A stretch of DNA of 64,000 nucleotides from an uncultured Gemmatimonadales bacterium (GCA_963795085.1 CAWCFX010000003.1:320001-384000); one strand, 5' to 3'. Positions 1 to 64,000 are shown, counted from the first letter of the stretch. Numbers and translations: made by a program. Notes: a model not told the origin generated them from the sequence alone.

Positions 1-63
1 GGGCCGCGGCCGGCAAGGGTCCGAGCAGCAGGGCAGCAATGACCGCCAGGCTGCACCGCCTTG

Positions 64-1308
<1,245 letters not shown>

Positions 1309-1329
1309 GCCCGGAATATAAGCGGGCCG

Positions 1330-2208
1330 TTAGCGCCCGGTCGGAAACGCAGCCTCAGCGAGGCGGGCGAGCTCGTCCGCGGTGAGTTCCACGCCGGGCG
1401 CGGTGGCCGAGTCCACGACGTGGTCCACTTTGCGGGCACTGGGGATCGGCACCACCGTCGGCCCCTGGGCCAGGACCCACGCCAGCACGATGGCATGGGG
1501 AGAGACCCGATGGCGGCCGGCCAGGTCCGTCACGGCGGGAATGGCAGGAATCCGGAGATTGAGCCGGCCGCCGCCCGTTGGACTGTAAGCCAGGAAGACG
1601 ATGCCTGCCTGGCCGCAGTGCTCGACCACCCCGCCGTGGAGCGACTCCCGGAAGAAGGGGCTCAGCCGGTTCTGCACGGTGGCGATGGGCGTGATTTTCC
1701 GCGCCTGCTCGATCTGCTCGACCGACACGTTGGAGAGCCCCAGCAGGCGGACCTTGCCACGCCGCACCAGCTCCGCCAGGGCCTCGATGCTCTCGGTAAA
1801 TGGTACGTCGGGATCGGGCCGGTGCAGCTGGTAGAGGGCGATCCGCTCCACGCCCAGTGCCAGGAGCGAGCGGTCGCAGGCACGGAAGAGATGCTCGGGT
1901 CGGCCGTTGGTGGTCCACGCGGCGCCCTCGCGGTCCATGCCGCCCTTGGTGCCGACGACGATGGTCTCGCGGGGGCCCTTCCAGCTCTCCAGCGCGGCAG
2001 CCACCAGCCGCTCGTTGTGGCCGAGGTCCCGGTCGGAGAGGCAGTACACGTCCGCCGTATCAATGAACGTGACGCCCTGGTCCAGCGCGGCGTGGATGAC
2101 CCGGATGCCGACATCCTCCGGCGGGCGCCCCTCGATGGAGAGGTGCATCCCGCCGTACCCGATGGCCGAGATCGGCGGGCCATCGGGTCCCAGCCGGCGC
2201 TGTTCCAT
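1330..2208 (-). CDS. aldo/keto reductase
   Basis: IGYGGM, IDTADVY, TKGG, LYQLHRPD, LGLSN, AYSP, PIPSA motifs. Confidence 0.9.
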   Translation of the reverse strand: MEQRRLGPDGPPISAIGYGGMHLSIEGRPPEDVGIRVIHAALDQGVTFIDTADVYCLSDRDLGHNERLVAAALESWKGPRETIVVGTKGGMDREGAAWTTNGRPEHLFRACDRSLLALGVERIALYQLHRPDPDVPFTESIEALAELVRRGKVRLLGLSNVSVEQIEQARKITPIATVQNRLSPFFRESLHGGVVEHCGQAGIVFLAYSPTGGGRLNLRIPAIPAVTDLAGRHRVSPHAIVLAWVLAQGPTVVPIPSARKVDHVVDSATAPGVELTADELARLAEAAFPTGR

Positions 2209-2215
2209 CAGGCGC

Positions 2216-2965
2216 TCACGGCGTCCGCACGGCCTTCTTCACGTACGCGAGCATTTCGTCCCGGACCTCGTAGTACAGGGCCATGCCGTGATCGGCGCCG
2301 GGCACCAGGCGGGCCGTCACGTGGGCCAAATCCGCGCTCCAGGTCCTGACGTTGTCGCCGCCCGAGAAAGGATCGTTCTCCGAGGATGCGAGCAGCACCG
2401 GAATGCTGACCGCCTGGAGCGCCGCGCGAATCCGCTCCGAGGCGTCCCCGCCGAAAACCGGGGCCCCGGCGGCGCCCAGGGTGATGAGGCCCCGTAACCC
2501 GGGCACCCGGGGCGCGACGAGCAACGCGCCGCACCCGCCCACGCTGGAGCCGACCAGCAGCAGGCGGCTCGAATCGATGAAGTTCTGGGACGCGCCCCAG
2601 CACGCGACCCGGAGGATATCGTCGTCGATACGCTCAAAGGCGAGCTTGGAGGCGCTCTTCATGAACGCGGACCCGAAATCCTCGAGGCCAAACCCGTGGG
2701 GGGTATCGATGACCACCGGGCCGGCGGGACCCATGATCGACGCGCCGTGACCGCGCTCATCGAAGGCCAGGCAGGCGAGGCCCAGGTCGAGCAGGTCCTC
2801 TACCAGGGGCCCGTAACTGTCCGCGGTCGCGGGATACTGGTGGGCCAGGACCGCCAGCGGGTACCGGGTGCCGGGCGACGCCTCCGGGTACTCGAGGACC
2901 CCTTTGAGCACCAGTCCGTCGATGGTCACGACCGACATTTCCAGAGGACTGAGCGGCGGCAGCAT
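2216..2965 (-). CDS. alpha/beta-fold hydrolase
   Basis: FDERGHG, nucleophile elbow GSSVG, downstream D (SENDP) and H (GADHG); start taken at ATG 2965. Confidence 0.75.
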   Translation of the reverse strand: MLPPLSPLEMSVVTIDGLVLKGVLEYPEASPGTRYPLAVLAHQYPATADSYGPLVEDLLDLGLACLAFDERGHGASIMGPAGPVVIDTPHGFGLEDFGSAFMKSASKLAFERIDDDILRVACWGASQNFIDSSRLLLVGSSVGGCGALLVAPRVPGLRGLITLGAAGAPVFGGDASERIRAALQAVSIPVLLASSENDPFSGGDNVRTWSADLAHVTARLVPGADHGMALYYEVRDEMLAYVKKAVRTP

Positions 2966-2979
2966 GACGGGCGCCCGGT

Positions 2980-3252
2980 TCAGCTCAGTCCCAGCTGCTT
3001 CTCCAGGCGAAACCACTCCTCCGGCCGAAGCCGGTTGCCGGCCCGGAGCGGATCCAGGGCGGCGCGGATCTCCTCGCGGGAGCCGCTGATCTTCCGGTCG
3101 CGCAGTTCGCCGACCATGCGGGCGAACCGCTGGTCGAACCCGGTGTGGTCCAGTTCGCCGCTCGCCCGCTTGGCGCTCAGCCGTTCGATTTCTTCGGCCA
3201 GCCGGGTCGGGGAAATCGGCGTAAGGGACTGGTCAGGCTGGTCGGCGCTCAT
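2980..3252 (-). CDS. hypothetical helical protein (90 aa)
   Basis: Compact ORF co-oriented with neighbours, native codon usage, GGAG upstream. Confidence 0.6.
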   Translation of the reverse strand: MSADQPDQSLTPISPTRLAEEIERLSAKRASGELDHTGFDQRFARMVGELRDRKISGSREEIRAALDPLRAGNRLRPEEWFRLEKQLGLS

Positions 3253-3289
3253 GCGAAGCTCCCGGTGATGTGGTGAGGGTCAGGTGGTT

Positions 3290-3790
3290 TCATGGTACGG
3301 GTGCCACGTGCTGAAAGTCGGCGGTCAGGCGGGTCGTCGGCGCCATCTGGAAGACCCGTTCGAAAATTTCCTGCCCGGTGGCCGCCGCGCCGGCGAGGTC
3401 GCGGGCGAAGTCCACCTGGATGAACTCGCGGACCGGACCGTCCGGCGTGTCTTCCACCTGGTAGGTAATGCCCTTGCCCTCGAGCAGGCTCTTGACCTGC
3501 TCGTAGTAGGGCTCCGACCACGGCGCCAGGGGGAAATCCAGCTGGATGCCGAGCGCATTCTGGTCGCGGACGTACTTGGAAAACTCCACGAAGCGCTGGT
3601 CCCCGGGGACTTCGAAGACCACGAAGCCAAGATCGTAGCCCCGCAGCAGGAGAATCTCGAGGCAGCGCTGGAGGTCGGGCAATCCGACTTCTTCGAGGTG
3701 CTCGACGGCCTTGGGACGGCGATAGAGAAACACTCCGGCAATGATCGCCGCGACCCCGAAGACCGTCACCAGAATCAGTTCTGACCGCAC
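3290..3790 (-). CDS. hypothetical protein with N-terminal TM helix
   Basis: Hydrophobic N-terminus followed by a globular domain; GGAG upstream of GTG. Confidence 0.6.
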   Translation of the reverse strand: MRSELILVTVFGVAAIIAGVFLYRRPKAVEHLEEVGLPDLQRCLEILLLRGYDLGFVVFEVPGDQRFVEFSKYVRDQNALGIQLDFPLAPWSEPYYEQVKSLLEGKGITYQVEDTPDGPVREFIQVDFARDLAGAAATGQEIFERVFQMAPTTRLTADFQHVAPVP

Positions 3791-3898
3791 GAAGGGCTCC
3801 TGGGAATAGCAAGCCTAATGCTAACACGAAACGGCCCGGAACACACGCGGGCCCGGCGCGCTGGCCGGGCCCGGGAGTGCAGCGCCGAGGCGCAGGGG

Positions 3899-4072
3899 CT
3901 ATTCGACCGGATCCTTCTGCCGGGTCCGGCTCGCGCCGCTGAAGATCCCGATGCCCAGCAGGATCACCACCCCAATGCCGATCCACATGGGTGGCAGCCC
4001 CATCACGGCAGCGGCCCAGGCCAGGCCAGCGATGAGCAGAACGAAGCCAAGCATGTACAGGCCGAACGTCAT
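3899..4072 (-). CDS. small two-TM membrane protein (57 aa, absent from ORF track)
   Basis: Manual translation MTFGLYMLGFVLLIAGLAWAAAVMGLPPMWIGIGVVILLGIGIFSGASRTRQKDPVE*; GGGAGG RBS just upstream. Confidence 0.7.
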   Translation of the reverse strand: MTFGLYMLGFVLLIAGLAWAAAVMGLPPMWIGIGVVILLGIGIFSGASRTRQKDPVE

Positions 4073-4156
4073 GGATTCCTCCCGGTATGATACCAGGGCG
4101 CGCCCCCGCCCTGATAAGCTAGAACGGAGGCGCGGCGCGGCTGGTGACCGCAGTCA

Positions 4157-5779
4157 CTAGTAGCTGGATCCCGGGATTTCTACATCGGCGGTGGCCCAGG
4201 CCTTCTGGAGCCGGCCCTGGACCTGGCCGGCCTCGCTGGTTTTTCCCTGCGCCTGGAGACTGGCGGAGAGCCCGGCCAGTGACCAGCCATTCTCCGGAAA
4301 CCGGGTGAGGTCTTCGCGGTAGACCGCTTCCGCCTCCGCTCCCCTGCCCGCCTTGAGCAGCACGGTCCCCAGTGACGCCCGCACCGGGTAGAACCACTGG
4401 GGCGGCTCCACATAGTTGAACGTATCCTCCAGCCGGGCCGCCTCCCGGTAGTGCCCGATCGCCCCGTCCAGCTCTCCCTTCCGGTAGGCGATTTCACCCG
4501 TCAGCGCGTGCATCGCGATATCCATGATGATCTTGCTTTCGCCTTCACCGGAGGTCATCGCCGTCCGGTCGGCCGCGGTGGTCCCGGTCGCGATGACCTG
4601 GACCGTATCCAGCGCCGCCTGGGCCTCGCCCAATTGCCCCTTGGCGGCGTGGGCCATGCCCCGCGCGTACCACGCCAGCCCGGTGGCGACCCGGAGGTCG
4701 GCCGGCGGCAACGGCTGCGCCAGCACCGCGTCCCAGCGCCCAAAGCGGGAAAGCACCAGCACGTCATAGGGGAGCAGCTGCTGGAAGGGTGGCACCTGGC
4801 GGACGACCTCGACCGGCATGTTGGCCACCAGTTTCTTCGCCGCTTCAATGGCCTGCGCGCTGCGGCCCGCCATGGTGGCCGCGAAAGAGAGGAAATGATA
4901 GTTGTGGGGGTAGTACCCGGCCGGGTAGATGCCGGAGGGGCGTTCGCTCGCGATGTAGGATTCGTCGGCGTGGACCGCGTGCACGTTGGCCTCGATCGCG
5001 TCGGCGTACCGGCCCACCCGGATATAGATATGCCCGGGCATATGCACCATGTGCCCCGCCCCCGGCATCAGGGCCGCGAGCCGCTCGGCGCAGGGGACCG
5101 CCTTTTCGGGGCTCACCGCTTCGACGGCGTGGATGTAATAGTGGCACGCGCCCGGGTGGTTCCGGTTGCGGGCCAGCACCCGCTCCAGCTGCTGGATGAT
5201 CAGGTCGGTGCCCGGGTAGGGGCTGCCGTCCTTTTTCCAATACGCCCAGGGGCGCAGGTCCATCATGGCCTCGGCGTAGAATGTCGCGGCGTCGAGATCA
5301 TCGGGAAACTCCCGCACCAGGGCACCCATGGCGGTGGCGTAGGCCGAATCCAGCGCGGCCCGGTCGGCGGAGGCCGTGGCGGCGTACCGCTTCTGCAGCG
5401 CCCGGATGTAGGCCTGCTCCCGGGCCGGAACCTTTGGCGCCAGGGCAACCGCCCGCTCCAGGGCCGCCCAGGCAGCGACGGCGCCGGCTGAATCCATCGG
5501 CGCGTTGACGTGGGGACCGTGGGCCAGCGCCTCGCCCCAGAAGCACATGGCGCATGCGGGATCCAGCCGTTGGGCCTCGCGGAAAGCGCGAATGGCTTCG
5601 CCGTGGTTGAACCCGAAGACCAGGCGCAGTCCCTGGTTGAAGTAGGCCTGCGCTCCCGGAACCCTGGTGCTGATCGCGTGTTGGTGATTCCCGAGGTTGT
5701 CGTAGAGCGGAACGGTGTCGGGGGCGGTCCCGGCAGGCAGCGTCGCGAGCAGCAACGCCGCAAAAGGGATGAAAGCCAT
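4157..5779 (-). CDS. secreted TPR-repeat protein with His-rich motifs
   Basis: Signal peptide, TPR-like helices, HYYIH, GHMVHMPGHIY, PHNYHF; AGGAGG RBS. Confidence 0.8.
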   Translation of the reverse strand: MAFIPFAALLLATLPAGTAPDTVPLYDNLGNHQHAISTRVPGAQAYFNQGLRLVFGFNHGEAIRAFREAQRLDPACAMCFWGEALAHGPHVNAPMDSAGAVAAWAALERAVALAPKVPAREQAYIRALQKRYAATASADRAALDSAYATAMGALVREFPDDLDAATFYAEAMMDLRPWAYWKKDGSPYPGTDLIIQQLERVLARNRNHPGACHYYIHAVEAVSPEKAVPCAERLAALMPGAGHMVHMPGHIYIRVGRYADAIEANVHAVHADESYIASERPSGIYPAGYYPHNYHFLSFAATMAGRSAQAIEAAKKLVANMPVEVVRQVPPFQQLLPYDVLVLSRFGRWDAVLAQPLPPADLRVATGLAWYARGMAHAAKGQLGEAQAALDTVQVIATGTTAADRTAMTSGEGESKIIMDIAMHALTGEIAYRKGELDGAIGHYREAARLEDTFNYVEPPQWFYPVRASLGTVLLKAGRGAEAEAVYREDLTRFPENGWSLAGLSASLQAQGKTSEAGQVQGRLQKAWATADVEIPGSSY

Positions 5780-5883
5780 AGGTCTGCCTCCTTTTTCGTG
5801 ACTGACTGGGGCGTCCGCGCGGGCGGATGGGATGGATTTTTCCTATTTAGCGGACTGGTCCACGCCCGTCCAGTGGGCCCGGC

Positions 5884-6834
5884 TCAGGGGAGTCGGTAGG
5901 CGACCAGATCGGCGAGCCCGGTTGCGGGATCGGGCGATTCCGCCAGGAAGCGGTCGTCGCCCCGGACCCAGGCGATCCGGTCCAGGGACCGCTGCCAGGC
6001 GGGGATGGAGACCTGGGAATGGGCGGTGAGGTCCGCGAGGTAGAGCCCGCCATCTGTCAGGGCGAGGGCATGGGCGCCGGCCACCTGGATCAGCCCGAGG
6101 GAACCGGCCGGGGTGAAGTCATGCACGGGAACCAGCGCGCGGGTATCGGGATCCAGACGGAAAAGCCGGGACGATCCCGCCAGCGAGAGGAAAAACCGGT
6201 TCCCATCCCGGTGGATGTCCGCCACAGTAGCGGGGAGGTCAACCGAGATGATGGCGCGTGCGGGGCCGCGAGTATCCACCAGGTAGAGTCGCGCGGAGGC
6301 CAGAAATGCCACGGTGTCGCCCCGAAACCAGGCCAGGCGGGTAACCTGCATGTGCAGAATTCCGTCGGGAGTCACCAGGGGAACCGGGCGTATTTCGCTG
6401 GTGTCCCGGATATCGCCCATCGGCGCGGTCACCAGGGCGCTGTAGTAGGGTCCCGCACCGACGCCATGGTTCCGCCGGGTCAGCAGGAAGGCCACCCGGC
6501 CCCCGGCGCTAACCGTGGGCAGCGAATAGCGGTCGTCGGAGAGCCGGTCGGTGGCAGGACAGATTTCCCTCGACACCCGGGAAGCGCCCCGCGGCAGGAC
6601 TCCCAGGCAGGCATCGCCGGGTTCGTACCATGAATCGAAGGAGTAGATGTATCCGCTTCCATCCGGCAGGCCCGCCGGGTCGCCGTCCCGCCCCCGGTTG
6701 GCGGTGAGGACGGCAGGCGGGCCAGGAAGGAATGGCCGGCGGGTCGAATGGTCGTCTGCGGTGAAGGGTGCCTCGTGAGAACATCCCACAGCGAGGGCCA
6801 GAATGGCCAGGCCCAGGAATCGCACAGGCACCAT
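5884..6834 (-). CDS. putative lipoprotein, TolB/beta-propeller-like
   Basis: Lipobox LAVGC; PD40-like segments (PDGSGYIYS, PTVSAGGRVAF). Confidence 0.6.
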   Translation of the reverse strand: MVPVRFLGLAILALAVGCSHEAPFTADDHSTRRPFLPGPPAVLTANRGRDGDPAGLPDGSGYIYSFDSWYEPGDACLGVLPRGASRVSREICPATDRLSDDRYSLPTVSAGGRVAFLLTRRNHGVGAGPYYSALVTAPMGDIRDTSEIRPVPLVTPDGILHMQVTRLAWFRGDTVAFLASARLYLVDTRGPARAIISVDLPATVADIHRDGNRFFLSLAGSSRLFRLDPDTRALVPVHDFTPAGSLGLIQVAGAHALALTDGGLYLADLTAHSQVSIPAWQRSLDRIAWVRGDDRFLAESPDPATGLADLVAYRLP

Positions 6835-7022
6835 CGAGGTCACCGAATAGGGGAATGGAGGGTGCGTCGAGGCGGATTGGGCAGGGGCCACGATCGCCAG
6901 GGGTTTCTAACGTACGAGATCGGCGATTGGTGTCAGAGGGCACAGCATCCCCACTCTGCCCGCCCCAATTTGCCTCTGTGACCTCCGCCACACTAGTGCC
7001 GGAGTCCCCGGGGTATTCGACG

Positions 7023-9746
7023 ATGGGCGATACGCTAGGAAAACGACTGACCCTCGCATTTGCCGCGGCCCTGCTGCTGCTCGGCAGTATCGTCGTCCTG
7101 ACCTACCGCAGTACCGAACGCCTCCACGAGTCCAACCTCCTTCGGCAATCCGCAGCGCTCAAGGCCCTGGAACTGGAGCGCCTGCACACCAGCGTGGCCG
7201 ATGCCGAAACCGGGCAGCGAGGGTACCTGCTGACCGGCAATGATCGTGATCTTGAACCCTACCATGCCGCCGTGGAGCTGATTCCTGGACACCGGGATCG
7301 CCTCGACTCCCTGGGGGTCCGGGGCCCCATGCGGGACCGCCTGGATTCGCTGGTGGACAGGCAAATGGCCGAGATCGAGGCCCGGATCGGGCAATACCGG
7401 CTGGAAGGCGCGGAACTCGCGATTGCCGCGCTCCGGAACGGCGACGGGAATGCCAGGATGGATAGCATCCGGGCCAGCCTGGCGCACCTGAAGGGAATCC
7501 AGGACGCCGCCCTCTCGTCCAGCCTGCAGGAAGAGCGAGACCAGGCCCGGACGGTCCTGCTGGCCATCGCGGCTCTCGCCCTGTCGGGCCTGGTCGTGCT
7601 GGGAGGCCTCTTCGCCACGGTCTCCCGCCACGCGGCCGAACGCCAGGCGGCGCTGCAGCAGGTGAGCCTGGCACGGGCCCACCTGGAAGAGCGGGTCCGC
7701 GAGCGCACCGCCGCCCTGGAACTGGAACTGGCCCAGCGGCTGCGTGCCGAGCAGGGTCGGCACGCGTCGGAGACCCAGTACCGGATCCTGGTGGAACAGA
7801 TCGAGGATCACGCCATTTTCAGCATGGCGCCGGATGGCACCGCTACCACCTGGAACGAAGGGGTCGCACGGGTCCTCGGCTTCGGCGAGGCCGAGTTCAT
7901 TGGGAGCCCGGCCGAGCGGATTTTCATCCCGGAGGACGTGGAGGCCGGCGTCCCGCGGCGGGAACTGGACGAGGCCGCCCGGCACGGGGTCGCCGGCAAC
8001 GACCGCTGGATGCAGCGCCGCGACGGCAGCCGGTTCTTCGCCAACGGCAGCACCACGGCGCTCCGGAACGAGCACGGCCAGCTGATCGGATTCAGCAAAG
8101 TGATGCGGGACCAGACCACCGCCCGGCAGACCGAGGAGGCGCTCCGCGCCAGCGAGACCCGGTACCGGCTGGTCGCGCTGGCGTCGCGGGAGACCATCTG
8201 GGACTGGGACCTCACCACCGGGGGACTGGACTGGAACGAGGCGATCGAAATGATCTTCGGGTACCCCGCCGCGGCCGCGGGGCGCGACATCGCCTGGTGG
8301 GAGAACCGCATTCACCCCGAGGAGCGGCAGCGGGTCATTGACAGCCGGCGCACCGCGATCGACCGGGGCGAACGGTTCTGGAGCGCCGACTACCGGTTCC
8401 AGCGCTCCGATGGACACTACGCCACGGTGACCGACCGCGGGGTGATCGCGCGGGACGACCAGGGCCGGCCCTACCGGATGCTGGGCACCATCGCCGACGT
8501 GACCGAGCGGCGGCGCACCGACGAAAAACTCTCCCAGGCCCAGCGGATGGAAGCGGTCGGACGGCTGGCCGGCGGCATCGCGCACGACCTGAACAACATG
8601 CTGACCGCCATCGTCGGGTACAGCACCTTCCTGGAGCAGGCGATCGACCCGGACGACGCCCGTCGCGGCGACGTGGCCGAGATCATCAAGGCCGCCGACC
8701 GCTCCGCGGCGCTTACCCGGTCGTTGCTCGCCTTTGCGCGGCGGGAGATCGTCCACCCCCAGCCGGTCGATCTCAACCGGATCGTGCTTGAAATAGGGCG
8801 AATGCTCCGCCCGGCCATGGGCGAAAGCATCCAGGTGGAGCTGGCCCTGGAACCCATCACGGGCACCGTGGTCGCCGACCGCAGCAGGCTGGAGCAGGTC
8901 ATCCTGAATATCGCGCTGAATGCGCGGGATGCCATGCCGGCCGGCGGGCGCCTGGCGATTGCCACCCGGAGCGTGCTGTTGACCGAGGGGGACGCCGCCC
9001 GCCATCCCGGCACCGAGGTGGCGCCCGGACGCTACGTCAAACTCACCATCAGTGATACCGGCACCGGCATGGATGCCGAGACGCTCTCCCGGGTGTTCGA
9101 GCCGTTCTTCACCACCAAGGACGTGGGCGAAGGTACCGGCCTGGGGCTGAGCGGCGTGTACGGGACCGTCAAGCAGGCGGGGGGATTCGTGTGGGCCTAC
9201 AGCGAGCCCGGCCATGGTTCGTCGTTCACCGTGTATCTGCCGGAGAACCCCGCCAGCGAAGCGGACGACCAGGCGGCCGATGGTGGCGAGCCGGCGCGGG
9301 GAGGCTCGGAGACCATCCTGCTGGTAGAGGACGAGGCCATGGTGCGGGCACTGGCCCAGCGGATTCTGGTGGCGGAGGGGTACCGGGTGCTCTCCGCCGG
9401 AAGCGGCGAGGAAGCGGTGGTGACCGCCCAGCGGGCGGGATTCCCGATCGACCTGCTCATCACCGACATCGTCATGCCGGGCATGGGCGGCCGGGACCTG
9501 GCCCGGGCGATCATCCGGCAAGACCCCGAGGTGCGGGTGCTCTTTACCTCCGGCTTCACGGATGACGAGGTAGTGCGACGGGGACTGATGGACCAGGGCC
9601 AGCCCTTCATGGAAAAACCCTGGTCGAGCGAACGGCTGCTGTCACGGGTGCGGGAACTGCTGGACCAGAAACTGGATCGCACCGGCTGGGCCCGGGCCAG
9701 CGTCCGACTCTCGCCGGAGGACAGCGGGGCATCGCGCCGCGGTTGA
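7023..9746 (+). CDS. hybrid sensor histidine kinase (CHASE3-PAS-PAS-HisKA-HATPase-REC)
   Basis: Two TMs around AETGQRGYLLTG (CHASE3); PAS; AHDLNN, NARDA, DTGTGM, FFTTK, GTGLGL; receiver LLVED/TDIVMP. Confidence 0.93.
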   Translation: MGDTLGKRLTLAFAAALLLLGSIVVLTYRSTERLHESNLLRQSAALKALELERLHTSVADAETGQRGYLLTGNDRDLEPYHAAVELIPGHRDRLDSLGVRGPMRDRLDSLVDRQMAEIEARIGQYRLEGAELAIAALRNGDGNARMDSIRASLAHLKGIQDAALSSSLQEERDQARTVLLAIAALALSGLVVLGGLFATVSRHAAERQAALQQVSLARAHLEERVRERTAALELELAQRLRAEQGRHASETQYRILVEQIEDHAIFSMAPDGTATTWNEGVARVLGFGEAEFIGSPAERIFIPEDVEAGVPRRELDEAARHGVAGNDRWMQRRDGSRFFANGSTTALRNEHGQLIGFSKVMRDQTTARQTEEALRASETRYRLVALASRETIWDWDLTTGGLDWNEAIEMIFGYPAAAAGRDIAWWENRIHPEERQRVIDSRRTAIDRGERFWSADYRFQRSDGHYATVTDRGVIARDDQGRPYRMLGTIADVTERRRTDEKLSQAQRMEAVGRLAGGIAHDLNNMLTAIVGYSTFLEQAIDPDDARRGDVAEIIKAADRSAALTRSLLAFARREIVHPQPVDLNRIVLEIGRMLRPAMGESIQVELALEPITGTVVADRSRLEQVILNIALNARDAMPAGGRLAIATRSVLLTEGDAARHPGTEVAPGRYVKLTISDTGTGMDAETLSRVFEPFFTTKDVGEGTGLGLSGVYGTVKQAGGFVWAYSEPGHGSSFTVYLPENPASEADDQAADGGEPARGGSETILLVEDEAMVRALAQRILVAEGYRVLSAGSGEEAVVTAQRAGFPIDLLITDIVMPGMGGRDLARAIIRQDPEVRVLFTSGFTDDEVVRRGLMDQGQPFMEKPWSSERLLSRVRELLDQKLDRTGWARASVRLSPEDSGASRRG

Positions 9747-9762
9747 CCCCGCGGCCGGGGGG

Positions 9763-10905
9763 TCAGCGGTCCGCGGTGACCGCGCCGGGTAGTGTTGCCA
9801 TAAGACGGGTGACCACCCGGCGCGGTGCGCGCGGCACAGGCAGGCTGTCTCCGTCCAGGGGCGCCCGCAGCAGCGAGTCGGCCCGCTGCCGAAGCCAGCG
9901 ATACCGGTCGGCCTGGGTCGAGTCGGAGAAGATCAGCATGGTGCCGCTCACCCGGAACCGGTCGGCCTGGGCATCGAGCAGTGTGATGGCCGACTGCATC
10001 AGGCTGAGAACCTCATCCACCCGGTTGGCCTCGTCGTAGGACTCGAGCCGCGGGTCTTCGTCCCGGACGGTGCTGTCGATCAGCCGCCACGCCCCAATCC
10101 GGTAGAGGCTGATGCTGTTTCGGACCGCATCCAGTTTCCGGGACGACCGCAGCAGCTGATCCGGCTGGAAGTCGATCGCCGGCTGCCACACCACCACCTC
10201 CGCAATCCGCAGGTTGTTCTCCAGCTCCCGCTCCTCGGCGGCCAGCGGATTGGGCTCGACCAGGGCCGCCAGGCTGGCCGAGGAGTCGTAGGGCGTTTCC
10301 CAGCGGGCCGAGAGTCCGTTGGTGACCGTCACCGGGATGGGGAGCTGGTTGTGCCCGGTTGCCCACCCCAGGAAATAGAGCCCCACCGCGCCGACGACCA
10401 GCACCAGGACCGCCGCCATGGCGGCCCACCCGGGGACCTGGTAGCGCGCCTGGAGCCGTCGCGAGGGCTGCAGCCGGGGGCGCAGTTCCAGGTCACCGGC
10501 CACGAAAGTCCGGGCCGGGCCACTGGGACGGAGCGGGCCACTGGTCCGCACCACCCGGCGGCGCTCCTCCGCCGCGGAGGACAGTTCCAGGAACCGGATG
10601 AACTCGCCATGCGGCTCGAAGTTTTCCAGGGGGATGAGCGGGAGCTGGGCCGGGTCGGCCGGCTGGGCCGGTACGGCCTCGCGGACGGGCTGGTGAGGCT
10701 GACGGTCCAGGGCGGCGATCCGAAGCAGGCGCCGAACCCCGGGATGGCGGGTCAAGGGTAGCCAGATATCGAGCGCGGAATGCCACACTTCGGCGTCGGC
10801 CGGAAGCCGCCCGCTGACAATTGCGCGCTCGACGCCCCGGGGCAGCGAGAGTGTGATTCTGCCACGCCCGGGTATGCGGACGTGAAGATAGTGGGATCGG
10901 GGCAT
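9763..10905 (-). CDS. hypothetical membrane protein (GYF_2-like N-terminus, one TM)
   Basis: GRLPADAEVWHSALDIWLPL resembles GYF_2; TM WAAMAAVLVLVVGAVGLYFLGW. Confidence 0.55.
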   Translation of the reverse strand: MPRSHYLHVRIPGRGRITLSLPRGVERAIVSGRLPADAEVWHSALDIWLPLTRHPGVRRLLRIAALDRQPHQPVREAVPAQPADPAQLPLIPLENFEPHGEFIRFLELSSAAEERRRVVRTSGPLRPSGPARTFVAGDLELRPRLQPSRRLQARYQVPGWAAMAAVLVLVVGAVGLYFLGWATGHNQLPIPVTVTNGLSARWETPYDSSASLAALVEPNPLAAEERELENNLRIAEVVVWQPAIDFQPDQLLRSSRKLDAVRNSISLYRIGAWRLIDSTVRDEDPRLESYDEANRVDEVLSLMQSAITLLDAQADRFRVSGTMLIFSDSTQADRYRWLRQRADSLLRAPLDGDSLPVPRAPRRVVTRLMATLPGAVTADR

Positions 10906-11032
10906 CAATCCTGTGACCACCGGTAACGAGTGTGGGGGTGTGGCTTACTGACGATCGGTTGGCGTAGTCAGACGACGCGGAACAATCGAAGCAGCTGGGC
11001 CAGCCCCAAGATAGGAAGGCCCCCGCGCAGGA

Positions 11033-13006
11033 TCAAGGCACTGAATGGGTGCGTGCGGTCCCCACCAGGTTCGTGACCAGGTCCACCAGCTGGTCCGGCC
11101 CCACCGGTTTCTGGATGAACGGAATCGTTGCGACCCCGGCCTGGGCCTCCGGAATCGCGTCCAGCGGGTGACCCGACATCCAGCCCACCGGTTGCCGATA
11201 CCCGCGCTGCGCCATGTGTCGGGTGAGTTCGATGCCGGTCATGACCGGCATGATCAGGTCGGTCAACACCGCGGCGATACGGGGGCCATCCTGGGCCAGG
11301 CGGTCGAGCGCTTCTCCGCCGTCGCGGGCCTCGAGAACCTGGAAGCCGGCCCCCCGCAACGTCCGGACGAGAACCCGGCGGACCATTTCTTCGTCCTCGA
11401 CCAGCAGGATGCATTCTTCCAACCGGGGCACCGGGCCCGCGAGGGAACCCTGCGTCAGTTCGGGTCCCGGCGCATCGGCACTGGGAAGCAGCAGGGTGAA
11501 CGTCGTCCCCTCTCCCTCCCGGCTGGCCACGCGGATATGTCCCTGACTCTGGGTCACGATCCCGTGCACAGTGGCCAGACCGAGGCCGGTGCCTTTGCCG
11601 ACCGGCTTGGTGGTAAAGAACGGCTCGAAGATGTGGCTGAGATGGTCGGGAGAGATGCCGCATCCCGCGTCCGCGACCTGCAGCTCGACGTAGCGGCCGG
11701 CGGGAATGCGGTGGCCGTCCACCGGGTCGGCCTGGTCGGCATCGAGGATCCGGCCCAGCGTCCGGAACACCACCCGGCCCCCATCGGGCTGGGCGTCCCG
11801 GGCATTGATGGTCAGGTTCATCAGGACCTGAAGAAACTGGGTCCGGTCGATCCGGACCCATTTCCCGGCAGGGTCGAGGTCCAGCTGCATCTCGAAGGTG
11901 GGGCCGATCAGCCGCTGGAGGAGCGCCTGGGCTTCGAGCATCGCGGCATTGACGTCGAGGGTCTCGGGCGACAGCATCTGCTGACGGCTGAAGGCGAGCA
12001 GCTGCGCCACCAGGGACCGCATCCGGTCGGCCGCCTTGATGATCTCGCCGAGGTCCACCCGGCCCTGCGGCGACAGCCCCGAGTCCCGCTCCAGGAAGGT
12101 GGCAAAGCCCATGGTGGCCTGGAGCTGGTTGTTCAGGTCATGGGCCAGCCCGCCGGCCAGCCGGCCGATCGCTTCCATCTTGGTGTTCTGCCGGTTCTGC
12201 TCCTCCGCCGCGCGCCGGAGCTCCTCGGCCAGGCGGCGGTCGTGAATGTCGAGCGCGGTGCCGATGTATCCCAGGAACTCCCCGTCCTCGCCGAGACGGG
12301 GGACCCCGGTGTCCAGCATCCAGCGGTATTCGCCATCATGCCGGCGCAGCCGGTACTCCACCCAGAACCGCTCCCGCTTCTCGAAGGACCCATTATCGGA
12401 CTCGATCACCCGGGCCAGGTCGTCGGGGTGCACACCGTGCCGCCAGCCCCAGCCGATCTCCTGCGGCAGTTCCCGCCCGGTATACTCGAGCCACCCACGG
12501 TTGAACCAGTCGCAACGGTTCTCCCGGTCCGAGGTCCAGATAAAAACCGGCGCCGTGTCCGCCATGGTGCGAAACCGCAGTTCGCTTTCCGCCTGGTCCC
12601 GCTCGGCCCGCTTGCGGGCGGTGATATCGGTGGCGAAGACCGCGATCCCGACGTCGGTGGGATAGATGTAGTTATCGAACCACTGGTCGAAGGGTGCGTA
12701 GTAGTTTTCCACCTGGCGGGGCCGGCGGTCGGCGGCGGCGGCCAGCAGGGCGCGATAGTAATGGTTGCCGATCGCGTCGGGGAACAGGTCCCAGATCGAG
12801 CGGCCCAGCAGGTCCTCCCGGGATTTCCCGAGGATCTTGAGCGCGCCATCGTTGACGTAGGTATAGCGCCACTCCCGGTCGTACACGGCGAAGTGGTCCA
12901 CCAGGTCCGCCAGCACCTGGGCCAGGGCCTCCGGAGGCAGCGCCATCGCACTCCGGTCGGCGAAATCGTCCCCACCAGGGAATTGCAGGTTGGATGGATC
13001 TGGCAT
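11033..13006 (-). CDS. cytoplasmic PAS-PAS hybrid histidine kinase/response regulator
   Basis: PAS (VHPDD), AHDLNN, NARDA, FFTTK, GTGLGL, receiver LLVED/TDLIMP. Confidence 0.9.
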
Positions 13007-13215
13007 GCGCAGAAGTCTAGCAGCCACCCTTGCGCCCGCCAGTCAGGGTGCGGAAACAGCCGGGCGGAGCTATCCTGATTCGGACCTTGCTCCGGCCCTG
13101 CACTACCAACATTCCTGGAGGGTTTCGTGGGTCGCATCCCCATGCAGAGCCCGTTGCCTGGAATCACTCACGGCGGTGCCCCAGGGGCCACCGGACCAGC
13201 CTCTCACCGCGGCCA

Positions 13216-13893
13216 ATGACCCCGGCCCCCCTGGAGATCCGTTCCCTGGTGGTGGAAGACCACCCGTCGGCGCTCGACGTCCTGGGCGAGGCCTTCCAGG
13301 ACTACCCAGTCATGCGCTTTGTCCTGGGACCGGGTGGGGACTACCCCGGCCGGCTCCGGACCCTGGTCGGTTTCTTCCTGGCCGCCCGGGTGTTTCGCGG
13401 CGAGCCGCTGCTCGGCGCATTCCATGGCGACCACCTGGCCGGCGTCGCCATCATGAGCCTGCCAGGAGATACGCCTCCGCCGCCGGCGTTGCTCGAACGG
13501 CGCCAGGCGGTCTTCAGCGCCCTGGGCAGCGCCGAGCGCCAGCGCTATGAGGCCTATGGCGAGGCGAGCCGTACGCTCCACATCGCGGAACCTCACCATC
13601 ATCTCAACATGATCGGGGTGCGGCGCGCCCAGGCGGGAAAGGGCATCGGGCGCCGGCTGCTCGATGCCGTGACCACCCTGGCCGCCGCGGACCCCGGCTC
13701 CGCCGGCGTCTCCCTGGACACCGAGCGGGAGGACAACGTCCGGCTCTATGAGCATTGCGGATGGCGGGTGACGGGACACGCCCGGGTGGGACCGACCCTG
13801 GAAACCTGGGCAATGTTCCGGGCACGCGCCCCCCAGGCACCAGTGCGCGAGGCTGTTCCTCAACCTACCTTTCGCGGATGGAGGGAAACATGA
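13216..13893 (+). CDS. GNAT N-acetyltransferase
   Basis: IGVRRAQAGKGIG acetyl-CoA motif A, NVRLYEHCGW. Confidence 0.85.
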   Translation: MTPAPLEIRSLVVEDHPSALDVLGEAFQDYPVMRFVLGPGGDYPGRLRTLVGFFLAARVFRGEPLLGAFHGDHLAGVAIMSLPGDTPPPPALLERRQAVFSALGSAERQRYEAYGEASRTLHIAEPHHHLNMIGVRRAQAGKGIGRRLLDAVTTLAAADPGSAGVSLDTEREDNVRLYEHCGWRVTGHARVGPTLETWAMFRARAPQAPVREAVPQPTFRGWRET

Positions 13894-14750
13894 AGATCCT
13901 GGTAACCGGGGGCACCGGCACGGTCGGCTCGGCAGTGGTGGACGCACTCGCCGGTGCCGCCGAGATCAGCGTCCTGACGCGGGATGCGTCGAAATCCTCA
14001 CGCCTGCCGGCCGGAGTGGGCGCCGTGGTGGGGAACCTGCTGGACATCGGCGATATCCGCACCGTCTTCGAGGGCTTCGATGCCGTATTCCTCCTCAACC
14101 CGGTCGGTCCCACCGAAAACCACGAGGGGCTGCTGTCCGTCAACGGGATCCGCGACGCGGGGGTCAAGCGAGTCGTGTATCTCTCGGTGCAGGACGCCGA
14201 CCAGGCCGTCCACCTGCCTCACTTCGGGTCCAAGGTCCCCATCGAGATGGCCCTGGCGAAAAGCGGCATGACGTGGACGGTGCTTCGGCCGAACAATTTC
14301 TACCAGAACGACGTCTGGTTTCGGCAGGCAATCATGGAATACGGGGTGTACCCGCAGCCGCTCGGCAGCGCCGGACTCTCCCGGGTAGATGTCCGGGACA
14401 TCGGCGAAGCCGCCGCGGCCGCCTTTGCAGGAGGGGCCGATAACCGGATCGTCAACCTGGTCGGGCCCGAGTTACTCACCGGCGAAGGCAGCGCCCAGGC
14501 CTGGAGCAAGGCGCTGGGCCGAACGATCAAATATGCCGGAGATGACCTGGACAGCTGGGAAAAGGCCAATCTTTCCTATGGGATGCCCGCGACCACGGTC
14601 TATGATTTCCGGTTGATGTACCAGTGGTTCCAGAAGCACGGCCTCAAGGCCTCCAAGGAGGACCTCGGCTTTCTGGCCGGACTCCTTGGCCACCCGCCTC
14701 GCCGCTACGACGACTACGTCAGGGAGACGGTGCGGGAATGGGGCGGGTAG
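13890..14750 (+). CDS. NmrA-like NAD(P)H-binding protein
   Basis: ILVTGGTGTVG, LRPNNFYQN, VDVRDIG; ATGA overlap with GNAT stop. Confidence 0.88.
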   Translation: MKILVTGGTGTVGSAVVDALAGAAEISVLTRDASKSSRLPAGVGAVVGNLLDIGDIRTVFEGFDAVFLLNPVGPTENHEGLLSVNGIRDAGVKRVVYLSVQDADQAVHLPHFGSKVPIEMALAKSGMTWTVLRPNNFYQNDVWFRQAIMEYGVYPQPLGSAGLSRVDVRDIGEAAAAAFAGGADNRIVNLVGPELLTGEGSAQAWSKALGRTIKYAGDDLDSWEKANLSYGMPATTVYDFRLMYQWFQKHGLKASKEDLGFLAGLLGHPPRRYDDYVRETVREWGG

Positions 14751-15815
14751 TCAGTGGAGCAGCGCCGCGACCCGGTGTGCGATCCCGCTGGCGTCAACCC
14801 CCGCCAGGTTGTCCAGCACGATCACCGTGAGGCCCCGGTCCTCGTAGCGTACGATCGCCGAGGTGAAGCCCTGCCAGGACCCGCCGTGCTCGATCACCCG
14901 CTCGCCGTCCCGGGTCCCGATCCGCCAGCCGAAACCGTAGCCTGCCGTGGTACCATCGTTCAGCGCGACCGGGGACCAGAGTTGGTCATACGATGCCGGA
15001 CCGATCAGCCTCCGGTGGTGAAGCGCCGCCTCCCACTTCGCCAGGTCCAGCACGGTCAGGTACAACGCCCCGTCGGCGGTGGTGTTGACGCTGGGGGAGA
15101 CCCACTCCTGGTTCCGGAGCACGCCGTCCTTGAGCACATATCCCGCCGCCCGGTTGGCCACGATGTCTGCTTCGCTGATGACCCGGGCGGTGGCCATCCC
15201 CAGCGGCCGGAAGACCCGTTCCTGCAGAAAATCGCCGTAGAACTGGCCCGAGACCCTGCGAATGATGATGCCGAGGAGGACGTAGCCGAGGTTGCTGTAG
15301 TCCCAGCGCTCGCCGGGGCGGAAGGCCAGCGGGATCGCGTAGGCGCGCCGGAGCAGGTCGTCCTCGGTGTAGTCGAGCCGGAAATCGAAGTCGTCGGGGT
15401 AGTCGGTGGTGCCGCCGGTGTGGGTGAGCAGGTGGCGGATGGTGATTCCCTTCCAGGCGCCTGGCGCGTCCTCCAGATACCGGGTGATCGAATCAGCGAC
15501 GCCCAGCCTGCCCTCTTCCGCCAGCATCAGGATCGCCATGGCGGTGAACTGCTTCCCGACCGAGCCGGACTGGAAGATGGTCTCCGGTTTGACCGGCACC
15601 TGGTGTTCCACGTTGGCCAGGCCGTAGCCCCTGGCAAGGACGACCTCACCATTCTGCACCACCGCCACCGCCACTCCCGGCACCCGGGTCCGGCTCATCT
15701 CGGCGGCGACCACGGAGTCGACCCGGGCAGCGGGAAAGGGGGACTGGGCGGAAAGGGACGCAGCGCCAAGGATCCCGGCCGCCCCGGCCAGGATAGAAAT
15801 CCGCGGAACAGTCAT
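14751..15815 (-). CDS. serine hydrolase (class C beta-lactamase-like)
   Basis: SVGK, LLTHTGG, YSN, HGG motifs; signal peptide. Confidence 0.9.
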
Positions 15816-15915
15816 AGGCCTTCGGCCATTCACCATTGGCTCCTGATCAGGGGTTCCCTGCCCCAGGCTTCCGCCTGGCTACCGCGCGGTTCTTCCGTCC
15901 TGATTCCCGCCCTGT

Positions 15916-18369
15916 TCACGGAATCGGAGCGCGGGGCCGGAACCGGACCAGGAAGAACCCTTCCTTCATGCTGGTGACGCCGACCACCCCGCTTTTGAAG
16001 AAGGGATAATTGCTCCAGCTGCCGGCGAAGCCGGCGGCGTCCTGGCCGAAGGGCACGGTATCGAAGTAGCCCACCTCGCGCGGGTTGACCGGATCGCTGA
16101 TGTCGAGAATCCGGAGGCCGGCCACGTAGTTGGACTGGTAGACGTGATTGCCCTTCACGTACAGGTTGTGGTCGGAGGCCGGGGTCGTCCCCAGGAATTC
16201 CTTCGCGACGATCGGGTCATCCAGGTCGGTGACGTCGAAGATCATGGTGCGGGTGGTCTTGGCGGTGCCGGCCAGCTCGTCGCCCTCGTCGTCGAGATAG
16301 AAATAGCGGTGGTCGTCGGAGAGCCAGCCCTGGTGGGCGTAGGCGACATTGGGATAGCTCACCCGGCTGATCGGCTTGGGGTTCTGCTTGTCGGTCACGT
16401 CGCCGATACCCACCGCGTTCTCGGAGGCGTTGAAGCAGATCTCCCGGCCCCGGTAGGTCTCGTCCGGGCCGTGGTAGGTGACGCACTGGGCATCGTGGGT
16501 GTAGCCGCTCTTGGCGAACCCGGTGGCCGGGTCGGCATAGCAGCCGGCGAACTTCGGACGGGCCGGGTCCCGGATGTCAATCATGTGGAGCGCCCCGCCG
16601 CAGGTTTCCCCTCCCATGCTGTTCCCCACCGTATACGCGTAGCCTGATTCCTCGTTGATCACGATATTGTGGGCGCTGTGGATCCGGTCGTAATGGGCGG
16701 TCTCCGTGAAGGTGGCCGGTTTGGTGGCGACAGTGAGCAGCTGCCGGAGATCGAAGATCTGGACGCCATGAGGACCGGCCCCGTCGGACACGATGTAGGC
16801 GTGGCTCTTGTAGACCTTGATGTCCCGCCAGAGGTTGGGCTGGGCGCCCTGGTGGAGCGGCAGCTGGCCGACATACACCGGGTTGGCCGGATCGGTCACC
16901 TCGACAAACGCGGTGCCATCCACCCGCCCTACCAGCGCGAACTCGCGGCCGCTCTCGGGGTCGGACCACCCCCACATGTCGTTCAGCATGATCCCGCGCT
17001 CGGCGCCGAGCGCGCTGTTGGGCATGAAGGCGACGAGATCGGTGTTGCTGCAATCGAACAGCCTGACGCGCCCGGAATCGCACTTGAGCTCCGCGCCGGT
17101 GATGGCAGGCAGGCCGGTCGAGAGCGTGTCGGCCACCATGCCCTCTTCCCGCCAGGGGGCCTCCGCCGCGGGCCGGCGGTAGAGATAGGCCGACCCCTCG
17201 AAGAACTGCGCCATCGGCGCCCCGGCCACCGCGACCCCGTTCTCCGCCGCGAGCGCGGCCCCCAGCTGGGTGCCGATCCCCATCCCCCGGGTCGTGAATT
17301 TCTGGGTCTCCTCGTAACCGCCCGCGGCGTTCCGCCGGAGCACGTGGATCGACCCGACGCCGCCGGTGAGGACCGCCCCGACCAGGAGATCGCCGCCATC
17401 GCGCGCGAGGGAGGCGCCGAAGAGCGCCGGTGCTTCCGGCGAGGCTGGACGGATCCGCCCCGTCTCCCGCCAGGCCGATCCCTCGGCGCGGAACTGGAGC
17501 ACCACGCCGGCGCCGCGGTCCGCGGTGGGACTGGAGACCAGGGCCTCGTTCTCGGCCAGCAGGAGCGCCGATCCAATGCCGCGGAGGGCGCTGTCGGCGG
17601 CGGCCAGCCGGGCCTCTTCGGACCAGCCGTTCGCCGTGCGGCGGAACAGGAAAGCCTGCCCTGGCCGCCGGCCGGCCGGCGGCCCCTGGCTGACGCCCGG
17701 GGGCGCCGATCAGCGCGCGGTCGCCGGACATCGAGATGGCGGCGCCAAACCGGTCGCCCGCCGCGATCCCCTTCCCGGCCAGGCGGCCCCGTTCCATCCA
17801 CTGGCCCGAGGCATCGCGCTCCCAGGCGATGACGGTGCCGGTCTGTTCGTCCCGGTCGGCCGCGCCCGCGAGGAGGACGTTGCCCGACAGGGCCACCGCG
17901 GAGCCCACCCGGTCGCCGGCGGCGGCATCCGTGGGGGAGAGCCGGGCCCGTTCGGTCCACCGGCCGGAGGCTTCCCGCTCAAAGACGTAAACGGCGCCGC
18001 GGCGTTCCGAGGCGCCCGGCGCGCTCACCGCCAGCCAGCTCCCGCTCACGGACATCGCCGCCCCGAAGCCGTCGCCCAGCGCATTGTCCCGCGACACCAG
18101 CATGGCGACCTCGGCCCACTTCCCGTCTCTCTCCCTTCGTGAAGGCATGAACCGCTCCCGGTCTGGCTGGGCGGCATCGGGAAGTTGGGCACCAGCCCGG
18201 CGCGGCCCACCAGGACCTGGTCGCCGGCGATGGCGACCGCCGTGCCGAATCCGATCAGGGGCGACGGCGATTCGGGTGCGCCGCGCCAGGTCTGGGCCGC
18301 CGCCGGCACGGCGACAAGTCCGAGCGCGAGGCCAAAGGCAGCGACGAGGGAGAGCGGAAGACGCTTCAT
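15916..18369 (-). pseudogene. choice-of-anchor B family secreted protein with FG-GAP repeats, split by frameshifts (probably assembly errors)
   Basis: Signal peptide (18369), FG-GAP repeats in a second frame, then NDMWGW/WRDIK/HNI/HDAQC/HQGW/HNLY/GSWSNYP domain in a third frame; shifts near 18125-18160 and 17700. Confidence 0.8.
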
Positions 18370-18500
18370 GGCTATCTCACTTGGGGATGGTTTGCGGATA
18401 GGGGATTATGGCACTGGGGAGGGAATTTGGGTACTGGGGAGACGCGATCTGGCCCGCGAGGTGTGATCCCGCCACTTCATGCCCCTTCTCGTTCGCCCAC

Positions 18501-19949
18501 CTAGGTGACCTCGATATTCATCATCATGCCCATGTCTTCGTGCTGCAGGTTATGGCAATGCAGGGGGAAGACCCCGCGGTAGGTGTCGAACCGGACCAGC
18601 ACTTCCACGGTTTCAAACGGCATGAGCAGGGCCGTGTCCTTCCATCCACTTTCGTACGGGTACACCGTGTTCCGTCCGCCCTGGCGGGAGACGACCTGGA
18701 ACTGGGTGCCGTGCAAGTGGACCGGGTGAGGCAACTCGCTGACGTTGATAAACCGCCACCGCTCCACCTGGCCGAGGGGAATCCGTTCGTCCACCCTCAG
18801 CATGTCGTAGGTCGTCCCGTTGATCTCATGCATGCCCAGGTGGGTGGACAGGACAAAGTCCCGGGTGATGTCGGAAGGTGGAAGGGCCGGGATATTCGAC
18901 AGGATCGCCGGCAAAGGCGGGTCGTCCCACTGCCCCGGCCCGGCGACGACCAGGTCGAGAAGGTCCATAGCCGTGCCCTGGGGGAATGGCTCTCCCGCAA
19001 CGGCATAGCCCGCGAAGGGCAGTGAGACGAGAGTGAGCCGCTCGCCGGGCGGAACGGTGGAGCAATCCACCAGGACGTCGGTCCGTTCCCCGACCCCCAG
19101 GTACAGGCGGTCCACCAGGGCGGCGGCGCGCAGCAGCCCGCCATCGGAGCCGATCACCGTGAGCGGGGCCCCGTTGGACAGTCCCAGGCAATAGACCCTG
19201 GCATGCGACGCGTTGAGGATCCGGAAACGATAGCGGTCGGCGGTCACGGTCAGCGCCGGGAGGCGCACCCCGTTGCCGAACGGGACATTCCCCAGCTGGC
19301 CGACCAGTTCATCTGTCGGGGTGGTCTGATACAGCAGGGGATTGGGCCCATCACCACGGCGATCCTGCAGGATCAGCAGGACTTCACGTTCACCACCGGG
19401 TAGCTCCAGCGCGTCTTCTTCGCCGTCGCCCACGATGAAGAACCCGGCGAGGCCGCGATGGATCTGGCCAGCCGTGCGGCGGTGGGCATGGGGATGGTAC
19501 CAGTAGGTGCCGGCACGCTGGACCAGTGGAAAGGAGTAGTCGTAGGTGGCGCCCGGGGAAATCGCCTGCCGCGGGTGCCCATCCGCCTGTGCGGGGACGA
19601 TCAACCCATGCCAGTGGACGATCGTGTCTTCCACCAGTCCGTTCACCAGGGTAATGCGGGCCAGGTCGCCGGTCCGGGCCCGAATCGTAGGACCCGGCAG
19701 CATGCCATTGAACAGCCAGGCGGGGAGGGGCGCGCCGTCTCCGATCGAGGCGAGTCCCGCGGACGCCGTCAGCGTGGCGGCCGTGGCGGCGAGCGAGCCG
19801 GGTTGCCGGAGGGTGCCGCGGCGGGGGTGGTTGGCTTCCAGCACATCGGAGCAGCTGACAAGGCCGGAGCCCCCCACTCCGGCCAGCCCGGCAAGTCCGG
19901 CGCCCACCACGCGCACGAAGTCCCGACGGCTGCGGGCGCCCCGGGCCAT
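18501..19949 (-). CDS. Tat-exported multicopper oxidase
   Basis: SRRDF Tat motif; HWHG, WYHPH, HPVHLHG, HCHNLQHEDMGMM copper ligands. Confidence 0.93.
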   Translation of the reverse strand: MARGARSRRDFVRVVGAGLAGLAGVGGSGLVSCSDVLEANHPRRGTLRQPGSLAATAATLTASAGLASIGDGAPLPAWLFNGMLPGPTIRARTGDLARITLVNGLVEDTIVHWHGLIVPAQADGHPRQAISPGATYDYSFPLVQRAGTYWYHPHAHRRTAGQIHRGLAGFFIVGDGEEDALELPGGEREVLLILQDRRGDGPNPLLYQTTPTDELVGQLGNVPFGNGVRLPALTVTADRYRFRILNASHARVYCLGLSNGAPLTVIGSDGGLLRAAALVDRLYLGVGERTDVLVDCSTVPPGERLTLVSLPFAGYAVAGEPFPQGTAMDLLDLVVAGPGQWDDPPLPAILSNIPALPPSDITRDFVLSTHLGMHEINGTTYDMLRVDERIPLGQVERWRFINVSELPHPVHLHGTQFQVVSRQGGRNTVYPYESGWKDTALLMPFETVEVLVRFDTYRGVFPLHCHNLQHEDMGMMMNIEVT

Positions 19950-19951
19950 GA

Positions 19952-20617
19952 TCAGTGCACCAGGACGGTGCCGGACATCGTGGGGTGAAAATCACACACG
20001 TAGTTGTACGTGCCAGGATGGGCAAACGTGCGCGAGCCGGACCCGTTCACGATGGACGGGATGTTGCTCGGTGAGCCCGCCGACACGAAAGTGATCGAAT
20101 GTTGGACGGCGCCGAACGTCCAGGTGACCTCGCCACCGGAGGCCAGATGCACGATGGCCGGCACATAGGCCGGCTGCGGGACGCCGGTGCTGCCGACGCC
20201 GGCCACTGAAGGAGGAACCTGCACCGTCACCGACATGGGGGTGGTCAGCGTCACAGTGCCCGCCTGCACCGTCGCAGTGATCTGGGCGGTGCCCGGCGCG
20301 ACCGCGGTCACCGTCCCCGCCGCGGAGACCGTCGCCACGGCGCTGTTGAGGCTCGCGAAGACGGGAGACCCGGCGCCTGCCAATGTCGCGGCGTTCTGAT
20401 CCCGGGGCGTCACGGTCAGCGTGACCGCGTTTCCCGGGGCCGTGTTCCAGATGGCCGCCTGGCTGGGGACAACCGAGAGGGTGGTGAGGACCGGCGCCGG
20501 CGGCTCGGTATTCGGTCCGCCATCGCCGCCACCGCAGGCCGCCAGGAAGGCCGCGGCCGCTATTGAGACGAGGCTCGGGCGGCGGAGTTTCGAGCCGGAA
20601 GGAAACGGTATGATCAT
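19952..20617 (-). CDS. lipoprotein with Ig-like and plastocyanin/cupredoxin domains
   Basis: Lipobox LAAC; Big_2-like VATVSAAGTVTAVAPGTAQIT; type-1 Cu ligands H...CDFHPTM. Confidence 0.82.
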   Translation of the reverse strand: MIIPFPSGSKLRRPSLVSIAAAAFLAACGGGDGGPNTEPPAPVLTTLSVVPSQAAIWNTAPGNAVTLTVTPRDQNAATLAGAGSPVFASLNSAVATVSAAGTVTAVAPGTAQITATVQAGTVTLTTPMSVTVQVPPSVAGVGSTGVPQPAYVPAIVHLASGGEVTWTFGAVQHSITFVSAGSPSNIPSIVNGSGSRTFAHPGTYNYVCDFHPTMSGTVLVH

Positions 20618-20663
20618 CGGGTGCTCCTCAGTGCAAGTGGGGTAGGGAATGATTTCCTGCCCC

Positions 20664-20716
20664 ATGCTATTCCGACCCGGGTATCCACGGGTTAGGTTGG
20701 AGTTACCTTCCGGTTA
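20664..20716 (-). promoter_or_regulatory. 11-bp-phased direct repeats plus -10 (putative SARP-type operator/promoter)
   Basis: Plus-strand GGTA/GTTA at 20680, 20691, 20702, 20713; TAGCAT on minus strand at 20664-20669. Confidence 0.55.
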
Positions 20717-20725
20717 AGAGGCGCG

Positions 20726-23626
20726 GTGTACGCACTTAGAGCCTTTGGCGCATTGGTGCTCGATCGAGACGGCGCGCCCATCCACTCACTGGCCGCCCAC
20801 CGGAATGCGCTGGCCATCCTGACCGTCCTGGCCACGGATGGACTCGTGACCCGGGACCGCCTGATGGCGCTCCTCTGGCCCGACAGCGACCTGGACCGGG
20901 CCCGTGGATCCCTGAAACAGGCCCTCCACACACTCCGCCAGCACCTCGCCTGCCCCGACCTCGTCGTCGGACGCGCCGGCCTGGGTCTCAATGCGGCGCT
21001 GATTGAAAGCGATGTCGGACGGTTCCAGGATGCCCTCCGGGCAGGGAACCTCCTCGAGGCGGTCACCCTGTACCAGGGTCCCTTTCTCGACGGGGTGCAC
21101 CTGAATGGCGCGCCCGAACTGGAGCAGTGGGTGGAAGCCCGCCGGGCCACGCTCGCCCAGAGATATCGAGAGGGGCTGGAACGGCTGGCCCAGGCGGCAG
21201 AGGCCCGGAACGAACCCGGGGAGGCCATTCGATGGTGGACCCGCCTCGCCGGGGATGATCCGCTGGACGGCAAGGCGGCACTGCACCTGATGCAGGCACT
21301 GGAAGAGGGCGGTCGGCGAGCGGCCGCCCTCCAGCACTTCAAGGCCCACGAGCAGGTATTACAACGGGAACTGGGGCTGGCGCCGGATCCTGCGGCCATT
21401 GCCCTGGCCAACCGCTTGCTGCACCACTCGGTCCCCGCGGTGGCCTGGAACCCCGCGCCGGCGCCCGCGGCACCCCGGGATGTCACGCCGGCTTCGCCAG
21501 CCTCCCGCGCCGCATCCCCTCCCGTCCTCCTTCGCTGGATCGGGCCGATCGCCCTGGGCGCGATCGTCGTGGCTGGATTGGCCATTGCGGCGTCCCGCCG
21601 CCCGGACCCTGATATTCCGTCCGACCCCAACCTCGTCGCCATCGCACCCTTCGACGTCCTTGATCCATCGCTCGACCTCTGGGGGGAGGGACTGATGGAC
21701 GTGCTCACCGAGGATCTGGACGGTGCCGGCCCGCTCCGCACCGTGGACCAGGCCGTCGCGCTGCGACACTGGACCGGGCGTGCCAACCGCGGCTCCGCCG
21801 AGCGCCTCGGCGGCCTCACCGGGGCCGGGCTAATCGTGTATGGCAAGGTGGCGCGACGCGGGGAAGACTCGGTCAGTATCCGAGCCACCCTGCTGAACCG
21901 CAGCCCCGCCGAGGGAGGGGCCGACCTGGTCGAGGTCGCCGGGCCGGAGGGGCGCATGGGTGAACTGGTGGACTCGCTGGGGGTCAATATTTTGCGCGCC
22001 CTCGGCCGCGGACGCGCGATCGGGTCTCAGCGCCGCGTTTCAATCGGGTCCCGGTCGCTCTCAGCCCTCAAGGAGTTCCTGCAGGGCGAACAGTTCTACC
22101 GCCAGGGACATTTTGATTCCGCCCTGGCGCGATACGACCAGGCGATCGCGGAAGACAGCACTTTCGCCCTGGCGCTGCGACGGATGGCCTGGGCGGTTGC
22201 CCTGGGGGCAGTGACGTCCTGGAAGTATGCCAGCCAGGACCAGTATCTCCAGCAGGCCGTAAGGCACAATCATGGGCTCTCGCCCCGGGACAGTGTGTTG
22301 CTCCGGGTGGATTCCCTGCTGGTCCTCGGCACCCGGAGCAACCAGGCCGGTGAGATTGTCGCCAGCCTGATGACCGGGGTCCGGAACCTGGAGGAACTGG
22401 CCCGCCGGTACCCCGACGATCCGGCCATCTGGTACGAGCTCGGTGAACATCGCTATCACGGGATCCCGCCGCTGGGCACTCCGGCGCTGGCGCTGGACGC
22501 CTTCGAGCGCGCCATTGCGCTGGATTCCGGTTTTGCACCGGCATACCAGCATACGGTCAAGCTGGCCATTCAGATGGGACGGCTGGACCGGGCGCGACAC
22601 TACGCCCGCGCCTACGCGGTGCTTCATCCCGGCAACGCGCACGCCCCCGGGCTGGGCCTCGCCCTGATGGTGCTGGATTCGGGGGGGGTCCATCACCCCC
22701 GGGTCTGGCGGGAGATCCAGCAGGCGCCAGGGAGCGCCCTGATGTGGGCCGGCCATGATCACTTCCGCTGGATGGTGGACACCGCGGAGACGGCCGTCGT
22801 CCTCCTGCGCGAGCTGATCGCCGGCCAGCATGACCTCAGCGGTTCAGGCGCCCTTTCCGCCGATTCTATTCTGCCGCTGCACCTGGCGGTGGCCCTGGTG
22901 TTCCGGGGGCACCTGCGCGAGGCCGCCGAGGTCAGCCAGCCGCTGCTCAATGAGGAAGGGATCGGATTCTATCGCTTCTCGATCGACCGGTTCCTCGACC
23001 TGGCCCTGTGGGATATTCTGCCAGACTCGGTGGTCCGCCGCACCTATCAGCTGGGGTTGCTGGCCGGTACCGACTGGAACGGCGGCACCACGTTCTCGAA
23101 TCCCCGGTTTCTCCGGGCCCTCCCCTACTGGTTTGCCCGCGGGGATACCCTCTCCGTTATCCGGTTCCAGCGGCGGGCCGCCGAGGTGGCCCGCGCCGGG
23201 GCACCCGGTGTCGCCGAGTTGCGGGGGCGCTACTTCGAGATCGCCGCGCGCGGCTACCTCGCCCTCATGCGCGGCGATTCGGCGGAAGCCCAGCGAGTGA
23301 TGGAAGGCATCCCTGATACGCTCTGTCTCATCGGCACCTGCTTCAGCGAACAGTTGCTGCTCGCCCAGCTGCTGGTCGCGCGCAATGCGGACCGCCAGGC
23401 GGCGGCGATCCTCGATCGATGGGCGTTGGCGGGCGACAACACGACCTTCGCGGTGATCGCCGCGCTGGAGCGGGGGAAAATCGCCGAGCGGCTCGGCGAC
23501 CGGGCCCTGGCGGTCGAGCGATACCAGTTCGTCCTGGACGCGTGGCGGCGGGCCGACCCCGAGTTGCAGCCGTTCGTTCGGGTGGCGAGGGCCGGGCTCA
23601 GTCGGGTAGCGAGGGCCGACCAGTGA
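20726..23626 (+). CDS. membrane-anchored SARP-like regulator (wHTH-BTAD-TM-TolB_N-like-TPR)
   Basis: RDRLMALLWP..ARGSLKQALHTLR, LYQGPFLDG, DPLD..LM; TM; VAIAPF; TPRs. Confidence 0.85.
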   Translation: MYALRAFGALVLDRDGAPIHSLAAHRNALAILTVLATDGLVTRDRLMALLWPDSDLDRARGSLKQALHTLRQHLACPDLVVGRAGLGLNAALIESDVGRFQDALRAGNLLEAVTLYQGPFLDGVHLNGAPELEQWVEARRATLAQRYREGLERLAQAAEARNEPGEAIRWWTRLAGDDPLDGKAALHLMQALEEGGRRAAALQHFKAHEQVLQRELGLAPDPAAIALANRLLHHSVPAVAWNPAPAPAAPRDVTPASPASRAASPPVLLRWIGPIALGAIVVAGLAIAASRRPDPDIPSDPNLVAIAPFDVLDPSLDLWGEGLMDVLTEDLDGAGPLRTVDQAVALRHWTGRANRGSAERLGGLTGAGLIVYGKVARRGEDSVSIRATLLNRSPAEGGADLVEVAGPEGRMGELVDSLGVNILRALGRGRAIGSQRRVSIGSRSLSALKEFLQGEQFYRQGHFDSALARYDQAIAEDSTFALALRRMAWAVALGAVTSWKYASQDQYLQQAVRHNHGLSPRDSVLLRVDSLLVLGTRSNQAGEIVASLMTGVRNLEELARRYPDDPAIWYELGEHRYHGIPPLGTPALALDAFERAIALDSGFAPAYQHTVKLAIQMGRLDRARHYARAYAVLHPGNAHAPGLGLALMVLDSGGVHHPRVWREIQQAPGSALMWAGHDHFRWMVDTAETAVVLLRELIAGQHDLSGSGALSADSILPLHLAVALVFRGHLREAAEVSQPLLNEEGIGFYRFSIDRFLDLALWDILPDSVVRRTYQLGLLAGTDWNGGTTFSNPRFLRALPYWFARGDTLSVIRFQRRAAEVARAGAPGVAELRGRYFEIAARGYLALMRGDSAEAQRVMEGIPDTLCLIGTCFSEQLLLAQLLVARNADRQAAAILDRWALAGDNTTFAVIAALERGKIAERLGDRALAVERYQFVLDAWRRADPELQPFVRVARAGLSRVARADQ

Positions 23627-23738
23627 GCGAAGAAGTCACGAGGACGGGTGAGGAATTGATCAATGTGGGCAGACATTCTGCCGCCCGGTCCTACCGGCCG
23701 GGTTAGTTTCCGGATGTCCGGCCTTCGAAAGGATACTC

Positions 23739-24674
23739 ATGCTGTACCGTACCCTCGGCCGCACCGGCGAAACCGTCTCCGCCATCGGCGTCGGGGGCCA
23801 TCACCTCGGCCTCCCCGGCGTCAGCACCTCGCTCAGCCTCCGCATCGTGCGCGCCGCGATTGACCGCGGCGTCACGTTCATGGACAACTCCTGGGACTAC
23901 CACGAGGGCGAGAGCGAGCGGCGGATGGGCAAGGCGCTGAAGGACGGGTACCGGGCCAAGGTCTTCCTCATGTCCAAGATCGACGGCCGGACCCGGAAGA
24001 CGGCCACGGCGCAGCTGGAGGACTCGCTCCGCCGGCTCGACGTGGATTGCATCGACCTGGTCCAGCATCACGAGATCATCCGGTTCGAGGATCCTCACCG
24101 GATCTGCGCCGAGGAAGGCGCCCAGGCCGCATTGGTGGATGCCCGGAAGGCGGGGAAGCTTCGCTTTATCGGGTTCACGGGGCACAAGGACCCGGAGGTC
24201 CATCTTCACATGCTGCGGATCGCGGAGGCCCGTGGCATCCGGTTCGACACGGTCCAGATGCCGCTCAACCTGATGGACGCGCACTACCGGAGCTTCGAAC
24301 GGCTGGTGCTGCCCGAGCTGGTACGGCAGGAGATCGGCGTGCTGGGGATGAAAAGCCTCGGGAACGGGATGCTGCTCAAGTCCGCTACCGTGACCGCGGT
24401 CGAGTGCCTGCGCTACGCGTTGAGCCTGCCGGTCTCGGTCGTCATCACCGGCATGGACAGCCTGGACCGGGTGGAACAGGCCTGCGGGCTGGCGGACACC
24501 TTCGCTCCCCTTACCCCGGCGGAGCGGGACGCGCTGCTGGCCCGCACCCGCGAGGCGGCGGCCCGGGGAGAGTTCGAGGCCTTCAAGACCAGCTCGCTCT
24601 TCGACAGCACCGCCGCGCACCCGGAGTGGATGGGGGACGAGCCGGACGAGGTGGTGAAGCTCGCGAGAGGCTGA
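23739..24674 (+). CDS. aldo/keto reductase
   Basis: YRTLGRTG, DNSWDY, LMSK, IDLVQHH, IGFTGH, GMKSLG. Confidence 0.9.
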   Translation: MLYRTLGRTGETVSAIGVGGHHLGLPGVSTSLSLRIVRAAIDRGVTFMDNSWDYHEGESERRMGKALKDGYRAKVFLMSKIDGRTRKTATAQLEDSLRRLDVDCIDLVQHHEIIRFEDPHRICAEEGAQAALVDARKAGKLRFIGFTGHKDPEVHLHMLRIAEARGIRFDTVQMPLNLMDAHYRSFERLVLPELVRQEIGVLGMKSLGNGMLLKSATVTAVECLRYALSLPVSVVITGMDSLDRVEQACGLADTFAPLTPAERDALLARTREAAARGEFEAFKTSSLFDSTAAHPEWMGDEPDEVVKLARG

Positions 24675-24724
24675 AACGCAACGTGGGGCTGCCGCCCCAT
24701 CCTACCGCCCCGTCTTACCACCTG

Positions 24725-25669
24725 TTAGTCGCTGACCCACTCTTCCACCGCCGGCAGGTCCATCCGCCACACGCTGCTGTCCGGACTCCAGCGCAGAATC
24801 CAGGAGATGCCCCAGGGCCCGACGTAGTGGGAGGCTCGGCGGTAGGCCGGGTGGGCCAGCGCCTCCTCCAGCGAGATGAAACGGTAGCCCCGGCCCTGCG
24901 CCAGGCGAATCACCTCCCGGATGTAGTCCCGGTTGAGCTCGTTGGCGTGGAGCAGCAGCACCTGGGGAAACTCCGTGCCCACGACGCGCACCGACATGGA
25001 CTCGGCGAACGCAAAGGCCTGTTCCATGTGTTCCAGGTAGGCCGGCACCAGCCGCCGCATCATGGCGCTGTCCCCGCGCGTAATGGCCCGGGAATAGGCC
25101 GCCGCATACACCCACTCGTTGTTGTCGATGGTGACGGGGGCGACCGTGTACCCGCGCTCGACCAGCCAGCGGGCGAGGCCGCCGGCGGTGGCGCTGTCGC
25201 CCCCCGCGTGGAGGAAGGGATGGCGGAAGAACCGCACCCGGCCCTTCCCGCCGCGGGCGCGGGCGATCTGGCTGTCGGCACGGGCCAGGTCGGCGGTGTA
25301 GGTCGCGAGCGGCACCCGGCTCAGGTCGAGATGGCCGTGGCCATGATTGCCGATCACCGCGCCGGACTGCTCCCAGAGGGCGATGACCTCGCCGAGCACG
25401 GTATCCCGCAGCCGGGCGCACACGTTGCCAGTGGTCACCAGGGCCGCGCTGGGGGCGCCCTCCTCCAGCAGCGCGACCGTGAGACTTTCGTTAATGGCGC
25501 GGAGCTGTCCCCGGTCGCAGCCGGCTCCGGGCTGCACCTGGCCCGCGGGAATGTCGTCGAACGTCAGCGCGACGACGCGCTGGGTCTGCGGGGGCGCGGC
25601 TTGATCGGCTGGCGGGCAGGCGGCACCGATAAGGAGGAGGGCGGCCGCGCAGGCGGCGAGCATTTGCAT
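24725..25669 (-). CDS. polysaccharide deacetylase family (CE4) exported protein
   Basis: LTFDD, GNHGHGH, FRHPFL, LLLH motifs. Confidence 0.88.
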   Translation of the reverse strand: MQMLAACAAALLLIGAACPPADQAAPPQTQRVVALTFDDIPAGQVQPGAGCDRGQLRAINESLTVALLEEGAPSAALVTTGNVCARLRDTVLGEVIALWEQSGAVIGNHGHGHLDLSRVPLATYTADLARADSQIARARGGKGRVRFFRHPFLHAGGDSATAGGLARWLVERGYTVAPVTIDNNEWVYAAAYSRAITRGDSAMMRRLVPAYLEHMEQAFAFAESMSVRVVGTEFPQVLLLHANELNRDYIREVIRLAQGRGYRFISLEEALAHPAYRRASHYVGPWGISWILRWSPDSSVWRMDLPAVEEWVSD

Positions 25670-25731
25670 TGATGGAAGGTAATTCAGCGTGCCGGCCACG
25701 ACCCGACAGGCGTGGTCCGGCCCGTCATGCA

Positions 25732-26856
25732 CTACCGCCCGTACGACTCCAGCCACTCCAGCCCGTCGGCGTCGGTCTGCACCAGGTACACCCGATCCCC
25801 GGTCAGGCCCACCAGGCGCCGTCCCGCGGGCAGCGTGATCGTGTTACGGCGGCGCCCTGCGGAATCGAACACATCGATCCGGACCGCGGGATCCCGCACG
25901 GACACCGTCCGTACCACCCACACGTCTCCGCCGGGCAGGAGCCAGACCGGATGCTCCCCGCCGAACGGCGGCAACGTCCGGGGAAACAACTCATCGGGAT
26001 AGGCCTGTTCGGTCGCCCGGCGCTGGGCTGGCGTGGGCTTGTCGCGGCCCGGCTGACCCTGCACCGCCGCCCGGCCCGCCGGTTGCATCGCGCGCTGGCG
26101 ACGGAAGTGCTCCCGTTCGGCGGCTCCGAGAGACTGTGGCACATCGCCCACCGATGGACCAGCCCGCACCACGGCACCATGGTGCAGCCATTCCACGCGA
26201 TAATCGCTTCCCCGGACGACGGCCAGCCGCCCATCCGGCGATACGGCCCAGGCATCCCGTACGGGATAGGGGTGGAATCGCTGGCCATGCTGCGCCTTGG
26301 CGTGATCGTCCAGCGCGGCAACCTCCACCGGGTCAGAGCCTGGCCGCCAGCGAATCACCACATACTTCTGGTTCCGCTGGAAGCTGCCGTCCGGCATCCG
26401 GTCGATGATGACCGACTCCCAGTAGAGGTTCCCCAGCGAATCGGACCCGCCGGGAGGTGCATACCCGCGGTTCGGCATCAGTGAGGGAAATGGGATGCTG
26501 CCGGCCAGGGCGCCGCTGGGACTGATGCGAAGGAAGCGCCGGGTGTCAACGTCGTAAACGAAGAGGGTGTCGCCGGTCATGCGGGTCACCGCGAACGGCC
26601 GGCGATACTCGTTCGGCCCGCTGCCGGTCCGACCCAGTCGGGAAACCGCGCCGGTTCGTTTGTCAACCAGCGAGAGGGTCCCTTCCCGGGAATCCACCAC
26701 CACCAGCCGACCGTCCCGCAGCGTGTCCAGCGAGGCAACCGAGGAAAACGGCTCGGCGGCCCTCCAGTGCAGACGTCCCACGGCGGGGGCTTGCGCCGGG
26801 ACCGTCCGTGGACTACCAAACGCAAGGAGGAATAGCGCGAGGAAGACCCGGGACAT
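25732..26856 (-). CDS. secreted NHL/6-bladed beta-propeller-like protein
   Basis: Signal peptide; GRTGSGPNEY, GDTLFVYD, DVFDSAGR repeats. Confidence 0.75.
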   Translation of the reverse strand: MSRVFLALFLLAFGSPRTVPAQAPAVGRLHWRAAEPFSSVASLDTLRDGRLVVVDSREGTLSLVDKRTGAVSRLGRTGSGPNEYRRPFAVTRMTGDTLFVYDVDTRRFLRISPSGALAGSIPFPSLMPNRGYAPPGGSDSLGNLYWESVIIDRMPDGSFQRNQKYVVIRWRPGSDPVEVAALDDHAKAQHGQRFHPYPVRDAWAVSPDGRLAVVRGSDYRVEWLHHGAVVRAGPSVGDVPQSLGAAEREHFRRQRAMQPAGRAAVQGQPGRDKPTPAQRRATEQAYPDELFPRTLPPFGGEHPVWLLPGGDVWVVRTVSVRDPAVRIDVFDSAGRRRNTITLPAGRRLVGLTGDRVYLVQTDADGLEWLESYGR

Positions 26857-26959
26857 GGCGTAGGATCCAGAGTGAGGTCCCGGCTCTACGGGAAGGCGAT
26901 CGGGAGGGATTCAGGCAGAAGCGTCCCTCGGTCATGCAATCGGCCCGGCGGTTTCCGCT

Positions 26960-28402
26960 TCAGCGCTGCACGCCCCACCGGGACCCCTCGATGAGCGTCG
27001 CCCCCATCCCGTCTTCGATCACCAGGTCGACCTGGCCATCCCCTTCCCGAAAGCGCGCCGTCGCGTTCGGGCCCACGACGAAATACGCGCGCCCCGCCTC
27101 GGAATAGGCCGGCGACCGGAAGTGCCCCCGCCAGTGCACCACCAGGGTCGGCCCACGCATCGACACTTCGACGGAGTCCCCGGTAGTGGTGCGGTAGACG
27201 CCGACGTGACGCGCGTTCTGGGTCGAGTCGGGCGCGAGGAGATGGCGGGGGCGTGGAGTGGCGACCGTGTCGCCCCGCATGATGGCCGCCAGGTCCTCCA
27301 CCGCACCGCTTCCCCGCTCCAGGTTCGTCAGCAGGATGATCGTTCGGCGGCTCCCCGGGATCCGCATGATATAGCAGGAGAACCCGGGGAGGCCGCCGCT
27401 GTGCTCGTGCGTCACCCCGTCGGGTCCCCTCGCCACGAACCACCCGTAGCCGTAGCTCCCGAGGCCGGGCGTAAAGATCGAGTCGCGCATCGGCTGTTTC
27501 ACCAGGCGCTCGGTGTAGAGGGCCTGGTCCCACCGGTACAGGTCGCGGGCCGTGGTCACCAGTCCGGCGTCGCCCTGCGGCGGACCCATGAGCTGGTAGA
27601 AGGCATTCAGGTAGTCCCCGCGGGACAGCCCGTTGAACCACGCGACGGGATACGCCCCGGGCCGGAGCCGGTAGCCCTGGGCCCGGTCGGGAAGCAGTTC
27701 GGCCGAATGGTCCTGGCTGCTGCGAGTCATGCCGAGCGGCTCGAGGATCCGGGTGCGGAGGAAGTCCTCGTAGGACATCCCGCTGGCCCGCTCGATGATG
27801 TAACCCAGCAGGATGTAGGCGCTGTTGCTGTAGGAGAACCGGGTGCCCGGTGCGAAGTCGAGCGGCCGCTTCCGCGCGTCGCGCGCGATCCGGGCCGCCG
27901 CTCCCTCCTGGGCCATGTAGTCCGAATAGGCCTGGGTGTCGTAGCCGCCGAACCACTCCTCGTAGTCCGAGATGCCCGAGGTGTGGCGGAGCAGGTGATG
28001 GATCGTGATCCCGCTCCAGTCGGGAGGCAGGCTGTCGAAGTACTTGCTGATGGAGTCACTGATGCGAAGCCGCCCCGACTCGGCCAGCATCGCGATGGCC
28101 ATGGCGGTGAACTGCTTGGATACCGAGGCAACGCGAAAGCGGGTGTCCGGCGTGTTGCGCACCCCCAGCTCCATGTTGGCCAGGCCGAACGCCGTATCCA
28201 CCAGGACCGTCCCGTCTTCGGCCACCAGGACAGTGCCCTGCACGTGGCCCAGCGCGGACGCCGCGACGAGGTATTCCCGCATCTGGCCGACTCGAGGATC
28301 CGGGCGGGCCGACTGCCCCCCGGCAGCGCCGGGCGAGGTGGCGAGGATCAGGGTGATGGCAACGCCGAGTCTGACGAGCGGTGTCAAGGTCTTCGGGACC
28401 AT
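26960..28402 (-). CDS. serine hydrolase (beta-lactamase-like) with C-terminal extension
   Basis: SVSK, LLRHTSG, YSN, HSG; start taken at ATG 28402. Confidence 0.9.
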   Translation of the reverse strand: MVPKTLTPLVRLGVAITLILATSPGAAGGQSARPDPRVGQMREYLVAASALGHVQGTVLVAEDGTVLVDTAFGLANMELGVRNTPDTRFRVASVSKQFTAMAIAMLAESGRLRISDSISKYFDSLPPDWSGITIHHLLRHTSGISDYEEWFGGYDTQAYSDYMAQEGAAARIARDARKRPLDFAPGTRFSYSNSAYILLGYIIERASGMSYEDFLRTRILEPLGMTRSSQDHSAELLPDRAQGYRLRPGAYPVAWFNGLSRGDYLNAFYQLMGPPQGDAGLVTTARDLYRWDQALYTERLVKQPMRDSIFTPGLGSYGYGWFVARGPDGVTHEHSGGLPGFSCYIMRIPGSRRTIILLTNLERGSGAVEDLAAIMRGDTVATPRPRHLLAPDSTQNARHVGVYRTTTGDSVEVSMRGPTLVVHWRGHFRSPAYSEAGRAYFVVGPNATARFREGDGQVDLVIEDGMGATLIEGSRWGVQR

Positions 28403-28780
28403 GGGGGTACGATCCTGATCGTGGGGAGAAGGGAACGCGTTTTGGAATATCACCGGACGCCAGCACCTGACGGTTAGTTGCGCGAATACATGGAGCGAGC
28501 GAACCCAGCGAGCCTGCCGCATCGACCTCCACTCGGCCTTCCGCCCGTCGCCGCCTGCCTGATTGGCCACGATTTCTCTCACGAGATGAGCCATCGGGAG
28601 GTCCGGCCCAACCGTCGCGGTTCCTCGAAGGACAAACTATCACCGCAACCTAACCGACTGCCAGTTATCGTATTACAGAGTGCTCGTCGCAGGATGAAAC
28701 CTCCTGAAATAGTCCTCCGTATTGGGTGGCGTCTCACCTCTCCAGAGTCACCGACCCTCTCGCCAGTCAAGGAGCAGACA

Positions 28781-29461
28781 ATGCCCCTGGTGTACGTGGT
28801 CCACATCCTCGCGGGTAGCCTGGGGCTCCTGTTCGGCTACGTGGCCCTCTTCTCGGCGAAAGGCGGATCCCGCCACCGGCAGGCCGGGATGCTCTTTGTC
28901 TACGTGATGCTCACCATGGGGATCGCCGGGATGCTGCTCGCAATCGTGCGGAACAAGGCGCCGACGCTCAATCTTCCCGCCGCGCTGCTGACGATCTACC
29001 TGGTGGTCACGGGACTGTGGACGGTCCGGCCGCCCGTCCGGAGGGGGCGTGGGCTGGCGATGGGTGCCATGGTGATCGGGCTGGCCGTCGGCCTGGTCAG
29101 CCTCGCCTTCGGCCTTGACGCCGTCACCGGAGGGAACCGGGACGGCATGGCCGCGCCCCCCTTCTTCCTGTTCGGCACCATCGGCCTCATCGCGGGCATC
29201 TCAGACATCCGGGTGGTTCGCCACGGTGCGCTTCGGGGCCCGGCGCGGCTGGCCCGGCACTTGTGGCGGCTCTGCTTCGCCCTCTTCATTGCGGCGATGT
29301 CTTTCTTCCTGGGCCAGGCCCAGGTGATCCCCGAACCCATCCGGATCATGCCGGTGCTGATGCTCCCGGTGCTGGCCGTGCTGGTGACCATGCTCTACTG
29401 GCTGTGGCGCATCCGGGTGCGCCGGAGCCTTCGGGGCGTCGTAACCGCCACGGCCTCGTAG
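28781..29461 (+). CDS. DUF2306-like multi-pass membrane protein
   Basis: HILAG..KGGSRHRQAG, RHLWRLC, about 6 TMs; AAGGAG RBS. Confidence 0.75.
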   Translation: MPLVYVVHILAGSLGLLFGYVALFSAKGGSRHRQAGMLFVYVMLTMGIAGMLLAIVRNKAPTLNLPAALLTIYLVVTGLWTVRPPVRRGRGLAMGAMVIGLAVGLVSLAFGLDAVTGGNRDGMAAPPFFLFGTIGLIAGISDIRVVRHGALRGPARLARHLWRLCFALFIAAMSFFLGQAQVIPEPIRIMPVLMLPVLAVLVTMLYWLWRIRVRRSLRGVVTATAS

Positions 29462-29548
29462 CCATTTTCCCGGACAGGATCTCTTGAAACGCGCCCCGCT
29501 GGTCGGTGAAGCCCGACGGATTTCACGCGTCTCGGGAGAACCAGGTGC

Positions 29549-29869
29549 CTAGAACGTCACCGCGACCACCGAATCGGCGGACAACTCCACGGTCTTCCAC
29601 ATCTCATAAATGCCCATCGCGTCACCTCGCTCTACGATGTCGACAGAAGTCCGGGCGGGAGACCGGATGACGAATCTCTGGCTGAGAAACGCCGGGATGG
29701 TTCCCAGGCTGTGTTCGGTGGTGTCGCGGTAGAAGAAGTCCATCGGGTGACTCATGGTATTCGTAATCTGGACCGTGTAGTCCACCCGGGAAGGATGCCC
29801 GGGGGCAGGGACGCCGGCCACTACCGGCGTAATCAGGAGGCCGACAGCTAGAACGGCGATCTTCCGCAT
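29549..29869 (-). CDS. small secreted beta-rich hypothetical protein
   Basis: AAGGAG RBS, signal peptide MRKIAVLAVGLL. Confidence 0.6.
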   Translation of the reverse strand: MRKIAVLAVGLLITPVVAGVPAPGHPSRVDYTVQITNTMSHPMDFFYRDTTEHSLGTIPAFLSQRFVIRSPARTSVDIVERGDAMGIYEMWKTVELSADSVVAVTF

Positions 29870-30160
29870 GGTATTGCTCCTTGAGAGGGACGCGATTCCA
29901 GGAGCAAACTGGGAGGAGAGGCGGGATGGCGCTACCGGATTGCCGCCAAGCGCCGGGAACCTGCAGCCAATGGCGCAATGGTGCAGAGAGCGGGAGAGAG
30001 GACGGACCGGGCGCCACTTCCCCCGGCCTTCCGCCAGGGTCAGTTGTTCGGCGCCCCCTTCGTTGATGCAGGAAACGGTAAACACTCGCCTACCGCCCTT
30101 TTCCTTCTGCCCTTTTCCTACCGCCCTCCTGCTACCGTCCTGTTCTTGCCGAAAGAAAGA

Positions 30161-30595
30161 TCAGCTCGAGTGATCGTGCACCGTCAGCCAGCGGCCGTTC
30201 TTCTTTTCCCAGATGGTGGAGAACCGGCCGCTTCCCTCCGGCTTGTTACCCCCCGTCAGGACAAACCTCCCGGTCGCGATGGCGGCGTCGCCCCGGCCGA
30301 GGAGGCGGACCTCGACGTCCTCGAAGCGGAGCTGCTGCATCGGCTTTCCGTCGCGCCAGAAGCCGCGCTCGAGCAGCCCTCGAATGGCCGTGCGCCCGCG
30401 GATGAGTCCCTGGCTCCCCATCATGGTGGCGGAATCGGCGTAGGGAGCGACGTGGCGGTCGATGTCGGCATCATTCCAGGCCTTCTCGATGGCGGAGAGC
30501 TCCGCCCGGATGGCAGCGATGTCGCGGTTCTGCGCCGGGGCGGCACTGGGCAGCAGGACGAGGCCGATGGCAGCGATCAGGTAGGGCGCGCGCAT
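30161..30595 (-). CDS. NTF2-like (DUF4440/YybH) secreted protein
   Basis: AWNDAD, GRFSTIW, C-terminal VHDHSS. Confidence 0.85.
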   Translation of the reverse strand: MRAPYLIAAIGLVLLPSAAPAQNRDIAAIRAELSAIEKAWNDADIDRHVAPYADSATMMGSQGLIRGRTAIRGLLERGFWRDGKPMQQLRFEDVEVRLLGRGDAAIATGRFVLTGGNKPEGSGRFSTIWEKKNGRWLTVHDHSS

Positions 30596-30804
30596 GAGGA
30601 GTCCGAGTAAGGGAAGAGGAAACTGCCGGCAGGTTTTCCTACGGACCGGCCCGGGGAATGGGTTTCAGCACCGGAGGTGCAGCCTCACCTTCAACTCGCA
30701 CGGCCCGGCCCCTCGCCGCGTTACCTCACCCCGGTCCCCTCTTCACTTCGTGGAGAGGGGTGCCTACCGCCTTTTTTCCGTACCGCCCACCTACCGCCCC
30801 GCGC

Positions 30805-31058
30805 CCTCTGCGTAATCCGCGGTGGAGGGGTTGCTGTTGCGGGTGAGGGGGCATCGAGATCGCCCCCCCGCACGCTTCGATGCGCTTCACCGCAGAGGAC
30901 GCCGATTGAACTGAGAAATTCGCAGAAACAGCCTTTTTGGGGGGGGGGTCCTGCGAACTCCGCGCGACCTCTGCGCAATGTGCGGTGACGTGGTTGCTGT
31001 TGGGGGGGGGCGGGCGTTGACTTTGTCCTACCGCTCGCTTCGATACGCTTCACCGCAC
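30805..31058 (+). repeat. family A palindromic repeat array
   Basis: CTTCGATGCGCTTCACCGCAGAGGACGC..GAACTGAGA..CTGCGAACTCCGCGCGACCTCTGCG..GCGGTG plus linker; near-identical to 32494-32600. Confidence 0.85.
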
Positions 31059-32321
31059 CCCCGTGAGCATCCGGGCAAACCGGGCTTCCCCCCACACCAG
31101 CGCCGTCACGGCACCGGCGGCGTCGGTCTCCACCCGCACGGTCGCATAGTCCTGGGGCGAGAAGAAGGTGCTGTCGCTGGTAGGGATCAGGGCGTAGGTC
31201 CCCATCAGCCCCAGGGTCGGTGATGCAAAGGACAGCGGGACCGGCCCACCGATCTGATAGTCGCCTGAGTAGCGACGCTGGAGGTCGGCGCTGAGGGCGA
31301 TTGGAGTGACAGCAGGCATAACCGGGGGAGCCACCGCCTCGCCCCGGGCCAGGCGTACCATGTCCCGCCTGAGGAAGTCCACGGCCCCGGTCGCGAGGTT
31401 CCCGGCGAAGATGACCGTGATCCCATCGCCAGCGGTGTAGTCAGCGAAGGCCCGGTATCCGTTGGTGACACCGGCCCAGCTGAAGTCGCCATTCGCCGAG
31501 GCAAGGCGCCGCTGGGCGGATTCTCCATATCCACCGGCGACCAGCCGCCGCATGATACGGAACAAGTCCCCGGGCGTCGTATAGACCGACCCGGCGCCGA
31601 CGAGAAAGGAAAGATCCTTGGCCGGCGCCGGGACCAATCCACGCGAGCCATGGACCAGGCTGGCCGGGGCATTTCGCGGACTCCCCAGGGTCGCGTCGCG
31701 GGTCCCGGCCGCGCCCGCCGGCGCGAGCACGACGCTGTCCAGCAGCCGGGCGTAGGATGCTCTTCCCGCCAGTTCCAGCACCCGGGCCAGCACCGAATAC
31801 CCCGCAGAGCTGTATAGGCGGGTCGAGTCGGGCGAAAAGACGGGCGAGGCCAGGGCAACGAGACGGACCATGTCGCTGGCCGTGCGCCGGGTATTCTCGT
31901 CATCCGGCTGGGTCACCCGGTGGGGAATTCCGCTACGGTGCTGCATCAGCATGTCCACGGTGATCCGGCCGGCCCGGGGAAAACCTGGCAGCCAGGTGCC
32001 GATCGTGTCTGTGAGGGACAGGCGGCCGGCCTCAATCAGGCGCATGGCCAGGATCACGGTGAGAGGCTTGGTGAGTGATGCGACCGCGTAGGGGGTATCG
32101 GTGCGGTTCCCGGCCCCGAAGGCCCGGTGATAGAGGATCTCATCCCCCCGCGCGACGAGGACGGTGCCGGAGAGCTGGTTGGCCCGGACCAGGTCGGCGG
32201 CCCAGGCATCGGCCGCGCGGGCCATCTCGGCCGGCTGGCGGGGCTGCTGGCCCTCGGCGAGTGCGGCGTAGAACATGGCGAGAACGAGCGCGCGCGTTAC
32301 CCTGAGGACTGACGTCCGCAT
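31050..32321 (-). CDS. serine hydrolase (beta-lactamase-like)
   Basis: SLTK, LMQHRSG, YSS; signal peptide; stop codon lies inside a family A left arm. Confidence 0.85.
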   Translation of the reverse strand: MRTSVLRVTRALVLAMFYAALAEGQQPRQPAEMARAADAWAADLVRANQLSGTVLVARGDEILYHRAFGAGNRTDTPYAVASLTKPLTVILAMRLIEAGRLSLTDTIGTWLPGFPRAGRITVDMLMQHRSGIPHRVTQPDDENTRRTASDMVRLVALASPVFSPDSTRLYSSAGYSVLARVLELAGRASYARLLDSVVLAPAGAAGTRDATLGSPRNAPASLVHGSRGLVPAPAKDLSFLVGAGSVYTTPGDLFRIMRRLVAGGYGESAQRRLASANGDFSWAGVTNGYRAFADYTAGDGITVIFAGNLATGAVDFLRRDMVRLARGEAVAPPVMPAVTPIALSADLQRRYSGDYQIGGPVPLSFASPTLGLMGTYALIPTSDSTFFSPQDYATVRVETDAAGAVTALVWGEARFARMLTGVR

Positions 32322-32457
32322 TCCGGCCCCCTGGAGGAGATGAGTGATCGAATGCGTGGTTGGATACGTCGAGCGCCGGGAACGTTGCCGCGGGAGGGGC
32401 CGGTCTGTGAGCGATGGGAGAGCAGAGATGTGCTAACTTTTTGAAATCGTACCACGC

Positions 32458-32912
32458 CGCGGTGAGCGGGCGTTGAGATTGCCTACCCGCACACTTCGAT
32501 GCGCTTCACCGCAGAGGATGCCGATTGAACTGAGAGTTTCGGAGAAACAGCCTTGGGGATGTTGCTGCGAACTCCGCGCGACCTCTGCGCAATCTGCGGT
32601 GGAGCGGTTGCTGTGGCGGGTGTGCGGGCGTCGAGATCGCATCCCCGCAGGCTTCGATGCGCTTCACCGGTGGAGTGGTTGCTGTTGCGGGTGAGGGGGC
32701 ATCGCGTTCGCTTCCCCGCACGCCTCGATGCGTTTTAACGCAGAGGACGCGGATTGAACTGAGCGTCGCAGAGAACAACCTTTCGGGTGTTCCTGCGAAC
32801 TCCGCGCGACCTCGGGGAACTCTGCGGTGAAGTGGATGCCTTGAGTCCGATGGTATTCTGTCTCCGCGGTCTTTCGGTTGGCCCGGCCTTCTCTGCGTTA
32901 GGGCGCCTCGAA
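32458..32912 (+). repeat. family A palindromic repeat array (two filled units, one empty unit)
   Basis: Tandem linker+hairpin units starting near 32494, 32652 (empty) and 32724. Confidence 0.88.
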
Positions 32913-33033
32913 ACGCCACTTCCGATGGTCCCTCCACCCACAGTCACCGGGGCTTCCCCGAGGTTGCCCGAAACCCTGCGCAGGGCGACATTTAGCCACT
33001 TCAGTTGCACTCCCCGACATAACCGGAGCATTG

Positions 33034-35982
33034 ATGGCGGTCGCCGCGCGCGCATGCCCTGCCTGTAAGACTCCTTTACCCGAGGAGGCCCAGTTCTGCC
33101 TCCGCTGCGGCCTCGCCACCCCGACCGATCCCGGCGTGCCGCCCCGCACCGGCGCCACCGGCGTGGTCGAGGTCAGCCAGGTGAAGCGGGCCCTGGCCAG
33201 CCGCTACAAGGTGGAGCGGGTACTGGGCGAGGGGGGCATGGCGACGGTCTATCTCGCCCACGACCTCAAGTACCAGCGCAGCGTGGCGGTCAAGGTGATG
33301 CGGCCGGAGCTGGCCTCCACTCTCGGCGCCGACCGGTTTCTCCGCGAGGTCCAGATCGCCGCCCGGCTCACCCACCCCCACATCCTGCCCATGTACGAGT
33401 CGGGCGAGGCCGAGGGGCTGCTGTACTATGTCATGCCCTACGTGGAGGGCGAGACGCTCAGAGACCGGCTGCGCCGCGAGTCCCAGCTTCCCGTCGAGGA
33501 CGCGCTCAAGATCGCCCGGGAGATCTCAGAAGCCCTCGCCTACGCCCACGCCCAGGGCATCATCCACCGCGATATCAAGCCGGCCAACATCCTGCTGGGC
33601 GGCGGCCACGCCATGGTCGCCGACTTCGGCATCGCCCGCGCGGTCACCGCGACCGCCACGGAACCGCTCACCCAGACCGGGCTGGCGGTGGGGACGCCGC
33701 AGTACATGTCGCCCGAGCAGGCCATGGGCGACCGCGAGGTGGATGCCCGCGCCGACATCTACGCGGTGGGCGCCCTCCTCTACGAGATGATCGCCGGGGA
33801 GCCGCCCTTCACCGGGCCCACCCCCCGCGCGATCGTCACCCGGAGCATGACGGAGGACCCCCGCTCGCTCACCGCCTCCCGCGCGGGTCTGTTCCCTGAC
33901 GTAGATCGCGTCGCCCTGAAGGCGCTGGCCAAGAGCCCCGCCGACCGTTACCCGACCGCCACTGCCCTCGCGGCCGCGCTCGACCTGGCGATGGAAGCTA
34001 CCCGGAGCGGTGCCCGGCCGGTCGCCGTGGCCAGCGGCCCCGCCCCGCTCCAGGTACTCCTCCTCTTCCTCCTCGCCGGCACCGCGGTGCTGGCCGTGGC
34101 CTACGCCCTGGTGCGGAAGGTCGGCCTGCCCGGATGGATGTTCCTGCTGGCCGTCGCCCTGATGCTGGCCGGGCTTCCTATCATGCTGCTGACCGCGCGC
34201 GCAGAACGTCGCCGGGAAGGAGGCCGGGACGAACCCGGGATCCGCCGACTCCTCACCTGGCGAAATGGGCTGGCAGGCGGCGTCCTCGCCTTTGCCGCCT
34301 GGGGCGTCCTCGCGGCAGCCCTCGTCCTCCAGAGCCCCGCCGTGGCGGGCGCGGCCCCGGAAGGCGCCCGGCTCGCCGTCCTCCCGTTCACCAATCGAGG
34401 AGCGCCCGAGGATGCCTACTTCGCCGACGGAATCGCGGACGAACTCCGCGGCAAGCTGGCGGGGCTGGGACGCTTCCAGCTCACGGCCCGGACCAGCTCC
34501 GACCAGTACCGGGAGAGCACCAAGTCCCCCCAGGAGATCGGCCGGGAACTGGGCGTGGATTACCTGCTCACCGCCACCGTCCGCTGGGCCAAGGCGGCCG
34601 ACGGGACCGGCCGGGTCCAGGTGGTGCCCGAACTGATCGACACCCGGACCGGCGACATCACCTGGCAGCAGTCGTACGATGCCAACCTCACCGATGTCTT
34701 CCAGGTACAGACCCAGATCGCCAGCCGGGTGGCGGGCGCCCTCGGCGTGGCGCTGGGCAGCCGGGAACAGGTCCAGCTGGCCGAGCGGCCGACCGACAAC
34801 CTGGCGGCCTACGATCTCTACCTCAAAGGGATGGCCACGTCCAGCACGGATCCGGCCAGCCTGCGCCGGGCCATTGCGTTCTTCGAACAGGCCACCGCGC
34901 TGGATTCCACCTTTGCCGAGGCCTGGACCCAGCTCAGCGGCTCCCTTGGAACCCTGTACACCAACAGCGTCCCCGATCCCCAGGTGGGTCAGCGGGCGCT
35001 GGCGGCCGCCGAGCGTGCCCTGAGACTGGATCCGGATGGATCCCAGGGCCACCGGGCGCTGGCCCGCTATCACATCAGCGTCACCAAGAACCTGGCCGAA
35101 GCGGAGCGCCATCTCAGCCAGGCGCTCAGCCTGGAGCCCAATAATCCCGACTATCTGGCGTTGGCGGGAGCGATTGAGCGGACCTCAGGACGCTACGAGG
35201 AGGCCCTGTCCCACATGCAGCAGGCATTCCGGCTGGACCCCCGGTCCATCCGGAACGCCATTCGGCTGCAGAACACCTACCTCTGGCTCCGGCGGTACCC
35301 CGAGGCGCTGCAGGCGAGCGAAGCGGCCCTGGCACTGGCACCAGGGGATCTGAGTATCAGCCAGGACAAGGCCATGGTCTACCTCGCCCAGGGGGACCTC
35401 GCCGGCGCGCGGGAGGTGATTCGGCAGGTCTCTCCCACCGTCGTCATGCCGGACCTGGTCGCCTTCTTCGGCGTGTACTGGGACATGTACTGGGTCCTGG
35501 AGGATCCTCAGCAGGAGTTGCTGCTCCGGCTCACGCCCACGGCGTTCGACAACGACCGGGGTTCATGGGCGACGGTCATGATGCAGCTTCACTGGCTCCG
35601 CGGGGACCGCACCCGGGCCCGGGCCTACGCCGACAGCGCCCTGCGGGAGATCCAGGTCCAGATTCGCGGGGCACCCGACGACGGACAGCGGCATGTGATC
35701 GGCGCGCTGGCACTGGCGTACCTGGGCCGGAAGGCCGAAGCCATCGCCCAGGGACAGAGAGGCATCGCGCTCAGCCCCATCAGCGTGGACCACGTGAACG
35801 GGCCCTATTACCAGCACCTGATGGCGCGGATCTATCTGCGGGTCGGTGAGCCGGAGAAGGCGATCGACATGCTGGAGCCGCTGCTCCGGATGCCGTACTT
35901 TCTGTCGCCGGGGTGGCTCCGGGTGGATCCCACCTTTGCGGAGCTCAAGGGGAATCCGCGGTACGATCGTTTGCTTCGGTAA
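33034..35982 (+). CDS. Hanks-type Ser/Thr kinase with zinc ribbon, TMs, TolB_N-like and TPR domains
   Basis: CPAC..CLRC, LGEGGMATVY, VAVK, HRDIKPAN, DFG, GTPQYMSPEQ, LAVLPF. Confidence 0.93.
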   Translation: MAVAARACPACKTPLPEEAQFCLRCGLATPTDPGVPPRTGATGVVEVSQVKRALASRYKVERVLGEGGMATVYLAHDLKYQRSVAVKVMRPELASTLGADRFLREVQIAARLTHPHILPMYESGEAEGLLYYVMPYVEGETLRDRLRRESQLPVEDALKIAREISEALAYAHAQGIIHRDIKPANILLGGGHAMVADFGIARAVTATATEPLTQTGLAVGTPQYMSPEQAMGDREVDARADIYAVGALLYEMIAGEPPFTGPTPRAIVTRSMTEDPRSLTASRAGLFPDVDRVALKALAKSPADRYPTATALAAALDLAMEATRSGARPVAVASGPAPLQVLLLFLLAGTAVLAVAYALVRKVGLPGWMFLLAVALMLAGLPIMLLTARAERRREGGRDEPGIRRLLTWRNGLAGGVLAFAAWGVLAAALVLQSPAVAGAAPEGARLAVLPFTNRGAPEDAYFADGIADELRGKLAGLGRFQLTARTSSDQYRESTKSPQEIGRELGVDYLLTATVRWAKAADGTGRVQVVPELIDTRTGDITWQQSYDANLTDVFQVQTQIASRVAGALGVALGSREQVQLAERPTDNLAAYDLYLKGMATSSTDPASLRRAIAFFEQATALDSTFAEAWTQLSGSLGTLYTNSVPDPQVGQRALAAAERALRLDPDGSQGHRALARYHISVTKNLAEAERHLSQALSLEPNNPDYLALAGAIERTSGRYEEALSHMQQAFRLDPRSIRNAIRLQNTYLWLRRYPEALQASEAALALAPGDLSISQDKAMVYLAQGDLAGAREVIRQVSPTVVMPDLVAFFGVYWDMYWVLEDPQQELLLRLTPTAFDNDRGSWATVMMQLHWLRGDRTRARAYADSALREIQVQIRGAPDDGQRHVIGALALAYLGRKAEAIAQGQRGIALSPISVDHVNGPYYQHLMARIYLRVGEPEKAIDMLEPLLRMPYFLSPGWLRVDPTFAELKGNPRYDRLLR

Positions 35983-36002
35983 AACGTCTGGCGGCGGACG
36001 GC

Positions 36003-36118
36003 GGGTCGCTCTTAGCGACCGTGCCTGCTCAGGGTGCGGGTCAGCAGCATCGCTTCCGTGCCGGTGCCGAGGCGCATCAACGCGAGGGGCGCCAGGTAAA
36101 CAAGACCTGAGAAACATT
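36003..36118 (+). repeat. hybrid family B/A repeat remnant
   Basis: GGTCGCTCTTAGCGACCGTGC (B) joined to GGGTGCGGG..GCATCGCTTCC..CGAGGCGCATCAACGC (A). Confidence 0.65.
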
Positions 36119-36461
36119 GGCGATTGGTCAATGTCCACCGCCTAGCCATACCGCCTTTCCCGCCGGGAGCCGCGACCCGGGCACACAGGACGACCCGGTC
36201 GCCACCAGGGCCATCACCAGGGGAACCAGCAGCAGCCAGCGCCCCCGGCCCCAATGCAGCCCGAAGCCACGGGCGACCGGGACACCTGGCCCGACCGCAG
36301 GTCCTCGTGCGCCTCCTCCGCCCGGTCCTACCGCCCATTCTGACCGCCCTATTTGCTCCCCCGCCCGGGAGCGAAACGTGATCCCGGTCACATCTCAGCA
36401 TGCTCCGGCTGGCCAGAAATGGTTCACGTCATCCCGCACCGCGGTAGCTCACCCTCACACG

Positions 36462-36503
36462 TGCAACCATTTAGTTGCATATATCCCGGCCCCCCGCTAT
36501 GAT
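36462..36503 (+). promoter_or_regulatory. sigma70-type promoter with palindromic operator over the -35
   Basis: TGCAAC-CATTTA-GTTGCA (36462-36479); TTGCAT-17 bp-TATGAT. Confidence 0.7.
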
Positions 36504-36559
36504 ACTCAACGGTACCGTTGCCTGACTATGCGACCCCAGGAGGCTCCTGACAGTTCGCC

Positions 36560-37255
36560 ATGCCTGACCACGCATCTCCGGATCCGCCCACCAGCCGCCC
36601 CGCGGTGGCCGCCGCCGCTCTCGCCATGACCCTCGGGATCGGGGCCGCCGCCTGGATGGTGACGCTCCGCCAGGTGCGCAGCATGGACACGGGGGACACC
36701 GCCAGCCTCGGCCCTTTCGCGTCGTTCGTCGGCGCCTGGGCCGTGATGATGGCGGCGATGATGCTCCCGGCCGCCGCCCCCGCGGTGCTCCGGCTGGCCA
36801 GGGCCCGGGGCCGGGTCCTCGTGGTGCTTCGCTTTCTCGGGTCCTACCTGGCCGTCTGGACGTTCATCGGGGTGGTGATCTTTGCGCTGTACCGCCCGCC
36901 CGAATCCACCCTGGCCGGCCTGCTGTTGATCGCGGCCGGGATCTACGAACTGACCCCCGTCAAAGGGGAGTACCGGAGGCGGTGCCGGGAGACGGTCGGG
37001 TCGGGATGGCGGTTCGGGCTCGACTGCGCCGGCTCGAGCATCGGCCTGATGCTGGTGCTGCTGGCCCTGGGCATCATGAGTCTCGCCTGGATGATCGTGG
37101 TGACCGTCCTGGTCCTGGTCCAGAAGGTCTTGCCGGCGCGGCGCGCCATCGACGTGCCGCTGGCCCTGGGCCTGGTCGCCCTGGGGCTGGTGATCCTCAT
37201 CGCCCCGTCCTCGATCGGCCTCGTCGCCTCCATGCCGGCGATGCCGCACAGGTGA
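36560..37255 (+). CDS. DUF2182 family membrane protein
   Basis: WAVMMAAMMLP, YELTPVK, GLDCAGS..LM..GIMSLAWM. Confidence 0.85.
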   Translation: MPDHASPDPPTSRPAVAAAALAMTLGIGAAAWMVTLRQVRSMDTGDTASLGPFASFVGAWAVMMAAMMLPAAAPAVLRLARARGRVLVVLRFLGSYLAVWTFIGVVIFALYRPPESTLAGLLLIAAGIYELTPVKGEYRRRCRETVGSGWRFGLDCAGSSIGLMLVLLALGIMSLAWMIVVTVLVLVQKVLPARRAIDVPLALGLVALGLVILIAPSSIGLVASMPAMPHR

Positions 37256-37301
37256 CCGGCCGGCGTCGCCGGCTGCTGCGATTACCTCAAGGAGATTGTC
37301 A

Positions 37302-38078
37302 ATGACATCGCATACGACCGGAACCCGGGAGGAATGGCGCAGCGCCCGGATCGCCCTCCTCAAGGCCGAGAAGGAGTTGACCCGCAAGGGCGACGAACTG
37401 GCCCGGCAACGGCAGGCGCTGCCCTGGGTTCGGATTGATAAGCCGTATCGCTTCGACACCGACCAGGGACCGGCCACCCTCGCCGATCTCTTCCAGGGCC
37501 GGTCCCAGCTCCTGGTGTACCATTTCATGTTCGGCCCCGATTATACGGCGGGCTGTCCGGCCTGCTCGTCCATCGCCGACGGGTTCAACGGGCCCCACGT
37601 CCACCTGGCGAATCACGACGTCATGTTCTGGGCGGTCTCCCGGGCGCCGCTCCCGAAGCTCATGGCCTACCGGAAACGGATGGGCTGGAGTTTCCCCTGG
37701 GCCTCCTCCGCGACCACGGACTTCAACCACGACTTCCAGGTCTACTTTACCGAGGAAGAGCAGCGGACGGGGGAGGTCGAGTACAACTACCGGAAGTCGG
37801 GCCACAGTTCCCGGAAGGACATCGAGGAGCAGGCCGAGCCACCCGAAGGGAAGAAGATCGCGGCGACGACCGGCACCGACTGGGCGACCTACACTCGCGA
37901 GGCACCCGGCATGAGCGCCTTCGCGCTGGAGGACGGGGTGGTCTATCACACCTATTCCGCCTTCGCACGCGGGGTGGACGGGCTCTGGGGCATGTACCAG
38001 TGGCTCGACCGGGCGCCCCAGGGGCGGAACGAGTCGGATTTCTGGATCCGCCGCCACGACGAGTACGGCCACCCATGA
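37302..38078 (+). CDS. DUF899 family thioredoxin-like protein
   Basis: RQALPWV, LFQGRSQL.VYHFMF, CPACS, MGWSFPW, LDRAPQGRNE. Confidence 0.92.
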   Translation: MTSHTTGTREEWRSARIALLKAEKELTRKGDELARQRQALPWVRIDKPYRFDTDQGPATLADLFQGRSQLLVYHFMFGPDYTAGCPACSSIADGFNGPHVHLANHDVMFWAVSRAPLPKLMAYRKRMGWSFPWASSATTDFNHDFQVYFTEEEQRTGEVEYNYRKSGHSSRKDIEEQAEPPEGKKIAATTGTDWATYTREAPGMSAFALEDGVVYHTYSAFARGVDGLWGMYQWLDRAPQGRNESDFWIRRHDEYGHP

Positions 38079-38521
38079 GTCCCGACCGGATTGAAACGAG
38101 GGTCGAGGTCCTGGCTCCACGCACCCGGGTCTGGCGCGCGGTCGCCGACGCCGGAGAGTTCGGCAACTGGTTCGGCATGAAGCTGGATGGCGACTTCAGG
38201 GTCGGCGCGACCGTGCGGGGCCGGCTCACGGTCAAGGGCTTCGAGCATGCTTCGATCGACCTGACGATCGTCGCCATCGAACCGGAACACTACTTCGCCT
38301 ACCGCTGGCATCCCTACGCGGTGGATCCCGCGGTGGACTACTCCGCGGAACCGACGACGCTGGTCGAGTTCCGGCTGGAGGAGACGGCCGGCGGGACGGC
38401 CCTGCTGATCGTCGAATCGGGTTTCGACCGGCTTCCCCCGGCGCGGCAGGCGGAGGCGTTCCGCATGAACCAGCAGGGGTGGGCCGGGCAGTCGAAGAAC
38501 CTGGTACGGTATGTCGGCTAG
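38075..38521 (+). CDS. SRPBCC/Aha1 domain protein
   Basis: APRTRVWRAV, FAYRWHP, TLVEFRL, ESGFD, GW; ATGA overlap. Confidence 0.88.
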   Translation: MSPDRIETRVEVLAPRTRVWRAVADAGEFGNWFGMKLDGDFRVGATVRGRLTVKGFEHASIDLTIVAIEPEHYFAYRWHPYAVDPAVDYSAEPTTLVEFRLEETAGGTALLIVESGFDRLPPARQAEAFRMNQQGWAGQSKNLVRYVG

Positions 38522-38876
38522 CCGGAGCGGAGCCCTGCGAAAGACCGCCGCACCGGGCGCCGTTCCCGCCGCGGCGCCGCTCTTTGCCGCGCTGGGCGAC
38601 CCGACCCGGCTCGGCCTCATCCGCCGGCTCTCCGCTGACGGCCCGCTCTCGATCACCCGGTTGAGCCAGGGCACCGGCGTCACCCGCCAGGCCATCACCC
38701 GGCACCTGCGGACCCTCGAGTCCGCCGGTTTGGTGCATGACGCGCGGCGCGGGCGGGAGCGGGTGTTCTCGCTGGATCTCAAGCGGCTGGAGCGGGCCCG
38801 GGCCTATCTCGACCAGGTCGCCCTGCAATGGCAGGCCGCCGCGATCCGGCTGAAGGCGTTCGTGGAGAAGGAGTAG
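38511..38876 (+). CDS. ArsR/SmtB family transcriptional regulator
   Basis: FAALGDPTR, TRQAITRHL..L..AGLV, GRE. Confidence 0.88.
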   Translation: MSASRSGALRKTAAPGAVPAAAPLFAALGDPTRLGLIRRLSADGPLSITRLSQGTGVTRQAITRHLRTLESAGLVHDARRGRERVFSLDLKRLERARAYLDQVALQWQAAAIRLKAFVEKE

Positions 38877-38962
38877 CTGACGGACGCCGGCCGCAGTACG
38901 ACGGTGTTGGTGGAAGACAATCATGCAATCCTTTGGAATTCATTCAACGAGGTATGGTTCCC

Positions 38963-39475
38963 ATGACCGCAATACACGCAACCGCGAGAGAGACTGATAT
39001 TTTCCGAAACCAGGGCCAGGCGGTGGACACGACCGTGAAGCTCAACCTGGCCGGCATCACCCACGAGGAGAGCCTGATCCAGCCCGAGCCGGGCGGGAAT
39101 TGCATCAACTGGGTGCTCGGTCACTTGCTGAGCATCTACAACCAGGCCCTTCCCCTGCTGGGCCAGGAACCGGCCCTCGATCAGGCCACCATCACCCGCT
39201 ATGCGCGGGGATCCGACGCGATCACCGATCCCGCCCAGGCCAGGCGGTTTGAGGATTTGCGGACGGCATGGGACACCACGGTACAGCGGATCGACGCCGG
39301 CCTGGCGGGGTTGACTCCCGAGGGGCTGGACCGCCGGGTGCCGCCGGAGGGAAATGCCGAACCGGGGGAGACGGTGCGCGATACGTTGAGCGTCCTGATG
39401 TTCCACCAGGGGTATCACGCGGGGCAGACCGGCGTGTTGCGGCGGCTGGTGGGAAAGACGGGGGCGATCAAGTAG
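38963..39475 (+). CDS. DinB family protein
   Basis: NCINWVLGH, FHQGYHAGQ. Confidence 0.85.
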   Translation: MTAIHATARETDIFRNQGQAVDTTVKLNLAGITHEESLIQPEPGGNCINWVLGHLLSIYNQALPLLGQEPALDQATITRYARGSDAITDPAQARRFEDLRTAWDTTVQRIDAGLAGLTPEGLDRRVPPEGNAEPGETVRDTLSVLMFHQGYHAGQTGVLRRLVGKTGAIK

Positions 39476-39512
39476 GGGGCGCGGACGACAGCGTGATGGG
39501 GCGGTAGCTCCA

Positions 39513-40021
39513 CCTCCTGTGCAGCGGCATTACTCCCAGGCGAGTTTCGACGCGCATTACCGCAGAGGACGCGGGGTAAACGGAGAGTTTCGCAGACGGG
39601 ACATTTGTGTCTCTGCGATCTCTCGGGTGCCCCTGCGCTCTCTGCGTTAGTGCGCCTCGACGCTATCCGCCACTGTGATCTGGCTGCCCGGGACCGCAGG
39701 CAGCGGTTCAGCAGCCCGGATTGGTCGCCAAGACCGTGAAGGGCGCCCCTGCCGGAATGTTACCCCTCCTGTGCAGCAGCATCACTGCCAGGCAGGGTTC
39801 GACGCGCATTAGCGCAGAGAACGCGGGGGAAACCAGGAGGTTCGCTGAAGAAAAGATGGTGTTCTCCTCTTCTGCGATCTCTGGTTTACCCCTGCGCTCT
39901 CTGCGTTGATGCGCCTCGGCGCTATCCGCCAGTGTAATCTGGCTGCCCCGGGACCGCAGGCAGCGGTTCAGCAGCCCGGATCGGCCGCCATGACCGTGAA
40001 GGGTGCACCCACGGGAATGTT
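39513..40021 (+). repeat. diverged tandem duplication (about 250-260 bp): family A hairpin plus cupin 3' end
   Basis: 39513-39761 aligns with 39765-40021. Confidence 0.88.
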
Positions 40022-40525
40022 GAACCGCGTGACCAGGACGATGGCCGTGTCCACGCTGGTGACGATGGCCCGGTGGACCTGGTCGCCCACCTCATAGTAC
40101 GCGTTCCCGGGAACGTATACCGGGGTCTCCACGCAGCCACCCTTGCCAAGGTAGCGCTCGAGCTTGATCTCGCCCTGGAGGACGTAGATGAAACTGGGCC
40201 CGGGATGGGTATGCCACATGCCCGCGCCGGGCGGGAACAGGGACTGCTGGATGACGATGTCCTTCACTTCCTCCGACCGTATTCCGAAGCCGGGCTGCTG
40301 GACGCGAATGGGACCCATGGGGGCCCGGAAGGTGAAGGGGGTCAGGGCGAGGGTGCTGACATCGGAGGTGACCGCGGAGGACATGTGGCCGGCGCCGGCA
40401 GACATGACCGGGGACAGGTCGGCGCCGGCTCCGGCGGGCGCCACGGGCGAGTCGTCCGAGCACCCGGCAAACCCGCCGATGGCGATAATCGTAAGACAAG
40501 CAATGGTGAGCATACGGCGTGACAT
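39968..40525 (-). CDS. cupin-domain lipoprotein
   Basis: Lipobox FAGC; WHTHPG..VLQGE..E..VH cupin motif; AGGAGG RBS. Confidence 0.85.
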   Translation of the reverse strand: MSRRMLTIACLTIIAIGGFAGCSDDSPVAPAGAGADLSPVMSAGAGHMSSAVTSDVSTLALTPFTFRAPMGPIRVQQPGFGIRSEEVKDIVIQQSLFPPGAGMWHTHPGPSFIYVLQGEIKLERYLGKGGCVETPVYVPGNAYYEVGDQVHRAIVTSVDTAIVLVTRFNIPVGAPFTVMAADPGC

Positions 40526-40607
40526 GGGGACCTCCTGCAATGGGGTGAGTCAGGAAACCGCTCCTCAGTACCTGTTGCCGCCGAGGGACAGCGGCTTAGG
40601 TTTGGAC

Positions 40608-40661
40608 AATCTTGACGACCCCCGTCACCCGTCAGTCGTCCGGCCGTCACCGCCGGGTGAC
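40608..40661 (-). promoter_or_regulatory. 11-bp-phased direct repeats plus -10-like hexamer (putative SARP-type operator)
   Basis: Plus-strand GTCA/GTCG/GTCA/GTGA at 40624, 40635, 40646, 40657; CAAGAT on minus strand at 40609-40614. Confidence 0.5.
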
Positions 40662-40681
40662 GCCTCCGCCGAACCGCCGCG

Positions 40682-43024
40682 ATGATCGAGTTACGCACCC
40701 TGGGCTCCCTGGAACTGACCTCGGACGAGGGCGGAGCCTTCAGCGCCGTGCTGGCCCAGCCCCGGCGCATGGCCCTGTTGTGCTATCTCGCCCTGGCCGT
40801 CCCCCGCGGATTCCACCGCCGTGACACCCTGCTGTCCCTCTTCTGGCCGGACGATGACACCGAGCAGGCCCGGCATGCGCTCCGGCAGTCGGTGTACTTC
40901 CTCCGCCGCGCGCTGGGGCCCACGGCGATCGCCTCCCGGGGCGACGAAGAGCTGGGGCTCTCGCCCGACCGGATCCGGTGTGACGCCTGGGCGTTCGAGG
41001 CGGCGGCCGGCCAGGCGCGCCCGGCCGAGGCGCTGGCCCTCTACCGGGGGGAGCTGCTCACCGGCTTTCACATTTCCGACGCGCCCGATTTCGAGCGCTG
41101 GCTGGACCAGGAGCGGGAGCGCCTGAGACAGATGGCCGGCGAGGCCGCCTGGGCGCTGGCCGGGGAGCGGGAACAGCAGGGCGATGCAGTCGGAGCAGCG
41201 GAGGCGGCCCGCCGGGCGCTCTCCTTCTCTCCCACGGACGAGAACGCGGTGCGCCGCCTGATGCTCCTCATGGAGCGGCTGGGAGACCGGGGAGCCGCGC
41301 TGCGTGCTTACGAGGGCTTCGCCGGGGAACTGGAAACGGAGTTCGAGCTACCGCCCTCGGAGGAGACCCGGGACCTGGTGGCGCGCATCCGCGCCGGCGC
41401 CGGCCGGAGCCCACCGTCCGCTCCCGAGCCCGGAACCGACCATCCGTCCGTTTCTGCGTCCGTGCCCCGGCCGGGTCCCCGGCGGGATGACTCGGCAGAC
41501 CGCCAGGTCCCCACTCGTGAGAAGGCAGCCAGAAAGCATCGGAGGCTGGCTCTCCTGGGCGCGGTGGCCTTGCTCCTTGGCGTGGGGTGGGCAATGCGCG
41601 GGCAGCTGGGGATTCCCCCGGCCACCGGGGAAGCCCTCGGGCCCCCCCGCTCGATCGCGGTCCTGCCGTTCCGGAACCTCCGGGGAGACTCGACCGGCGA
41701 CTACTTCAGCGACGGGATCACCGAGGAAATCCTGCATGCCCTGGTGCAGATCCCCGAGTTGCAGGTTGCCGCCAGGACGTCGGTGTTTCAGTTGAAGGGC
41801 CAGACGTTCGATGCCCGGACCGTAGGACGCCGGCTCGGCGTGGCATCGATACTCGAGGGGAGTATCCAGCGGGAGGGGAACGACGTTCGCATAACCGCCC
41901 GGCTCACGGACACCCGGACGGGGTACCAGATCTGGTCCGCCCAGTTCGACCGGCAACTCTCGGACCTCTTCCGTGTAGAGGACGAGATTTCCCTCGCACT
42001 GGCGGAGCGACTCAAGATTCCCCTGGGTCTGGTCCCGCGCCCCGTGACCGGCGCCGTCCCGATCGAGGCGCACGACCTCTACCTGCGGGGGCTCTCACTC
42101 CTGGCGCTCAGGGGGCCCGCGCTGCAGCAGACGATCGCCTACTTCGAGGGCGCCATCGCACTCGACTCGACCTACGCGGCCGCATGGGCCGGCCTCGCCG
42201 CGGCGCGGGAGCTGCTGCCGGCCTACGGGTTTTCGTCCTACCAGGACGAGTTGCCCCGGGCCGAGCAGGCGGCGCGGCGGGCGATTGCGCTCGACAGCAT
42301 GCTGGGGCCGGCCTACGCGGTGCTGGGCAGTGTGTACCGGGACCTGACGCGATGGGGTGATGCCGAGCGGGCCTATGCCCGCGCGCTCAGGCTCGCACCC
42401 AACGACGCCGAGGCGATCGAACAGTACGGCCAGTTCCTGTTCTGGACCGGCCAGGCGACCGCCGCCATTCCCTGGATGGAACGCGCCCGCACCCTCGACC
42501 CCCTGGCGCCCATTCCCGCGACCACGCTAGGGACCGCTCACCTCTTTCTCCATGATTATGACTCGGCGGCCACGCTGCTGGCCCATGCATCGGAGCTGGG
42601 CCCGACCCTCCATCTGCCCTTGATGTGGCGGATGTGGGCCGAATTGCTCGCACGGCGCTACGACCTCGCGGAACAGGCCGGGAGACGCCTGGCCCAGGTC
42701 AGTGGCGTCGATCCCGACATCTATTCCGGGCTGATCCGGGGCGTCGCGGATTCCGCTGAGCGCCGCCCAGCGCTGGCGCGGCTTGCCCGCATCCCGATCG
42801 ACGCTCCCTCGGCGCTGAACAGTGATTTCCGGGCGAACTGGCTGACGCTGCTCGGGGACACGGCGTCCGCGCTGGAGGCGGTGGAGCGGCTGGCCGCGCA
42901 CCCGACCCCCATGGGTATTCTCACGCTCTGGAATCCCGCGCTCGACCCCATTCGCGAAAGGCCGCGGTTTCGGGCGGTTCTGCAACGGCTGGGGCTGCCG
43001 TTCCAGTCGTCATTTCGGAGGTGA
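40682..43024 (+). CDS. membrane-anchored SARP-like regulator (wHTH-BTAD-TM-TolB_N-like-TPR)
   Basis: LRTLG, RRDTLLSLFWPD, LYRGELL, SPTDE; TM; SIAVLPF..DGITEE; TPRs. Confidence 0.88.
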   Translation: MIELRTLGSLELTSDEGGAFSAVLAQPRRMALLCYLALAVPRGFHRRDTLLSLFWPDDDTEQARHALRQSVYFLRRALGPTAIASRGDEELGLSPDRIRCDAWAFEAAAGQARPAEALALYRGELLTGFHISDAPDFERWLDQERERLRQMAGEAAWALAGEREQQGDAVGAAEAARRALSFSPTDENAVRRLMLLMERLGDRGAALRAYEGFAGELETEFELPPSEETRDLVARIRAGAGRSPPSAPEPGTDHPSVSASVPRPGPRRDDSADRQVPTREKAARKHRRLALLGAVALLLGVGWAMRGQLGIPPATGEALGPPRSIAVLPFRNLRGDSTGDYFSDGITEEILHALVQIPELQVAARTSVFQLKGQTFDARTVGRRLGVASILEGSIQREGNDVRITARLTDTRTGYQIWSAQFDRQLSDLFRVEDEISLALAERLKIPLGLVPRPVTGAVPIEAHDLYLRGLSLLALRGPALQQTIAYFEGAIALDSTYAAAWAGLAAARELLPAYGFSSYQDELPRAEQAARRAIALDSMLGPAYAVLGSVYRDLTRWGDAERAYARALRLAPNDAEAIEQYGQFLFWTGQATAAIPWMERARTLDPLAPIPATTLGTAHLFLHDYDSAATLLAHASELGPTLHLPLMWRMWAELLARRYDLAEQAGRRLAQVSGVDPDIYSGLIRGVADSAERRPALARLARIPIDAPSALNSDFRANWLTLLGDTASALEAVERLAAHPTPMGILTLWNPALDPIRERPRFRAVLQRLGLPFQSSFRR

Positions 43025-43037
43025 GATCGGGAAGGCC

Positions 43038-43225
43038 GTGCGGGCGGCAGCATCGCTTTCCTTCTGCGGTAGCCGGCTTCAGCCTTGGATCCCTGACCCC
43101 CTTTCCCCATCCCGGTCACCTTGGATCCCTGACCCCTGTCCCGCTTCCCCCGTCAGGGAAAGGGGGAACGCGATGCAGGCGCCGGCGACAACCTTGCTCG
43201 GCCTGCTCTGTCGCGAATGCGACCA
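43038..43225 (+). repeat. family A linker joined to family B modules
   Basis: GTGCGGGCGGCAGCATCGC, GGCTTCAGCC, CCTTGGATCCCTGACCCC twice, CTTCCCCCGTCAGGGAAAGGGGGAACGCGATGCAGGCGCCGGC. Confidence 0.8.
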
Positions 43226-43274
43226 GGTGCCCCTTTTTCAGACTGCCGGGATGGGCTAGACTTTCTAGGCTCCC

Positions 43275-45908
43275 ATGACCGCCCTGCCGCCCGAGCTCGC
43301 CGCCGCCCTCAGTGACCGCTATGCCCTCGAGCGGGTCCTGGGGCGCGGCGGGATGGCCACGGTCTATCTCGCCCGCGACCTGAAACACCGCCGACCGGTC
43401 GCCATCAAGGTGCTCGAACCCACCCTGGCCGCTATCCTGGGCGGCGACCGGTTCCTCCGCGAAATCGAAACCACCGCCAGCCTCCGCCACCCGCACATCC
43501 TGCCGCTCTACGATTCGGGCGAGGCGGGCCAGGCCCTCTACTATGTCATGCCCCTGGTCGAGGGCGAGTCGCTCCGGGACCGGCTCCAGCGGGAGCACCA
43601 GCTTCCCCTGGCCGAGTCGCTCCAGATCGCCCGCGAGGTGGCGGACGCGCTGGACTACGCCCACCGCCACGGCATCGTGCACCGCGACATCAAGCCGGGC
43701 AACATCCTCCTCGAATCGGGCCACGCGGTGGTGGCGGACTTCGGCATCGCCCGGGCGATCAATGTCGCCGCCGGCGAACGGCTGACCCAGACCGGGCTGG
43801 GCGTCGGGACGCCGGAGTACATGAGCCCGGAGCAGGTCGCGGGGGGCCAGGACCTCGATGGACGGAGCGATCTCTACAGCCTGGGCTGCGTGTTGTACGA
43901 GATGCTCGCCGGCCGGCCGCCGTTCACCGGCCCGACCGCGGCCAGCATTGTGGTCCAGCAGATGACGGACGCGCCCGGATCCCTGAGCCTGCTCCGCCCC
44001 GCGGCGCCGCCGGCCGTGGTGGCGGTCATTGCCCGGTGCCTGGCCAAGCTCCCGGCCGACCGCTGGCACGACGCGGACGAGTTGCGGACCCAGCTGGGGG
44101 CATTGGCCGGCTCCGGCACGACGCCATCCCCGCCGCCGGTGGCGGTGTCGCCGCCCACCCGCCGGCGAACCGCGATGCTGGCCGGCGTCCTGGCCCTCGG
44201 ACTCATCGCCGTGCTGGGCCGCTGGCTGCTGCGCTCCGAGACGCACGATGTCGCCATCGGGCGGCGGGCGCAGGTGACCCACGGGGCGGGACTCGAGGTC
44301 CACCCCGCCCTGTCGCCGAATGGAGACCTGCTGGCCTATATCGCCGGCGATGATTCCCGGCTCTACGTCCGCCAGGTGCAGGGGGGCCGTCCCATCCCGA
44401 TCGCCCCGGAGGTCCCCGGGATACAGGCCTGGCCGAACTGGTCCCCCGACGGCAAGCAGCTGAGCTTCCTGTCGGCTCGGGGCATCGAGGTCGTGCCGGC
44501 GCTGGGCGGGGTTCCCCGGCTGCTGGTGCCGATTCCCCAGGCCGGCCCGCGGGTCACCGTGGGGGTGAACGGTCCCTGGTCCCCCGATGGCCGGGAAATC
44601 GCCTTCATGCGGAGCGACACCCTGTACGCCGTCGCGGTCGCCGGCGGAACGCCTCGCGTGATCGCCCCCGAACGGAGGCTTCACTCCTGCAGCTGGGCGC
44701 CAGGGGGAAGCCGGATTGCCTGTGTCAGCGGGAATTTTGAATCCGTGACCCTGGGACCCTGGCTCGGCAACCTGGGATCCAGCGCGATCCTGGTGATCCC
44801 CGCGGCGGGGGGTGCGGCCACCCCGCTCATCCAGGACGGACAGGCCAACAGCAGCCCGGCGTGGCTCCCGGATGGCACCCTGCTCTTTCTCTCTAACCGG
44901 GACGGCGGCCGGGACATCTACGCCGTGCGCCTGGACCGCCAGGGCCGCGCGGCCGCCCCGCCCCGCCGGATCACCACCGGGCTCAATGCGCTCAACGTCA
45001 CGATCTCGGCCAACGGCGCCCGGATCGGCTATGCGGCCTTCACCGAGACCTCCAATATCTGGACGACCCCCGCGTCACCGGCGGCGGCGGTGAGCCTGGC
45101 CGCCGCGACCCAGGTGACCTCCGGGAGCCAGGTCATCGAGTGGCTGGATCTCTCGCCCGATGGACGGTGGGTCGTGTTCGACTCCGATCGGGGCGGCAAC
45201 TCCAGTATTTACCGGCTCGCGCTGGACGGTGGGGCCGAGCCGGAAAAGCTCACCAGCGATTCCGTCGACAATTTCTGGCCTTCCTGGTCCCCGAACGGGA
45301 ACGAAATCGCGTTCCATTCCTCCCGTGACGGGCATCGCCAGCTGTACCTGGTTTCGGCGGACGGGGGCGCCCGGCGCCCCGCAGTGGAGACCCAAAACGA
45401 CGACCGCACGGCGTCATGGTCGCCTGACGGCCGGAGTCTCCACCTGCTTACGGACTACGGGTCCCCTGGCGCCGAGACCCGGGTCATTCGCCGCCTGCCG
45501 GATGGGACCTGGAGCCAGCCGGAACGGTGGCGCAAACCGCCGTGCATGCCGACCTGGTCGCCCGATGGCGCGCGGCTCGCGTGCGCCGACCTCGACGGAC
45601 GCATCCTGCTGACCAACGCGGCGGGAGACTCCCTGGCCACGCTGGTGTCCGGCGGCCTGGTGCGGGGTATGGGGCAGTACCCGAAATGGTCGTCCGACAG
45701 CCGCACCGTTTACTACCTGGCGGAGGACTCGGTGAGCACGAGTATCAACGCCGTGGCGGTCAGCGGCGGCCCACCCCGGGTGATCCTGCGCTTCGATGAT
45801 CCCGCCCGGCCTTGGCATCGGTACGGGTTCACGGTGTACCGGGACCGGTTCTACTTCACGATCGGCGAGCGGGAGAGCCACATCTGGGTGGGGGAGCTGG
45901 GGGAGTAG
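43275..45908 (+). CDS. Hanks-type Ser/Thr kinase with TM and PD40/TolB beta-propeller
   Basis: LGRGGMATVY, HRDIKPGN, DFG, GTPEYMSPEQ; many WSPDG repeats. Confidence 0.93.
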   Translation: MTALPPELAAALSDRYALERVLGRGGMATVYLARDLKHRRPVAIKVLEPTLAAILGGDRFLREIETTASLRHPHILPLYDSGEAGQALYYVMPLVEGESLRDRLQREHQLPLAESLQIAREVADALDYAHRHGIVHRDIKPGNILLESGHAVVADFGIARAINVAAGERLTQTGLGVGTPEYMSPEQVAGGQDLDGRSDLYSLGCVLYEMLAGRPPFTGPTAASIVVQQMTDAPGSLSLLRPAAPPAVVAVIARCLAKLPADRWHDADELRTQLGALAGSGTTPSPPPVAVSPPTRRRTAMLAGVLALGLIAVLGRWLLRSETHDVAIGRRAQVTHGAGLEVHPALSPNGDLLAYIAGDDSRLYVRQVQGGRPIPIAPEVPGIQAWPNWSPDGKQLSFLSARGIEVVPALGGVPRLLVPIPQAGPRVTVGVNGPWSPDGREIAFMRSDTLYAVAVAGGTPRVIAPERRLHSCSWAPGGSRIACVSGNFESVTLGPWLGNLGSSAILVIPAAGGAATPLIQDGQANSSPAWLPDGTLLFLSNRDGGRDIYAVRLDRQGRAAAPPRRITTGLNALNVTISANGARIGYAAFTETSNIWTTPASPAAAVSLAAATQVTSGSQVIEWLDLSPDGRWVVFDSDRGGNSSIYRLALDGGAEPEKLTSDSVDNFWPSWSPNGNEIAFHSSRDGHRQLYLVSADGGARRPAVETQNDDRTASWSPDGRSLHLLTDYGSPGAETRVIRRLPDGTWSQPERWRKPPCMPTWSPDGARLACADLDGRILLTNAAGDSLATLVSGGLVRGMGQYPKWSSDSRTVYYLAEDSVSTSINAVAVSGGPPRVILRFDDPARPWHRYGFTVYRDRFYFTIGERESHIWVGELGE

Positions 45909-45911
45909 AGT

Positions 45912-46055
45912 GGTGCGGGCGTCGGGGTGCGGGCAGCGGCATCGGTTCCCTTCCTGGCCGCCCCTTCGATCGTCCGGGTGGCGACATCACTTCCCTTCCA
46001 GTTCGAGGCGGTTTACCGCAGAGAACGCCGAGTGAACTGAGAGTACCCAGAGGAA
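45912..46055 (+). repeat. family A linker plus left arm
   Basis: GGTGCGGG..GCATCGGTTCCCTTCC..TTCGAGGCGGTTTACCGCAGAGAACGCCGAGTGAACTGAGAG. Confidence 0.78.
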
Positions 46056-46216
46056 GGATATCGAGCCAGGGGAGCCCGGTATGGACGCTGGCCCGTCCCC
46101 ACCCCCACGTCCTCAGCCCTCACCGAGGATACCCCCGCGTCCCGACTTGAAACCTTTCGGGCCGACCGGTAGTATGGCTGGCAGCTTCACAACCACCCCT
46201 TACCCGGAAAAGACGA

Positions 46217-46582
46217 ATGAAACCGAAGACCCTGGCCCTGCTGCTCTTTGGCCTGCTGGCCCCGGGCGTGTGCGCCGCCCAGTCCCTCAAGCCCGGCACC
46301 TGGACCGGCACCGTCATCCCGCCGGAGGGCGAACCCGCGCTGGTGACCTATGACGTCACGGTAAACGGCGACTCCCTCGGCATCGTGATCCATGCCGGCG
46401 AGCACGGGGACTTCGTCACCGAAGGCGCCCGCTTCGCCGACGGCAAGCTTACCTTCCGATTTAGTCCCGGTCCAGTCGTCAGCTGCACCCTTACCCAGGG
46501 CGACAAGGGCATCTTTGCCGGCAGGTGTACGGAAGAAGACGGAAGTGCCGCTCAGGTCACGATGGTGCCTCCGGCTTCCTGA
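46217..46582 (+). CDS. small secreted beta-barrel-like hypothetical protein
   Basis: Signal peptide, GTWTGT, two Cys. Confidence 0.7.
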   Translation: MKPKTLALLLFGLLAPGVCAAQSLKPGTWTGTVIPPEGEPALVTYDVTVNGDSLGIVIHAGEHGDFVTEGARFADGKLTFRFSPGPVVSCTLTQGDKGIFAGRCTEEDGSAAQVTMVPPAS

Positions 46583-46602
46583 GCCAGCGGCTGGTTCGCT
46601 CG

Positions 46603-46960
46603 CGCGGGCGGTGGCATCGTTTCCCTTCCAGGTTTGAGGCCCTTTACGCCTCGAGCCCGTCCAGCGGTGTGATCTGCCGCCCCCAGGGTGCAGGGGCAGT
46701 GACATCGCTTCCCTTTCTGGTTCGAGGCGCTTTACCGCTGAGGACGCTGAGTGAACTGAGAGTTTCGCAGGGACGACATTGTATTCTTCTTCTACGATCT
46801 CTCGGTTGCCACTGCGCTCTCTGCGTTAAGGCGCCTTGAAGCCGTCCACCGGTGTGATCTGTCCGCCCCCGGGGTGCGGGGGCGGTGACATCGTTTCCCT
46901 TCCAGTATCGAGGCGCTTTACCGCCTCGATGCTGTCCACCGGGGTGATCTGTCCGCCCCA
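46603..46960 (+). repeat. family A tandem array (empty-filled-empty)
   Basis: Three units of ..CATCG.TTCCCTT..GAGGC.CTTTA(C)CGC..GTCCA.CGG.GTGATCTG..CCGCCCC; the middle unit carries a 96-bp hairpin interior. Confidence 0.88.
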
Positions 46961-46977
46961 AGAGTGTCGCGTTGACC

Positions 46978-47589
46978 TCACCTTGGCTGGGACAGGTTCG
47001 CCCGGGCATTGGCCGTGATGGCATCGGTCACCGCGGCCTCGGCGGTTCCCTCCGGGACCACCTCGCCGTAGATGATCATCAGCTCCCGGCGCCGGGTATC
47101 GTCGGGCAGGTGAAAGAGGCGCAGGGTGGCGAAGGTGCCGTCGAGCTTGAATCCCCGGTCGGTCAGGAAGGTTTCGGCCGCCTTCGAGTCCGACCCGGGG
47201 CGCTTGTCCATGGTGAAATAGTTGTTCCGCACGCGAACATCCCCCAGGAAGGGGAGGCGGCCGACGGTCATCGGCGCCGAGGCCATCCGGGAGAAGTCGT
47301 AGGTATGGGAGTTCGTCGGGTAGTAGTGCTCGAACTGCACCCAGTAGAAGCGGCGGATGGACCGGTCCTCGGCGGCGTCGATGAAGAAGTACTGCTCCGC
47401 CTCGGCGACCCCCTGGATGTCGATGGTCTGGCTGCCCGCGTAGCGAAAAGGCTTGGCGAAGACGAAGGTGGCGGCAGGATCGGCGCGGGATACGAGGGTG
47501 TCTCCCCGCACCGCCCGGTCCGGCCCGGCCTGGGCAGCGAGAATCGTGGGGATGAGCATGGCCAGGGCTGCTGCGGCGTACCGGCGCAT
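46978..47589 (-). CDS. secreted hypothetical protein
   Basis: AGGAG RBS, signal peptide MRRYAAAALAMLIPTILAA. Confidence 0.75.
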   Translation of the reverse strand: MRRYAAAALAMLIPTILAAQAGPDRAVRGDTLVSRADPAATFVFAKPFRYAGSQTIDIQGVAEAEQYFFIDAAEDRSIRRFYWVQFEHYYPTNSHTYDFSRMASAPMTVGRLPFLGDVRVRNNYFTMDKRPGSDSKAAETFLTDRGFKLDGTFATLRLFHLPDDTRRRELMIIYGEVVPEGTAEAAVTDAITANARANLSQPR

Positions 47590-47659
47590 GGTTGCTCCTG
47601 AAAGGTGTCTCACGTCGTACGCCCGGGCGGTTGGCCGGGTTTCGTGTGGGCGGAGGGCA

Positions 47660-47745
47660 TGTGCGGGCGGCAGCATGGCCTTCTTTTCGGTTCCGAGGCG
47701 CTTTACCGCAGAGGGCGCAGAGGGAACTGAGAGTTTCGCAGAGGA
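47660..47745 (+). repeat. family A linker plus left arm
   Basis: GTGCGGGCGGCAGCAT..CGAGGCGCTTTACCGCAGAGGGCGCAGAGGGAACTGAGAGTTTCGCAGA. Confidence 0.8.
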
Positions 47746-47807
47746 AGCTTGTGTTTCACCCCAGGCTCTCCTCGCCCTGACTACAGGCCCTTGCTGTATC
47801 CGCGCTC

Positions 47808-47855
47808 CTTACCGTCTTACGTCTTACCGCCGTACCGCCGTACCGTCCTACCGAC
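47808..47855. repeat. short tandem TACCG(C/T)C repeats
   Basis: TTACCGTC TTACGTC TTACCGCC GTACCGCC GTACCGTC CTACCGAC. Confidence 0.75.
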
Positions 47856-47861
47856 CCGGCC

Positions 47862-48686
47862 CTATGGCCGTACCAGGCGGAGCGGCGCAGGGGAGCCCCA
47901 CGGGCAGTCGCCGGCCTCGGCCGGGTACGTCAGGATGAGGGTATCGGCGCCGGGCGCGTAGGTTGTGGCAAAGAAACTGTTGCCCAGGGGGACGTTGTTC
48001 CACCCGGGAAAAGAATCGCTGGTGAGTTGAAGGAAGAGCGTATCATGCTGGACGAAGCCGAGTACGCTCCCGGCGCCATCGCCGCAGACGGTACTGGCGT
48101 CGAAATCAATATCATACCGGCCGGTGACGGCGTCTCCGATTGGGGTGAGAGAGAGGTCGAGATAGACCCCACCCGACATGGTGGTGGGATGGACGGTCTG
48201 GCCGTTGTAGTCCCCCGTCAGATCGGCGGCAACCAGCGGGGCCGGCGGCCCCTCGGGCACAGGCGGCTCCCGGAGAATCACTGACAACACCAGTCCCGAT
48301 GTGTCGGCGCGTCCGGCGTCATCGAAGGTGATCGGCAGGAACACGACCTCCCGGCTCCAACCCGATCCCAGCGGCGGCTCGATGTCGAACTGGACCTGGG
48401 CCAGGTCGAGCAGGGCATTGACCGGGATCGAACCCGAGAAACGGCCGTTGGCGCCGGTGGTCAGCGTTGCCTCGCCCCTCGGCTGGGGCGTGGTATCCCA
48501 GACCCGCACCAGGACGCTCGCCCCGGGTACCGGAACGCCGATGGTGTCCCGGACCATCCCGTCGAATTCGAAGCCCGGCGCATCGAGGTCCGGGGCAGAC
48601 TCCGAGCAGGCGAATAATCCAAGGACCCCGAGCAGGACCAGCGCTCGAGGAGGAGAGCAGCAGTCCGAAGGAATCAGGGTGGGCAT
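47862..48686 (-). CDS. putative lipoprotein with carboxypeptidase-regulatory-like domain
   Basis: Lipobox LFAC; GMVRDTIGVPVPGASV..TTGANGRF. Confidence 0.65.
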   Translation of the reverse strand: MPTLIPSDCCSPPRALVLLGVLGLFACSESAPDLDAPGFEFDGMVRDTIGVPVPGASVLVRVWDTTPQPRGEATLTTGANGRFSGSIPVNALLDLAQVQFDIEPPLGSGWSREVVFLPITFDDAGRADTSGLVLSVILREPPVPEGPPAPLVAADLTGDYNGQTVHPTTMSGGVYLDLSLTPIGDAVTGRYDIDFDASTVCGDGAGSVLGFVQHDTLFLQLTSDSFPGWNNVPLGNSFFATTYAPGADTLILTYPAEAGDCPWGSPAPLRLVRP

Positions 48687-48892
48687 TGTTCCCAGCGGCA
48701 GGTGATGGGATGGGGGACGCCCGAGACGGCGTGGTCTCACACAACATTACACTGACTCCGGTGAGGGCAATACCGGCCAATATAGGGCCTGGCCAGGCTC
48801 CGTTTCCGCCAGCTCGGCGATCTTCAGGGATTCACCGAAGCGGGAACGGAGGGGTCTCGAAGGCAGGCCCCCGGCGAACTCGCACCCATCGC

Positions 48893-50299
48893 TCAGGGCG
48901 GGCTCAACAGGTGATTCCGCTGCGGCACCGTCAGCGTTCGGTGCATCTGCCGCACCTGGTCGGGCGTGAACTTCTGGGGTTCCGGGTTATCGCCGGTCCC
49001 GCACATGGCGTGATAGCTCATCACATTCCGGACGTCCGGATCGAAGGTAAATGACACCGGGTTCCCGCCGATCGTCCCTGACACCGTGACCTGCGACGAC
49101 GTGCACACCTCGTCCGCCCGTCCATCGCTGTTGCCATGGAGATCATAGACGAAGGTGCCCGGGTCCGGCGGCGTGTCGGGGAGACGGTCGCCGTCGAGCG
49201 CGTCAATGGTCCCGCCGTTGCTTCCGATATGGGTGATGAGCGCCAGGTCGGCGGCCGCGGCCGAGCCGGTACTGGTGCCATACATGGGGTTGATGCCGTC
49301 CCACCCGGGGAAGGTGTGGTACAGGCCCAGGTAATGGCCCAGCTCGTGGGCGACGAAGGAACCGTTGCCCAGCGTCAGGAACGAGAGCCCGGTGGTGGGA
49401 TACAGGCTGGGCAGGGCCACGTATCGCTGGTCGGCGTCAGTGACGTTGGCGGGGAGGGTACCCGCCCCCGGCGGTGGATAGGCGTTCCCATTCCCGGTCG
49501 GGTCGGCCGCGGAGCCCCAGCGCAACAGCAGGGGGATCCGGCCCGGCAGGGTCGCCGCGAAGGCGTTGCCGCCGGCAGCAATCGTGGCGTCCTGGTTCAT
49601 CCCGGTGGAGTTTATCGGCTGCCAGTCGGCGGCCGGGTCGTAGAGAAACCGGATCCCGCTCCCCCGGAACACCCGGTTCACCCGGGCCACGACATCGGTG
49701 AACTGGGCCGCCGTCACTTGCGGTGCCCGGGTCCCATCGTCGTTGCTCAGGGCGATCACCCGGAGGCGGAGGCCCACCCGCCGCACATGCAGCGTGAGCA
49801 CCGGGGTGGTCACCTTGCCGCCGTGGAAATTCTCCGCCTCGGCGAACACGTCGAGCGACAGGTCCCAGAACGCTCCGATCAGCGGCTCGACATCGAGCTC
49901 CCAGGTCACCGACTCGGTCGGGTTCGCCGGCTGGCCGACCGTGGCGCTGCTCACCCTCTCCACCTCGGGTGTGCCGGCCAGCGTCGGGCCCTGGACCGTG
50001 CCGGGCATCGAACGCCTCGTGGTCGCCCAGATCCGGATGGCGCGGATGCCCCCGTCCGGGTCATCGGCGCGCGCCGTGATGCTCACGTGATTGGTGTCCA
50101 CCATCTCTCCAGCGGCCGGCGTGCCGCCGAGCGTGACATTCACCAGCGGCTGGTTCGGAATGTTGGCCTGGAGCCAGAGCGCAGAGGGCGAGGTCGGATC
50201 CTGCGGGGGAACATTGAGCTGAGGTGCGGGGGTACATGCCGTGACGACCAGTCCGACCACGGCCAGGGTGCTCACCAGGGAGCCGGATCTCCGGGCCAC
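48893..50299 (-). CDS. metzincin (M43/pappalysin-like) metalloprotease lipoprotein
   Basis: HELGHYLGLYHTF, DTPPD, Met-turn NVMSY, FTPDQ; lipobox VTAC; AGGAGG before GTG 50299. Confidence 0.85.
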   Translation of the reverse strand: MARRSGSLVSTLAVVGLVVTACTPAPQLNVPPQDPTSPSALWLQANIPNQPLVNVTLGGTPAAGEMVDTNHVSITARADDPDGGIRAIRIWATTRRSMPGTVQGPTLAGTPEVERVSSATVGQPANPTESVTWELDVEPLIGAFWDLSLDVFAEAENFHGGKVTTPVLTLHVRRVGLRLRVIALSNDDGTRAPQVTAAQFTDVVARVNRVFRGSGIRFLYDPAADWQPINSTGMNQDATIAAGGNAFAATLPGRIPLLLRWGSAADPTGNGNAYPPPGAGTLPANVTDADQRYVALPSLYPTTGLSFLTLGNGSFVAHELGHYLGLYHTFPGWDGINPMYGTSTGSAAAADLALITHIGSNGGTIDALDGDRLPDTPPDPGTFVYDLHGNSDGRADEVCTSSQVTVSGTIGGNPVSFTFDPDVRNVMSYHAMCGTGDNPEPQKFTPDQVRQMHRTLTVPQRNHLLSPP

Positions 50300-50415
50300 A
50301 ATGACCTCCTTGCTGCAGGGGAGGAAACGGTCTGCCATGGTTGAGAAGTGTAAGTCGCGGACGGAAGATTGTTAGGGGACGAAGCCCCGAGCCAGTCCCC
50401 ATCCCGCCTTCACCC

Positions 50416-50916
50416 TCATCCCCCCCTCCTCCCCCCTCTCCCCACCCACTCTCCTTCCAGGCACCCCGGCAGTTCCGGCGCCTCGGCGCCTTCGCCCGGC
50501 GCGGGCGGGAGGCCGGGAGAGGGTTCCCAGCCGGCGATCGCCTCGTCGGGGTGACGCCGGGCCTGGTCGCGCACATAGTCGCGGACCGTGTCGAGCACGC
50601 GGGGCGAAATGGTCTGGATCGTGTAACCCGGTGCCCAGCGGAGCTGCGACTGCTGGGGCAGCTTCAGAGTTGGGCCGGCCAGGGCCGCGCTGGCGCCCTT
50701 GAGCCGCTGGAGGAGTCTGGGAATGGCCGTCATCGGGTGACCCCGAATGAGAAGGTGGACATGGGTGCTGACCATGCCGAGTTCCAGGACGGCGGCCCGC
50801 TCCTGCCGGGCGATGGAGCGAAGCAGCCGGTCCAGGAAGTCCGCGACGTCCCGGTTGATCGTGGGGCGGCGGCCCCGAGTGGTCCAGACGATGTGGTAGT
50901 AGAGCTGGTGGAACAT
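50416..50916 (-). mobile_element. tnpA: IS200/IS605-type Y1 HUH transposase, stand-alone (no tnpB)
   Basis: LYYHIVWTT, HVH (HUH), LKGAS, WAPGY, catalytic YVRDQ. Confidence 0.9.
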
Positions 50917-50976
50917 CCCCTAATCTGGGGAAGGAGGGCGTCGGGAGCGTCACCGGAAAAATGCAGGGGCTGGTCT

Positions 50977-51288
50977 CGGCCGTCCTGTTCCTGAAGGGAC
51001 GACACTTTCAGATCACAGATCAGGGTCGCTTGGCGACAGACTCCGCGACCAGAGGACAGGCTGAAGCCTGTCTTCTCGACCCCTCGGCCAACCTCGGGTC
51101 CCCAACCCCCTATCCCCCTTCCCCCGTACAGGGGAAGGGGGAACGCCATGCAGGGGCCGGAGACGCGGTCGCTTTAGCGACAGAATAACTGTCCGTGAAG
51201 GGACGACAAACTGAGATCTCACACTACGGTCGCTTTCGCGACAGACTCCGCGACAAGAGGACAGGCTGAAGCCTGTCTTCTCGGCCCG
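50977..51288 (+). repeat. family B palindrome mosaic directly upstream of tnpA
   Basis: Two GACAGGCTGAAGCCTGTC, three GGTCGC..GCGAC, two GT..(C/G)TGAAGGGAC, one CCCCTTCCCCCGTACAGGGGAAGGGG. Confidence 0.9.
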
Positions 51289-51290
51289 GC

Positions 51291-53493
51291 TCATCCGCAC
51301 GTTCCCGCCGGCCGCGGCTCATCGTCGTACGACTGGCCGATATACCCGCCCGGGGCCGGCCACAGCAGTACCGGCAGGTTCTTGAAGTACTGCTCCATCA
51401 GGTCGGCCGGGGCCAGGAAGTAGGCACCCCGGGGAGTGGACTCCACCCCCGCGTCATTCCAGTTCCATGGCGCGTCGGCGCCAGTGTCGGTGAACTGCCC
51501 AAAGCCGTCGAACATGCGCCGGTCGCGAGGACAGGTCTGGAAATCGTTCCGCCGGGCCCACAACTCCTGGATGGACACCAGGTCGTAGCCGATCACCTCC
51601 CAGTCATGTGGCACGCTCGCGTTTGCCGCCCCGGCCGGGGCGGCGACGTCTGACACCCGCTCATAGTGGTAGAGCACGCCATCGTTCCAGCCGGAGGTAT
51701 TCTCAACCTGGCCCGGTGCGCCCGGGACGGGCGGCCGCACCAGGCCGGCCCAGTCCACGCCTCGCCAGTCGGTGATCGGGTTCCGCATGAACATCGGGGC
51801 GTAGTCGTCCACCGGGGCATGCGTCCCCCGCGGCGTCCCGTACGTCCCGTGCCCTTCCGCTTCAATGTACGCGACCGGATGCAGACCCAGCTCGTCCGCC
51901 ACGAAGTCCACGTCGCCGTCAATGTCCTCGCCGGCGCCATTGGTGACCTGCTGGGACAGGGCCAGGACAGGATGAAACTCCGATCCGGCGGGAGTATCGC
52001 TGTCGGTATAGGAGTAGAAGTCGTAGTGGGCGACCGTCACCATGGCCAGGAAGCGGCCCGCTGGATAGGCAGGATCCCTGGCGACGGCCAGGAGGATCGC
52101 CTCCAGGTCATGGGGGTGGTCCGCGGCCGGCCCTCCCGTGTTGGTCCAGTCGCGCGGATGGTAGAACGCATACCCGATGAACCAGGCATTGTGGGTCTCT
52201 CTCACCCACCAGTAGACCGCCGAGCGCAGCGGGAAGCTGAAGAGGTTGTCCCAGTTGTTGCGGCCGACCCAGTCGCCGTCGTAGTCGATCCGGGTGAGGT
52301 AATCGGCCTGCGGCGTGTTCATATCTACATCCTGGGACAGCACCGGTGCCCAGTACTCGGCGAGGCGTCGGTGGGACGGCACCTGGGGCCCGGCGAGGTT
52401 CACGGTCCAGTCCTTCGCGGCATCCCGCCACATGAAGACATCGGTGCGCCCGTCGCCGTTCAGGTCACCGACGTTGATCGGACCGTCGGAGCCCCATGCC
52501 CCGCCCCTGGCCTCCATCTGGAACCCGGTTCCGGTGGAAAGGTTGATGGTCCAGTCTTGAGAACCTTCCCGCCACATGAACACGTCTGTGCGCCCGTCGC
52601 CGTTCAGGTCGCCCACATTGATCGGCCCATCGGAGCCCCAGGCACCGGTCCATCGCTGCATGTCGAAGCCGATTACCGGTGGACAGGTTGACCGTCCAGT
52701 CCTGCCCCGACGCCCGCCACATGAAGACATCGGTTCGCCCATCCCGGTTCAGGTCTCCCACCTGGATCGGGCCATCGGAGCCCCACGCACCGGTCCAGGT
52801 CTGGCTATCGAAGCCGGTCCCGGTGGAGAGGTTGACCGTCCAGTCCCGGCTGGACTCCCGCCACATGAAGACGTCGGTCCGCCCATCGCCGTTCAGGTCA
52901 CCGACGTTGATCGGGCCATCCGATCCCCAGGCGCCCTTCCACGCCTGCATCTCGAAGCCCGACCCGGTGGACAGGTTGACCATCCAGTCCCGGCTGGACT
53001 CGCGCCACATGAACACATCGGTTCGGCCATCGCCGTTGAGATCGCCCAGCCGGATCGGTCCATCCGAGCCCCAGGCACCCTGCCACGACTCCATGCGAAA
53101 GCCTGATCCGGTCGAGAGGTTGACCATCCAGTCCTTCGCCACGTCACGCCACATGAAGACATCGCTCCGCCCGTCGCCGTTCAGGTCGCCGACATTGATC
53201 GCCCCATCTGAACCCCAGGCGCCGGTCCAGCGCTGCATCGTGAAACCCGCGCCGGTGGAGAGGTTCACCGTCCAGTCCTTGCCGGCGTCACGCCACATGA
53301 AGACGTCGCTCCTGCCGTCACCGTTCAGGTCGCCGACGTTGATGGGCCCGTCCGAGCCCCAGGCCCCCTGCCAGGTCTGCATGTCGAACCCCTGGGCGGC
53401 GGCCGGCAGAATCCCCACGAACGTGGTGAGGGCAAGCAGGGCCGCCATGCCGCGGCGAAGATGGGACAGGGAGATTCGGTGGCAGTCCTTCAT
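51291..53493 (-). pseudogene. secreted FG-GAP/VCBS 7-repeat propeller fused to an NPP1/Vps62-like domain; one frameshift near 52673
   Basis: Seven about 48-aa repeats containing GDLNGDGR(S/T)D across two frames; C-terminal YWAP..YAFYHPRDW..HPHDLE. Confidence 0.78.
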
Positions 53494-53571
53494 AACCCGC
53501 CTGGAGTGGGGACCTGAGTATGGAAGCGGGAGCCGGTGGTGCGCCAGGGGCGTCCCGGGGCCCCCCATTAC

Positions 53572-53623
53572 GGTCGCTCCAGCGACAGGCTCCGCGACCA
53601 GGGGACAGGCTGAAGCCAGTCCT
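53572..53623 (+). repeat. family B module
   Basis: GGTCGCTCCAGCGACAGGCTCCGCGACCAGGGGACAGGCTGAAGCCAGTC. Confidence 0.85.
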
Positions 53624-53766
53624 CGTTTGGCTTGACAGGCCGAGGTCCGGAATCCAAATAGGACCTGGGCCGCACAACACGCCGGATCACGAGCCGCACC
53701 CCGGCCTTCCGGCTCCCGCGCGATCGCGCGCGCACACCCTCAAGGCCCGCAAGGGAAACTGACGCC

Positions 53767-54939
53767 ATGATTGCCACTCGGTCTGTCGCCGCCGGACTCG
53801 CCTGCGTCCTGGGCGTGAACCTTTCCGGTGATGTGCCGCCGGCGCCGGCCCGCCTCACGCCCCCCACCGAGTTCCACGTCATCGCCTCGGGCCAGATCTC
53901 CTGTCTCGATAACGGCGTCCTCCGGCCGCTGGCCAATGCGCGGGTCGAGATCATGGATTCGGACAACGATATCGGCACCTTCGGGGACGACCTCATGGGG
54001 GTCACCAGCACCAATGCCGCCGGCTACTTCTCCTCCGACGGGGTGGGCGGGGACGGCGGAAACTGGTCCTGGTCCAGGCCCGACGTCTATGCCCGCATCA
54101 TGCTGGATGACCAATGGGTCGTGCCGGTGCGGATGAAGGATGAGATGGGGACCACGCGGAGCTGGGCGACGCCGCAGCATGATCACGACAACGTGGAAGG
54201 CAACGTGGACCTGGGCGCCTGGTGGTGGGGGAGCCAGGCCAGCCCGGAGACGCACAACGCATCGGCACCCTGCGTCTGGCTCGATGCCCGCGAGGCCGTC
54301 CTCGCCTTTGCCGGCCAGATGCACACCCCGCCGCCGGAAGAGAGCTACGAGATCCAGTACTGGTCGGGGATCTATCCCACCGGGGACATCACCCCCTTCA
54401 CTACCCTGGCGACCACCTACTGGCCCCGGCACTACTCGACCTTCGGCGGGCTGGTCACGACCCACGAGTTCTACCACGCCGTGCGCCACGGCTATGACGG
54501 GGACCAGGCCCACTGGGACTGGGATGATGTGCGGTTCCTCTATGGCCGGAGCCACGGATACTGCGACAGCAAGCACCTGGCGACTCATGACCAGGCGACG
54601 CGGGAAGGATACGCGTTCAACGAGGGCTGGTCTGATTTTGCCGAGTACGCGGGGTTCGTAAATGTCCCGACCTGCATCGACTCGCTCGACGACATGACCC
54701 TGGAGGGCGATGTCGCCGTCCGCCTGATTCGGCTGGAACGCCGGCTGGACACCCTGATGACCGGGGCGGGCCTGGCGGAAACTCCCCGCCACCGGATGCT
54801 GGCCATCCTGCGGGACAATCCCGGGACCATACACAGCTACGACGAGTTCTGCCGGGCGGTGGACGCGGGCCTCCCCGGGAGCTGCACCGGGCTGGTGATT
54901 CCGCATTCGGCCACCATTCCCTCCCGCGCGCCACCATGA
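53767..54939 (+). CDS. secreted gluzincin-like metalloprotease with transthyretin-like N-domain (may extend to 55446 across frameshifts)
   Basis: ARVEIMDSD..DDLMG..TNAAGYF; HEFYH and NEGWSDF. Confidence 0.72.
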   Translation: MIATRSVAAGLACVLGVNLSGDVPPAPARLTPPTEFHVIASGQISCLDNGVLRPLANARVEIMDSDNDIGTFGDDLMGVTSTNAAGYFSSDGVGGDGGNWSWSRPDVYARIMLDDQWVVPVRMKDEMGTTRSWATPQHDHDNVEGNVDLGAWWWGSQASPETHNASAPCVWLDAREAVLAFAGQMHTPPPEESYEIQYWSGIYPTGDITPFTTLATTYWPRHYSTFGGLVTTHEFYHAVRHGYDGDQAHWDWDDVRFLYGRSHGYCDSKHLATHDQATREGYAFNEGWSDFAEYAGFVNVPTCIDSLDDMTLEGDVAVRLIRLERRLDTLMTGAGLAETPRHRMLAILRDNPGTIHSYDEFCRAVDAGLPGSCTGLVIPHSATIPSRAPP

Positions 54940-55446
54940 ACTCCGCCCGGCTGGTGAGAGACGTCCGCGCCGAGGTTCGGGCCCGGCTCGATACCGCCCA
55001 GGCGCTGGGCCGGGCCCTCGATGTCGCGCGGAGCCGCGCCCGTCCGGGTTCGGCCCCGGTGCCGGGGCGAGGACTGCGAGACGATGTTCACGGCCCTGGT
55101 CCGGCCGGCCCTGCTGGAGCGGGAGATCCTGGTCCATCGCCTGGTCGCCCGGCGGCTGAGTTCGGCGCTGGAGAGAATGGCCACGGATTCCCTGACCGTG
55201 CACGCCTTCGAGGCTCGGTACCAGGCCGCCAACGCCGCGTTTCTCCGGGAACTGGTGGGCATTGGCCAGGAGACGTTCAAGAAGGCGATCGTCGCGACGG
55301 CGCCGCTGGCTGAGCGATACCCTGCCCTGCAGCCGCTGGTCGAGGAACTGCGCCGGAAAGCGGCGGTGCGTAGCGGCGATTCGCTGCCGGCGTCCGACCG
55401 GCCCGCCTTCCTGGTGATGGAGGATCCCGCCGGGCGGCAGCATTGA
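54936..55446 (+). pseudogene. helical coding segment split over two frames, probable C-terminus of the upstream protease
   Basis: MNSARLVRDV..DVAR switches to AAPVRVRPRCRGEDCETMF.. near 55030. Confidence 0.5.
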
Positions 55447-55489
55447 TGCTCGTGCGCGGCGGCATCGTGCCGACCTCGAAGTGCTTCCG

Positions 55490-55772
55490 CGACACGCTCC
55501 GCGACCGGAGGACACCTGACCCCCTTCCCCCTTCCCCCCTCGGAGGAAGGGGGCACCCCATGCAGGCGCCGGCCAAGTGGTCGCATTTGCGACAGACATC
55601 CCGACAAGAGGACAGGCTGAAGCCCGCCCTCGGCCATCCTGTCCCTGAAGGGACACTCCGAGATCTCAATGGATGGTCGCTTTAGCGACCGTGCGCGCCG
55701 AGAGAGCCCTGGAGGACTTCCTGCGGTCGCCGGCTTCAGCCTGTCTTCCCGGCCCCTGTCTTCCCGGCCCTC
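55490..55772 (+). repeat. family B palindrome mosaic
   Basis: Same modules as 50977-51288 in a different order. Confidence 0.88.
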
Positions 55773-55865
55773 CTCACCCACCCCGGTGTCCCACCATCCG
55801 CACCGCCCTGTTCCCAGCCACCCACCTCCACCTACCATCGGCGGGATGGCGTCATTCAATCACGG

Positions 55866-56675
55866 CTATCGTGAGGGACCCGCGACCAACACTCGCTCCT
55901 CCCCCGTCGCCACCAGCGTCACATAGAGGCCCGCCACCCCATCCACCGTCTTCGACTTCACCACGTATTTCCCGTCCGGCGACGTGACCCCGGGATCGTC
56001 AGCCTCCTCACGGGAAGCGGAACCGAGCACCTGGAGATCGGACCCGTCAGGGCTTACGCTCACCGACATAGCCGCAGCCTGCCGGCGGCGGGCCAGGTCG
56101 CGGAAGGCTTCGCCGGGATTGGCCGGAAGCATAGGTGTCCGGCTGAAGGTGATCCGCCCCGACTGGGCCCAATGGGGTCCGGCACTGCTGCTGGTGGAGT
56201 CGGTGAGGATCCGGTAGCCGCTGCCGTCCGCGGCGACCACGCCGACATAATAGACGGCTCGATTGCGTGGGTCCTGGTTGCCAAAGACGATCATCTTTCC
56301 GTCCGGAGCGAACGAAGCGTAGAAGTGATTACCGCTGCCGTTGGTGAGCTGCCGGAGGTGCCCACCGAGTCGGTCCGTCAGGTAGAGTTGGGACCCTTCC
56401 CCGCTCTCGTTCTTCCAGCCAAAGACCAGCTCCCTGCCGTCCGGCGACCATGACGGCTGCGATGCGTCCCTGCCCGCCGGCGTCAGCCGCCGGAGGTGGG
56501 TGCCGTCCCGGTCAATGGTGTAGATGGAGAAGGATCCCTGCCGATTGGACTCGAAGGCGATGGTGCGGCTGTCCGGTGCCCAGGCCGGGCTGTAGTAGGC
56601 CAGGGGTTCCTGGGCGCGGGCCGGGCTGGGAATGGCGAGGAGAAGCAGGGCGAGGTTACCAGCGGATATTTGCAT
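55866..56675 (-). CDS. secreted TolB-like PD40 repeat protein
   Basis: SPAWAPDS, QPSWSPDG, ASFAPDG, SPDG repeats; signal peptide. Confidence 0.82.
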   Translation of the reverse strand: MQISAGNLALLLLAIPSPARAQEPLAYYSPAWAPDSRTIAFESNRQGSFSIYTIDRDGTHLRRLTPAGRDASQPSWSPDGRELVFGWKNESGEGSQLYLTDRLGGHLRQLTNGSGNHFYASFAPDGKMIVFGNQDPRNRAVYYVGVVAADGSGYRILTDSTSSSAGPHWAQSGRITFSRTPMLPANPGEAFRDLARRRQAAAMSVSVSPDGSDLQVLGSASREEADDPGVTSPDGKYVVKSKTVDGVAGLYVTLVATGEERVLVAGPSR

Positions 56676-56794
56676 GGCGATCGTGGGTTCGGATGGGTAC
56701 CGGACGATAGGTCGATTGGGGCGGTTTCGCCACTCGGGTGTTCTGGCCCTGGTGCGCGGTGAAGCGACCCCGGCGCAGGCCATGAGTGACAGGC

Positions 56795-57168
56795 GTCCTG
56801 TCCCTGAAAGGGACAACGGAAACAATCACGAAAGTACGGTTGCTTCGGCGACAATGGCCGCGAGCAGGCTTCAGCCTGTATTCTCGGCCCCTCGGCCGAT
56901 CCTGGATCCCTAACCCCCTATCCCCCATCCCCCGTCGGGGGAAGGGGGCACTCCGGGCAGGCGACGGCGAAGGGGTCGCATTTGCGACAGACATCGCGAC
57001 AGGAGGACAGGCTGAAGCCTGCGACCGCAGGAAGTCCTTTAGGGCCCTTCGGCCATCCTGTCCCTGAAGGGACACCCTCCAAGACCTGAATGGAGGGTCG
57101 CTTTAGCGGCCGTGCACCCCGAAAGAGCCTCGAAGGACCTCCTGCGGTCGCCGGCTTCAGCCTGTCGT
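56795..57168 (+). repeat. family B palindrome mosaic
   Basis: GTCCCTGAA(A)GGGAC, GGCTTCAGCC, GGCTGAAGCC, GGTCGCATTTGCGAC modules; 56974-57168 closely matches 55579-55745. Confidence 0.88.
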
Positions 57169-57220
57169 CTCAAATGCCCTGGCGGAGGGGTTCCCCCGGC
57201 AGCCCGCCCTACCCCCCCCC

Positions 57221-57261
57221 TTGACTATTTGGGCAATACCTGTTCATTTACTGTTCACAAT
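57221..57261 (+). promoter_or_regulatory. putative CarH-type operator next to a TTGACT -35
   Basis: Minus-strand contiguous 11-mers ATTGTGAACAG, TAAATGAACAG, GTATTGCCCAA fit nnnnTnnACAn (third with one mismatch). Confidence 0.65.
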
Positions 57262-57305
57262 GTGCTGTCGACATCCAGTTCCCTGTCACGAGGAGATGCA
57301 CTGAC

Positions 57306-57857
57306 ATGACACGCGTTATTGCCCTGGCCGCCCTGTCCGGGCTGCTGCTGAGCGGACCGGTGGCGGCCCAGGAGACCGCCGGGCGGTTCTTCCTGGAAGG
57401 CCGCGCCGGCGCCGTCGTCCCGACCTTCGATATCGCCGATGTGGCCCGGACCGGCACCGCCCTCGGCGGCACCCTGGGCTACCGCTTCGACCGCCTGGTC
57501 CTGATGGGTGAGTTCGACTACGGCATGCACGAGGACCAGGCCACCCGATCGGTGGATATCACCACGCTCCATTTCATGGCCAAGGTGGGATACCAGCTGA
57601 CCGCGCCCGTCGATCGCGGCTGGGAGGCACTGGTGAACCTGGGCGCCGGCCTGGTGAGTTTCGACGTAGATGGCGCGGCCGGGCGCTTTACCTACCCCGC
57701 CATCAATGCGGGTGCCAAGATCGCCTACCACTTCAACCGCTCCCTGGCCGTGGTGGTGTCGCCCCAGGGCGACATCGCGTTCAGCAAGGAAGCTGAAGTC
57801 GGAACCACGAACGCCTGGGTCTGGCCGGTGACGGCCGGTCTCCGGGTCCGCTTTTAA
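57306..57857 (+). CDS. outer-membrane beta-barrel protein
   Basis: Signal peptide, amphipathic strands, C-terminal GLRVRF; AGGAG RBS. Confidence 0.82.
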   Translation: MTRVIALAALSGLLLSGPVAAQETAGRFFLEGRAGAVVPTFDIADVARTGTALGGTLGYRFDRLVLMGEFDYGMHEDQATRSVDITTLHFMAKVGYQLTAPVDRGWEALVNLGAGLVSFDVDGAAGRFTYPAINAGAKIAYHFNRSLAVVVSPQGDIAFSKEAEVGTTNAWVWPVTAGLRVRF

Positions 57858-57883
57858 CCTTCTCAGACACTGGAGCCCTGTTC

Positions 57884-58102
57884 ATGAAAAATCTCGACAT
57901 CCTCGCGATCATCCTGCTGATCGTCGGCGGACTCAACTGGGGACTGGTCGCGTTCCTCAATTTCGACCTGGTCGCCGCGATCACCGGGGCCGGAGCGTTC
58001 GGCAACAAGAACGTCCTGGGCGTGGTGGTCTATGGCCTGGTCGCCCTGGCGGCGGTGTACTCGCTGTTCAACCTGGCGAGTTTCCGGCGGAGCGCCGCCT
58101 GA
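57884..58102 (+). CDS. DUF378 family small membrane protein
   Basis: LLIVGGLNWGLV..FDLVA..VYGLV. Confidence 0.85.
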   Translation: MKNLDILAIILLIVGGLNWGLVAFLNFDLVAAITGAGAFGNKNVLGVVVYGLVALAAVYSLFNLASFRRSAA

Positions 58103-58216
58103 AGGACCCCGCGGCCCCGGGAGTGTCCCGGGGCCCGCGGCCGCGGTTCGGAGATCCGGGCCCGGCGGATTAGTTTTCACTGAGCGGTTCCACCCTTCAA
58201 AGGGCTGACGACTCCC

Positions 58217-59185
58217 GTGCCCCGACGTGCTCCCCGCAACACCACCGGCGGACTCCTGTCCATCGGCACTCTCGCCGCGAGCACCGGAATTCCCGCCGAC
58301 ACCATTCGGACCTGGGAACGCCGGTATGGCTTTCCCCGGGCGGAACGCAAGCCCTCAGGGCACCGGGTCTATTCCGTCACGACCGTTCCACGACTCCGCC
58401 GGGTTGCCCAGGCAATTGCCCAGGGTCACCGCCCGGCGCAGGTGCTGTCCGCCAGCGAGGAGGATCTCAACCAGCTGCTTGCGGCCGGGATCCTCCGGGG
58501 CATTCCGGATTTGGCTCCGGCCACCGCGGCCTCCCGCCGGCCAGACGCCGATGTCTCAGCCGAATCAACTGACCTGCTGGCCGCTGTCCGGACCTTTGAT
58601 GCGGAAAGCCTGAAACGGCGGTTTCACCAGGAATGGGCGCGACTGGGACCGCTGGAGTTCCTGGAACGCCGAGCCTCCCCATTCCTGTCCGCGTTGGGAG
58701 ACGCCTGGGCGAAAGGATCGCTGGAGATCCGGCACGAGCACTTCGGGTCGGGACTGCTGGGAGACTTCTTGCGCACCACGCGGCAGCCCCTCGAGGAACG
58801 CGCCACCGGCCCCATGGTCGCCCTCGCGACGCTCACGGGAGAGTTGCATGGACTGGGCCTGCAGATGACGGCGCTGGTCTTCTCACTCGCGGGATGGCAA
58901 ACCCTGCTGCTCGGAGTGGACACGCCCTCGGAACAGATCGTGTCGCTGGCCAAGGAGGCATCCCTTGCCGGAGTGGCTATCAGTTGCGTCCAGCCTCGCG
59001 CGAACGGCACGTCCGCTCCACTCCGCGCGCTCCGGCGCCGGCTTCCGCGGCACATTCCGCTGCTCGTTGGCGGTGCGGCGGCGCCGGTATCGAGCCAGGA
59101 GCCCGGCATCATCCTTCTTCCCGACCTCAAGGCCCTCGAGCTGTGGCTCCGGGCCGCTGACCGGGTCCGCGCCGCTCACCAGTAG
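58217..59185 (+). CDS. CarH/LitR-like MerR-family cobalamin-binding regulator
   Basis: IRTWERRYG..SGHRVY; W-x9-EH (WAKGSLEIRHEH); GELHGLG, LGVDTP, VGG. Confidence 0.87.
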   Translation: MPRRAPRNTTGGLLSIGTLAASTGIPADTIRTWERRYGFPRAERKPSGHRVYSVTTVPRLRRVAQAIAQGHRPAQVLSASEEDLNQLLAAGILRGIPDLAPATAASRRPDADVSAESTDLLAAVRTFDAESLKRRFHQEWARLGPLEFLERRASPFLSALGDAWAKGSLEIRHEHFGSGLLGDFLRTTRQPLEERATGPMVALATLTGELHGLGLQMTALVFSLAGWQTLLLGVDTPSEQIVSLAKEASLAGVAISCVQPRANGTSAPLRALRRRLPRHIPLLVGGAAAPVSSQEPGIILLPDLKALELWLRAADRVRAAHQ

Positions 59186-59249
59186 AAGGACGCCTCCCCT
59201 CAGCGCTGGCCCGCCCCGGAGGCCCTGGACCACCCCAGTGCCCGTCGCG

Positions 59250-59428
59250 TCCTGCAGGGTTTCCTGCGGTCGCAGGCTTCAGCCTGTCTACTCGGCCCTC
59301 GGCCAACCTTGGATCCCCAACCCCCCTTCCCCCGTCGGGGGAAGGGGGAACGCCATGCACGCGCCGGCGAAGCGGTCGCTTTAGCGACAGTGCACGCCGA
59401 GAGCAGGCTTTAGCCTGTCTTCTCGGCG
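59250..59428 (+). repeat. family B palindrome mosaic
   Basis: CAGGCTTCAGCCTG, CCCCTTCCCCGTCGGGGGAAGGGG, GGTCGCTTTAGCGAC, CAGGCTTTAGCCTG. Confidence 0.88.
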
Positions 59429-59616
59429 CCTGCGCCGAGTCACAGGGTGCCGCACCGGGTGTCCACGCTGCCGTCCGGCAGGTCGAGGGTGCTCCCCGGG
59501 TGTGCGTTCCCGGGTACCGGAACCATCAAGATTGCCTTCCCCTGGCACCCAGGGCGCCTGCCCGGAGGTTCCATCCCCTTGATTCAGCGTGACTTACCGT
59601 CGGCTTCACCCTTCCC

Positions 59617-59748
59617 TTCCCGTCACATCAACCTGGCATTCCCCTCACTTCAACGTTGGGTTCCCGCGAGTTGAAGGTTGGGTTCCCGTCACCTCAACGT
59701 TGGGTTCCCGTCACTTCAACATCGGGTTCCGGTGGCTTCAACATGCGT
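59617..59748 (+). repeat. six tandem 22-bp repeats (degenerate 21-22 bp periodicity continues to about 60050)
   Basis: Consensus TTCCCGTCACTTCAACGTTGGG at 59617, 59639, 59661, 59683, 59705, 59727. Confidence 0.85.
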
Positions 59749-60737
59749 TTCGCGCCACGGCGGCGTGGGGTGACGGCCGGCCCGGGGTCAGGGTTCGCCA
59801 AGCCGCGGTCCCCTTCCCATCACCTCGACGGGCCGGTCCCCGGGTCCGGGTTCGGGTTCCCGCCATGTCAATGACAGGTCCCGCCAGCTCGAGGTCCGGT
59901 CCCGCCGGCCGGGGGCTCCTTCCCGCCAGGTCGAGGTATGGTTCCGCCGACCTCGAGGGGATTGAGCGGGGACCAGCGGAGGGGTTCCGGAAGCATGCAT
60001 GGCGGGTTCCCGGAGCATCAAGCTCAGCTTCCCCGGGCTTCAATCCCTGTTGGAGATAGTTACCGGCATGGCTGGACCGTGATGCGGCGGGACCGGGAGC
60101 GACCTTCCGCTCCTCCCGTTCACGGCGTCCCGGTGGATGATCGCGGACACCGCGCGCGGGCTCCCGGAGGTTCGGGACCTGTCACTCCCTGGCCCGGCGG
60201 TGGGTACCGGGAGCGGCAACTCTGCCGGGCCGAAGCTTCCCGCCTTCTGAACGCCTGCCCCCTGTGCCCGTGAAGCACGCAGCGAGGCATGGTGACCGGA
60301 GGGTGATGCTTGTTGGTAGTGGGCCTGCCGAGACCTGGCCGGGTATTCCATGGCCCCTGCCCCGCTCATTTCTGGGCGGGATGCCGGAACCTCCTGTCTC
60401 CCTTCCCCCGGAACGGGGCGGCCTTCACTCCATGTGCCACTTCTGCCATACATGGTAGCGGGACCCCGTGCCGGGGAATCCTTCCTGCCACGCACCCCGG
60501 TTTCACCCTCGGCCATCACCAGTTACCGGCATGCGCCATATCGAACGAACCGCACGCGCTCCTGGCACGCGGTCCTGAGATCCGCCGCCACGACGAGTAC
60601 GGCCGATGGCGGGCAGCGGGACACGCTGCAATCGTTTCCCGCCCTGCGATCCCCCGGTTACTTTGCGTTACCGGCGTCAAAGCGCCCGGAAATCCTGCCG
60701 GTGATCCGTCCGCCCCTGCACCCGGGAAGAGAATACC

Positions 60738-61184
60738 ATGGTTCACGCGAACACCCGAAACCTGGCCGGCGCCGCCCAATCCGCGCTTCGCATTGCCGCG
60801 GGCCTGGCCTTCTTCAGCCACGGGGCGCAGAAACTGTTCGGCTGGTTTGGCGGCGTGGGACCGGATGGAGGGACGGTGGAGCTCATGAGTCGATACGGCG
60901 CCGCCGGCCTCATCGAAGCCCTAGGCGGCGCTGCCCTCGTGCTCGGCCTGTTCACCCGCCCCGTCGCGTTGATCGCTTCGGGCGAGATGGCGGTCGCGTA
61001 TTTCTGGATGCACTGGGGACGATCCGGCGAGATGTGGTGGTGGGACAACCGAGGGGAGATGGTCCTGCTCTACTCGTTCATCTGGCTCTTCTTCGCCGCC
61101 GCCGGGGCCGGGCCACTCAGTCTCGATGCCTGGCGCGCGTCACGTGGCAACCCCAGCCACCCGGCAGGACCTACCCCGGGGTAA
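60738..61184 (+). CDS. DoxX family membrane protein
   Basis: LRI..G..F..HGAQKLFG, E..GG..LGLFTR, SGEMAVAYF, GAGPLSLD. Confidence 0.9.
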   Translation: MVHANTRNLAGAAQSALRIAAGLAFFSHGAQKLFGWFGGVGPDGGTVELMSRYGAAGLIEALGGAALVLGLFTRPVALIASGEMAVAYFWMHWGRSGEMWWWDNRGEMVLLYSFIWLFFAAAGAGPLSLDAWRASRGNPSHPAGPTPG

Positions 61185-61320
61185 CCGGCTCGACCGGCAG
61201 GTTGCCCAGCTGACCCGCTGCCCGCACTCGGTCAGGCGCGGGACAAGGGCGTAGCCGGGGGCCGGGATTCTTCGCCAGCGCCTCGCTGCTCCCCTTAGGT
61301 GGCTTCGGGCAGGCGAGGTG

Positions 61321-62700
61321 TCAATAGTCAGGGGTTCCCTTCAACGTCAGCCCTCTGTCGGCTATGTAGCGGTCAATAGTTTCGGACTCGATTTCTCGAT
61401 GAAAATATTCCTGCGGTTGCTCAGACACATTGATGACATCGACTATTCGATTGTCCGCATAGCGCACTTCCAACAGTAACTGAATATCCTCATGGTCTCC
61501 ATAGCGGGTTAACTGTCCACTGCGCCGGTCAATAAACCATCCGGCGCCCCATGTTCCCAGGCCTCTGATGCCGACGAGGAAGTAGTCACGAAGTGGCTCT
61601 TCATCCTGGGACTCATGGTGGCTCCCATCGGTCATCCTGCCGAGTATCGCAAAGTCCTTGGCGGCAATTCGTCCGAACTCAGGCTGCCATTCACCCCCGG
61701 TATTCATGGAACTGCGCTGCCGCATGAGATACGAGCTCAGCGGCGACTGGACCATGATCTCCTTGCCGGCCAGGCTCCACACCAGGTTGGCCGGTCTCCC
61801 CTCATTCATGTCGAAGCGGAAACGGAGGCGTTCCCGGTAGTGCTCCAGCCGCTGCAATGCATGCTTGATCCTCGGAACACACACCCACACCCGATTACTA
61901 TTGCTCAATTCGACCGGGGGATCGTTAGCCGCGTGGACATGCCAGTCCTTGAAACCGATCAAGCTCAGAGTCTTGGTGACCTTATCTACTGCCTTGTAGT
62001 CCTCAAAATAGACTTGGGTGGCTAACCGCCTTAACCAGAAACTGGGGTCGGCCCCGGAATGATCCCTGGACCGTTCGACCGGCGGATACAATATGTCAAC
62101 GCGCGGACCGGTGCGTTGACCCGTGCTGCCCAGTTGCCAGAACCGCCTGAGATTCTCGATTTTGGGTATTGCATATCGCTTCTTGATGGCCACCTCATAG
62201 AGATCATGGGTGAATCGCTCCTTGAAGTCCTTGTCGGACCGGAACGAATGGAACACGATCCCTTCCGCCTTCAGGCGCTTCTGAAATGCCCGGAGATCTC
62301 GCTCCTGTCGGCCTCGGTCATTGTTAGCGGGCAGCTCTTTGAAGTATGCGAGGACGCCGAACGATGGGTCACTTCGATGCTTGGCTAATGCCCGCTCTAC
62401 TTCGCGCTCGACATTCCCTTTTTTGTGGCCGGGCTCTTTACTGCCGTACCGCTTACCCAGGATGAGGACAAAGAAATGGCATTCATCAATGCGCTTGTTG
62501 ATCTCGTCCTGAAAGGTTACCTCGCCCGCCGGCATTGCAGGCGGCCGGTTCTCCCACTTCCATGGCAGTATGTGCAGTTGGAGCGATTGGCTCAGCCGTT
62601 TGCTGGTAGTCTCAATTACTTCCTCGGCGATCTGCCGCTCTTTGGAAACATCGCCAGGCGATGAAATGAACGCTAAGTAAGACTGATAAGCCTTGGCCAT
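61321..62700 (-). CDS. DUF4062 (TIR/NDT-like) domain protein with an uncharacterised C-terminal domain
   Basis: FISSPGDV..ER, IDECHFFVLILGKRYGS, VEREVERA; lower GC than flanks; GGAGG RBS. Confidence 0.75.
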   Translation of the reverse strand: MAKAYQSYLAFISSPGDVSKERQIAEEVIETTSKRLSQSLQLHILPWKWENRPPAMPAGEVTFQDEINKRIDECHFFVLILGKRYGSKEPGHKKGNVEREVERALAKHRSDPSFGVLAYFKELPANNDRGRQERDLRAFQKRLKAEGIVFHSFRSDKDFKERFTHDLYEVAIKKRYAIPKIENLRRFWQLGSTGQRTGPRVDILYPPVERSRDHSGADPSFWLRRLATQVYFEDYKAVDKVTKTLSLIGFKDWHVHAANDPPVELSNSNRVWVCVPRIKHALQRLEHYRERLRFRFDMNEGRPANLVWSLAGKEIMVQSPLSSYLMRQRSSMNTGGEWQPEFGRIAAKDFAILGRMTDGSHHESQDEEPLRDYFLVGIRGLGTWGAGWFIDRRSGQLTRYGDHEDIQLLLEVRYADNRIVDVINVSEQPQEYFHREIESETIDRYIADRGLTLKGTPDY

Positions 62701-62991
62701 CGCCCCCTCCAGACGTCAGGTCGTTGGTCTTCCACTGCATAGCCTGCACTCAAAAATGAATTGCGCAAGGGGGGGGCCGACGTGGATCAATGGGCGTTGC
62801 GGAGTCCGGGGGAAAACTGGCGCCGAAACGGGGTGGCCCTTCCCCGCCGGGTGCGCGGCGCGGTCGCGGGGCGGCGGGGCAGGACAACGGACTGAGCCAA
62901 TGATGGCTACGCCCCTTCGGGAACAGAGTCTTCAGGGCTGCGCCTGGTGCAAGATGGATCTACTTGACGAGGGGAAGGACGCGGTGACACA

Positions 62992-64000
62992 TCAGGGGTG
63001 CCAGGACGTCCGCCGGATCCTGACGGTCACCCCGTAGCTCGAACTGGCGCCACACCCGACCTGGCTCTTGACCGAGTAGAACGTAGCCGGCAGCAGCCAC
63101 TCACCGGTCGCGATCGTGTTGCGATGCAGTTCGTTGCCGTACACCCGATACGCCGCACCCGCTGTCGGGCCGTCACACCCATGCCAGGAATGGTCGTTCA
63201 TCCTGCCGGTAATATCGAGGACGTCAAACGGCTGAATCCGGGGAAATGCATCGAGAGCGGCGTCATAGAAGGCATCGTCCAGATCACCATAGTTCGATAC
63301 CAGTTCGAATCCGTAGTTCCACACCCCGAAGGCGAACAGCAGCGTGCTCGTCTGGTCCGGAGGCATGCTGAACGGGCCGACGAAGAGCTGGTGGTTCTCC
63401 ACCGTGTGGGTTCCGTCCCGATAGTCCCCCAATCGCTTCGTGCCCGAGCACTCGGTGAGACTGCCGCCGCGGTGGCAGCGCTCAGGGTGGAAATATTGCC
63501 CGTAGACATTTCCCATGAGGCTCAGCCAGGCGGTATCGGTGGTTCTCGCCCGGGTGTGGTTGACACGAATGTTGTCGACGGACACCGTATACTGTGCATA
63601 GGTCGGGATCGTGATGGTCGCGCTGGCCAGGGTTTCGGCACAGGAGAAGTCCTGGCCGGTGCCGGCGCGGCGACACACGATGATCTCCATGGGCCTGCCC
63701 GCCAGGCCGGCATAGGGGTGAAGAATGTGGCTCCGCTCGGCCGGCGCCTGGATGTCATCAAATACCGAACAGCCCCGGCCGTCCGCCCCGCACACCATCA
63801 CGGATTCGACCGGGCGAGCTCCGCCGACACCAGGCGACACCCGAAGGGTGAAAGGCAGCTCGACCAGCCTGCCCTCCAGCACCGGGATGCCCGTTGTGGG
63901 TTGGGCGAGCTCCAGCTCATACCTCGCCGTCAGCCGTAAAGCCGCTTGGGCGCCAATGCCCTGCCCCGGGAGGACGGCAGGACATGCGACCAGTCCCACC
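62992..64000 (-). CDS. hypothetical Cys-containing, probably secreted protein (5' end at or beyond window edge)
   Basis: Open frame to the window end; NHTRARTTDT, CDGP, GCGASSSY motifs. Confidence 0.6.
   Translation of the reverse strand, partial: VGLVACPAVLPGQGIGAQAALRLTARYELELAQPTTGIPVLEGRLVELPFTLRVSPGVGGARPVESVMVCGADGRGCSVFDDIQAPAERSHILHPYAGLAGRPMEIIVCRRAGTGQDFSCAETLASATITIPTYAQYTVSVDNIRVNHTRARTTDTAWLSLMGNVYGQYFHPERCHRGGSLTECSGTKRLGDYRDGTHTVENHQLFVGPFSMPPDQTSTLLFAFGVWNYGFELVSNYGDLDDAFYDAALDAFPRIQPFDVLDITGRMNDHSWHGCDGPTAGAAYRVYGNELHRNTIATGEWLLPATFYSVKSQVGCGASSSYGVTVRIRRTSWHP

Follow-up and report, generated by a model that had tools for sequence, protein, structure and literature searches.

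A single intact Y1 transposase gene amid two intergenic hairpin-repeat families in an uncultured Gemmatimonadales bacterium

The hairpin field at positions 30805 to 59428 of the analysed window (i.e., the whole stretch of 64,000 nucleotides) is probably a local accumulation of intergenic hairpin repeats from two unrelated families around a single intact Y1 transposase gene (tnpA), with one of the families, B, being the cognate REP/BIME-like repeat of this gene. The first-pass annotation had proposed a REP/RAYT-like system of TnpA and hairpins for the entire field. Such a pairing ("REPtron") is supported for family B only, since its double hairpin adjoins tnpA homologues, its stems covary, and the sole intact tnpA is under purifying selection; it does not extend to family A, which lacks a link to any Y1 gene, and the enzyme falls below the cut-off of the RAYT model. 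Family B together with tnpA constitutes a new instance of an already known type of bacterial repeat system. That the repeats serve as a platform for gene capture is not supported, as no sign of it was seen.

Repeat families and their distribution

The field belongs to a genome of 3,885,868 bases (3.9 Mb), of which it makes up 0.74%, and lies on a contig of 396 kb; its host is an uncultured Gemmatimonadales bacterium from soil. Between 30596 and 59588, 16 intergenic gaps were defined from a GC3-based gene map. Twelve of them, in which the two hairpin families reside, exhibit blastn matches at 4 to 19 places within the span (the self-match counted) and the remaining four match themselves alone; the earlier estimate had been around 13 repeat-bearing gaps. 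The gaps with family A or B are of the convergent, the divergent, and the tandem type, and the genes next to them are unrelated.

Family A is an imperfect long hairpin of about 120-190 nt. Family B possesses a double hairpin, in which a variable stem of 5-7 bp with a TAAA or TGAA loop is followed by a short linker (CTCGGC in most relatives) and by GTCGC-loop-GCGAC. The first-pass annotation had described reshuffled modules; the repeats are real, but family B in the field is better described as five co-oriented copies of a single composite element with variations. The features are the following:

50416..50916, minus strand: tnpA, intact gene for a Y1 (HUH/Tyr) transposase of 166 aa, IS200/IS605 class (PF01797, 5e-22)
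50977..51291, plus strand: family B cluster on the 5' side of tnpA, with double hairpins at 51020-51086 and 51224-51291, a C/G-rich hairpin at 51108-51141, and a solo GTCGC-TTTA-GCGAC at 51168-51181 (nhmmer, 66 and 73 bits; fold)
43040..43235, plus strand: family B composite of a C/G-rich hairpin and a GTCGC-GAAT-GCGAC hairpin (alignment, repeat families, fold)
53567..53637, plus strand: double hairpin of family B in a gap with divergent promoters (nhmmer, 60.5 bits)
55470..55760, plus strand: family B composite that includes a REPIN-like long hairpin, 55607-55753 (alignment; nhmmer, 61.6 and 20.2 bits; z -4.0)
56835..57180, plus strand: family B composite sharing 85-87% identity with that at 55470-55760 (alignment, repeat families; nhmmer, 62.4 and 26 bits)
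59240..59440, plus strand: family B composite, double-hairpin linker CTCGGC as in relatives (alignment; nhmmer, 50.6 bits; z -3.9)
30869..30995, plus strand: family A long hairpin (nhmmer, 112.5 bits; weak fold, z -1.0)
32488..32915, plus strand: pair of long hairpins of family A (32488-32609, 32717-32915; nhmmer, 112.4 and 99.8 bits; fold)
39540..39923, plus strand: pair of long hairpins of family A (39540-39664, 39791-39923; repeat families; nhmmer, 110.6 and 110.9 bits; z -5.6)
45998..46049, plus strand: family A half copy (nhmmer, 36.8 bits)
46718..46843, plus strand: family A long hairpin (nhmmer, 112.5 bits; z -4.5; whole-gap fold)
47690..47753, plus strand: family A half copy (nhmmer, 47.2 bits)

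The family A hairpin at 46718..46843 is situated between two short related hairpins (around 46631-46655 and 46907-46930), and the pair at 39540..39923 sits in a tandem duplication of around 259 bp, which also repeats the 3' end of the gene at 39968-40540. Folded as single-stranded DNA, six of eight units reach z-scores of -3.9 to -5.6, the weak folds being those at 30868-30995 (family A, z -1.0) and 51018-51090 (family B, z -1.9).

Genome-wide, 21 distinct placements are found both for family A (nhmmer, E<=1e-3) and for the double hairpin of family B (nhmmer, E<=0.01). Eight of each lie in the span, all on the plus strand, against a chance expectation of around 0.15 of 21 placements for 0.74% of the genome, and the rest of the contig outside the field contains zero matches to either nhmmer profile. 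Both profiles were made from copies in the window, such that diverged copies elsewhere are under-counted. With around 21 copies per family, the numbers stay well under those of classical REPs. Concerning family A, no association with any Y1 gene was found, and we regard it as a separate, genus-restricted long-hairpin element resembling MITEs or REPINs.

The transposase

The cluster at 50977-51290 directly adjoins the start of the 166-aa gene, as the first-pass annotation had reported. The protein carries HVH at residues 52-54 and YVRDQ at residues 114-118, both of which are conserved across an alignment of 20 homologues; its core is conserved over residues 1-135, and the tail runs into a G-rich stretch. 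By sequence, the enzyme is of the IS200/IS605 class and not a classical RAYT: it scores above the cut-offs of PF01797 (Y1_Tnp; 78.7 bits, cut-off 23) and NF033573 (transpos_IS200; 76.2 bits, cut-off 55) and below that of NF047646 (RAYT; 19.4 bits, cut-off 80), and a BLASTP comparison with the RayT of E. coli K-12 revealed no similarity (E=23). The closest PDB structure is the TnpA of ISDra2 (2xm3, 1e-16), and the protein is 34.5% identical to a Deinococcus IS200/IS605 tnpA. In a quick tree, which is unrooted in effect, the Gemmatimonadales proteins constitute a clade of their own (44 rows, SH-aLRT 92) apart from five IS200 references, and the window protein clusters with proteins of genus mates.

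The gene had been described as a lone Y1 transposase without tnpB. It is indeed the only tnpA-related sequence detected by tblastn in the genome, and tnpB is lacking (0 PF07282 matches genome-wide; a control search was positive in 8 of 14 named genomes). "Lone" applies to intact copies, but there are two further Y1 loci of a different subtype (C1:1120130 and C4:546683), both frameshifted or stopped. tnpA is under purifying selection, with dN/dS of 0.09-0.23 over six pairs (0.19 in the comparison with genus mate G203).

Double hairpins and tnpA in relatives

A double hairpin is found by pattern within 300 nt of the tnpA homologue in 22 of 48 loci and in the remaining 26 none is found; at 16 of the 48, the window included, a forward copy is situated 50-200 nt upstream of the start. 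In the window, the nearer double hairpin, whose orientation is that seen in relatives, lies 108 nt upstream of the start codon, and the second one lies 312 nt upstream; the 77 bp between the stop codon and the next gene contain no family B. The two closest homologues, those of genus mates G203 (74% aa identity) and G204 (59-60%), have no double hairpin within 330 nt, and the neighbours of the G204 copy differ from those in the window. At several loci of relatives, hairpins are present on both sides of the gene, and three tnpA copies of genome G020 share exactly the same unit, consisting of a left double hairpin, tnpA, and an inverted right double hairpin.

The double hairpin is conserved as a structure. 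In a covariation alignment of nine sequences from eight genomes, in which the copy at 59240..59440 represents the window, 89.4% of the cells are paired, compared with 21-44% after the partners are shifted along the alignment; in the variable stem, both sides have changed in five of the seven pairs, and the GTCGC stem is 100% paired. Exact matches to CTCGGC-N4-GTCGC-N4-GCGAC number 29 in G151, 20 in G169, and 17 in G020, and the reversed control gave 0 in all three.

At least three copies of the double hairpin occur in 11 of 201 genomes of the order, and a tnpA homologue is present in seven of these 11 versus 47 of the 190 others, counts that overstate the case because kin are not independent. 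Within one genus, two genomes with the gene contain 29 and 20 double hairpins, versus 4 and 4 in two genomes without it; four genomes have 4-6 double hairpins and no detectable tnpA.

Alternative explanations and gene order

A less probable explanation is that an ordinary insertion sequence of the IS200 type is decaying here, such that tnpA and its left end form a stranded remnant and the family B repeats are solo ends or end-derived miniature elements (similar to PATEs or MITEs), with no domestication involved. Palindrome-associated elements derived from IS200/IS605 have already been published. The sequence class of the enzyme fits this explanation, as do the missing right end in the window, the stop codons in several homologues, the 2-3 copies with 82-95% aa identity in each of G020, G145, and G125, and the position of the double hairpins at the bounds of the duplicated unit in G020. 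A decaying insertion sequence accords poorly, however, with the absence of a near-identical tnpA copy from the genome studied here, with pairs of homologues within one genome that are mostly only 35-62% identical, and with the purifying selection between species and a tnpA site that is syntenic in G151 and G169, two species of another genus. Furthermore, there are 10-29 hairpins per tnpA gene in G151, G169, and G020, and the flanking double hairpins of G020 are inverted as in a REPtron, whereas IS200/IS605 ends, in the account of PMC3333891, are not. We consider it rather improbable that the hairpins are regulatory or structural elements of the host (kinase 5'-leaders, terminators, or mRNA stabilisers), spread only by duplication of genes or segments, with the adjacency to tnpA being incidental or due to target preference. 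Seven of eight genes tested in G151, all of them Ser/Thr kinases, are preceded by double hairpins at 10-118 nt from the start codon, and the divergence of four repeats next to kinase genes matches that of the neighbouring gene (0.73-0.76 vs 0.74-0.80), which points to spread by gene duplication and not by transposition. Most repeat sites of G151 are kept at syntenic positions in G169, and most repeats of the two species are old. In the window as well, the family B copy at 43040..43235 ends 40 nt ahead of the start of a Ser/Thr kinase gene at 43275, and the family A pair at 32488..32915 is located in the divergent gap ahead of the kinase gene at 33031. Against host function alone stand the 16 loci, from many genera, in which the double hairpin precedes tnpA by a comparable distance, its position at the bounds of the G020 unit, and the variety of gaps and unrelated neighbours of the window copies. 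Copies away from kinase genes are, moreover, more alike than their flanks (0.63-0.70 vs 0.49-0.57, with the two non-kinase sites sharing a related upstream flank, 0.79), and G151 has a hairpin mosaic of 330 bp where two genes abut in G169.

The proposal of the first-pass annotation, that a domesticated TnpA maintains the hairpins and that the arrays act as an integron-like platform for gene gain and loss without IntI, appears very unlikely. Several observations agree with it: A PD40 gene (55866-56825) is bracketed by direct repeats of the family B composite (55470-55760 and 56835-57180), with a third copy 2.4 kb beyond; all copies are co-oriented; many of the enclosed genes have no DNA-level homologue in four genus mates; synteny with G202 stops at 39965, the edge of a family A gap; and a species-specific segment of 5.8 kb in G151, which contains two kinase genes, has hairpin pairs at its bounds. 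However, a kinase-plus-hairpin unit duplicated in tandem (hairpins 0.98 identical, gene 0.85) explains this segment. The repeats of G151 and G169, mostly old and syntenic, and the four copies that diverge along with duplicated kinase genes also speak against the proposal. The genes between the repeats lie on both strands, and some intervals comprise several genes. Lack of synteny with the genus mates, whose assemblies are fragmented (those of G151 and G169, a sister genus, are better), is just as strong for the mostly repeat-free part at 13.1-33.0 kb, and homologues of genes in the left part of the window, which is repeat-free, are as scattered as those of the field. Such a platform would be expected to produce breakpoints at modules; one synteny end, that at 39965, lies at a module edge, and an inversion of 36588-38876 in G204 has its breakpoints outside the family A and B modules. 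Elsewhere in the genome, the repeats also occur between housekeeping genes and flank gdh, gnd-zwf-pgl, AcrB, and ABC transporter genes, and no field gene was found there between the same repeats. Secreted proteins and lipoproteins do not predominate in the field, as had been stated: around 10 of 24 genes (29.5-61.2 kb) have signal-peptide or lipobox-like N-termini, judged by eye and with no predictor, and among the others are two Ser/Thr kinases, a BTAD regulator, DinB, and a MerR/B12 regulator. Compared with integrons (IntI, attC cassettes), the field shares folded single-strand hairpins between genes and single genes bracketed by direct repeats in some cases, but there is no cassette polarity, no common promoter side, and no claimed recombinase of that type, and the same repeats occur among housekeeping genes.

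Comparison with known repeat systems

The arrangement of family B and tnpA, with a repeat that adjoins the 5' side of one intact gene and recurs extragenically (21 placements), is shared by relatives and resembles the REPtrons of E. coli (rayT) and Pseudomonas. As in these, only one intact Y1 gene exists and has its own hairpin repeats as flanks, which in G020 are inverted relative to each other; the extragenic repeats form mosaics, inverted pairs with a spacing of around 125 bp (G151), and local arrays in tandem; they are commoner where the gene is present; and the gene is under purifying selection and syntenic between two species. Despite this similarity, there are clear differences: The enzyme resembles neither the RAYT model nor E. 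coli RayT in sequence, the repeat unit consists of a double hairpin joined by a linker of the CTCGGC type, with no GTAG tag seen by eye, the copies occur in tens and clumped, not in hundreds, and the window tnpA has repeats on one side only.

To IS200/IS605 elements (IS200, IS608, ISDra2), the HUH and Y---Q motifs, the short core-only protein, the best sequence and PDB matches, the hairpins beside the gene, and the recent copies in some relatives are similarities, and the location of all local copies on one strand is as expected of insertion into the lagging-strand template, as presented in PMC3333891. Unlike these elements, the genome possesses neither near-identical copies nor tnpB, the flanking hairpins of G020 are inverted, the proteins form a separate clade from the five IS200 references in the tree mentioned above, and paralogues are mostly 35-62% identical versus 99.4% in the entry for subclass 1.1 in Table 1 of PMC6006769.

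In the classification by Quentin et al. (2018, PMC6006769), TnpA-Y1 subclass 1.2 is characterised by Y-x3-Q-x2-HH, WQ, a conserved C-terminal domain, low copy number, and no REP, and is placed in Cyanobacteria and Bacteroidetes. Compared by this description, the relatives' proteins are similar in Y-x3-Q-x2-HH and a conserved tail (HHPxEAIxGW), and low copy number and diverged paralogues are shared as well; the differences are WA instead of WQ, the REP-like hairpins, and the host phylum Gemmatimonadota, and the window protein has RH instead of HH. In class 3 of the same source and in IS200 Group 3 of Bertels et al. (2017, PMC5581495), an IS200-like protein likewise lacks duplicates and is accompanied by REP-like repeats, but class 3 exhibits Y-x4-Q and an N-terminal extension, which the window protein lacks. 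The string 'Gemmatimon' has 0 occurrences in both PMC6006769 and PMC5581495.

Possible mechanism

By analogy with IS200/IS605 TnpA and the E. coli TnpA-REP, TnpA would bind the GTCGC hairpin when this is folded in the single-stranded DNA of replication forks, and would then cut and rejoin beside it, which may seed new hairpin copies on one strand; the enzyme may be active to the present day. A more far-reaching scenario, which we offer as speculation and hold to be improbable, is that a Gemmatimonadales clade of IS200-class Y1 transposases was domesticated independently of classical RAYTs, and that its double hairpins are systematically retained some tens of bases ahead of the start of Ser/Thr kinase paralogues (as well as other sensory or envelope genes), where they would serve as leaders or structures close to the promoter and would let TnpA assist in duplicating and losing units of kinase gene and hairpin. 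If true, an enzyme of selfish DNA would be tied to the expansion of a signalling gene family.

Tandem duplication, and duplication together with adjacent genes, may then have multiplied the copies locally; for E. coli BIMEs, transposition or recombination followed by local amplification is proposed by Ton-Hoang et al. (PMC3333891). Tandem arrays of family B exist outside the window at C6:454.3-454.8 kb and C1:849.5-850.0 kb, and were counted, together with the unit of around 259 bp at 39.5-40.0 kb, as local amplification.

Hairpin repeats in the window and the genome

A gene map derived from third-position GC delimits 16 intergenic gaps between positions 30596 and 59588 (the span), which were compared by blastn with the whole genome (3,885,868 bp in 6 contigs, 67% GC), of which the window occupies C3:320001-384000. 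Twelve of these gaps are repeat-bearing, each matching 4 to 19 places within the span (self-match counted), and the remaining four match only themselves. The observation of the first-pass annotation, hairpin repeats beside a Y1 transposase gene, is largely right. The hairpin repeats belong to two families:

30.8-32.9, 39.5-39.9 and 46.0-47.8 kb, plus strand: family A, an imperfect hairpin about 120-190 nt long
43.0-43.2 and 51.0-59.4 kb, plus strand: family B, a composite element present in five copies, all in the same orientation

The composite of family B begins with a short CAGGC-loop-GCCTG hairpin, followed by a C-rich stretch and a C/G-rich hairpin (CCCCCTTCCCCC..GGGGGAAGGGGG), and continues with a conserved spacer, a GTCGC-loop-GCGAC hairpin, a linker and a second hairpin, GACAGGC-loop-GCCTGTC. 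Both families are real; the reshuffling that had been ascribed to their modules is, in family B, better described as variation among copies of this single composite.

Profiles made from the window copies, and biased toward them, yielded 21 distinct placements of each family genome-wide; eight of each lie in the span, all 16 on the plus strand, and as the span makes up 0.74% of the genome, this clumping is far beyond chance. The same searches gave no placement of either family on the 396-kb contig outside the span. When folded as single-stranded DNA, six of eight units are much more stable than their shuffles (z -3.9 to -5.6), and two differ weakly. An Rfam scan of the whole window (E<=1) returned a single chance-level match, mir-128, inside the B cluster (23 bits; gathering score 49), and a catalogued RNA was rejected as the identity of the repeats.

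The C/G-rich hairpin module (51100-51147, 56915-56950) is 83-96% identical in the genus mates G203 and G204, as against only about 65-80% for homologous genes, an unusual degree of conservation for non-coding DNA. A related module (..GGGGGAACGCC) is found in G151, a species of the sister genus. Family A was found in three of the four genus mates and in none of 16 other relatives, and is, as far as found, restricted to the genus. No motif common to family A and the hairpins flanking tnpA was found, and none of its genome-wide placements lies beside a Y1 gene. An interpretation of family A as the REPIN version of family B was rejected, since it lacks the GTCGC hairpin and the CTCGGC linker and is genus-restricted.

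GC content varies between 0.61 and 0.71 along the window without a step at the edges of the span, hence composition gives no indication of foreign origin; likewise, the tRNA scan found no tRNA in the window and hence no tRNA-linked island boundary. Five direct repeats in 144-bp phase inside the FG-GAP repeat protein genes at 52387-53392 are coding domain repeats outside the hairpin families. The 5,922-bp contig C5 of the same genome carries family B-like repeats at both ends (4-52 and 5554-5905), at which the assembly probably breaks. For annotation, such repeats account for contig breaks and for the long, structured stretches between genes of Gemmatimonadales assemblies.

The Y1 transposase

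50416-50916, minus strand: tnpA, intact Y1 transposase gene, 166 aa, Pfam Y1_Tnp 5e-22, HVH and YVRDQ motifs
48893-50338, minus strand: lipoprotein gene directly downstream of tnpA, HELGH motif, no Pfam match
C1:1120130-1120500: degraded Y1 locus of another subtype, frameshifted or stopped
C4:546683-547023: degraded Y1 locus of another subtype, frameshifted or stopped

The transposase had been described as lone, which applies to it as the only intact gene, close copies being absent from the genome, but not to Y1 loci in general: the family search detected the two degraded ones, which share DH[IV]H, WQ and Y-x3-Q-x2-HH (YI.NQ..HH) and have no A or B repeats nearby. The reported lack of tnpB was borne out by a genome-wide search for tnpB-type domains, which found none.

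By its sequence, TnpA belongs to the IS200/IS605 class. It scores 76.2 bits against NCBIfam transpos_IS200 (cut-off 55) and 19.4 bits against REP_Tyr_transpos, below the cut-off of 80; its best solved relative is ISDra2 TnpA, its best annotated plasmid match a Deinococcus IS200/IS605 tnpA (34.5% identity), and BLASTP found no similarity to E. coli RayT. In a quick tree, one clade (SH-aLRT 92) takes 44 of the 47 Gemmatimonadales rows apart from five IS200 references; the window protein clusters with the homologues of its two genus mates. With dN/dS values of 0.09-0.23 in six pairs, tnpA is under purifying selection, and in the sister-genus species G151 and G169 it occupies a syntenic site.

The minus strand of 50339-50520, spanning about 30 last codons of tnpA and 77 bp beyond, is strongly G-rich. 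This stretch is absent from tnpA homologues, and the true C-terminus may be shorter than the annotated open reading frame. At the DNA level, none of the four genus mates has a homologue of the downstream lipoprotein gene.

Association of tnpA with family B

Of 201 genomes sampled from the order, 54 have a tnpA homologue, and for the 86 genomes of the same family the figure is 49, a tally that takes in the unpublished genome G077 without resting any specific claim on it. Around 48 tnpA loci from these genomes, we searched for the double hairpin, the core of family B, consisting of a variable stem, a short linker (CTCGGC in most relatives) and GTCGC-loop-GCGAC. It lies within 300 nt of the gene at 22 loci, and at 16, including the window (108 nt), it stands in forward orientation 50-200 nt 5' of the start codon. 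By the pattern used, 26 loci, among them those of the genus mates G203 and G204, have no double hairpin within 300 nt. The relative G020 possesses three tnpA copies (82-95% amino acid identity) with exactly one unit in common, i.e., left double hairpin, tnpA and inverted right double hairpin, a layout that is REPtron-like.

Among nine double hairpins from eight genomes, pairing is kept in 89.4% of cells (slid controls 21-44%); five of the seven pairs of the variable stem are altered on both sides, and the GTCGC stem varies at a single pair, where the change is compensated. Counts of the exact pattern CTCGGC-N4-GTCGC-N4-GCGAC are 29 in G151, 20 in G169 and 17 in G020, and the reversed control is absent from all three. 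At least three exact copies are present in 11 of the 201 genomes, seven of which have a tnpA homologue, compared to 47 of the 190 others, and within one genus there are 29 and 20 copies with a tnpA homologue and 4 and 4 without; owing to the non-independence of related genomes, these co-occurrence figures are counts rather than tests.

Comparison with known systems

To our knowledge, work on REP/RAYT systems has dealt almost exclusively with Proteobacteria, and we know of little documentation of how an IS200-type element becomes a domesticated enzyme with repeats of its own. The locus and its relatives constitute an example, apparently new for the phylum, between these two states: the protein is of the IS200 class, the layout REPtron-like and the copy number low, with local amplification and, in some lineages, recent gene copies. 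By analogy, tnpA and family B would work like a REPtron, with an IS200-class protein instead. The RAYT-like reading put forward previously holds for family B as a functional analogy, but not as membership in the RAYT family.

Quentin et al. 2018 (PMC6006769) characterize the IS200-like subclass 1.2 by its Y-x3-Q-x2-HH signature, a low number of copies and the absence of REPs, and attribute REP-like companions to class 3; Bertels et al. 2017 (PMC5581495) note RAYT-like traits in 'IS200 Group 3'. Neither main text mentions Gemmatimonadota. The Gemmatimonadales proteins resemble this description of subclass 1.2 in their Q-x2-HH tail, but differ from it in having WA instead of WQ and in the presence of REP-like hairpins. 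Among the matches listed in a literature search on RAYT in Gemmatimonadota, none was on the subject.

Gene content and synteny

The first-pass annotation had further proposed that the arrays act as an integron-like platform for gene gain and loss, a proposal that is unsupported. Both strands carry genes between the repeats, and although DNA searches find homologues of the genes in the span scattered over different contigs of the four genus mates, those of the mostly repeat-free stretch at 13.1-33.0 kb are equally scattered. In G204, 36588-38876 is inverted with breakpoints away from the A and B modules (its contig C59 has the 3' end of the kinase gene next to 38876, and C111 has 36588 next to the DinB gene), whereas in G202 synteny stops at 39965, the edge of a family A gap. 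This breakpoint comparison is weak, as the genus-mate assemblies are distant (homologous genes 65-80% identical), fragmented (120-540 contigs) and incomplete (64-94%); within it, cassette capture is unsupported, no sign of it being seen.

Between G151 and G169 the region is colinear with indels, and of the 13 strict double-hairpin sites at least 8 keep their position, by our own reading of the comparisons; a relaxed pattern (up to two substitutions) likely gives false matches inside genes, such that site-by-site statements refer to the stricter matches. Elsewhere in the window's genome, regions with these repeats contain gdh, gnd-zwf-pgl, AcrB-type and ABC transporter genes, among others.

Origin of the repeat clumps

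Most double hairpins of G151 and G169 are found no more than about 140 kb from tnpA, where paralogous Ser/Thr kinase genes follow one another in a long series, and seven of eight kinase start codons tested are preceded by a double hairpin at 10-118 nt. The kinase-side hairpins are as diverged as the adjoining gene (0.73-0.76 vs 0.74-0.80; in one recent pair, hairpins 0.98 and gene 0.85), which indicates that they spread when a kinase-plus-hairpin unit was duplicated. Non-kinase copies resemble each other more than their flanks do (0.63-0.70 vs 0.49-0.57), which points to independent insertion; the two non-kinase sites themselves have related upstream flanks (0.79). Repeat clumps can thus come from co-duplication with neighbouring genes, which bears on any reading of repeat density as transposition or as a platform.

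Some five hairpins form a 330-bp mosaic in G151 between two genes that abut in G169. In the window's genome, local amplification is seen in family B tandem arrays (C6:454 kb, C1:849.5 kb) and in family A:

39513-40036: tandem duplication of about 259 bp, comprising a family A hairpin and a duplicate of the 3'-terminal part of gene 39968-40540

This history fits the scheme proposed for E. coli BIMEs in PMC3333891, namely transposition or recombination followed by local amplification.

Hairpins situated some tens of bases 5' of Ser/Thr kinase starts occur in two genera:

43040-43275 and 32488-33031 of the window: kinase-proximal hairpins
G151:C4 428-476 kb: kinase-proximal hairpins

They may have a leader or promoter-proximal role or may be a legacy of duplication; the kinase N-termini at these sites are alike (..LSAALSDRY.LEReLG.GGMATVYLA).
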